Position numbers and translations under genes: made by a program | The notes under the pieces: model-generated | What the model saw: only the letters and a program-made list of their open reading frames with translations | Databases searched by the model: none | Told to the model about the DNA's origin: nothing | Assembly (NCBI GenBank): GCA_046350815.1 | Contig: JAXLZO010000001.1 | Location: forward strand, 780,001-812,000 | From: Candidatus Saccharimonadota bacterium | Lineage (GTDB): Bacteria; Patescibacteriota; Gracilibacteria; BD1-5; UBA2023 | Direction: 5' to 3' | Length of the DNA: 32,000 nucleotides | In this document: one piece after another, positions 1 through 32,000 of the stretch | Layout: the number at the start of each line of letters is the position of its first letter | How positions within the stretch are numbered: position 1 is the first letter of the stretch

Positions 1-57
1 TGTCAATATTTCTTCGGTATTTTTTAGATGGTGGATATTTTCTCTGTGATTATTGGC

Positions 58-85
58 TTGACTTGTTGCACCTTTTTTCTATGAT
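58..85 (+). promoter_or_regulatory. sigma70-like promoter candidate (TTGACT-16 nt-TATGAT)
   Basis: -35 TTGACT at 58-63 and -10 TATGAT at 80-85, upstream of the SD-led ORF at 125. Confidence 0.35.
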
Positions 86-124
86 ATCGGTCCCTTCCAT
101 TGAGAATAAAAAAAGGAGCTCAAT

Positions 125-517
125 ATGAGCGTGATATTTACACTTGAAACGACAGGAATTTCCCAAGGGGATGCTGAGGAGATACTCAGGGAGTTCCATC
201 AGACGATTGTCTCTCATGCTCAGTCTCTGGGTACGGGCTCTACTATTGTCATCAAGGGGCTTCGATTTCAACGCACAGGTGAACTGCAGATGTCGCCGAT
301 CAACTTGCTTCGGTCTTCTTCGTTTTTCTCACAAGATTCATATTGTGGAGAATCCATCATGACGAATCTTGATGTGCAAATTATAGCTGAGACACTTCGG
401 GAAATTCTTGTTTATCACCATGCACTTGGTGGTGGTTGGATCAAGATTGTCGGACAGGAACCATTTAAAAAAGGTGCCGGTTGGCTTCTCTACGAGTCAT
501 CACCATCGGTGCTGTGA
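125..517 (+). CDS. hypothetical protein (130 aa if UGA 515-517 terminates)
   Basis: ATG 125 is preceded by AAGGAG (113-118) with 6-nt spacing. No family recognised. The only stop is TGA, which is a sense codon elsewhere in this window. Under table 25 the frame stays open into ilvE. Confidence 0.45.
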   Translation: MSVIFTLETTGISQGDAEEILREFHQTIVSHAQSLGTGSTIVIKGLRFQRTGELQMSPINLLRSSSFFSQDSYCGESIMTNLDVQIIAETLREILVYHHALGGGWIKIVGQEPFKKGAGWLLYESSPSVL

Positions 518-534
518 AATTTGGTTTCGAGTCA

Positions 535-566
535 ATCCCACCGCTTGTGGTGGGATTTTTCTTTGT
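535..566 (+). terminator. intrinsic terminator hairpin
   Basis: ATCCCACC (535-542), loop GCTTGT, GGTGGGAT (549-556), then a T-run. Confidence 0.6.
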
Positions 567-607
567 TTTCGCTATACTGAGAGTATATCCCTTACCTACT
601 TTTCTCT

Positions 608-1516
608 ATGGCAAAGACATTTCTTCCCTACGCATATCTTCGTGGAGAATTCCTCCCATTCCAAGATGCTCATATTTCAATCGCTACCCATGCTCTTCAC
701 TATGGTACTGCTGCATTTTGAGGAATACGAGTAGCAATTACGGATGAGTGAAATGCACTCTTCTTTCGTCTCGATGATCATGCAAAGCGACTCTCTCGCA
801 GTGCTCATTATCTTGGGTATGAAATTGATCCTGATTTTATACGATCGCGTCTCATAGAGTTCGTTCAAATGAACAAGCCAACCACTTCTATCTACATTCG
901 GCCTCTCGTCTACACGAGTGACCTCGATATTAGTCCGAGACTTCATAATATCGAGAAAGATTTTCTCATCTACGGTATCGAGCTTGGTGACTATCTCAGT
1001 GCAGATGGAGTGAGTGCGACGATCAGTTCTTGGGTTCGCCAGAGTGATGCATCGTTTCCACTGCGTGCGAAGATCTCTGGTGGTTATATCACGAGTGCTC
1101 TTGCTAAGAGTGAAGCGGTTGAGCGATGATTTGACGAAGCGCTCATGATGAACTCAGCTGGTAAACTCTCCGAAGGAAGTGGAATGAATGTATTTCTTGT
1201 TCGTGATGGCACCATTATCACTCCTGGAGTTACTGAGGATATTCTTGAGGGGATCACTCGATCGAGCGTGATGAGTATTGCACGACATCTCGGATATGAG
1301 GTGGTTGAGCGAAGTGTGGATAAGAGTGAGCTTTTTATCGCTGATGAGGTTTTCTTGACTGGTACGGCCGCTCGCATTACCCCAATTCATAAGATTGAAC
1401 AGTATCATCTTCCGAGTGATCGTCCGGTTTTCTCAACGATTAAGTCCTATATGAATACTATTTTCAATCAGGAAGCGACCCCATTTTCTCATTGGATCGA
1501 AGAAGTGAAAATCTAG
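608..1516 (+). CDS. ilvE: branched-chain amino acid aminotransferase
   Basis: Frame-2 fragments (608.., 869..1129, 1145..1516) join across 3 in-frame TGA. N-terminus reads MAKTFLPYAYLRGEFLPFQDAHISIATHALHYGTAAF-G-GIR. C-terminal half reads EGSGMNVFLVRDGTIITP..EGITR..FLTGTAARITPI. Stop is TAG at 1514-1516. Confidence 0.9.
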
Positions 1517-1589
1517 AAGATTTTGGGGTTGCATAAATTCCGCTCTGTTGGAGGTGTGCTCGTAGGGCTGGGTGGTTTTATTTGTATCG

Positions 1590-2069
1590 TATCGAAAAAG
1601 AAGATCCTGAATCAAGTTCAGGATGACGATTTTTTCATCTCGACCATAGGGAGATAAGCATGAGTAATCCAGTGAATCGCATAGACGCGATGAGTCATGA
1701 ATCTCTTATACTTAACGTTCGGTGATTCGATCTTATGTAAGAGATCTCTCGTTCATCGAGATGACAGTTTTTCCCACTCTGTCATTCCCGCGGAGGCGGG
1801 AATCTCGTTGATGGATGGTAGAATCAAGAGGAAATCTCAGTAGTAGATCCCCGCCTCCGCGAGGATGACAAATTAAATTAATAGGAGGATGATAGAGGAT
1901 GACATATTTGATACGAGAAAGCCCCCTCAATGAGGGGGAGTAGAACAGGAGAGATTTCATTCTCTTTATAAGGATAAGGGGGTTATACTCTCTCTCCACT
2001 CATTGAATAGAGAGGTTATATTCTTCCCCTCTTGAGGGGTGCCGAAGGCGGGGTGGATGTATTGTCTTG
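1590..2069. repeat. mosaic cluster of short palindromic repeat modules (cluster A, left part)
   Basis: Several distinct hairpin modules. They include GTCATTCCCGCGGAGGCGGGAATC (1781-1804) and its inverted partner GATCCCCGCCTCCGCGAGGATGACA (1846-1870), also CCCCCTCAATGAGGGGG and TTCTTCCCCTCTTGAGGGGTG (2021-2041). Modules recur in clusters at 9100-9455 and 11860-12370. Confidence 0.8.
1600..1627 (+). repeat. 28-nt hairpin repeat GAAGATCCTGAATCAAGTTCAGGATGAC, copy 1
   Basis: Identical to the copies at 2833, 9425 and 12267. Stem ATCCTGAA/TTCAGGAT. Followed by GATTTTTT, so it is terminator-like downstream of ilvE. Confidence 0.85.
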
Positions 2070-2786
2070 GGGTCTAGACTAGCAAATTTTTAAAAATAGC
2101 TTTTTTTGCGAGTCTGAAATTTTTATAATTGTATCGAAATTCGCACTCTTTCAAATGAAGATGAAATTTATCTGGGGCAATCCCATTAAACTTTGCCATT
2201 CTTCTTTTGCAGAAACTCCAGAAAGATTCAATACCATTCACATGATTCTTTCCTCTGGCAAACTCATTCTCACTGTGAAATACCCTATAGTGATCATATC
2301 CATTTAAAACAAGAGAATCATATGCTTTCCATCCATCCGTATAGATGGTAGATCATTCCAGTATTTTCCCATGAATAATTGGCATAAGTTCACTTCTGGA
2401 GCAGTTCTCTACAATACTTACAAATACTCTTCCATCTCGCTTGAGAAGTCCAAACACTGGTGTTTTTCCTGCAGCTCACCTTCCTCTTTTTCATCTAACC
2501 CGACGAGCACCAAAGTAACTTTCATCCAGTTCAAATTCTCATCAGAATTCATACCTTTCTTTGAAACTCTTTGATTCCTCAATGGAAATTCGCACAATAG
2601 CCTCTCGAAATCGGTTATACCAAAGATTCACACTATTACGATTTATCCCCATAATTTTTGCTGTCTGAGTAGCAGTAAAATCCTCAAAAAAATAGTAAAA
2701 AATTCTTCAAATTTTATAAGTCGATAATTTTGTCTATTTGATCATAAGCAAATAGTGTAAGAAGTACTATTTGCTAGTCAAGACCC
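2070..2786 (-). mobile_element. IS1595-family insertion sequence (717 bp, IS1016-like size)
   Basis: Terminal inverted repeats GGGTCTAGACTAGCAAAT (2070-2087) and the reverse complement of 2769-2786, GGGTCTTGACTAGCAAAT (17/18 match). Flanking 7-bp direct repeat TGTCTTG at 2063-2069 and 2787-2793. Encodes a single DDE transposase. Confidence 0.9.
2074..2652 (-). CDS. IS1595-family DDE transposase (192 aa from the first ATG)
   Basis: Minus-strand frame with 5 in-frame TGA, all at Gly positions. It reads ..ELDESYFGARRVR-G-KRGR-G-AAGKTPVFGLL..STIYTDGWKAYD..HVNGIESFWSFCKRR. Stop is TAG at 2074-2076. An HTH-like segment (EDFTATQTAKI) lies upstream of the first ATG but has no canonical start, so the N-terminus is uncertain. 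Confidence 0.85.
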
Positions 2787-2870
2787 TGTCTTGTTTTCTT
2801 CTTCGAAATATGCTCTCTTAGGAGTTGATATGGAAGATCCTGAATCAAGTTCAGGATGACGATTTTTTGT
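2787..2870. repeat. repeat cluster A, right part (split from the left part by the IS)
   Basis: Begins with the TSD copy TGTCTTG and contains 28-nt hairpin copy 2. Confidence 0.7.
2833..2860 (+). repeat. 28-nt hairpin repeat, copy 2
   Basis: Exact copy, followed by GATTTTTTG. Confidence 0.85.
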
Positions 2871-3067
2871 CTATCATCTCCTTTCACAACCCTTGACATA
2901 TCTACTAATATTGACGCCTCTGCACACATGGCTACACTTGGCATCAGTTCAAAAATATATCCCCTCCAGGAGAGGGGATATATAGCACTCTCTCAAGAAT
3001 CCTAAAACAAAAAAATGCCAAATATACGTAAGAAAGTGAAAACGTGAAAAAATAATTAAAAATCTAC

Positions 3068-3095
3068 TTGACGCACGATATAGATATGCTATACT
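3068..3095 (+). promoter_or_regulatory. sigma70-like promoter candidate with extended -10
   Basis: TTGACG (3068-3073), 16-nt spacer, TGCTATACT (-10 TATACT at 3090-3095), about 30 nt upstream of the large ORF. Confidence 0.45.
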
Positions 3096-3120
3096 TTGAA
3101 AGTTTACATATATCTTTACT

Positions 3121-6100
3121 GTGTCGTATATGGCATGGCGCAATCTCTTTGGGAATCGTGATCAAAAGGTTACCGATTCGGAACAAGTAGCAATTGACTC
3201 GATAGCTCGTGAACTCGAGCGATCTGAGACTCCTACTGGGGCAATCAGCACATTGAGTGCCAAGGTTCGTAAGATGATCAATACGGTTGCATCCCGTATT
3301 CGTAGTGTTGTTGGTGGATCGAGTGATGTAGCAAAAGCTGCTGTCCTTGCTGCTGCAGCTGGTGCCACCCAGATGTCTGCTCATGCCGGACAAGATTTTC
3401 AGCCAAATCAGAATCTTGGTAGCAATATGCAAACGACAAAAAAGATTGATCGAGATGGTGGAAGTCCTCTCATATTAACTGGTGGAGTAGTGCAAGATGG
3501 TGATAAGGTGGGTCCTTCGCTTCAAGTGCGAGTTGAGAGTCCTGATCATGCAAGTGCTCTTGGTGGGTCGCTACGTTATACTGATGGTCATGCTCAGTTG
3601 AGTGGAAGTGGTGCACGTACACTTTTAAACGGTACTGTGACGGTAGGTGGGTGAATTCTTCTTGATCGACGGGATGCGCAAGATATTTTTGGCTCGAATG
3701 TGGGAAATGGTCCGCTACAGGGTGTGCAGGGTACTTTTCGTAGTGCTTATACTCCAGGTGATGGACGTACATCCCTTGATCTTGGCGCGAGCTATAAAAA
3801 GACCCTTGATGCTATTCTTGGAAATAATACCACTCTAACATCGAGTCAAACAACTGTTGATACGGGTACTTCTATTAACACTATTCAAACTGATACCACT
3901 ACTACAACACAAACACGATTTGATGGAAAGAGTGTTTCAGATATATCTCTTTGAGGTACACAGCATTGGGACAATGATCATCAAGCATTCTCATTTAGCA
4001 CCAAATACCGTCACACAACGGGTGAACCATCGGAGCTCGGTAGCAATCTACGCTATCAGATTATTGGAAATGGTTTTGGTGGAGAGGAGGGCCGTAACCG
4101 ATTTAGCGCACAGCTTTCTGCAAATGATCTCGGCATGAAAAATCCAACCTATGGTATCAATGTTTCACACGCCGTAGGCCCTCATGGATCGATCGGTTTG
4201 ACGGCAGGTAAGACTGAAGGAAGTGATCCTTTTTTCGGAGCGACTTATTCGTATTCATTCGACGGCAAGAGAGCAAGTAATTTTTCTCTTCCAACAACTA
4301 CACAGCAAACAGCTGGAAACATGGTTGCTGACATGAATAATGAAGGGCAAAACCCAAATATTTTTCCATATCGACAGCTCGGCAATCTCCATAATACTAC
4401 AACCGTCACTCAAGTGAGTAAGGTAGTCAGCTCTGTAGCAAAGACTCTCATTACTCCATCCGCTTCTTCGATCTCTCTCAAGGCAGGTGAGACCAAAGAT
4501 ATAGAGATATCTGTTCAGGGTGGTGTTCAACCAGTCGTCACGACTGATGGTGGCGTTATTGCTGATCTCATTCCTGTTGCAACAGCTCAACCATCAGAAG
4601 TTGCTGTTGGTGTGATGACGACTTCTGCACAAGATGCTGGAGCAAAAAAATTTATTGTTCGTATCACTGCTCCTATCGATGCATCTCGGACGAGTGCAAC
4701 CGTGACAGTGAGTGCTGGTAATACAAAGGTAGATATTCCGACGAAGATCACAGGAATTATCAATCAGGCTCCCGTGGCAAATCAAGATTCTGCGACCACC
4801 GATAGCAATACTCCTATTGAGATCGCCGTGCTCAAGAATGACAAAGATCCTGAAAGTCAATCCCTCTCGATTGTGAGTGCAACGGTTGCTCCGGATGAGG
4901 GTAGTGTTCTTGTTACCGCGAATAATACCATATCGTTCACACCAAAACCTGGATTTGTCGGAACAGCAGTTATTTCTTACACTGCCAAAGATAGTCAAGG
5001 CGCACTGTCGAATTCCACTTTTGTGAGTGTGAAAGTGAACGCAGTGATTGATCCGAATGCATTTACGGTAGTGGTATCTCAGCCAGAGGTTATTCTGGAG
5101 CCAAATAGTGAGACGAGTATTAGCCTCATCGCTAATGCTCGCATCCTGAGTGTGACTCCTCTCAAGCTCCCAAATGGAATTACCATCAATTTCAATCAGG
5201 AAATACCACGATCCCTCCTCGCATTTGCATCGATGAATAGAATGGCGGTTACTACCATGGTCAAATCGGTTATTGCCGAGACCCCAGATCAATCTATACA
5301 AGTCATGACGGGTGATGATGTAACTCCAGGTATACATACGATCCGAATGACGATCGTATCCGAGAATGGAGATTCAAAAATCGTCACTATGAATGTGGTC
5401 GTACCAGAAAAACAAGATGCAGGGACGGTCAATCTCGCTCCAACAGCTACGATTGGTGCGGATAAGACAAGCGTATCCGTAACGAACAATATCTCCGATG
5501 ATGATGGCATGAGCAATGTCGTCTATATTCTCGTGGATTCTCAGGGACGTCAATATGTTCAATCAAATGGTGACTTCTCAGGAGTTGTACCTGGTGTCGC
5601 TACCGTCCATACTGAAGCTCTCGTCGTCAATGCGAAGACTGGTAATTCTGAGCTTGTTGTGAGTCCAAGTGCCACTGTCACGATCGAAGAACCGCCAAAA
5701 ACTGATGCCGCAACCGAATATTCTCCTCGTAGTGTAAGTGCCAACGGTACAGTCATTACGGTAACAAATCCAAGTGCCTATGCTACTGATGCTGATGGCA
5801 AGACAAGTGTTACTGTCTACCTTTCAAAAGGTAGCTACCGTCTTGCACTCACACCAGCCTCAGGAGACGCTATCTTTAATCTTGAATCAATGGGTGTAGC
5901 ACCGAAGGATCTCTCGGGAAGTTGGACGGTCGAGGTTGAGCCAACTGTGCCAAATGGTGCAACTGGGCAAAATCAAATCGGGGAGATTCAACGATCGAGT
6001 GTCGAGGTGCAGTATAATCTCAACGAATCTGGACCAACAATTAGTACCCCTACGGTAACATGATGAGTAGTTGCATATATCGATGGTATTTATGTTGCTG

Positions 6101-6363
6101 CTACTGATCTTGGTGATATTACGATTGGGAATCTTTCGGCAAATGATCCAGATGGTATAGGGTCTTATATTATTGCAAGTCAGCTCTTTTGAGTTCTGGC
6201 AAGTGGTAGTGGTCAACTGCCAACAGACGTAACTATACCTCAATCAACTTTTCGAGACAAGTGAATCTTTTGAAAAGATGATATAATTTCTATTCTTGTA
6301 ACTGATAATAACCTTCAGCCAAAAAGTAGCGAATCAAGGATCAAGATAGGTTTTCATAACTAG
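3121..6363 (+). CDS. large surface/adhesin-like protein with Ig-like and cadherin-like regions (1080 aa)
   Basis: Frame-1 fragments 3121..3654, 3700..3954 and 4135..6063, plus a tail to TAG 6361-6363, join across 7 in-frame TGA. A cadherin-like/tandem-95-type segment at about 4768-5040 reads VANQDSATTDSNTPIEIAVLKNDKDPESQSLSIVSAT..FTPKPGFVGTAVISYTAKD. The start may instead be ATG 3130. No obvious signal peptide. Confidence 0.75.
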
Positions 6364-6366
6364 TAA

Positions 6367-6415
6367 AGCTACTATAAGACCATCTCATATTTTATGAGAT
6401 GGTCTTATAGTAGCT
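6367..6415. terminator. perfect 22-bp-stem hairpin between convergent genes (bidirectional terminator candidate)
   Basis: AGCTACTATAAGACCATCTCAT (6367-6388), loop ATTTT, ATGAGATGGTCTTATAGTAGCT (6394-6415). Confidence 0.6.
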
Positions 6416-6808
6416 AAGAATATTCTTCAATTTTTTGCTATTGGATTGATGTTTCAAAATATCTCTTTCCCACTGAGGACGGAATCATCTCCAGTCCATC
6501 GGAGAATATCCATATGATGCAAGCCAGAGGTTTGCATAAGCCCAACATGCTCGACGATTCCCATCATAGAATGGATGAATATGGAGTACATCGATGGTCC
6601 ATGCAAGGATCGATTCGGGAGTATTCTCCGTGCGAGCAAAGAGCTCATTAAGGAGTTGTTCAATCATATGTGCTGAGGCAAAAGTATAGGGTCATCACTG
6701 AGCGGGTATCGTGCGTTTGAGTCATGCTATAGGGGCAAGATCAGTATGTTCGAACATCTTACGGTGACTATCCATGAGTTGCAACGGATCATGATGGTTG
6801 TGGGACAT
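6392..6808 (-). CDS. small Fic/Doc-family protein
   Basis: Fic-type motif HPFYDGNRR encoded at 6551-6577. Fragments join across 4 in-frame TGA. Stop is TAA at 6392-6394. Alternative start ATG at 6775 overlaps the upstream gene's stop (ATGGATAG). Size is 127-138 aa, similar to Doc. Confidence 0.7.
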
Positions 6809-8618
6809 AATGAATAATAAAGGAACGAATACTTCATTTGAAAATGGAACTGTCACCAAGAGGTGTTATATCACTGTTACGGCCTAATGTAAGGGTACAA
6901 GTGTTTCATTGTATTACTGTGGAGAAAAATGATTGTTCTATTGGCTCTGTTCCAATAATTTTTCTAGTATTTGTGCGCATTACACTGTCCGTGCATTCGA
7001 TATATGTTATCACTTGTCATCTAGTTGATGGATACTTTCAAGGATATATAGTAATAGTGCTGCCAGAGAGATCCTTGAGTGGATATTGAAGCAACCTACT
7101 TCAATTGGTTCCAGAAGACGTATAGGTATAACCTGTAGAGGTTGGTGCATCAAAAATTCTATCTAATTCTTGAGCGTATATGCCTCCAGTATAATTAAGA
7201 ATATTATAGTTTGCATTGTTAGTATCTGTGAAATCAACTCAATAGTCTCCAGGATTTAGACATCCGATATATTTAGAAATATATTTTCCTTGTCATGGGC
7301 ACAGTGCATTTATTTCACTTGTATTTCAGGTTGGTTCGGTTCTTGTAAATTCATCGAGAACCTTTGTTTCGGTTGGATTGATACTATTTGTGGGAAGATT
7401 TGTATATCCGCTACCAGTACGAATCGCTCCACTATTGGTTCTGAGCCAGCTTCCTGTCATAGATATCACTTTGAGATTACCACGATCAAATCGGTAGAGG
7501 TCATCCCAATCTTTAAGATCCGCGAGGGTTGCAAGTCGGACAAATTCATTTCCACTATAGATTATATCGGGAGTTTTAGTCATCGTAGAACTTGGAATCT
7601 CCCGAATATCTTGAATTCCATAGAACGCATCATCTGCTGCATCTATTTTGTTGATGTATTCGGTGGAGTTGATAATACCTGAATCCCTATTTATTCGAGC
7701 ATCCTTCCTTGTGTTTATGTATTGATTGGCTCGAAGAGTTGATTCTTTCATTTGTACATACTTTGCAATTGGTATAGATTCCTGACGAATCGCTCCACTT
7801 GCAAGGAGAGTCATGACTCATAATGATGAGGTGGGACTTGGGAGTGTTCCAGAGTCGAGAGCGATAGCATCGAGTGTACCGCTACTAGTGTTTCGTCCTA
7901 CATAGACTGATGTTCCACGAACACCAACAGAGCCTTCTTGACTTGATATATTAAAATAGGAGTCATCAGTGATAGGTTTGAGTACACGAGCCCAGAGTTC
8001 ACCTTGATTGAGAGTAACATCTGTAGTACCAGATCAGCTCGGAGTTCACGCTGATCGAAGCGTGATGGTGGTATTTGCAGCAAGACGTACGATAGAGTGA
8101 TCGACAAAGTAGAGTGATGACATGGAGCAACCACCCGTTTCAAGTTTGTCTCATTCTCGTATGTCTTGTGCATCAGTTGTCCCAATAGGAGTACCATTAA
8201 TTTTGACGGATCCTGTACATGCTACATCGACATCTCGAATCGTTGCAAGAATTGCCTTTATGCGTAGCGTGCTTGATTGTTGGGCATTGCAGCTATAAGT
8301 GCCACTTCGATTAATATTCGTGAGAAATTTATACGCTCCTGTTGAAGTTTGTCCACATGCAAATCAAGTTGTTGATTGTACATATAAACTTCCAGTAAAA
8401 CCCCCAAGTTGCATAGTTTTCCGTACGAAATCATTTGTTTCCCAATTGTTCCCAAGAATTTTTACAAAAGCATTCCCAAGTGTTTGAGGAACATCATCCG
8501 GTATGCCATTATCAGAGTTTGTAGCAACAACTATAAGCGTACCAAGTGAGATAATAGAAAATAAAGCTCAAAGTATATAAGCTATTTTCTTTCCTCAGAG
8601 TTTATGAATTCGATGCAT
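6768..8618 (-). CDS. FecR-domain-containing membrane-anchored protein (616 aa)
   Basis: One minus-strand frame from ATG 8618 to TAG 6768-6770 contains the 7326..7814 fragment and 16 in-frame TGA. N-terminal hydrophobic anchor KKIAYILGALFSIISLGTLIVVA. FecR-like segment at about 7899-8210: GDKLETGG..LYFVDHSIVRLAANTTITL..LNQGELWARV..GVRGTSVYV. Confidence 0.7.
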
Positions 8619-8641
8619 AAATTGGAAATGATTATATAAAA

Positions 8642-8983
8642 CTATGGAGCTGTAGAAATTGGTTTGCAGTATATATTTCCTGCAGCATCAATTTTATTAA
8701 TTGCTTCACCAGCACTACATCCAGTTGTGTTTGTTAGTAGCATAAGCTTACTACTATCGGCTACACCGCTCAGTGTAAGAGCATTATTCACAGTTCCATC
8801 GTTAGGATTCATCCAATCACCTGATACAAGTATTTTATTGAGAGCTTCGCCAAATTTACCACCCGTTGGACCGGAAGCAAAAGCAATACTACTCACCACA
8901 ACAGCACCCACACCGATAGTGACACCTGCACCAAGTATGAGTCCGCGAGCAAAATCATAAGAGAGTTCCTTGATATGAGACAT
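8642..8983 (-). CDS. hypothetical membrane-anchored/secreted protein (113 aa)
   Basis: Intact ORF with no TGA and a TAG stop. Hydrophobic segment GLILGAGVTIGVGAVVVSSIAFA. Lies 23 nt upstream of the FecR-domain gene on the same strand. Confidence 0.6.
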   Translation of the reverse strand: MSHIKELSYDFARGLILGAGVTIGVGAVVVSSIAFASGPTGGKFGEALNKILVSGDWMNPNDGTVNNALTLSGVADSSKLMLLTNTTGCSAGEAINKIDAAGNIYCKPISTAP

Positions 8984-9099
8984 AGGAAGAAGAATGAAAA
9001 TATATCACGATTTATTATGGCATATAATTTCTTATGGAACAATTTTTGATGTTCATTTTTCGTTGACGAGTATGTATTGAGTGTTTTGGTATAGGAAAT

Positions 9100-9455
9100 G
9101 GAAAATCTCCGACTTATCGCGTTAGTGCGATGCACTGGATTGCTGAAACTCGCTGGATCAAGTTCGAAATGACAAACTTTTGTCATTTCGACTATTGGGA
9201 GAAATCCCTTATAGTTCTGTTTTTGGTGGTAGTTTTTTGTATCAGAGATCTCCCCTAACGTCGAGATGACAGAATGTGGTAAAGAGAGATCCCCGCCTCC
9301 GCGAGGATGACATATTTGATTCAAAGAAATACAACTGAGATTGTTAGTGCGTCATGGTGGTGTGCGACCAAATGAAGTCCAGCGAGTGTAACGAGTCGGG
9401 GGATGCCTTTTGTGAAGAGAAGTGGAAGATCCTGAATCAAGTTCAGGATGACGCT
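9100..9455. repeat. mosaic palindromic repeat cluster C
   Basis: Contains TCGAAATGACAAA-CTT-TTGTCATTTCGA, GATCCCCGCCTCCGCGAGGATGACA (9288-9312, identical to 1846-1870), a GCGACC..GAAGTCCAGCGA..GAGTCGGGGGA unit, and 28-nt hairpin copy 3. Confidence 0.8.
9425..9452 (+). repeat. 28-nt hairpin repeat, copy 3
   Basis: Exact copy. Confidence 0.85.
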
Positions 9456-9696
9456 TTGTTTTATATTTTATCTGTCACTCCCGTTATACGTAAAGTATAT
9501 ACATAAAATTGAAAATCACTGTAATAACAGCGGATGAAGGAGTGTATTTATAATGAATAAAAGATGATAGAAAAATGCTGTCAATACTTCTTTTCGACAT
9601 GGGAGAGTTATTATGATAGACTGATAATAATTCTTCGAAATATCTATGTCATTTCGCACCAATTGGCAAAATTTTCGCTCAACAATGGAGCCTCAT

Positions 9697-11859
9697 ATGA
9701 AATGGGTAATTTTTCTTACTTCTTCCATCGTCTCTGTTGTTTTTCTTTCTATGCTTCTTTTTTCTCAAAGAAATTGGCAGTATCCTATTGAAGTTTGGTC
9801 TCTCTACCGATGAAATGCACAAGTGACACAAGATGATATTGCTATTATAAGCATTGATAGCAAAACACTTTCATCTTTTACTACAACAAATCTTTCTTTT
9901 CTTCAATTATGATCTGATCAAGAACAGGTGATAGCTCGGACATTAAATATTTTGGAAAATTCATGAGTAAAGAATATCGCGATTGATATTATTTTTGCAA
10001 ATAAGTTTGAAAAAGAAAATAGGGGAAATCTCTATCCTATTGCAGATGTAATGAGAAAGTATAAAAATATTATTCTTGCTATGCGATCAGGTATTGGAGA
10101 ATTACCATGATGAGTAAATAGTGGTACTAATAAGACAGAAAGTGGTAATATTGACTGTGGAAATCATATAAAAACAATAAAAAAACAAATTATATCAGGA
10201 GTAGAGATTGAAGTAGAAGAAGGCGGCATTATGGAGTGCAAGGAAATGGATCAATGAAAAAAAGTACCATCATCTGATCGTGTTCATCCAAATGACACAT
10301 ATGATGGATTGCCATGGTGATTTATCAATCAGTCAAATGATGCTGGATATTCACTATTTAGACCAAAATGGCTTGCCGATGGTGATACAGTGGATACACA
10401 GAAACTCTATCCATCATTGTGATATGGATTGATCACTCTTTCAGGATCGAATCAAGATCCGCATTTATGAGTTATTGATCGATTCTCGTATTTTACCAAG
10501 TCAGATGGAACAAATGCCTACCCTATCTATAGTTTTATCGATGTTTATGAAGGGCGAATCCCAAAATGATTATTGGAAGGCAAGACTATATTTATTGGTG
10601 AGTCAGGAGAACTTCTTCATGATACGGTCAAATCTCCAATTAACGGTAGTGATATGCCATGAGTAGAGACTCATGCTCACTACTATGAGAGCTTGGAGCG
10701 TGGACTGATGCTTCATGATGCCCCTCTCTTTGCGAGTGTTCTTGGTATGATATTTCTTATTGTCACTATTTCTGCTTGTTTTGTCTTTTTCTCTGGTGTC
10801 TTGAGGGGGTGGGGGATAACACTCTTTTTGGCGATTATGTCAATATTTCTTGGACGATACCTTTTTGCACGATATCAAATTATTATCCCTATTGCTGTTA
10901 TCTTGCCGGTGATCGGATCAACAGGTTTTTTTGCATTTATCCTCAAATACATATTTATTGAACGTCAAAAAAATGCTATTCGCAAGGCATTTGGAAGATA
11001 TCTCGATGATCGTGTTGTTCGTGATATAGAGCGTCATGGTGGACTCGATCTCGGCAGCAAAGATGCTCAGATCGCAGTGATATTCTCGGATATTGAGAAT
11101 TTTAGCTCGTATTCCGAGCGACTCGGCACGAAAAAGATATTTGCCCTGATGTCTCTCTATCTCTCCAAGATGACCGAGATATTGCAGCAACATGGTGGTA
11201 CGCTTGATAAATATATTGGAGATGCCGTTATGGGATTTATCGGTGCTCCACTCGAGATGAGTCGAGAAGATGCATGTCAGAAGGCTTTTGCAATCGTATC
11301 AGAATGGCAAAATGCACTCCCGAATCTCAATCAAGAACTCTCAGAAAGAGGTTTACTCACAGCGCTTGATGGATCTACACTTCCTCCGATTCGATTTCGT
11401 GCTGGTATATCCTATGGAAATGCGATTGTCGGGAATATCGGATCAGAGGATCGTGTGAGTTATACTGCTATGGGTGATACAGTGAATCTTGCATCGAGAC
11501 TTGAAGCCATCAATAAATATTATGGAACATACCTCTGTATTGCTCAAAGTGCCTATGAATGACTCTCGGAAGAATGCAAAAATTCATGCATGCTTCTCGA
11601 TCGGATCAAAGTAAAAGGAAAAAATGAATGAGTAAATATCTATGAAATACTCACACCAGAGAGTGATATGAATACGCGAACTGCATACAAAGAAGCGATG
11701 AACAAATATTTTGCACACGTGCATAATGACGCAAAAATTCTGCTTGAATCGATTGAAACGAGATTTATAGCTGCAGGTTTTATTCTCAAGCGATACAGAG
11801 AAGAAGAATATCAAAAGAGAGTAGGGGAGGATGGAACATTCGAATTTCATGAAAAGTAA
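9697..11859 (+). CDS. CHASE2 sensor domain-containing class III adenylate/guanylate cyclase (720 aa)
   Basis: Frame-1 ORF from ATG 9697 (GGAG 6 nt upstream) through 13 in-frame TGA to TAA 11857-11859. Layout is an N-terminal TM segment, an extracytoplasmic region, a TM cluster, then the cyclase core IAVIFSDIENFS..GGTLDKYIGDAVMGFIGAP..RAGISYGNAIVGNIGS..YTAMGDTVNLASRLE. Confidence 0.85.
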
Positions 11860-12370
11860 GATAGCTCCCCCTAGCCCCCTCGTTGAAGGGGAACAGGGCA
11901 AAAGAGATTTCTTGTTGGGTAAGATTTTGTATTCTATCCCCTTGATAAGGGGGACAAAAGGGGGTTTGCATTCTTCCCCTCTTGAGGGGTGGCACGCAGT
12001 GACGGGGTGGATGTATTCCCGTATCCTCTTTGGTGATAACTCCTTATACAAGGGATATCTCCATACGTCGATATGACAAATACAGAATGCAAAGAGGACA
12101 AAATCACTACTCCCTCAGCAAGGATGACAAAATATATTTCTAGGACTAAGTGGAGGTAGTATTTCTTCCCCGAGGGGTGCCGTAGAGGCTGTTGGTGCGA
12201 CCGAAGGAAGTCCAGCGAAGTGCACAGTCGCACTGAGTCGGGGGATTGTATTTGAGAAAAGTTAAGGAAGATCCTGAATCAAGTTCAGGATGACAGAATT
12301 AATGCAACTCCTCCTTATTTTTGTTGTCCTGTTCCCCCTCGTTGAGGGGGCTAGGGGGAGTTGTAGTTTT
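11860..12370. repeat. mosaic palindromic repeat cluster D
   Basis: Shares modules with clusters A and C. TTCTTCCCCTCTTGAGGGGTG..GGGGTGGATGTATT (11971-12017) matches 2021-2063. The GCGACC..GAAGTCCAGCGA..GAGTCGGGGGA unit (12194-12246) is also present. Includes 28-nt hairpin copy 4. Confidence 0.8.
12267..12294 (+). repeat. 28-nt hairpin repeat, copy 4
   Basis: Exact copy, downstream of the cyclase gene. Confidence 0.85.
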
Positions 12371-12451
12371 CTCCAATATATGAGATCTTTCCTTTGTTTG
12401 ATATATTGGTACAATATCTTCTGACAATTGAAAGAAAGAAGGGGGATTGTC

Positions 12452-12553
12452 ATGGGTAAATTCATTCTATTCATTATTCTGTTGTGCATTTGGCCACCAC
12501 TTGGAATTGCATATCTCATCTGGCTTGCATTCTTTAAAAAGTCCTCCGAGTGA
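12452..12553 (+). CDS. small hydrophobic protein (33 aa if UGA terminates; 54 aa to TAG 12614-12616 under table 25)
   Basis: Strong SD AAGGGGG 6 nt before ATG 12452. Sequence MGKFILFIILLCIWPPLGIAYLIWLAFFKKSSE. The TGA at 12551-12553 sits inside a terminator hairpin. Confidence 0.45.
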   Translation: MGKFILFIILLCIWPPLGIAYLIWLAFFKKSSE

Positions 12554-12568
12554 GGACTTTTGCTTTTC
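12538..12568 (+). terminator. intrinsic terminator
   Basis: AAAGTCCTC (12538-12546), loop CGAGT, GAGGACTTT (12552-12560), then TTTTGCTTTT. Confidence 0.6.
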
Positions 12569-12727
12569 AAATCAAAAAGAGCGAGAATATTTGCGCTTTT
12601 GTTATGAGTATGCTAGGATAATAGAGGGTTCCCCATTTTCACAGGATATTTATTGTAAAAAATGAATATCACACTTCAATAAAGATGCTCATCGTAAGGA
12701 ATGAGTATCATCTTCGAGGGTTTGACC

Positions 12728-13105
12728 ATGAAAGCATTGAAATTTATTCTTGTTTTTCTCCTTGGTGTTGTCGCCGGTGTTGTAGGGTTGTTCTTCGTTT
12801 TGGCGTTTAGTGATGAATCTCAAAATGTTGATACGAAGCCGGTAACGACGGCTATATCAGTCAAGCAGGAGGCTTGCTTGATGAGCGCTGCTGAACAAGC
12901 TCGGGATATCTATAACGAACTTGCTGTGCGTCGCGGCAACATCGGTACGAAAATGGAGTTTAAGCGTGTTAGTCAAAAAGAGCTGGCAGTAGAAGATGCA
13001 GTTAGCCAAAAGCTCTACGCTCTTGCTGGTTCCTTTATGGAGCCGTGCATTGTGTATGAGGAACCTGTGAAGCTGGATCGCACTGTCCTCGCGGACATTC
13101 GCTGA
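12728..13105 (+). CDS. hypothetical signal-anchored protein (125 aa; the longest ORF starts at 12701)
   Basis: SD GAGGG 7 nt before ATG 12728. N-terminus MKALKFILVFLLGVVAGVVGLFFVLAF. The only nearby stop is TGA 13103-13105. Under table 25 the frame runs to TAG near 13280, crossing a terminator and the next gene's start. Confidence 0.5.
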   Translation: MKALKFILVFLLGVVAGVVGLFFVLAFSDESQNVDTKPVTTAISVKQEACLMSAAEQARDIYNELAVRRGNIGTKMEFKRVSQKELAVEDAVSQKLYALAGSFMEPCIVYEEPVKLDRTVLADIR

Positions 13106-13124
13106 TTCTGCTCACTCCCATTGA

Positions 13125-13153
13125 GACTCGCATGAAAGTGTGGGTCTTTTTTT
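13125..13153 (+). terminator. intrinsic terminator
   Basis: GACTCGCA, loop TGAAAG, TGTGGGTC (8 bp including 2 G-U pairs), followed by T7 at 13147-13153. Confidence 0.6.
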
Positions 13154-13218
13154 GACTTTGTATGTAAAATATGGTCTACTGATAACGTGATGTATTGAGA
13201 AAATAAAAGGGGGTATAT

Positions 13219-13425
13219 ATGTCATTCCTCACAGCTCTGATTGCTCTGATTGTTGGAGTGATCGCCTTTGTGTTGATAGTGAGAGTATTTGTCTTTTTGA
13301 TAAAACCTCTCATACATTGCTTTATCTTTGGGATTTTGGTAATGGTTCATCCATGGCTTGGTGCGATATATTTGTTATGCATTGTATATCTCATTATTCG
13401 GTGGATCATCAAAAAGCTCTCTTAA
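13219..13425 (+). CDS. small two-TM hydrophobic protein (68 aa)
   Basis: SD AAGGGGG 5 nt before the ATG. Intact ORF ending in TAA, which lies in the loop of a hairpin. Confidence 0.55.
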   Translation: MSFLTALIALIVGVIAFVLIVRVFVFLIKPLIHCFIFGILVMVHPWLGAIYLLCIVYLIIRWIIKKLS

Positions 13426-13440
13426 GGGAGCTTTTGCTTG
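13414..13440 (+). terminator. hairpin terminator candidate
   Basis: AAGCTCTC, loop TTAA, GGGAGCTT, followed by TTTGCTTG. Confidence 0.45.
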
Positions 13441-13531
13441 CAAAAAGAGAATTTTCTCTATAATAACGACGTCTTAATGACATGGGAGCTTCACCTTTTA
13501 TGAAGCGTTTGTACCAAGTAATTTCTTTTTT

Positions 13532-14218
13532 ATGGCTTTTCACGGCAAAAAATACCGCAAAGCGGTCGAGCTCGTAGATCGAACTCGTAAATATTCTCTC
13601 GAAGAGGCAGTATCTCTTCTTGAACGAACAAACACTGTTAAATTTGATCCAACTGTTGAGATCCACTTCAATCTCGCTATTGATCCAAAATACGCTGATC
13701 AAATGGTTCGCTCAACTCTTACTCTTCCTCATGGAACTGGTAAAGCTCCGAAAATTGGTGTATTCACTGAACAAGGAAACGAAAAAGAGCTCATGGCACT
13801 CGGTGCGGTGATTGCTGGTGGTGATGATCTTATCGATCGTGTTGCTGGTGGAGAGATCGGGTTTGATGTTGCGATCGCTACCCCAAATATGATGAAGAAA
13901 ATGGGTAAGGTTGCTCGTGTTCTCGGTCCAAAAGGTCTCATGCCAAATCCAAAGGCAGGTACGGTTGGTGAGAATCTTGAGGCAATCGTAGCAGAACTCA
14001 TGGCTGGTAAATTTGAATTCAAGAATGATAAGCAAGGAAATGTTCACTCGGTTGTAGGAAAACTTTCATTTGGTCAGGATAAGGTTCGTGAAAATATCAC
14101 TGCATTTATTGCAAAGATTCGTGAAGTGAAACCGGCAGGTATCAAGGGTGGTCAGTATATCAACACTGTTTTTGTGGCAAATGCCATGGGTCCTGGAATT
14201 CAAATCAGTATTGACTAG
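13532..14218 (+). CDS. rplA: 50S ribosomal protein L1
   Basis: Intact 228-aa ORF with typical L1 sequence: KFDPTVEIHFNLAIDPKYADQMVR..LPHGTGK..DVAIATPNMMKKMGKVARVLGPKGLMPNPKAGTV. Stop is TAG. Confidence 0.95.
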   Translation: MAFHGKKYRKAVELVDRTRKYSLEEAVSLLERTNTVKFDPTVEIHFNLAIDPKYADQMVRSTLTLPHGTGKAPKIGVFTEQGNEKELMALGAVIAGGDDLIDRVAGGEIGFDVAIATPNMMKKMGKVARVLGPKGLMPNPKAGTVGENLEAIVAELMAGKFEFKNDKQGNVHSVVGKLSFGQDKVRENITAFIAKIREVKPAGIKGGQYINTVFVANAMGPGIQISID

Positions 14219-14242
14219 TACGGAGAAATAAACAAGTTTTTG

Positions 14243-14271
14243 AAAATATCACAGTAATGTGGTATTTTTTT
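14243..14271 (+). terminator. intrinsic terminator after rplA
   Basis: AAAATATCAC, loop AGTAAT, GTGGTATTTT with one G-U pair, then a T-run. Confidence 0.5.
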
Positions 14272-14313
14272 GAACAAGAAATAGACATTCTTTTATCTTT
14301 TTGTACACAAAAT

Positions 14314-14341
14314 TTGATACCCGTTTCATATTGCTTATAAT
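14314..14341 (+). promoter_or_regulatory. sigma70-like promoter candidate (TTGATA-16 nt-TATAAT)
   Basis: -35 at 14314-14319 and -10 at 14336-14341, upstream of ftsA. Confidence 0.4.
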
Positions 14342-14456
14342 ACGCTTGTTCTTGAGACGGAGAATAGAGCCGAGTAAATGAATATTTCCTTTGTAAAAGC
14401 TCAGTATCTCGTACTCAATTTGTATACAATTTATTATCCATTCTGTGAACAATGAA

Positions 14457-15674
14457 ATGATCGCAGCCATAGATGTTGGCTCTTCGCGTATCAAAGCTAT
14501 GATCGCTACATTTAGTGAATCTGGCAGTATGCGAGTTCTGGGTGTTGGGACGATACCTTCACATGGTATCCGACGATGATCCGTTATGGATATGGAAGAG
14601 TTTAAGAAAGACATTGATGCTGTTCTCTCTGAGGCAGAGAAGATGACTGGTACTACGCCCGTAGGGCTGGTGACTATCGGTGTCTCTGGTTCACACATCG
14701 AGTGCTTTGAATGATCCGGAACGATAGCTATTCCGACTGGGGAAGTGGGTGAGGATGATATTCATCGCGCTCTCGATATTTCAACAACAGGTTTGGATGT
14801 TGCGAATCGTGAGATACTCAAAGTGATGCCTCGTCATTATATGATTAATATGGTTGACGAGATCAAAAATCCACTCGGTATGGCCGCCAAGAATCTTGAG
14901 TCATCGACTCAAATATTCACCGGATCACGAAATATACTCGGCAATATTCGCAAAGGTATCGGTGATGTTGGTGTTGAAGTGCTCGATGTTATCCCGAATA
15001 TTATTGCATCACCTGAGGCAATCCTCGGGAGCCGACAAAAAGAGCTTGGGGTTGTAGCAGTTGATATTGGTCATGCAGCAACCAATATGAGCGTCTATGA
15101 AAATGGAGCTCTCCTTTATTCCGCAGTCATTCCTATTGGGGGTGAGCATGTGACTTCTGATATTGCCATTGGTCTACGTATCTCGATTGATCTTGCGGAA
15201 CGAGTAAAAATTGAGAATGCGAATGTGGGTCTAAATACAGGCGATCAGCCTGATATAGAAATCGATCTCTCAAAATTGAGTAAAGCCGAAGATCAGATTG
15301 TATCTCAATCATATATTTCTGAGATTGCTCGCGCTCGCTATGAAGAGATACTTTTTCATATATCCAATAATCTTCGAAATATTGGTAAAGATGGCATGCT
15401 TCCTGAAGGTGTTGTACTCCTCGGTGGTGGTGCAAAGATGCGAGGTCTTATTGATTTGACCAAAGCCCGCATGCGTCTTCCAGCAAGTCTTTGAGTACCT
15501 CGATCAGAAGAATTTATTGCTGGTACATCGATTGCAGATCCATCCTATGCTTCACTTCTTGGAGTAATTATTCTCTCTCGTAAGTACGCACGACAATCCA
15601 ATAAAAAAGTATCATTTCAATTTGATAGCTGGATGCAATCAGCAAAATCTCTTTTTTCTAAACTTCTTCCATAA
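14457..15674 (+). CDS. ftsA: cell division protein FtsA
   Basis: Frame 3 from ATG 14457 ([15 protein letters not shown]..) across 3 in-frame TGA, through the 14745..15494 fragment, to TAA 15672-15674. Actin-like motifs [16 protein letters not shown] and [14 protein letters not shown]. An in-frame GTG at 14445 is an alternative start. Confidence 0.9.
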
Positions 15675-15685
15675 TTTCTCTCTGT

Positions 15686-17017
15686 ATGTCTCCTCATAAA
15701 AAAACAGACGATCGCCTTCGTAGTATCCTTCTCAAGGATTCTTCTTCATCACGCTCTGGAGTGGAAGAAGTGATCTTCGAAGGTCATATTTCCCCAGTAG
15801 CAAAGATCAAAGTTATTGGTGCGGGTGGTGCTGGTGTCAATACGATCAATCGTATGATTGCATCAGGATATGAAGGTGTAGAGTTTATTGCAGTTAACAC
15901 TGACGCTCAGGCCCTCTATTCTTCCCAAGCACCACTCAAACTTAATATTGGACGTCAAACTACTCGTGGACTTGGTGCTGGTGCGAATCCAGAAATTGGA
16001 AAGAAAGCAGCGGAAGAATCTACCGAAGAAATTACCGAAGCACTCAGATGAGCTGATATGGTCTTTATTACTGGTGGGCTCGGCGGCGGTACCGGTACAG
16101 GTTCTATGCCAGTGATCGCGGAGATTGCAAAAGGTCTTGGTGCTCTCGTTGTCGGCGTTGTAACAAAACCTTTTACTTTTGAGTGAAATCGTCGTTCTAT
16201 GATTGCGCTTGATGGTTATGAGCGTCTCAAGGAAAAGGTAGATACTCTCATTACAATTCCAAATGATAGAATTCTTTCTATTATTGATAGAAAAACTCCT
16301 CTTCTTGATGCTTTTGGTATCGTTGATAATGTTCTTAACCAAGGTGTACAAGGAGTGTCTGACCTGATTACTCTTCAAGGTCTTATTAATGTCGACTTTG
16401 CAGATGTGCGTTCTGTTATGGCTGATGCTGGTACGGCTCTCATGGGTATCGGGTACGGATCTGGAGAAAATCGTGCGACAGAAGCGGCTCAACAAGCTAT
16501 CGACTCACCACTTCTCGAGCATTCTATTGGTGGAGCTCGAGGTCTCCTCTTCACGATTACTGGTGGACAGGATCTCTCTATGATGGAGGTTGAAGAGGCC
16601 GCTCGTATTATCACTCAGGCAGCTGACCCAGAGGCAAATATTATCTTCGGTGCAACGATCAATGATGACTATGCAGGTGAGATGAAGATTACTGTGGTAG
16701 CAACTGGTTTTGATATGCAATCAAAGAGCGATGCCTATGGTAACGGTTACAATAATAATACACGTTGATACAGTCGGCCAAGTACATCATCATCTCCTTT
16801 TACGAACACATCAAGACCAACAAGGGTCGATGTAGCTCCATCACAGGTGATGCAAGCCCCGACTCAACAGAATCACATTCAACCTTCTGTATCTCAATGA
16901 TTTGGTTCAGTACGGCCAGCAGGACAGTTTGCGGGGCAGGGAGTTCAAACTTCCATACCGGACCCTCAGGGAAATGATATTCCAGCATTTGTGCGGGCAA
17001 AAATGAATCAGAAATAA
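15686..17017 (+). CDS. ftsZ: cell division protein FtsZ
   Basis: Frame-2 fragments join across 4 in-frame TGA. It reads [17 protein letters not shown] and ..[29 protein letters not shown]. The C-terminus [13 protein letters not shown] is followed by TAA at 17015-17017. Confidence 0.95.
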
Positions 17018-17018
17018 G

Positions 17019-17047
17019 AAAAAATCCGGGAATCCCTGGATTTTTTC
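17019..17047 (+). terminator. intrinsic terminator after ftsZ
   Basis: AAAAAATCCGGG, loop AAT, CCCTGGATTTTTT (stem with one bulge) plus a T-run. Confidence 0.6.
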
Positions 17048-17076
17048 TTATTGAACACTCTTTCTCAGGCTTTCGC

Positions 17077-17104
17077 TTGCGAAAAAAGGCTTTTTCCATA
17101 TACT
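17077..17104 (+). promoter_or_regulatory. sigma70-like promoter candidate for the atp operon (TTGCGA-16 nt-TATACT)
   Basis: -35 at 17077-17082 and -10 at 17099-17104. Confidence 0.4.
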
Positions 17105-17137
17105 CCATCCGAATTTTTCGATTTTCTACGTTTCGTT

Positions 17138-18037
17138 ATGTCCGCCCAATCTACACTTGTAACCTCTACCAATTCCATGGAAGGGTCAATCAGTCAAACA
17201 TCACACGAACCAAGCGGACTTCATATCCCCCATATGAAGTGAGAAGTTATTCATGATTGGAATATTCCATTCACAGATATAGCTATTACAAATACCATAT
17301 TTTCGACTTGGTTGTTTATGGGATTTTTATTTCTTCTCGTTGTTTGTGTACAGATTGCAATGAGAACAAGTCTTTTTCCACGACTTCGAACATGTGTTTT
17401 GTCTGTTGTAGAAGGCATGCGATGATATACACATGGATACTTTGTATCACCAGCAAAGACACAAGATATTCGAATGGTTCGACTTTCACAAATGTTGTTT
17501 CCTCTTCTCTCAGGAGCGTTTCTCTTCGTGTTGCTTGCAAATCTTTTTTCGCTTCTATTGGATTGGATGGTGCTTGTATCAAAAGATCATTCTCTTGCAC
17601 ACTACCTTCGCCCTATTAATAGTGATCTCAATACAACACTTGCATTGGCACTTATAACAATCATCATATCTCAGATCATCGCATTTCGTTTCCGATGACC
17701 TCTTGTGCATCTTGGGTCATACTTTGCAAATTTTCATGGTCATGGTGCTATGGAACGTTGCGTGAATTTCTTTGTAGGAATCCTCCACTTTATAGGAGAG
17801 TTCTCACGAGTACTCTGACTCTCGATGCGTCTCTTCGGTAACATATTTGCAGGAGTTGTGCTCATCTCTGTGATGTCGTATCTCACAACAAAAATCGCAG
17901 TTGGCTCGATCTACATAGGGCAGATTCTCGTTCTCCCATTTTGGTTATTTGAAGTATTCGTTGCGTGCATCCAGGCCTACATATTCTATACACTTATGCA
18001 CGTATATTTTCAAGAATCATCACAAACTTCTCATTAA
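17138..18037 (+). CDS. atpB: F0F1 ATP synthase subunit a
   Basis: Frame-2 fragments (17474..17698, 17825..18037) join across 4 in-frame TGA. C-terminus reads L-G-LSMRLFGNIFAGVVL..LPFWLFEVFVACIQAYIFYTL. The start is placed at the first ATG after the promoter and is uncertain. Stop is TAA. Confidence 0.85.
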
Positions 18038-18127
18038 TTTAATGGTAGCGATGCGTAGAGCTCTTATGAGTGTTTACGCCCCCTGCTCTTAAGTAGGTTT
18101 TGATTTTTACCTCCTTTTTTTCTTCTT

Positions 18128-18343
18128 ATGGATACTAATCTTGCAATGGCTCTCGCTTACGGTATCGGTGCAATTGGCCCTGGTATTGGTATTGGTCTTA
18201 TTGGTCTTGGTGCACTCAATGCACTTGGTCGCAATCCAAGCGCAGGTTCTGAAATTCAAAAACTTATGATTCTTGCTATCGCATTCGCGGAAGCGCTTGC
18301 CATCTTTGCTCTCGTTATTGCACTTATCATTCGATTTGCCTAA
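18128..18343 (+). CDS. atpE: F0F1 ATP synthase subunit c
   Basis: Intact 71-aa ORF: GIGPGIGIGLIGLGALNALGRNP..AFAEALAIFALVIALII. Confidence 0.95.
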   Translation: MDTNLAMALAYGIGAIGPGIGIGLIGLGALNALGRNPSAGSEIQKLMILAIAFAEALAIFALVIALIIRFA

Positions 18344-18393
18344 TTTTGGAATAGATCTTTATTGTTTTTTGCTTTCTTTAGTACTTGTTTTGT

Positions 18394-18870
18394 ATGAACG
18401 AATTTGTTGATCTCTGAACGCTCGCTATACAATCGATCAATCTTTTTATCGTATTTGTAGTCCTCTATAAATTTGTATGGAAACCAGCGATGGTCTATCT
18501 TGATAAAGAAATGATTGCACGTCGAGAACTGGAATCTCTTCACAAGGATATGCAGTCAATGCGTGATAATGTAGCGCTCGAATCGTCGAATCTGCTCGAC
18601 CAAGCGCGTCATGATGCAAAGCAGATTCGATCTCAGTCAGAACTGCTCGCAAATCAAGAGCGAGAGGCTATTTTAGCGATAGCTCAAGTAGAGGCAGATC
18701 GGATCAAAGAACAAGCACTCCAAGATTCACTTCGATCACAAACATCTATGGAACAAGAGATGAAATCAAAGATCGTTCAGGTGGCACTTGCGCTCAATCA
18801 GAAGCTCTTTGGTTCTACTTCTGATGCACACAAAGATCTTATTGTATCCAACATTCCAAATAATAAGTAG
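18394..18870 (+). CDS. atpF: F0F1 ATP synthase subunit b
   Basis: ATG 18394, one in-frame TGA, TM segment TLAIQSINLFIVFVVLYKFVWKP, then a long charged helix (the 18490..18870 fragment). Stop is TAG. Confidence 0.75.
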
Positions 18871-18873
18871 TGT

Positions 18874-19179
18874 ATGAAAAAAGATCTTTCAAAACGACTT
18901 TTTGAACTTAAGCTCTTACGAAAAGCCTATAAATCATTGGGGAATCGTGCAAAAAATCTCTCAGATCCAATGAATGTTCGTTTGGAGTACCCAGAACATA
19001 TGACTCTCAAAGCACGAGATGAGATCATGGCGCTATTAACAGAAAAGTATCATCTTGATGCCGAGACTACTTTTTTACCTCGACCTCATCTTACGGGAGG
19101 TGTTCGATTGTTCGTTGGAGACAAACTGCTTGATGTGAGTTTCGAACAAATGAAGCAAAAATTCATTCCTATCCATTAA
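18874..19179 (+). CDS. atpH: short F0F1 ATP synthase subunit delta-like protein (101 aa)
   Basis: Sits between atpF and atpA. The C-terminal GGVRLFVGDKLLDVSFEQ resembles the OSCP/delta C-terminus. It is much shorter than typical delta subunits. Confidence 0.6.
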   Translation: MKKDLSKRLFELKLLRKAYKSLGNRAKNLSDPMNVRLEYPEHMTLKARDEIMALLTEKYHLDAETTFLPRPHLTGGVRLFVGDKLLDVSFEQMKQKFIPIH

Positions 19180-19188
19180 TTCTTTTGT

Positions 19189-20697
19189 ATGTCTGGTGTT
19201 TCTGTAATTGATCGACTTATTCGTGAGGTCCAAGAGCAAATTGAGAGTACTGATTTGCACCCTGAGTTCCGCGAAAGTGGAGTTGTTCTCAGTGTTGCTG
19301 ACGGTATTGTTCGTGTAGGAGGCCTGCGAAGTGTTGCCTATAATGAAGTTGTTATTTTTGAGTCTGGCGCACAATGAGTTGCACTCAATCTTGAAGAATT
19401 TAGTATCTGAGTTGTCGTTCTGAGTGGTTTTGAAACACTCAAGGAATGAATGTCTGCACAGGCATCTGGTCGTATTCTCGAGGTTCCAGTATGACCAGCT
19501 CTTGTTGGTCGTGTTGTAGATGCACTTGGAAACCCTATAGACAATCTTGGTCCGATCCAAGCAACAGAGTTCTACCCAACAGAACGTGTTGCGATGGGTG
19601 TTATGAGTCGAAAATCAGTACATGAACCGATGGCCACAGGTATTAAAGCAATTGATGCACTTGTTCCAATTGGACGAGGACAACGAGAACTTATCATTGG
19701 TGATCGTCAAACAGGAAAAACACAAATTGCCATTGATGCTATCTTGAATCAAAAAGGGAACGGCATGAAGTGTTTTTATGTGGCTATTGGTCAAAAAGAG
19801 TCAAAAGTTGTCTCTATTGTAGAAGAGCTTCGCAAGGCGGGCGCTATGGAATATACAACTGTTATTGTTGCATCAGCTTCATCTCCTGCGGCGATGCAAT
19901 GGCTTGCTCCATATGCCGGTTGCGCTATGGCTGAGTATTTCATGATACATGGAGAACATGCACTCATCATTTATGATGATCTCACAAAGCACGCAAATGC
20001 CTATCGTGAGATGTCACTTCTTCTTCGTCGTCCACCAGGTCGTGAAGCGTATCCAGGTGATGTATTCTATCTACACTCTCGTCTTCTTGAGCGTTCTGCA
20101 AAGCTCAATGATGAGCTTGGTGCTGGTTCTATGACTGCACTCCCGATCATTGAGACTCAGGCAGGAGATATTTCTGCTTATGTTCCAACCAACGTAATTT
20201 CAATTACTGATGGTCAGATATTTCTCGAATCAACTCTCTTTAATGCAGGTATCAAACCAGCAATTAATGTAGGAAACTCTGTATCTCGTGTTGGTGGATC
20301 TGCTCAGACAAAGGCTATGAAGCGAGTTGCAGGTACACTCAAGCTTGATCTTGCACAATTTCGTGAACTTGAGGCATTCTCACAATTTGCATCTGATCTT
20401 GATGCTGACACACGAGGACAGCTCGAGCGAGGTCGTCGTATGGTCGAGATTCTCAAGCAAGATCTCTCAAAACCTCTTTCATTTGATAGACAGGTAGCAA
20501 TTATCTTTGCTGGAGCCAATGGATATCTTGATAAAGTATCGATTGCGAAGATTCGTGAATTTGAATATGAACTCTTCTTGGCACTTGATCAAGAAGGAAA
20601 AACACTTGAGGCAATCCGTTCCACTAAGGATCTCTCTGATGATTCAAAAGCAGCACTGAAGGTTATACTTGATCAATTGGTACTTCGTTTTGTATAA
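19189..20697 (+). CDS. atpA: F0F1 ATP synthase subunit alpha
   Basis: Frame 1 with 4 in-frame TGA in the N-terminal barrel, all at conserved Gly (AQ-G-VALNLE, SI-G-VVV, KE-G-M, EVPV-G-PALVGR). Walker A motif GDRQTGKT. Stop is TAA. Confidence 0.97.
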
Positions 20698-20699
20698 TT

Positions 20700-21602
20700 A
20701 TGGCATCACCGAAAGAAATCAAATCCCGCATCAAGTCGGTTAAGAATACCGTAAAAATCACTCGAGCTATGGAGCTGATTTCTACGGTGAAGATGAAGAA
20801 GGCGCAAGAGAAAGTATTTTCTCTTCGTCCTTTTGCGCGTGAGGCAAATATTCTGCTCTCCTCTCTTCCAGAAGAGGTAAAATTTGATCAAAAAATAACC
20901 GGTAATAAGACTCTGATTATTGCTATTGGTTCAAGCAAATGACTTTGTGGATGATATAACATCTCGATATTTCGCGCTCTTGCAGCTCTTCATAAATCTC
21001 TCAAGGGAGAGATTTGTGATTATATTACTATTGGTAAAAAAGCTCGTGATTTTGTAGCACGTACAGGTGGAAATATCGTTGAGGATTTTGATATTGCGAG
21101 ATCAACACAAAAAGAACTTGCAAAACAAGCGAAAAATCTCTCTCGATCTATTATTAAGCTCTATCAATCATGAGAGTATTCTCGTGTAGTGATTGTCTAT
21201 AATCACTATTTTTCAGCTATATCCCAAGTTGCTCTGACGAAGACTATTCTTCCTATGACAGCGAAAGATATACGAGAGTTTCTTACATCAATTGATCCAA
21301 AATATCATTCAACTGATCATGGAGATGGGGTGAAAAATATAACTCTTGAGCCAAGTGTTGGATATCTCATAGAGCGAATGATTCCATTTATATTGGATAT
21401 CATGATTGAAGAAATATATAGTGAAACACTTGCATCAGAGCACGCAGCGCGTATGTTTGCCATGAAGAATGCAAAAGATGCGGCAGGAAAGAAGGTGAAG
21501 ACTCTTACCGTGAGTTATAACAAATCTCGTCAAAGTGCTATTACCAAAGAGGTATCTGAGATTGTCTCGGGTGTAGAGAGTCTCAAGGAGGTGGCTGTTT
21601 AG
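20700..21602 (+). CDS. atpG: F0F1 ATP synthase subunit gamma
   Basis: Frame-3 fragments join across 3 in-frame TGA. It reads IKSVKNTVKITRAMELIS..SK-G-LCG-G-YN..SEHAARMFAMKNA. Stop is TAG. Confidence 0.92.
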
Positions 21603-21617
21603 AACTCAAATAGTAAT

Positions 21618-21660
21618 AAACATAAAAAATACCAGAATCTGGTATTTTTTATGTTTATTT
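21618..21660 (+). terminator. strong intrinsic terminator after atpG
   Basis: 17-bp perfect stem AAACATAAAAAATACCA / TGGTATTTTTTATGTTT with loop GAATC. Confidence 0.75.
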
Positions 21661-21708
21661 TTAGGAGTATTTGACTATGCTTCTCTGAACACACTGCTCA
21701 TAATTATT

Positions 21709-22665
21709 ATGGTTTCTATACTCCCACATCTTCTTTTTCTCTTTGGAGCAAATCTTCTTCTTCTGATTTTCATTCGAAAAAATCTTACAGTAACTTGGGG
21801 GAATATTGTTCAATTTTTCTTGTATGGAATAATGGCTGCTATTATTCTCAAACTGTTTATCTATAGTATTGGCAAGGAAATGTCAGTGGATCTTTATTTT
21901 TTCCAAATTCAGATTGTTGCTAAAGATGCAATTGGCAATTTTCAGGACTCTTACACTACACTTCTTCAACGATTCTCAGTAGAGTATTCATTTCTCTTTG
22001 CTCTCGGTATTACGGTGCTTCCAGCAATTCTTGAGGAGATATGCAAGTTTTTGCTCCTTCGTATGCACGTGCGAAATACAAGCATTCCTTTTCGATCCAT
22101 TCGAGATTATATTTATGCCATGATTGTTATTGCACTCGGATTCTCTTTTATAGAGAATATTCTCTATCTCAAAGATTATCTTGCTCTCGGTTATAGTGGT
22201 TGACTATTGTTTCAGCTTATCTTCTTGCGACTTTGCATGAGCACAACATCTCATGTTCTTTTTTCAGGAATCATTGCTTATTACTATGCACGATATAGGT
22301 TTTCAAATTATGATCTTGTGGAGAGTGGTTTCCTTGTGAAATATAGAACTCTAATAGCATATCTGAAAAAATTACATATTTTTCATGCATGAACTTTTTC
22401 ATTCTTCTATAGCACTAGAATTATTATTGTTGGCTTGTTTCTCGGAATTTTTTCCCATATTCTCTACAATCTCTTTCTTTATCTGCATTTAGAGCTCATC
22501 TCTTTGGGATTTCTCTCTATTACATTTTTTTGCTTCTTTTATATGGTTCTTTCACGCAGGGACATTGGTATGAATATTGCGGGTATTCAAGAGAAGATTG
22601 CAATTCTCAAAGAGCTCAAAGGTCTTGATGAGCGTAAGAAGAAAATATGGAGCGAGAACAAATAA
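21709..22665 (+). CDS. PrsW-family intramembrane metalloprotease-like membrane protein (318 aa)
   Basis: Frame-1 fragments join across 2 in-frame TGA. Polytopic membrane protein with PrsW-type motifs ILEEICKF, GFSFIENILY and TSHVLFSG. Stop is TAA. Confidence 0.7.
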
Positions 22666-22688
22666 AAATACCGGAATTCCGGTATTTT
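22665..22688. terminator. perfect 24-nt palindrome, bidirectional terminator candidate
   Basis: AAAATACCGGAATTCCGGTATTTT between convergent genes. Confidence 0.65.
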
Positions 22689-22706
22689 ACTACAGAAGTT
22701 AAAGCT

Positions 22707-24707
22707 TTATTTTAGACTGCCTGTACTTGTTGATCAGGTGTTTGTATTTGCTACAGTTTTTGTTCCACCTCCTGAATAGATAGTTGTACCATTCCATTTG
22801 CAGAGCACAACACTTGAGGTCGGTATGGATGGAAGATAGTTAGTACATCTTGTCAGTGCTCATGATTCAGAGATGTTGTATTCTGGGTTCCAAGCTTGAT
22901 TATTGACCCACATATCCATTTTTCCAAGAGATGTTGTAGATCATGAACTTGTTACACCCGTTGAGGTTGATCCAGCGCCAGCAGGCGTTGTTTTTACTTG
23001 TGAAAAAATTGTTTTTCCATTCCAAATACATGTAAGATACGTAGATTTTGGATCACTTTCATATTTCTTCCATGTACTTTCACATATAGCTTTAGCTTCA
23101 ATTTCAGCTATGTTATATCTTCCAGATTTATCGATAAGAAAATCGGTTTGTATAGTAAGAGTCCCAAGAGGAATTGCTCCAGTTGAGGTTGATCCAGCGC
23201 CAGCAGGCGTTGTTTTTACTTGTGAAAAAATTGTTTTTCCATTCCAAATACATGTAAGATACGTAGATTTTGGATCACTTTCATATTTCTTCCATGTACT
23301 TTCACATATAGCTTTAGCTTCAATTTCAGCTATGTTATATCTTCCAGATTTATCGATAAGAAAATCGGTTTGTATAGTAAGAGTCCCAAGAGGAATTGCT
23401 CCAGTTGAGGTTGAACTTCCTGTGCCTGCTGGTGTAGCTGGAGTTGTTGGCTTTGGTGTGGTTGTAGTTGTAGTACCAGTGTTAGTTACTACTCGCGTTC
23501 CATACCCCTTTGAAAGCTCTTTCGTTCCATTCCAGACGCAGGAAAATTTACTACTTGCAGGAAATCGTGACGCGAGCTCTGCACAGTAGTTAATTGCCTC
23601 TTTTTCATTGAGCTTGTAGGTATTGTAGATATCTGGTTGATTTTTACCATCAACTGTGACAGTGATACTCGCAAGTACATCCGCTGGTTTAGTTGGAGTG
23701 ATAACACCACTTGCAGTAGATCCTGTATTTACGGGTATTTTTGGTACAACTACTGTTCCAGTAGAGATTGATCCACTATTTGATGATGAAGGTTTTGTCT
23801 TTGAAAAAATTGTTTTTCCATTCCAAATACATGTAAGTTGTGTAGACTTTGGATCATTTTCATATTTTCTCCATGTACTTTCACATACAGCTTTAGCTTC
23901 AGTCTCAGCTATATTATACCTTGCAGACTTATCAATAGAAAAATTAGTATTTATAGTAAGCGTACCAAGAGTTATTGCTCCAGTTGATGTTGAGCTTCCT
24001 GTGCTTACTGGAGTTGCTGGTTTTGGTGTGGTTGTAGTACCAGTGCTAGTACCAGTTACCACTTTTGTTCCGTATCATTTAGATAATTCCTTTCCGTTCC
24101 AAATACATGAAAATTTACTGGTTGTTAGAACAAGCTTTGCATACTCTGTACAGTAGAGATTTGCATATGTTTCACCGAATTTAGATGTATTGTAGAAAGC
24201 AGGCTGATTTTTACCATCAACTGTGATAGTAAGACTTGCAAGTACATCCACTGGTTTAGTAGGTGTACTTGGACGAATCACTACTTCACCGGAAATACTT
24301 GGTGTTGGTACCACTCATCTTGAGAAAATTTCAACTCCATTCCATGTACAACGAATATTACTGTTCATGTTATTCGCTGAATTTTGTTTGCAGTTTGAAT
24401 ACGCTTCCTCCTTTGTAATGCTCGCAGTTGAGATAAAGAGTCGACCATTCATAAAGCCTTCATATTTTCATTTGTTTGTAACAATAACCTCGCCCGAGAT
24501 ACTTGGCTTTGATGGAGTCACACCCCAAGGATTCTTATTAATAACAGCGGGTGTAACTGGCTTTGTTGGTACACTATACATACGAGAACGAAAAATATTG
24601 GATACAAGTGCTTCTTGCATACCAGGATTCGCGAACATAAGTACGCTACCAACACTGATGACACCAAGTACTCATGAGAGTATCATGGTAGATTTTTGCA
24701 TTTTCAT
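22707..24707 (-). CDS. secreted repeat protein with seven two-cysteine '..C.WNG' modules (666 aa), uncharacterised family
   Basis: Minus-strand frame from ATG 24707 to TAA 22707-22709 contains fragments 24075..24314 and 22941..24062 and 7 in-frame TGA. N-terminal signal/anchor MKMQKSTMILS-G-VLGVISVGSVLMFA. Modules of about 55-60 aa are separated by T/P/S/G-rich linkers. Confidence 0.8.
22960..23403. repeat. perfect tandem duplication, 2 x 222 bp (one 74-aa module plus linker), in frame within the repeat protein
   Basis: 22960-23181 is identical to 23182-23403, and identity continues 11 nt into a third unit. A diverged (not perfectly matching) copy lies at about 23790-24010. Confidence 0.95.
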
Positions 24708-24820
24708 AGAGAAAAAAACAAGATATAAAAAAGAAAAGCATGAATGAAGAGGGGAATATCCCTTCAAATCAGGATTATGCTATCCTATTATTTCTTGTTT
24801 GTCGAAATTTATGAATTGAC

Positions 24821-24842
24821 ATATAACATATTTATGTTATAT
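24821..24842. promoter_or_regulatory. 10-bp inverted repeat (operator-like) overlapping a promoter-like TTGACA..TATAAA
   Basis: ATATAACATA-TT-TATGTTATAT in the divergent intergenic region. TTGACA at 24816-24821 and TATAAA at 24840-24845. Confidence 0.35.
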
Positions 24843-24984
24843 AAAAATAAATATACTTTTTTCAAAGCCAGCAAAGACTCTCTCTGTGTATTGAAGATTT
24901 CTCGAGTAAAAAAATGATCATTTTTTGGATTTTTTTGAAAAAATAGGGTAGAGTAGGTGGGTAATTATTTTTAAATAAAAGTAT

Positions 24985-25710
24985 ATGTCATCACCAGAAA
25001 TGAAAGAATTTGAAGATCTTACAAATGTAAAAGATGGAGCAAAAGATTCATTGGATCGTACAAATGATGCAAAGAGTGATATAGCGGATCTGCGAAGAGA
25101 GAATACAAAATGAGCAGAGAAAGTAGTAAATATGAAGAAGGCTGTATCGGATAGCCAAGCTGCTCAAGCGATTGATATTCGGCAAAAGCAAGAGCTTGCT
25201 TCGCTGAGTCAGGTACATCGAAATGATGTAGGTAGACTTGATTCAAGCACTCAGATGTGCTTAGGTGGTGGAATTAATGACATGATGAATCCAGATTATT
25301 TTAGGGATTTTTTGATAACTGCTGGTGAGTCGCCCGATAAACAGCGACCATCGTATACTCTCAATAAGTCAAATGTCACAGCTCAAGCATCTGAGCAGGT
25401 GCATAGATCAACACAACAGATTCGTGCGTGATTAAATATACAATCTTTTTCTGATGATTTTTCTGGGTTGCAAGATCTGACAAATATTCGAATCAATTCT
25501 AATAGAGAGCTAAATTATGATGTAAACTGAGAATCTCCCATCAGTTCAAGCCATGATATACTTACAACCAATGCGATGAGGTGAAGTGAGGGTATTCCGA
25601 ATTTGTGATCTATTTCTACATGATTTCAAAATGTATCGCTTTCAAAACCAAAAGCAGAGCAAGTACCAGATACAAAACCAAAATCAACAAACCGAATTGC
25701 AAGTAAATAA
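24985..25710 (+). CDS. hypothetical protein (241 aa)
   Basis: Frame 1 from ATG 24985 through 6 in-frame TGA (includes the 25132..25431 fragment) to TAA 25708-25710. No recognisable domain and no TM segment. Confidence 0.55.
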
Positions 25711-25713
25711 ATA

Positions 25714-25750
25714 AAAAATCCTCTCAAGAACTCTTGAGAGGATTTTAAAT
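25714..25750. terminator. hairpin terminator (12-bp perfect stem)
   Basis: ATCCTCTCAAGA, loop AC, TCTTGAGAGGAT, then TTTT. Confidence 0.7.
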
Positions 25751-25757
25751 TTTCATT

Positions 25758-25842
25758 TGGTGCCCAGAGCGGGACTTGAACCCGCACGCTTTAGAGGCAA
25801 AGGATTTTGAGTCCTTCGTGTCTACCATTCCACCATCTGGGC
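25758..25842 (-). tRNA. tRNA-Leu (anticodon CAA), type II with long variable arm, encoded CCA
   Basis: The reverse complement folds as a cloverleaf. Acceptor GCCCAGA/TCTGGGC. Anticodon stem AAGGA/TCCTT with loop CTCAAAA. T-arm CGGG-TTCAAGT-CCCG. Discriminator A followed by CCA. Confidence 0.9.
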
Positions 25843-25895
25843 AAATATCGAAAGCCCGAAAATCTTATAGATTTCAAGCTTTTTCGCAAACTATT

Positions 25896-26510
25896 TTATT
25901 TTTTATCCAGACAGAGAAAATATTCTTCAAAACTTCGATCACGACATGCCTCTGGTTTGCAGCGTCGGAGAGTCTTGTATTTTGCTTTTATTGGACCGAT
26001 AAGGTCATTTACATCTTCTCAGACAAATACTTTAAGAAGGAGATTAGCATGTGGTTTGAGATAAGTGTCGGCAATATCAAGAATAGCCAGATTAAGTTCT
26101 ACTGATCTATATTGATCAACACCGGTCATTCCTGTGGTATTTGGTGCGATATCAGAGGTGATCAGATCAACCTGGTTGATCTGATGTTTGAGAAGGAGTG
26201 CATCGATCGTCTCTCGTTGGAATACATCCCCAACGGTGACAAAGACATTTTTTTTGCCAAGTGGTTTAATCTCCTGAATATCCGCACCAAAGACTTTTCC
26301 CTCTGCTCCCACTCTTCGCGCAAGGACCTGCAAGAAACTCCCAGGAGCGCTCGCAAGATCGAGTACCGTCATTCATGGTTTTATAATATGATGCTGCTCA
26401 TCTATCTCCATAAGCTTGAATGCGCTCCGAGCTCGAAATCATTGTTTTTTGGCTTCCCAATAGTATGGATCCTTTACTTGAAAGTGGTGTGGTTTTTTCT
26501 GTTTTGACAT
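25896..26510 (-). CDS. rlmE: 23S rRNA (uridine-2'-O)-methyltransferase RlmE/FtsJ
   Basis: Minus-strand frame from ATG 26510 through 3 in-frame TGA to TAA 25896-25898. It reads ..KKQ-G-FRARSAFKLMEID..KP-G-MTVLDLASAPGSFLQV..LITSDIAPNTTG. Confidence 0.88.
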
Positions 26511-26553
26511 ATGTGAGTGAGTCTCTATACTGAGAGCTTTACTCTACCGGAGA

Positions 26554-27573
26554 ATGTCAGAAAAGCAAGTCATCATCGATCAAATTGTTCAAGTATTTCG
26601 TGATTCACATCGAATCCTTTTCACTGCGGGTGCAAATCTTGATGGTGATGCTTTTGGGTCGCTCCTAGCTCTCGATGAGGTTGCTCGGTCTCTTGGGAAG
26701 GAGACTTGTATCCTCAATGAGAAATCACTCGATTCATATTATTCGTTCATTCCAGATCATACTCCGATAGTTCCTCTTATTCCAGATGGATTCAACCCAG
26801 ATCTTATTGTGATAACCGACACAGGAGATCTTGGTCTGCTTGGGAAGATATGTCAGCAATATTTGTCAATTTTTCAGAGTATACCAATAGTAAATATTGA
26901 TCATCATTCGACGAATACAGAGTTCGGAACATACAATCTTATTGATGTGAGTGTTTCATCTGCATGTGAGTTGACTGCAGAGGTAATCGAGGCGATCATT
27001 CCAGAGACGCAAAATGCATGTTTTAGCAAAACATTGAGCTCTTATCTCATGCTTGGGGTTTTCTATGATACGAATTGTTTTCGTAATCAGAATACGAATG
27101 CAAAGACTTTTGCATTTATGAGCCGTCTCCTTGCGTGTGGTGCCTGTTATTTTACCTTTGTAAAACACCTCTACAAATCTCGATCTATTTCAGAGATGCG
27201 ACTCTATGGGCATCTTCTGGATAACGCTATTGTATATGGAGATAATGGCGCTGTTGGCTGTATTATTGATCAGGCAACACTTCTTAAATACGGCGTGAGT
27301 GAAGATTCACTCGCCTCTGTGTTTAATAATGAGTTTCTCTCGACGATTCTTTGCGATTTTTCTTTCGTCGTCAAAGAATCTGATGATGGTCGTTATAAGA
27401 TAAGCCTCAGGACAAGTAAGGATGGTTATGACGTATCGCGACTTGCACAGATGCTCGGTGGTGGTGGCCATGTGAAAGCGGCAGGGGCAATCACAACGAA
27501 GTCGCTTCCTGAAATTTTGAATATTATCGAAACATACTACTATACATGGCAGACAGAGAAAAATCGAATATAA
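26554..27573 (+). CDS. nrnA: DHH-family phosphoesterase (NrnA-like oligoribonuclease/pAp phosphatase)
   Basis: Intact 339-aa ORF. DHH motifs DGDAFGS, ITDTG and NIDHH. DHHA1 motif GGGGHVKAAG. Confidence 0.8.
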   Translation: MSEKQVIIDQIVQVFRDSHRILFTAGANLDGDAFGSLLALDEVARSLGKETCILNEKSLDSYYSFIPDHTPIVPLIPDGFNPDLIVITDTGDLGLLGKICQQYLSIFQSIPIVNIDHHSTNTEFGTYNLIDVSVSSACELTAEVIEAIIPETQNACFSKTLSSYLMLGVFYDTNCFRNQNTNAKTFAFMSRLLACGACYFTFVKHLYKSRSISEMRLYGHLLDNAIVYGDNGAVGCIIDQATLLKYGVSEDSLASVFNNEFLSTILCDFSFVVKESDDGRYKISLRTSKDGYDVSRLAQMLGGGGHVKAAGAITTKSLPEILNIIETYYYTWQTEKNRI

Positions 27574-27593
27574 TACTGACCTAATAATTGCAT

Positions 27594-28406
27594 ATGAAAA
27601 TACTTGCATTCGGTGATATATTCGGGAGATGAGGTCGACGTGCACTGAAGGCTGCACTCCCATGATTGATTGAGCAATTTCGCCCAGATTTTATCATCGC
27701 GAATACTGAGAATCTCACCCACGGTAAATGACCGAGCATTGATCATTTGAATGATCTAGAAGCAAATTGAGTTGATATATTCATGTGAGGGAATCATCTT
27801 TTTACAAAAAAAGATGAGATTTTTGAATATCTCGATCGTCCAAATTCGCTACAGCTTCGCCCTGCAAACTATTTTTCTTCATCGCATTTCTCCTATCCTG
27901 GATCGGGGTATCGCATTTTTACAAAAGGGGATAAACGTCTTCTTGCTATTAATCTCATGTCGGGAGTATTTCTTAAAGATCAGATGGATAATCCCTTTCT
28001 CGTTGTAGATAAGATTCTAGAGGAGCAAAAAGGCATGTATGATGCGTGTGTTATAGACTTTCATCGTGAGACAACAGCAGAACTCGTATGTATGGCAGAA
28101 TGGGTGAAGGGGAGAGTATCTCTTATTTACGGAACACATACGCATGTTCAGACCAATGATGAACGAATCATTGAAGGTGGCACGGCTATGATGACGGATA
28201 TCGGTATGACTGGACCAATTCACTCGGCTATAGGTCAGGATTTTGAATCACGCATTGCAGGTTTTGTAAGTGGAAGTGGAGCATTTGTCATCAAACCTGT
28301 ACCTATGGAACATGGACCAATGGTGGTTACAGGAGTATTTGTTGAGACGGGTGATTCTGGGAGAGCAATACATATTGAAAAAATTCGTATTACCTCAGAT
28401 GAGTAG
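27594..28406 (+). CDS. ymdB: YmdB-family metallophosphoesterase (2',3'-cyclic-nucleotide phosphodiesterase-like)
   Basis: Frame 3 from ATG 27594 through 5 in-frame TGA into the 27957..28406 fragment. It reads MKILAFGDIFGR-G-GRR..FIIANTENLTHGK-G-..M-G-GNH..DFHRETTAE..GTHTHVQTND. Confidence 0.85.
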
Positions 28407-28410
28407 TAGT

Positions 28411-29535
28411 ATGCAGGAGAAACAAGAAAAAGTACTCGTACTGCATGATTTTTTTCTCTATCGTGGGTGAGCTGAGAGATATAATCTGATGCTTGCTGAT
28501 GCACTGTGTGCGGATATTGCAGCGTCATTTTGGTCTGATGAGGCAAGAGGAATGATGGTCTGAGATGGGGGAGGGAAGAGGATATCATTTGCTCGTGAAT
28601 CTATTGGTTGGTGAATTCCGTGACTGAGACAGCTCTATCTTGCTTTCAAATTTCGCTTTTCCACCTGATTTGTTCGTGAGTATGATACAGTTATTTTCTC
28701 AAATGATGCTATCGCATCGGTAGGGAATGCACGAAACGATGCAAAGAAAATCTTCTTTGCACATTCGCTGCCACGCTACCTCTTTGATCGTCGAGAAGAA
28801 TATTATCACAAAGTACCATTTTTTCTCCGGCCGATCTACATCGTTTGTCGATATTTTCTTGAGCGACTTTTTTTTCGTGATCTTTCGCACATTGATACAA
28901 TTTGGACCAATTCTGAGCAACTTCGAGTGCAAATCAAACACTATACAGGTAGAGACGCGGAGGTAATCCATCCCCCTGTGAATCAGTTATATTTTTCTCA
29001 AGATGGATTGCGATATGATCCTGGATTTCGATATTTTCTCTCTTTTTCGAAGCTTTCCTATTTCAAGCGAATTGATCGTGTTATTGATGCTTTTGAGAGA
29101 CGGCCTGATCTTCATCTCGTTCTGATTTATGGAGAAAGAGATCCTGATAGAGATGAGCTTTTAGCTCGAGCATCGGCATCTCCCAATATCCATCCTGTTC
29201 GTCTTGAGGACAACAACCTCCTTCCAAGCTATATTCGCGGAGCAATAGCGACGATTTTTATCCCCAAGCATGAGGACTTCGGGATGGTGGCGATCGAGTC
29301 GCTCTCTTGCGGTACACCCGTAATCGGAGTGAATGAGTGAGGTCTTCGAGAGACGATTCAAGATGGTGTTAATGGAATCTTAGTACCGGAGTGAGCTCCG
29401 ATAGAGAGTCTTGATCGGGCGTTCACTCAGATGACGGAGTCCCGAGAGCACTATGCAAAAAATGCACGCTCATCGGTGAAATGTTTTGGTCTTGATGTAT
29501 TTACGAGAAAACTTGAGAAGATTATTCATTGATAA
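28411..29535 (+). CDS. glycosyltransferase family 4 (GT-B fold)
   Basis: Frame 1 from ATG 28411 through 8 in-frame TGA to TAA 29533-29535. It reads VLVLHDFFLYRG-G-AERY.. and [29 protein letters not shown]. Confidence 0.8.
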
Positions 29536-29551
29536 TCTTCTTGGTATGAAG

Positions 29552-29690
29552 CTGTAACGGTTTCGGGCTTTGCGTTCGGGCGGGTTTCGGAGCACAAAGT
29601 TTCAATTTATTACTAAAGTTCAATAGAGGCACAAAGCTCCAAATTTGCACGTCAGCCCGCCTGACGCAAAACCCGTGTTAGCGGTTCGTT
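29552..29690. repeat. GC-rich imperfect inverted-repeat element enclosing an AT-rich core with direct repeats
   Basis: Arms CTTTGCGTTCGGGCGGG (29568-29584) and CCCGCCTGACGCAAAA (29656-29671). Local hairpin CGTCAG-CCCGC-CTGACG (29650-29666). GCACAAAG appears twice (29592-29599 and 29629-29636). Confidence 0.55.
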
Positions 29691-29866
29691 GTTTCATTTC
29701 AAATACTCAATGATAATTTTTGTCTACTTCAGTATAATGTGTCCTGCTTGAAAATCTTCGTCAAAATTGTTTTATAGTACTTAATAAGTTTTAACATTTG
29801 TCCTTCCTCTTCTGTAGGCCAATACAAGGCACAATTTTGCTGCTTTTCATTTGATTTTTCTATTTA

Positions 29867-30166
29867 TTAAATCCAAACAATAATTTTTATGTCATTGCCA
29901 ATTTCAATGTTCTCATTTTTCCTTATTTTAGCTTTGAGTGGAAGCAAATAAGTTTTGTGTTTAGTGTCAAACCATATTGCTGTTTCCCATTCGCTATTTC
30001 CAATTTTTGCTGTTGCTTTCAGTCGTCCCCAACCTTCTTCCTGCCATTTCAAATTTTCTCTAATTTCCGTTGATATTTCAATCGGAAGTGAAACGAAGTG
30101 CCAACCGCTTGGCGATGAATATTGCCAAGTCTTTGCTGAAAATTCATATTTTATTTTTCCATTCAT
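29867..30166 (-). CDS. DUF1905 (YdeI-like) family protein (99 aa; the longest ORF starts at 30217)
   Basis: MNGKIKYEFSAKTWQYSSPSGWHFVSLP..GWGRLKATAKIGNSEWETAIWFD..YLLPLKAKIRK. No TGA codons. The gene and its flanks look visibly more AT-rich than neighbouring genes. Confidence 0.7.
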   Translation of the reverse strand: MNGKIKYEFSAKTWQYSSPSGWHFVSLPIEISTEIRENLKWQEEGWGRLKATAKIGNSEWETAIWFDTKHKTYLLPLKAKIRKNENIEIGNDIKIIVWI

Positions 30167-30284
30167 TTGTCTGTTTTCTGTGTCCGTTCTACAATGACCG
30201 CTAACATGTAAATTCACGCAATGATTATCTTGTTTTTCCTTGCAGAGTCTATATTATTCGTCTAATATATTTCTATATGAAGTT

Positions 30285-31130
30285 ATGCGAATATATAAGA
30301 CTCAAAAAGAATCTGTATGAGCTTTTTGAGATTGGCTCACTCTCAAAAGATATTCTCCAAAAACACACAAAACATATTTGAGTGTACTCAATATGTTTCT
30401 GAAAGAAATATCTATAACAATATCAAAGATACAAAGAAATGATATTGAGGAGTATTTGCAACATAAAATCCAAAATGGACTCTCAGTATCGAGGCATAAG
30501 CAATTAACCTGAGTATTGAAGTTATTTTTTTCTCGTTTTTTAGAAAGACAAGATATTATCTGGGATGAAATGTATCCAGAAAAATGAGAAACCAAGCTCC
30601 CAAATATTCTCTCAAAGTCAGAAGTAAAAAAACTTCTCGATACACTCAATAACGTCAAGCATAAAACTATCCTTACGCTGATATATGCCACATGAATGAG
30701 ACTCTCTGAATGTGTGAATCTTCAAATTGGTGATATTGATTCAAAAAGAATGACCATCAAGATCCGACAAGCCAAAGGAAAGAAAGATCGATATGTGCCA
30801 CTTTCCCCAAAGCTTCTCGATCTTCTGAGAGTGTATTATCGGGAATATCATCCAAAACAATATGTATTTGAATGATGAGAATGATGAATCTACTCGGAAC
30901 GAAGTGTGCAACAAATTATGAGGCAAGCATTGAACCGAGCATTGATTACCAAAAAAGCATCGGTGCACACACTCCGTCATAGCTATGCGACACACCTTCT
31001 GGAGGATGGGGTAGACGTACGCATTATCCAAGAATTTCTGGGGCATAGCCATATACGAACGACCCAAATATACACCCATATTAGCACTCCAATTCTCTCA
31101 AAGATAAAAAGCCCACTGGATGATTTATAG
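30285..31130 (+). CDS. tyrosine-type site-specific recombinase/integrase (281 aa)
   Basis: Frame 3 from ATG 30285 through 9 in-frame TGA to TAG 31128-31130. N-terminal SAM-like domain. Catalytic region reads [50 protein letters not shown]. Confidence 0.88.
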
Positions 31131-31229
31131 ATGTTGTATGATAATTGATTTTCTAAAAAATAAATTCAATATACGTCAAGTATTATTATTTTCTAGAAAT
31201 GTGAGAATATGGTAGAGTAGAGAAAAAAT

Positions 31230-32000
31230 ATGAATCCTCCCAAACTCGAACATTATGTAAATGATGTCTCCAAAGTCCTCTCTGAGTCAGTGCGCCATGA
31301 GGCAAATGAACGACTCAAGAATCATGACACACAAACAACCGTTCAATCAGTTGTCTATCTCTTTCCTCACCGTCAAGGTCGGGATCTTCTTGATATTGGC
31401 CTCGAGATATTCAATGAAAATGGTATCGGACAAAAAGATACCAACAATGGACTCCTCCTTATCGTTGCAACGGAAGAAAAGAAACTCCGAATAATCACAG
31501 GAAAAGGAATGGAATTCGAATGGAACACTGAGAAATGCAAATATATCGTGGAGCAAATTCTCCGCCCGCTTCTGAATGCTGGAAAATATGATGAGATGGC
31601 GAAAGCTTGGTGTGATTGTGTTGAAAAATGAGATAAATTAGTAATAAAAAAGACGAAAATTATTAAATATGCGAAGCAGCCGAAAACACAAAAACAGTGA
31701 GAAAATTATCTTATGTTAACACTAATAGCGTGCTTTATAGAGATAGTTGCATCTTTCCTTATATGACTATTTTTATATCATGGAATTGCTATATATATAG
31801 TTGCATTATTTCCGACTGTGTTGTGGGGTATTATTTTTCTTTGGTATTTTGTAAGTCAAAAAGAATTTACCCGATTAAAAGTGCTTTGAATACTATATGT
31901 ATTGTTATCAGCTCCATGGGTTTATTTTTTATGATCAGAATATCTTGATTTCTCGGCACATTGCGTTCAAGAGGAAAAATGCTTGAACACGGATGGGATA
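31230..32000 (+). CDS. TPM-domain (YgcG-like) protein with C-terminal TM segments, 3' partial
   Basis: ATG 31230, then VNDVSKVLS..QSVVYLFP..NNGLLLIVATEEKKLRIITGKGME. The frame continues through 5 in-frame TGA into hydrophobic segments and is still open at the window end. Confidence 0.7.

Follow-up and report, generated by a model that had tools for sequence, protein, structure and literature searches.

The stretch of DNA analysed here, referred to as the window, is 32,000 nucleotides long and has a G+C content of 40%. With TAA and TAG as the sole stop codons it comprised 24 gene models, which occupied about 80% of its length and contained 109 in-frame TGA codons. The following features were recognised outside a cassette region that is described further below:

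608-1516, plus strand: ilvE, a class IV aminotransferase of 302 aa (Pfam PF01063, 159 bits; TGA at 719, 749 and 1127; stop TAG)
2074-2733, minus strand: transposase of the IS1595 family (Pfam PF12762; six in-frame TGA, at 2707, 2542, 2539, 2491, 2476 and 2353)
3130-6363, plus strand: large surface protein with Big_9/cadherin-like domains (Pfam), 1077 aa, 7 TGA
6768-8618, minus strand: FecR-domain protein, 616 aa, 16 TGA (Pfam PF04773)
9685-11859, plus strand: CHASE2-adenylate/guanylate cyclase, 724 aa, 13 TGA (Pfam PF05226, PF00211)
13532-14218, plus strand: rplA, ribosomal protein L1, 228 aa, 25 Gly codons, none of them TGA (Pfam PF00687)
14457-15674, plus strand: ftsA, 405 aa (TGA at 14577, 14712 and 15492)
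15686-17017, plus strand: ftsZ, 443 aa (TGA at 16049, 16184, 16766 and 16898)
17138-19179, plus strand: ATP-synthase cluster of the next four genes
17138-18037, plus strand: atpB, 4 TGA (Pfam PF00119)
18128-18343, plus strand: atpE, no TGA (Pfam PF00137)
18394-18870, plus strand: atpF, 1 TGA (Pfam PF00430)
18874-19179, plus strand: short atpH-like gene, 101 aa, no TGA (PF00213 just below cut-off)
19189-20697, plus strand: atpA, 502 aa (TGA at 19375, 19408, 19447 and 19492)
20700-21602, plus strand: atpG, 300 aa (TGA at 20940, 20952 and 21171)
21709-22665, plus strand: PrsW-family membrane protease, 318 aa, 2 TGA (Pfam PF13367)
22707-24707, minus strand: repeat protein with direct repeats D1 and D3, 666 aa, 7 TGA
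25758-25842, minus strand: tRNA-Leu(CAA), the sole tRNA gene in the window (ARAGORN and Rfam RF00005)
25896-26510, minus strand: rlmE/ftsJ methyltransferase, 204 aa (Pfam PF01728, 160 bits; TGA at 26439, 26373 and 26019)
26554-27573, plus strand: DHH/DHHA1 phosphoesterase, 339 aa, 23 Gly codons, none of them TGA (Pfam)
27594-28406, plus strand: ymdB-type metallophosphoesterase, 270 aa (Pfam PF13277, 234 bits; TGA at 27630, 27663, 27729, 27768 and 27786)
28411-29535, plus strand: group-1 glycosyltransferase, 374 aa, 8 TGA (Pfam PF00534)
31230-32000, plus strand: TPM-domain protein, truncated at the window's end, 5 TGA (Pfam PF04536)

An earlier note on this DNA had claimed that UGA encodes glycine throughout the window and had proposed gene re-calling as one check. 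The outcome agreed with the claim by a margin well above chance expectation: open reading frames of at least 150 aa covered a fraction of 0.47 of the window under table 11 and 0.94 when TGA was not a stop. The gain from dropping TAG or TAA as a stop, measured as total residues in open reading frames of at least 100 aa, was far below that obtained with TGA. Pfam domains spanned the TGA codons in FtsZ, FtsA, AtpA, AtpG, AtpB, IlvE, YmdB, the integrase, the IS1595 transposase and others, and the gene of the surface protein ran for 1077 codons without TAA or TAG. Termination at TAA or TAG, likewise claimed, was found in all 23 complete models (14 TAA, 9 TAG), although this is partly so by construction. 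Independent support for TAA and TAG as the only stops came from the C-terminal DIPAFVR motif of FtsZ, which we take to be the conserved tail of this protein; it follows two TGAs in the linker that could not themselves be aligned. The predicted fragmentation of standard-code annotation was also borne out, since public calls from the same species split FtsZ into pieces of 121, 42 and 232 aa and AtpG into pieces of 80 and 137 aa.

Column statistics were compiled from alignments of FtsZ, FtsA, AtpA, YmdB and IlvE. A Gly majority was present in 13 of the 18 TGA columns and in 40 of the 1676 others (Fisher p = 4e-17), and the mean Gly fraction was 0.59 in TGA columns, 0.69 in GGN columns and 0.027 in other columns. 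Across the window, standard-code homologues had overwhelmingly Gly, and never predominantly Trp, at the positions of TGA, and not the Trp or random residues that the earlier note had named as evidence against itself. All eight coordinates that it gave proved correct. Those at 16049, 16184, 19375, 19492, 20940 and 20952 are TGA in the frame of their gene, and the paralogous pair in the repeat protein, SK[TGA]YGT at 24075-24077 and SK[GGG]YGT at 23505-23507, was confirmed on the minus strand, where TCA and CCC of the plus strand read as TGA and GGG.

The assertion that the TGAs fall on invariant glycines held for FtsZ, AtpA and the first of two sites in AtpG. In FtsZ, Gly occupied the columns of 16049 and 16184 in 62 and 76 of 80 homologues. 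AtpA has four in-frame TGAs and not just the two named before; Gly stood opposite all four in PDB structures from standard-code organisms and in 111-119 of 119 database homologues. AtpG showed Gly opposite 20940 in 3/3 PDB chains, but 20952 lies on a variable position (S, S, P), and 21171 was opposite H, G and E. Solved structures also had Gly opposite TGA at sites of YmdB, the integrase, IlvE, RlmE and the glycosyltransferase. This applied in YmdB to 27729 (4/4 PDB chains) and 27768 (3/4, the fourth being ambiguous), in IlvE to 1127 (4/4 chains and 42/47 homologues), and in the glycosyltransferase to its VNE[TGA]G motif (4/4 alignments). The three RlmE sites were opposite G, S and S (26439, where a fourth alignment begins past the site), V, G, G and G (26373) and four times G (26019). 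In atpB, TGA 17696 was opposite G or R and TGA 17816 opposite A/S in four PDB chains. Both TGAs in the RxKRGRxA motif of the transposase, also pointed out previously, were opposite Gly in 3/3 standard-code plasmid copies, as was one further TGA, and the remaining three lay on variable columns.

Some TGA columns were not Gly in distant homologues. The three columns of FtsA, in 66 homologues, held Gly (62), Ser (49, at aa 86) and Gly (49). The other three sites of YmdB were opposite Pro/Ala (aa 13), variable residues and Met/Leu (aa 65) in PDB chains, and aa 9 of the IS1595 transposase was opposite Arg/Lys. TGA 719 of ilvE (aa 38) corresponded to the conserved Glu of an FEG motif in solved structures, but the two full-length homologues most similar to the window's protein have Gly there. 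In all four proteins, such sites either vary or have Gly in the closest relatives.

Comparison with related genomes gave a similar picture. Codon 16766 of ftsZ, TGA in the window, is GGA in three other strains (L001, L002 and L004), and the window's TGA codons were kept in other strains in 29/31, 20/21 and 16/16 cases. Conversely, the TGA codons of five related genomes (L008, L009, L015, L018 and L044) fell on Gly residues of the window. TGA is thus interchangeable with GGN across strains, paralogues and relatives. It made up about 16% of the Gly codons in the window (109 TGA, 581 GGN), a moderate use compared with relatives such as L044, in which nearly all Gly codons are TGA. The FtsZ loci nearest to that of the window include recoded ones (L008, L009 and L015, and apparently L007) as well as others that are not recoded (L010-L014). 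The best named homologues of AtpA and YmdB came from Gracilibacteria, Altimarinota or 'gcode 4' bins, and an identical L1 protein is present on public contigs, deposited as MFO0763993.1 from Candidatus Gracilibacteria bacterium.

It might be thought that UGA encodes Trp, as in the table 4 organisms (Mycoplasmatales, Entomoplasmatales and some endosymbionts, among them those of insects), which share with the window a UGA sense codon and fragmented standard-code calls. Early BD1-5 genomes were indeed deposited as 'gcode 4', and W did occur at TGA positions in database homologues: for AtpA in three of four columns (2-8 of 119 sequences) and for YmdB at three of five sites (14-33 of 94). These residues are, however, translation artefacts: over a length of about 270 aa, the proteins carrying them have as many as 26 W and sometimes just 2 G. 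Among the sequences aligned, W was absent from the TGA columns of every standard-code homologue and solved structure. The earlier note had argued against table 4 from the fact that Trp is still encoded by TGG. TGG does lie on conserved Trp, with a mean Trp fraction of 0.55 at TGG columns in the same five alignments, and it was found opposite Trp in all four IlvE structures (SSW) and at the Trp of TDGW in all three standard-code IS1595 copies. The argument is nevertheless invalid alone, because table 4 organisms keep TGG as Trp. The choice between the two tables rests on the residue opposite TGA, because this is decisive: Trp was the majority residue in 0/18 TGA columns of the FtsZ, FtsA, AtpA, YmdB and IlvE alignments, so that the mark of code 4, UGA at conserved Trp, was not seen there, and the ftsZ strain variant is GGA, not TGG. 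We consider a Trp reading extremely improbable.

Under the standard code the TGAs would have to be pseudogene lesions, sequencing errors, programmed read-through or selenocysteine codons, and table 11 does leave the genes broken, as decaying genes would appear. Yet in some 8400 codons the frames were interrupted by TGA alone, never by TAA or TAG, the TGAs were retained in independent assemblies from different samples, and they lie in essential genes such as ftsZ, ftsA and atpA. With TGA read as Gly, strain differences were synonymous in 341 cases and not in 141. Since the 109 TGA sites align with Gly and not with Cys, selenocysteine does not fit either, and the chance that the standard code applies is practically negligible. 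A dual UGA, read as Gly within genes and as a terminator in some contexts, would suit two gene ends. The glycosyltransferase gene ends with ...CAT TGA TAA, its last sense codon being TGA (29530), and the hypothetical open reading frame at 12698-13279 would stop neatly at a TGA and give 125 aa, matching public table-11 calls; read-through adds an odd-looking, TGA-rich C-terminal tail with 7 more TGAs. On the other hand, none of the conserved genes requires TGA as a stop, every complete model reaches TAA or TAG, the FtsZ tail lies beyond TGAs and release factor 2 is reported lost in this clade. We regard a dual function as very unlikely.

We are thus left with hardly any doubt that the window comes from the chromosome of an uncultured bacterium, probably of the Gracilibacteria (BD1-5) lineage, that uses genetic code 25, in which UGA encodes Gly and genes end solely at UAA and UAG. 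The table 25 clade of Gracilibacteria (BD1-5) and Absconditabacteria (SR1) corresponds to the GTDB class JAEDAM01. The tRNA(UCA) expected under code 25 would carry the Gly identity elements G1:C72, C2:G71, G3:C70 and U73. [quoted passage not shown] No gene for a tRNA with a UCA anticodon was found in the window or in 48 related loci scanned. The window shares with the clade in-frame UGA at conserved Gly, the stops UAA and UAG, TGG as Trp, a low to moderate G+C content and closest homologues labelled Gracilibacteria, and nothing essential is different. The phenomenon is therefore already known, and from a known clade: UGA as Gly is established there (PMC8629427, PMC4032931, preprint 10.64898/2026.05.24.727570), table 25 in Gracilibacteria and Absconditabacteria going back to Campbell et al. 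2013 and Rinke et al. 2013 as cited in PMC8629427, and the BD1-5 code was described with proteomics in PMC4032931.

A variant of table 25 with a further reassignment, of CGA and CGG to Trp, occurs in Absconditabacteria (Shulgina and Eddy 2021, PMC8629427). The window has UGA as Gly in common with it and lacks the second change. In IlvE the invariant Arg of YIRP (aa 98) has the codon CGG, and CGA encodes two Arg residues of an Atp motif identical across solved structures. CGA was the commonest Arg codon (152 per 10,000, with CGG at 24 per 10,000; 122 and 19 occurrences in about 8000 codons), and the rare CGA and CGG aligned with Trp that characterise the variant were not found in the window. 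Because CGA and CGG stand at invariant Arg, the extra reassignment is absent: with TGG kept as Trp and both CGA and CGG as Arg, the code is plain table 25.

At 29555-31130 a TGA-rich integrase adjoins a gene cassette of 650 bp that is free of TGA:

29555-30205, minus strand: mobile gene cassette, composed of a DUF1905 gene and an attC-like palindrome
29867-30166, minus strand: DUF1905 gene of the cassette, no TGA, stop TAA (Pfam PF08922)
29555-29679: imperfect, attC-like palindrome of 125 bp in the cassette
30285-31130, plus strand: tyrosine recombinase of the XerA/integron-integrase type, 281 aa, divergent from the cassette

The recombinase used 9 TGA and 5 GGN codons for Gly, a TGA share above that of the rest of the window (p = 4.5e-5), and the TGA in its AT[TGA]MRLSE motif, which the earlier note had assigned to Gly, was opposite Gly in all PDB alignments covering the site. 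It matched NCBIfam NF040815 ('site-specific tyrosine recombinase/integron integrase') with 223.7 bits, just above the cut-off of 220, and TIGR02249 with 193 bits, below the cut-off of 265. The cassette was 100% identical to a copy in L094 and 96.5% identical to one in L092, and L093 matched it at 100% in two separate pieces; the matches are cassettes in standard-code, Bacteroidota-like genomes. The integrase beside the same cassette in L094 is 43% identical to that of the window. Every copy, in four genomic contexts, began with the identical junction GTTAGCGGTC, and the end ...CCGTT(A) was common to the copies in the window, L092 and L094. The z-score of the hairpin fold was only about -1.8 to -1.9. 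The cassette is foreign to the recoded genome and can be read in either code.

An integron consists of an integrase, an attI site and gene cassettes bounded by attC. The locus resembles one in that a tyrosine recombinase diverges from a promoter-proximal cassette with GTT core sites and a terminal imperfect palindrome, and in the exchange of cassettes at the integrase-proximal site, a related strain having a different cassette at the same junction. It differs in that the recombinase is without the IntI-specific insertion, its alignment with IntI4 splitting in two around a gap. We suggest tentatively, with a little less than even confidence, that this is a working integron-like platform whose recombinase gene is heavily adapted to the code of the host, and that the 'genetic firewall' set up by a reassigned stop codon may be no obstacle to the passage of short, TGA-free, TAA-terminated cassettes. 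If this is true, the shared cassette pool may point to the bacteria that cohabit with the presumed symbiont. The site family in the window is the one located between resistance genes on plasmids of Riemerella and Myroides, beside IS91/recombinase pairs.

TGA was the commonest stop-like trinucleotide on both strands of the window (841 + 715, against 364/461 for TAA and 301/308 for TAG). When open reading frames were called again without TGA as a stop, a check that had been proposed together with the claim that UGA encodes glycine (table 25), the coverage by frames of at least 150 aa doubled from 0.47 to 0.94. Freeing TAG or TAA instead brought a far smaller gain, measured as residues in frames of at least 100 aa. 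Gene models were built with TAA and TAG as the sole stops; the 24 models obtained occupy about 80% of the window, and in most of them the family matches span in-frame TGA codons. Each of the 23 complete models has TAA or TAG as its stop, as the earlier note had stated. Together the models contain 109 in-frame TGA and 581 GGN codons, so that TGA makes up 16% of the presumed glycine codons. The only RNA gene found in the window is a tRNA-Leu(CAA), and an Rfam scan of the window found nothing beyond it.

Gene order in the window
First block: ilvE, IS1595 transposase, Big_9/cadherin-like large surface protein, FecR-domain protein, CHASE2-cyclase
Second block: rplA, ftsA, ftsZ, atpB-E-F-(short H)-A-G
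Third block: prsW, repeat protein, hypothetical protein, rlmE, DHH phosphoesterase, ymdB, glycosyltransferase
Last block: DUF1905 gene, tyrosine recombinase, TPM-domain protein

The eight coordinates on which the glycine proposal was based are all exact; six of them are in-frame TGA codons in ftsZ, atpA and atpG. The internal comparison in the minus-strand repeat gene is also sound, TGA 24075-24077 and GGG 23505-23507 occupying equivalent positions of two repeat units. To guard against bias, TGA was left as X in all queries. Database homologues proved not to be neutral evidence, since many come from recoded relatives and were translated either with table 25, which makes the argument circular, or with table 4 (UGA read as tryptophan), which yields false tryptophans. 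Weight was therefore placed on solved structures, every one of them from an organism that uses UGA in the ordinary way, and on standard-code loci. For the latter, 80 loci around ftsZ homologues were retrieved in search of neighbouring ATP synthase genes; an ftsZ-atp adjacency was not found among them outside the species, so only FtsA and FtsZ were tabulated from these loci (66-80 sequences translated from genome loci, mostly of standard-code bacteria).

The two TGA codons of the FtsZ GTPase domain lie opposite glycine in 62/80 and 76/80 sequences. Two of the three in FtsA do so in 62/66 and 49/66, and the third falls in a serine column. In the solved structures glycine stands opposite all four TGA sites of AtpA, the first site of AtpG, two sites of YmdB, the site in the AT-x-MRLSE motif of the integrase, IlvE aa 174 and the VNE-x-G site of the glycosyltransferase, as well as at most positions of the three sites of RlmE. 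Both TGA codons in the RxKRGRxA motif of the IS1595 transposase are opposite glycine in three standard-code plasmid copies. Columns pooled over five alignments and sorted by query codon gave the same picture: the TGA columns resemble the GGN columns and differ from those of other codons (Fisher p = 4e-17).

Residues in alignment columns by codon of the query, five pooled alignments
TGA: 18 columns; glycine majority in 13; mean glycine fraction 0.59; mean tryptophan fraction 0.05
GGN: 163 columns; glycine majority in 120; mean glycine fraction 0.69; mean tryptophan fraction 0.03
TGG: 5 columns; glycine majority in 0; mean glycine fraction 0.004; mean tryptophan fraction 0.55
Other codons: 1676 columns; glycine majority in 40; mean glycine fraction 0.027; mean tryptophan fraction 0.004

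Tabulated in this way, as had been suggested, the residues opposite TGA are predominantly glycine, and tryptophan is in the majority in none of the 18 columns (0/18). The earlier observation is real, and its reading of UGA as glycine is correct. TGA codons that do not fall on glycine occupy variable columns, in which small residues are frequent. One case might be thought to contradict the glycine reading: the TGA at IlvE aa 38 faces the glutamate of an FEG motif in the structures. This objection was dropped because the two closest full-length homologues have FGG at this position, as emerged when the C-terminal part of the protein, which is free of TGA, was used for an exhaustive search; the mismatch is a feature of the lineage. 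An exchange within the species was seen in the FtsZ linker, where codon 16766, a TGA in the window, reads GGA in three other strains of the same species (about 98.8% identical). Otherwise the strains keep the TGA codons of the window (29/31, 20/21 and 16/16).

Selenocysteine, pseudogenes and read-through were considered as explanations of the in-frame TGA codons and rejected. The DIPAFVR motif, which we take to be the conserved tail of FtsZ, sits beyond two TGA codons, so translation must pass through both. A choice then has to be made between table 4 and table 25. It had been argued that tryptophan encoded by TGG speaks against table 4, but this does not discriminate, because organisms using table 4 also keep TGG as tryptophan. 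What does discriminate is the residue opposite TGA, and this residue is glycine. Some database homologues do have tryptophan at the columns aligned with TGA. These proteins contain up to 26 tryptophans and as few as 2 glycines per ~270 residues; they are genes of relatives translated with table 4, for example from bins archived under 'uncultured bacterium (gcode 4)'. Table-4 translations thus seed the databases with false tryptophans, and such tryptophan-rich homologues were met in the present searches. Annotation of this contig requires translation with table 25.

In Absconditabacteria, and possibly in some Gracilibacteria, CGA and/or CGG are also read as tryptophan (PMC8629427). The window differs from this form and uses plain table 25. 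CGA is its commonest arginine codon (152 per 10,000) and encodes two arginines of an Atp motif that is identical in solved structures. The invariant arginine of the IlvE motif YIRP and the arginine of the FtsZ C-terminal peptide are specified by CGG (24 per 10,000). By analogy with the clade, UGA would be decoded by a tRNA-Gly(UCA) and RF2 would have been lost. A tRNA(UCA) was found neither in the window, nor in the 5.7 kb that adjoin its left end, nor in 48 related loci.

The TGA-free L1 protein is present in identical form on public contigs that stem from several samples, one of these contigs being part of NCBI assembly GCA_964536125.1, and is deposited at NCBI as MFO0763993.1 from Candidatus Gracilibacteria bacterium. 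The fragmentation predicted for standard-code annotation is evident in the public calls for the same species, which split FtsZ into 121 + 42 + 232 aa and AtpG into 80 + 137 aa and also cut up AtpA and further proteins. The best named homologues of AtpA and YmdB are from Gracilibacteria. Among the closest ftsZ loci, five (L008, L009, L015, L018 and L044) show the same recoding, their TGA codons falling on glycine residues of the window. Locus L007 (76% FtsZ identity, GC 52%) has TGA codons in mid-ORF, one of them on a glycine column of FtsA, and appears to use TGA sparingly as a sense codon. L010-L014, labelled Peregrinibacteria or Peribacteria, look like users of the standard code. The closest FtsZ relatives compared were L007, L010-L014, L016 and L017; in the nearest non-recoded ones TGA is rarer as a stop, terminating 9/66 long ORFs (0/14 in L012) compared with 72/319 in other Patescibacteria loci. 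Code 25 has been located in the GTDB class JAEDAM01 (BD1-5 plus Absconditabacterales), and many NCBI 'Gracilibacteria' genomes actually use table 11. The exact placement of the organism rests on the similarities given above and is to that extent provisional. Glycine as the meaning of UGA is nothing new here, and the genome had been deposited before under the name to be expected. The window contributes a further member, with CGA/CGG as arginine, to a clade in which this code was recognised by 2013.

The use of TGA is uneven. It is absent from rplA, atpE, the short atpH-like gene and the DHH gene, and accounts for 7-9% of the glycine codons in the core genes ftsZ, ftsA and atpA and in the large surface protein. 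The share is 30-43% in the IS1595 transposase, the group-1 glycosyltransferase and hypothetical gene(s), and reaches 64% in the tyrosine recombinase (p = 4.5e-5). The glycosyltransferase gene (28411-29535) ends in CAT TGA TAA, with a TGA directly before the real stop. A hypothetical membrane-anchored ORF (12698-13279, +) has an apparent end at a TGA following 125 aa, where public table-11 annotation also stops it; with TGA read as glycine, a candidate tail of about 58 more residues with 7 further TGA codons would be added.

The recombinase belongs to a locus that resembles an integron in its anatomy, although the recombinase lacks the insertion specific to IntI integrases.

Features of the integron-like locus, 29555-31130
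29555-29679: attC-like 125-bp imperfect palindrome, at the end of a single 650-bp cassette that also holds the DUF1905 gene
30285-31130 (+): TGA-rich tyrosine recombinase, adjoining the cassette and transcribed divergently

The DNA of the 650-bp cassette is 100% identical in locus L094, 96.5% in L092 and 100%, in two separate pieces, in L093. L092 and L094 are standard-code contigs that we read as Bacteroidota-like from their type-9-secretion genes; recoding in L092, suspected from fragmented genes, was discarded in favour of frameshift errors. All copies share the cassette start GTTAGCGGTC, at a GTTAGC site beside a homologous integrase, and three of four contexts share the end CCGTT(A). With the integrase that adjoins the L094 copy of this cassette, the recombinase shares 43% identity. 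In the sister strain L095 (95% identical) a different cassette occupies the very same junction. Since the cassette is free of TGA and its stop is TAA, its translation does not depend on which of the two codes is used. Unannotated spacers with about 85% identity to the palindrome lie in resistance-gene arrays (blaOXA, blaMYO-1, aadS, ere(D), erm(F), tet(X3)) of Flavobacteriia plasmids from Riemerella (L096, NZ_CP072192.1) and Myroides (L097, NZ_CP013691.1). In L093, as on the Myroides plasmid, IS91 transposase/recombinase pairs flank the array. A cassette common to this lineage and to standard-code bacteria may offer new insight into whether a lineage is really cut off from horizontal gene flow by a changed code, and the cassette platform is a lead worth passing on beyond the code finding.

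The atp operon (17138-22665) has the order atpB-E-F-(101-aa atpH-like)-A-G, followed by prsW; its delta subunit is about half as long as usual. The genes atpD and atpC are absent from the 10 kb downstream in the window; in the relative L087 they lie about 2.5 kb past atpG, behind inserted genes. Short intergenic repeats with the palindrome GGAAGATCCTGAATCAAGTTCAGGATGAC at their end occur four times (1568-1627, 2801-2860, 9393-9452 and 12235-12294). A second repeat, AGATCCCCGCCTCCGCGAGGATGAC, is present 2-3 times; further repeat positions are 1845-1884, 9287-9326 and 12104-12143. Spurious ORFs such as one ending in VILNLIQDLP arise from the repeats. The IS1595 transposase (2074-2733) is 61% identical to a copy in L088, which was submitted as a Francisella tularensis plasmid, and that copy contains an internal stop.

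Follow-up and report, generated by a model that had tools for sequence, protein, structure and literature searches.

Four short open reading frames (ORFs), each with a strong Shine–Dalgarno (SD) sequence and its own predicted terminator, lie in the window, by which we mean the whole 32,000-nt stretch of DNA that was analysed. ORF125 lies upstream of ilvE, and ORF1, ORF2 and ORF3 follow one another in a second cluster (Table 1). For this second cluster the first-pass annotation had described strong SDs and a separate hairpin terminator for each ORF, and both features hold up: the SDs (AAGGGGG for ORF1 and ORF3, GAGGG for ORF2) stand 5–7 nt before the ATG and are conserved in relatives, and the hairpins of ORF1 and ORF2 carry compensatory changes. 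It had also counted all three UGA-ended ORFs as SD-led orphans, and ORF125 agrees, with the SD AAGGAG, an end at TGA and no homologues outside the genus. REP-like repeat clusters adjoin the cassette ORFs, and other parts of the window hold an IS1595-type transposase and an integrase.

Table 1 Features of the four cassettes in the window.
Feature	Position	Strand	Description
ORF125 Shine–Dalgarno AAGGAG	113..118	+	6 nt before ATG
ORF125	125..517	+	130-aa soluble orphan protein; end at TGA 515–517
ORF125 predicted intrinsic terminator	534..557	+	AATCCCACC-GCTTGT-GGTGGGATT, then TTTCTTTGTTTT; dG about −14 to −18
ORF1 −10 box TACAAT	12410..12415	+	TG two bases upstream; read from sequence
ORF1 Shine–Dalgarno AAGGGGG	12439..12445	+	6 nt before ATG 12452
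ORF1	12452..12553	+	33-aa single-pass membrane peptide (MGKFILFIILLCIWPPLGIAYLIWLAFFKKSSE); end at TGA 12551–12553
ORF1 predicted terminator hairpin	12537..12561	+	AAAAGTCCTC-CGAGT-GAGGACTTTT, tail GCTTTTC; sequence and conservation
ORF2 leader	12600..12727	+	invariant AGAGGGTTCCCCA, conserved hairpins 12645–12670 and 12684–12709, SD; sequence comparison
ORF2	12728..13105	+	125-aa protein with N-terminal membrane anchor; end at TGA 13103–13105
ORF2 predicted terminator hairpin	13123..13148	+	followed by T-run; 17 nt past TGA
ORF3 Shine–Dalgarno AAGGGGG	13207..13213	+	5 nt before ATG 13219
ORF3	13219..13425	+	68-aa two-pass membrane protein; end at TAA 13423–13425
ORF3 predicted terminator hairpin	13414..13433	+	AAGCTCTC-TTAA-GGGAGCTT; stop codon TAA in loop

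The window comes from a Gracilibacterium using code 25. In alignments to solved PDB homologues, all six in-frame TGAs of ftsZ and atpA fall opposite glycine; TGA makes up 85 of the 618 glycine codons of 19 window genes, and the same 19 genes all stop at TAA or TAG. One TGA of the DUF2177 gene falls within its Pfam domain. Single housekeeping genes carry up to 13–16 UGAs, and rplA, atpE, atpH and the gene at 26554–27573 carry none. As first annotated, most conserved genes of the window have no SD: rplA, ftsA, ftsZ, atpA, atpG, ilvE and others have pyrimidine- or A/T-rich upstream regions instead, and the SD is absent from rplA in 45 of 45 Gracilibacteria. tRNA-Leu(CAA) is the sole tRNA of the window, with none on the related contigs; there is no rRNA in the window or the related loci, and no translation-factor gene on the contigs examined. 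The anti-SD motif was found to be detected less often only in one Parcubacteria subgroup (PMC9297842). As described, code 25 never uses UGA as a stop and its carriers are without RF2 (PMC6851277, PMC8629427), prfB being missing from published genomes of code-25 lineages (PMC6851277; bioRxiv 10.64898/2026.05.24.727570), and proteomics of another BD1-5 bacterium gave zero peptides unique to a UGA-stop database (PMC4032931).

The −10 box of ORF1 lies 30–40 nt before the start codon and is identical in four related lineages (L094, L011, L100 and L102), in the last three of which the SD position reads AAGGAGG. The terminal TGA was correctly placed inside the terminator stem-loop by the first-pass annotation: its T ends the loop and its GA begins the 3′ arm of a hairpin in which compensatory changes affect 2 of 8 pairs (RNAalifold). 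Under table 25 the frame would continue to TAG 12614–12616, with the predicted junction …KKSSE-GGLLL, and the UGA-ended C-terminus is E33.

The SD of ORF2, at 12716–12720, stands 7 nt before ATG 12728. An alternative start at ATG 12701 was rejected, being out of frame in L094. The arms of a leader hairpin covary between lineages (GATATTTAT/ATGAATATC against GTGTTCAT/ATGAACAC, judged by eye and unscored), and the terminator has 11 pairs with compensatory changes in 4 (RNAalifold). The outward-facing domain of the protein holds two invariant cysteines, and its homologues are P0002, P0003, P0006 and P0007. The earlier reading that ORF2 ends ahead of its terminator stands, with a spacing of 17 nt rather than 19, as does the expectation that table 25 would carry both ORFs past their terminators: ORF2 would gain 58 codons, to TAG 13277–13279, and overrun the start of ORF3. 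Its predicted read-through junction is …LADIR-GFCSLPLR, the predicted read-through form …ADIRGFCSLPLR and the UGA-ended C-terminus R125.

In other lineages ORF3 has the SD AGGAGG or GGGAGG, and its hairpin is rebuilt around TGA (AAGCTCTC-CCCGT-GAGGGCTT); the T-run of this terminator is weak (TTTTGCTT). ORF125 has homologues of 129–130 aa that are 59–77% identical (P0009–P0011), and its purine-rich SD is retained in L095, L096 and L097 (alignment A4). Its terminator, also conserved in L095–L097, begins 16 nt past the TGA and lies ~50 nt before the start of ilvE at 608, with which ORF125 shares a reading frame. Reading the TGA as glycine would give the junction …SPSVL-GNLVSS, and the UGA-ended C-terminus is L130. 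An AlphaFold2 model of the protein from a 4-sequence alignment had a pLDDT of 49 and hence was not used in a fold search.

Conservation and origin of the cassette genes

The pattern of substitution in related genomes indicates that ORF1, ORF2, ORF3 and ORF125 are real, fast-evolving protein genes confined to one Gracilibacteria genus. They occur in synteny in all same-genus lineages recovered, and occupy the same chromosomal sites in at least six diverged lineages with a housekeeping dS of 0.7–1.1. In most pairs dN/dS is ~0.04–0.34, at dS values from 0.5 to saturation: 0.04–0.21 in ORF1 (dS 0.7–1.8), 0.1–0.34 in ORF3, and 0.15–0.3 in most pairs of ORF2, with 0.5–0.7 in its two most distant. 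ORF2 is hypervariable and mosaic: compared with L009, the window shows a dS of 0.84 in ORF2 and of 0 in ORF1. The SD, the frame, the terminal codon and the hairpin are all conserved in diverged relatives, beyond what chance would give. The codon-usage comparison with the flanks suggested by the first-pass annotation finds the ORFs atypical: in the window their GC3 is 0.43–0.46, above that of all 18 neighbouring genes (0.23–0.38), with 0.39–0.55 against 0.23–0.39 when all lineages are taken, and their synonymous-usage scores are at the bottom of the range. The terminal TGA, the SD and the raised GC3 are all retained despite saturated synonymous sites.

Homology and profile searches, also proposed earlier, recovered homologues within the genus and neither a family match nor a donor. 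Searches of 5.8 billion proteins, 1.84 billion cluster representatives and IMG/VR, the last with the ORF2 and ORF3 profiles, gave no homologue outside the genus. In the genome-collection scan the ORF2 profile found no relative, and L1 retrieved 66 Gracilibacteria loci that served as background; none of these 66 holds a homologue of the cassette ORFs. Pfam, PHROGs, NCBIfam and PADLOC gave nothing significant for the four proteins or for an ORF of L022, and Rfam, at gathering and E-value thresholds, gave only tRNA and chance matches. One relative considered as a standard-code reservoir (L099, GC 0.52) was set aside as a chimeric contig whose composition switches inside ftsZ. The L012 contig is probably chimeric.

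Exchange of terminal and sense TGA codons

ORF1 ends at TGA in all lineages seen (window, L009, L094, L011, L100 and L102), and ORF2 in three distinct lineages, with TAG in L094. ORF3 ends at TAA in the window and L009, at TAG in L012 and at TGA in L011, L093/L102 and L094/L100. ORF125 ends at TGA in four of four lineages, at a slightly shifting position (SVL*, SA*, SLV*, SE*). Counted as distinct lineage-by-ORF ends, in lineages not fully independent because recombination is evident, 13 of 16 are TGA, the other three being TAA (1) and TAG (2), with no sense codon among them. Sense TGAs behave otherwise. Between the window and L102, 37 codon columns of cyc, rplA, ftsA and ftsZ contain TGA; the codon is kept in 10, replaced by GGN in 20 and by another sense codon in 7, and never by a stop. 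The two exchange patterns differ (Fisher, 3.6e-7).

Sense TGA and GGN exchange freely in ilvE, ftsA, ftsZ and the DUF2177 gene, on the same contigs as the cassettes. In L095 and L096, the TGA end of ORF125 lies ~100 nt upstream of codon 13 of ilvE, which is TGA in these two lineages, GGA in the window and GGG in L097. Likewise, the DUF2177 gene of L011 has TGA where L100 has GGG, ~130 nt upstream of the TGA-ended ORF1. Terminal TGA thus exchanges with TAA and TAG and never with GGN, while sense TGA exchanges with GGN, which shows that terminal UGA is selectively kept as a stop-type signal. Judged by this evolutionary behaviour alone, UGA appears to have two meanings in one genome.

The sequence around the terminal codons is consistent with this. 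None of the four ORFs contains an internal TGA, and in the cassette orthologues TGA accounts for 0 of 112 glycine codons, where ~15 would be expected. Beyond the terminal TGA there is no conserved sequence in ORF1, ORF2 or ORF125, and indels disrupt the frame: one of 8 nt past the ORF1 TGA, one of 1 nt past that of ORF2, and several in the ORF125 region, where L095 has an in-frame TAA 8 codons on. The first-pass annotation had named conserved C-terminal extensions in orthologues as evidence against an end at UGA; orthologues exist, and none has a conserved extension past the UGA. A predicted terminator sits 12 to about 55 nt past every terminal TGA.

The only correlate of UGA behaviour that we found is gene class together with the adjoining terminator. 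The base following the codon is no different at terminal TGAs from that at sense TGAs. Sense TGA is not depleted near 3′ ends, its share of glycine codons being 0.14 in the last 10 codons against 0.11–0.19 elsewhere, and a positional rule of the ciliate type was rejected on this ground. Several other explanations were considered and rejected. Frameshifting at AAA-AAG sites to a nearby TAA or TAG fails, neither the −1 nor the +1 frame having a close stop, and a double-glycine C-terminus (TGA-GGN) is not conserved, since ORF3 ends at TAA in the window. A general rule that a TGA beside a terminator ends genes is not borne out by long code-25 ORFs crossing a strong hairpin, where TGAs are no more frequent in those ending soon past the hairpin than in internal ones (9 of 42 against 21 of 75). 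For a selenocysteine UGA there is no Rfam match to a SECIS element; the hairpins are T-tailed terminators, two of them holding the UGA, and no frame is conserved after it.

In ~1 Mb from 66 other Gracilibacteria, TGA stands opposite a homologue's stop 99 times, which does not exceed the figures for other codons one step from TAA (AAA 275 times, CAA 157 times). TGA is therefore in no general excess at homologues' stop positions there, and in none beside terminators, so the terminal-UGA pattern may be genus-specific. We found no published report of this pattern.

Readings of the terminal UGA

The account that we favour is that the cassettes are real genes, that their UGA is kept as a stop-type signal and that translation ends at it; taken as a whole, and resting as it does on comparative sequence analysis, it has in our estimate a probability of about 50%. 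Each cassette would be autonomous, with a promoter box, a strong SD, a UGA-free frame, a terminal UGA (more rarely UAA or UAG) and, on or shortly past the terminal codon, an intrinsic terminator. Translation of the cassette mRNAs would effectively end at UGA, where a release activity would compete with tRNA-Gly(UCA). Candidates for this activity are a residual or re-acquired RF2-like factor and a codon-independent release factor of the rescue type. The adjoining terminator may act as a fail-safe: a ribosome reading UGA as glycine would reach the 3′ end of the transcript within 4–17 codons and be left to ribosome rescue, so that neither a long extension nor a fusion to the next gene is made. 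The strong SD would offset the inefficient ending.

Against termination at UGA, we know of no factor that releases at this codon in code-25 lineages. Housekeeping genes with up to 13–16 UGAs mean that any general competing release must be very weak or specific to a class of mRNA. The first-pass annotation had offered context-dependent UGA termination as one explanation, and it remains the best fit to the evolutionary pattern; the local context it calls for was not found, as the base after the codon is uninformative and sense UGA is not depleted at 3′ ends. A more specific proposal, that UGA divides by gene class and is read as glycine in SD-less housekeeping mRNAs and as a stop in SD-led, terminator-capped cassettes, is in our estimate rather less likely than not. 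If true, it would mean an as yet undescribed route of release at UGA where RF2 is missing, or else a lineage that combines tRNA-Gly(UCA) with RF2 activity; alternatively, it would mean code-conditional expression, with proper completion of the cassette proteins only where UGA termination is provided.

UGA could instead be glycine everywhere, with a short unconstrained tail on each protein and something other than termination retaining the TGA. Such a protein would end by run-off at the 3′ end of the transcript, as a non-stop complex resolved by tmRNA or ArfB, or at the next UAA or UAG, and the TGA would be kept by, for example, RNA structure, slow decoding or a processing site. This is the default for an RF2-less code-25 cell (PMC6851277), and several observations are in keeping with it: the GA of the codon pairs in the terminator stem in ORF1 and ORF3, leaving two of the three TGA bases bound by structure; the nearby terminator (12 to about 55 nt downstream), and in L095 the in-frame TAA, would force read-through to be short; and the four TGA-free genes named above show that a frame without TGA is not peculiar to the cassettes. 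It gives no reason, however, why the end codon should be TGA, TAA or TAG only when 27 of 37 neighbouring sense-TGA columns became other sense codons. The TGAs of ORF2 and ORF125 lie outside any hairpin and their flanking codons vary, that of ORF125 moves position and yet stays TGA, and proteins clearly under purifying selection would be lost to tmRNA tagging. The cassettes are also ill-adapted to host codon usage, so that their avoidance of TGA does not come from high expression. We regard universal decoding as glycine as doubtful.

It is unlikely, too, that the cassettes are adapted to translation under the standard code and are read through and discarded in normal code-25 translation. Their products would then be completed only with RF2 activity, supplied for instance by an invading phage or plasmid, as code-conditional membrane effectors, or else be expressed in a standard-code partner cell. 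The SD, −10 box, terminator, UGA-free frame and UGA, UAA or UAG end are indeed what a standard SD-using bacterium needs; the distinct codon usage is at equilibrium in all lineages (GC3 0.39–0.55 against 0.23–0.39), TGA is strongly favoured (13 of 16), as a conditional reading would predict, two of the products are small membrane peptides, and the hypervariable, mosaic ORF2 is typical of conflict loci. The scheme needs several unproven steps, however, and nothing points to such a phage, to delivery of RF2 or to transfer of the genes into a host, PADLOC, PHROGs and IMG/VR being without matches. ORF125 and ORF2 are not toxin-like, and the TAA and TAG ends of ORF3 in two lineages would be unconditional there.

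Recent acquisition of standard-code genes not yet adapted to the host, whose TGA ends would be decaying relics, was the other explanation first proposed, and only its foreign traits survive: the ORFs are orphans, absent from the 66 other Gracilibacteria loci, with atypical GC3 and SD usage, and have the REP-like repeats beside them and the transposase and integrase in the same window. That the genes are recent or unadapted is not supported, since they occupy the same sites in at least six lineages at a housekeeping dS of 0.7–1.1, evolve under purifying selection with saturated synonymous sites, keep TGA, SD and raised GC3 undecayed, and have no donor homologue in the databases searched; the proposal is largely refuted and very improbable. 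Chance open frames in structured intergenic DNA, or assembly artefacts, might be suspected of short orphan ORFs beside repeat-rich DNA with two related contigs chimeric (L099 and probably L012), but are refuted by coding-type substitutions, many of them synonymous with dN/dS well below 1, and by the same arrangement in independent assemblies from many samples, and are barely conceivable.

Relation to known systems

Code 25 as used in Gracilibacteria/BD1-5 and Absconditabacteria/SR1 matches the housekeeping genes of the window, with UGA at conserved glycines and UAA or UAG as stops. Unlike that code, the window adds a class of genes ending at a UGA that evolves as a stop codon. To our knowledge, bacterial stop-codon reassignment has been treated as all-or-none, and annotation of code-25 genomes assumes that UGA never terminates. 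The all-or-none view may be incomplete. Genes of this kind would be silently mis-called in code-25 genomes, by being extended, fused to the next gene or dropped, and SD-led small ORFs in Gracilibacteria need checking under both codes.

Codons that are stop or sense depending on context have reportedly been described in Condylostoma, Parduczia and Blastocrithidia (Swart et al. 2016, Heaphy et al. 2016, Zahonova et al. 2016). The likeness to the reading proposed for the cassette UGA is that one codon is sense inside genes and a terminator at their ends, in the same genome. Such systems are eukaryotic: the codon is still recognised by eRF1, how it is read depends on how near the 3′ UTR or poly(A) lies, and its sense use falls off shortly ahead of true stops. 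Here, by contrast, there is no depletion, the split is by gene class (SD-led against SD-less) and a release factor for the codon is presumably lacking. If our reading is true, it would give the ambiguous ciliate codes their first counterpart in bacteria, with direct relevance to the ‘ambiguous intermediate’ route by which codons are reassigned.

Among prokaryotes, Methanosarcina and some bacteria use UAG for pyrrolysine as well as for stop, and UGA can mean selenocysteine or stop. These are likewise cases of one codon with two readings, and the selenocysteine UGA also has a hairpin after it; there, however, the codon keeps its release factor and it is the sense reading that is exceptional, whereas here the stop-like reading is the exception, and the hairpins are T-tailed terminators with no Rfam match rather than SECIS elements. 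A further parallel is arfA of E. coli, a non-stop gene truncated by a terminator or hairpin, which yields its product with no stop codon and under the control of tmRNA. The cassettes resemble it in having a hairpin or terminator at or inside the end of the frame, and reading their UGA as glycine would make non-stop templates; they differ in that a stop-type codon is conserved at their ends, whereas arfA has no particular end codon. If true, our reading would point to a missing release activity or to a new use of terminators and ribosome rescue for ending proteins.

In their build, with their own promoter box, strong SD, own terminator and atypical codon usage, and in their small membrane products, fast evolution and restriction to one lineage, the cassettes are like morons and type I toxins. 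They differ in having no prophage context and no match in PHROGs, PADLOC, Pfam or NCBIfam. With regard to a possible type I toxin–antitoxin system, ORF1 and ORF3 encode small membrane peptides, the terminators are bidirectional, and PADLOC and Pfam again give no match. The second half of ORF3 weakly resembles ORF1 (HPWLGAIYL and WPPLGIAYL; hhalign E 3e-4, probability 39%).

Host code and the SD-led genes

By its L1 protein the window falls within Gracilibacteria, where the closest species representative is 77% identical. Conserved genes of the window are fragmented under table 11 and intact once TGA is read through. TGA falls at glycines of solved homologues in the ftsZ core (2/2) and atpA (4/4) and supplies 85 of the 618 Gly codons in 19 confident genes, all 19 of which stop at TAA (12) or TAG (7). 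The TGA share of Gly codons is ~50% in the low-GC clade versus 14-19% in the window's clade (66 other Gracilibacteria loci, L013-L078). A Shine-Dalgarno (SD) site had been said to be missing from most conserved genes of the window; in fact none has one, and neither do any of 45 rplA genes from L013-L078, whose upstream DNA is A/T- and pyrimidine-rich. SD-led ORFs are therefore exceptional across the clade.

The window holds four such ORFs, each with its own hairpin terminator, an arrangement that we call a cassette: ORF1, ORF2 and ORF3 in an islet flanked by the adenylate cyclase gene and rplA, and ORF125 immediately 5' of ilvE (start 608), with which it shares one frame. Every position and motif that the first-pass annotation named checks out in the DNA. 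Reading only TAA and TAG as stops carries ORF1 past its terminator to 12616 and gives ORF2 58 more codons, to 13279, through its terminator and across the ORF3 start, close to the earlier estimate of about 60.

Coordinates, start signals and ends of the cassettes and of other features (window positions unless a contig is named)
Feature	Position	Strand	SD and spacer	Last codon	Ends in relatives or remarks
ORF1	start 12452	+	AAGGGGG 12439-12445, 6 nt to ATG	TGA 12551-12553, inside hairpin	3 distinct: TGA 3/3
ORF1 terminator hairpin	12537-12561	+			AAAAGTCCTC-CGAGT-GAGGACTTTT, then GCTTTTC
ORF2 leader	12600-12727				invariant AGAGGGTTCCCCA; hairpins 12645-12670, 12684-12709
ORF2	start 12728	+	GAGGG 12716-12720, 7 nt	TGA 13103-13105	4 distinct: TGA 3, TAG in L094
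ORF2 terminator hairpin	13123-13148	+			17 nt 3' of TGA; T-run next
ORF3	start 13219	+	AAGGGGG 13207-13213, 5 nt	TAA 13423-13425, in hairpin loop	5 distinct: TAA window, TAG L012, TGA 3
ORF3 terminator hairpin	13414-13433	+
ORF125	start 125	+	AAGGAG 113-118, 6 nt	TGA 515-517	4 distinct: TGA 4/4, positions slightly shifted (…SVL, …SA, …SLV, …SE)
ORF125 terminator hairpin	534-557	+			strong
L022 orphan ORF	L022 2774-3049	-	AAGGGGG	TGA	91 aa; promoter TTGACT…TATAAA
DUF2177 membrane-protein gene	L100 4587-5027; L102 5248-5688; L011 1-170		none	TAA	in-frame TGA = Gly
49-55-aa membrane ORF	L100 5266-5415; L094 1520-1687		GAGGA	TAA or TAG	MSF..GIEESHQTIVTS..; end overlaps ORF3's SD
Hairpin repeat clusters	1560-2050, 2800-2870, 9280-9460, 11860-12360				intergenic, mosaic
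Inverted repeat	11865-11908 / 12317-12360				44 nt
IS1595/ISXO2-type transposase gene	2074-2652	-			Pfam E 2e-32; in-frame TGAs
ORF resembling tyrosine recombinase	29955-31130	+			in-frame TGAs
Thr/Ser-rich repeat protein gene	22707-24767	-		TAA	686 aa; 222-nt tandem repeats 22952-23395, 23753-23974

Relatives, recovered by exact-protein look-ups and homology searches, comprise conspecific contigs (L001-L008) and six or more diverged same-genus lineages (L009/L010, L012, L011, L093/L102, L094, L100/L101); L095, L096 and L097/L098 carry ORF125 orthologues. In the long contigs, identity to the window is 94-97% for L1, FtsA and FtsZ, at dS 0.7-1.1. The islet and ORF125 keep their sites throughout. 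A -10 box (TACAAT) precedes ORF1 in all lineages, and the terminator hairpins are conserved, with compensatory changes in those of ORF1 and ORF2; the terminator comes 12 to about 55 nt after the terminal codon. Between lineages, dN/dS (Nei-Gojobori) is 0.04-0.21 for ORF1, 0.15-0.31 for most pairs of ORF2 and 0.11-0.34 for ORF3, at dS from 0.5 up to saturation, and by their sequence evolution the three are genuine genes.

An N-terminal anchor and two invariant cysteines mark the ORF2 protein, and ORF1 shares a (W/H)P.LG..Y motif with the second half of ORF3 (weak hhalign match, E 3e-4). Divergence of the window from L009 is uneven: dS is 0 in ORF1, which is identical together with its flanks, rises to 0.14 in ORF3 and reaches 0.84 in ORF2, the last falling in the middle of the gene (12800-13060, the ectodomain; L009 and L010 compared). 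The islet is thus a mosaic made by recombination, in which the ORF2 ectodomain is hypervariable. The ORF2 leader, whose hairpin arms co-vary between lineages as read by eye, matches no Rfam family and could be a regulatory leader RNA. In L100/L101 a 49-aa membrane ORF replaces ORF2; L094 has ORF2 as well as a 55-aa homologue of this membrane ORF, placed between ORF2 and ORF3. Two contigs have unusual junctions. The 611-nt metagenome contig L012 (1-611) fuses rplA codon 85 to ORF2 codon ~82 at a common AAAAAGAGCT, either an assembly chimera or a genuine rearrangement, and L099 4111-6169 is 96% identical to window 12330-16020 before GC jumps to 64-77% inside ftsZ, a switch that marks a chimeric assembly.

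Terminal versus internal TGA

Summed over the four genes, the 16 distinct ends are TGA in 13, TAA in 1, TAG in 2 and a sense codon in none, counts that overstate independence because recombined segments are common to several lineages. Internal TGA behaves otherwise: among 37 TGA-bearing codon columns of cyc, rplA, ftsA and ftsZ, compared between the window and L102, TGA is kept in 10 and replaced by GGN in 20, by another sense codon in 7 and by a stop in none. Fisher's exact test of columns against ends gives 3.6e-7; given the non-independence of the lineages, the value is no more than illustrative. The two behaviors occur ~100-130 nt apart on the same contig. ORF125 ends in TGA in L095 and L096, and codon 13 of ilvE is TGA there, GGA in the window and GGG in L097; just 5' of a TGA-ended ORF1, the DUF2177 gene reads AAA-TGA-TGG in L011 versus AAA-GGG-TGG in L100, and its Pfam match spans an in-frame TGA.

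Within the cassette orthologues TGA makes up 0 of 112 Gly codons, where the host rate predicts about 15. Orthologues running past the UGA into a conserved C-terminal extension, which would have spoken against termination there, were not found; the DNA 3' of the terminal codon lacks coding conservation and instead carries indels (8 nt after ORF1, 1 nt after ORF2, and others after ORF125), and no lineage has an ORF truncated by TGA with homology resuming beyond. In ORF1 and ORF3 the hairpin also constrains two of the three bases of TGA. Comparison of lineages, throughout on short metagenomic contigs, shows a stop-type codon, mostly UGA, that is evidently kept at these ORF ends by selection.

Mechanism and origin

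We favor, at roughly even odds (about 0.5), a release activity that would act at UGA on cassette mRNAs, with the adjacent terminator as a fail-safe, so that reading through would lead only to a short non-stop event. The gene for RF2, prfB, is absent from published code-25 genomes of genera other than the window's (PMC6851277; bioRxiv 10.64898/2026.05.24.727570), and any global RF2-like competitor must be weak because housekeeping genes hold up to 13-16 UGAs each. Context-dependent UGA termination, proposed in the first-pass annotation, agrees with a terminal TGA that evolves as a stop, but terminal and sense UGA are not told apart by the base that follows or by where they lie in the gene. We found no literature report of UGA as a stop in code-25 bacteria, and Hanke et al. 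(PMC4032931), working on a different BD1-5 bacterium, detected no peptides specific to a UGA-stop database.

Pure read-through, with run-off and rescue, leaves the absence of GGN at the terminal codon unexplained and is unlikely. More doubtful still is a code-conditional design, in which the cassettes would be properly finished only with supplied UGA termination or in a standard-code cell; it would account for the TGA preference, the SD sites and the codon usage, but nothing supports it directly. That usage does differ from the flanking genes: GC3 of the four ORFs (0.43-0.46) exceeds that of every one of 18 neighboring genes (0.23-0.38), and their choice of synonymous codons is a poor match to the host. 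Orthologue GC3 is 0.39-0.55 in nearly all lineages, one 55-aa ORF in L094 excepted, and such persistence makes it an equilibrium property rather than a fading relic. Recent acquisition of unadapted standard-code genes, suggested by the atypical composition and the SD sites, is very improbable, since the genes have persisted in diverged lineages and are under purifying selection.

Homology and profile searches recovered orthologues in the same-genus lineages and none elsewhere: ORF2, ORF3 and ORF125 had no match beyond these contigs among 5.8 billion proteins, nor did the ORF2 profile among 1.84 billion cluster representatives, IMG/VR held no relative (ORF2 and ORF3 profiles), and the 66 other Gracilibacteria loci yielded none of the four proteins.

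Distribution and parallels

A survey of ~1 Mb from those 66 loci revealed no general TGA gene-ending signal. TGA is not enriched before strong hairpins that ORFs run through, is no commoner at a homologue's stop position than other one-step neighbors of TAA, and as a sense codon is not depleted near gene 3' ends; SD-led, terminator-capped ORFs there end mostly in TAA or TAG. The survey did yield one TGA-ended cassette, the orphan ORF of L022, from a different lineage, which ends 19 nt 5' of a strong terminator and has no orthologue among the loci compared. The pattern therefore appears concentrated in this genus and gene class.

No known system fits the cassettes as a family. The nearest parallels are the codes of some ciliates and Blastocrithidia, in which a codon is ambiguous between stop and sense, and the prokaryotic use of UAG for both pyrrolysine and stop, or of UGA for both selenocysteine and stop. 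The positional depletion of the sense codon known from the former is not seen here. A further parallel is arfA, a hairpin-truncated non-stop gene. Unlike known dual-codon systems, the cassettes split usage by gene class, in hosts thought to lack the cognate release factor. Rfam scans found no SECIS at the cassette UGAs.

The DUF2177 gene lies 5' of ORF1 in L100-L102 and L011 and is missing from the window, where repeats occupy its place. The hairpin repeat clusters, which resemble REP/BIME elements and match nothing in Rfam, contain GGAAGATCCTGAATCAAGTTCAGGATGAC four times, together with AGATCCCCGCCTCCGCGAGGATGACA, TTCTTCCCCTCTTGAGGGGTG and GTGCGACC..GAAGTCCAGCGA; modules recur 5' of ORF1 in L094, L100 and L102 in variable copy number. 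The gene for the Thr/Ser-rich protein has a TGA 10 codons 5' of its TAA stop and terminator.
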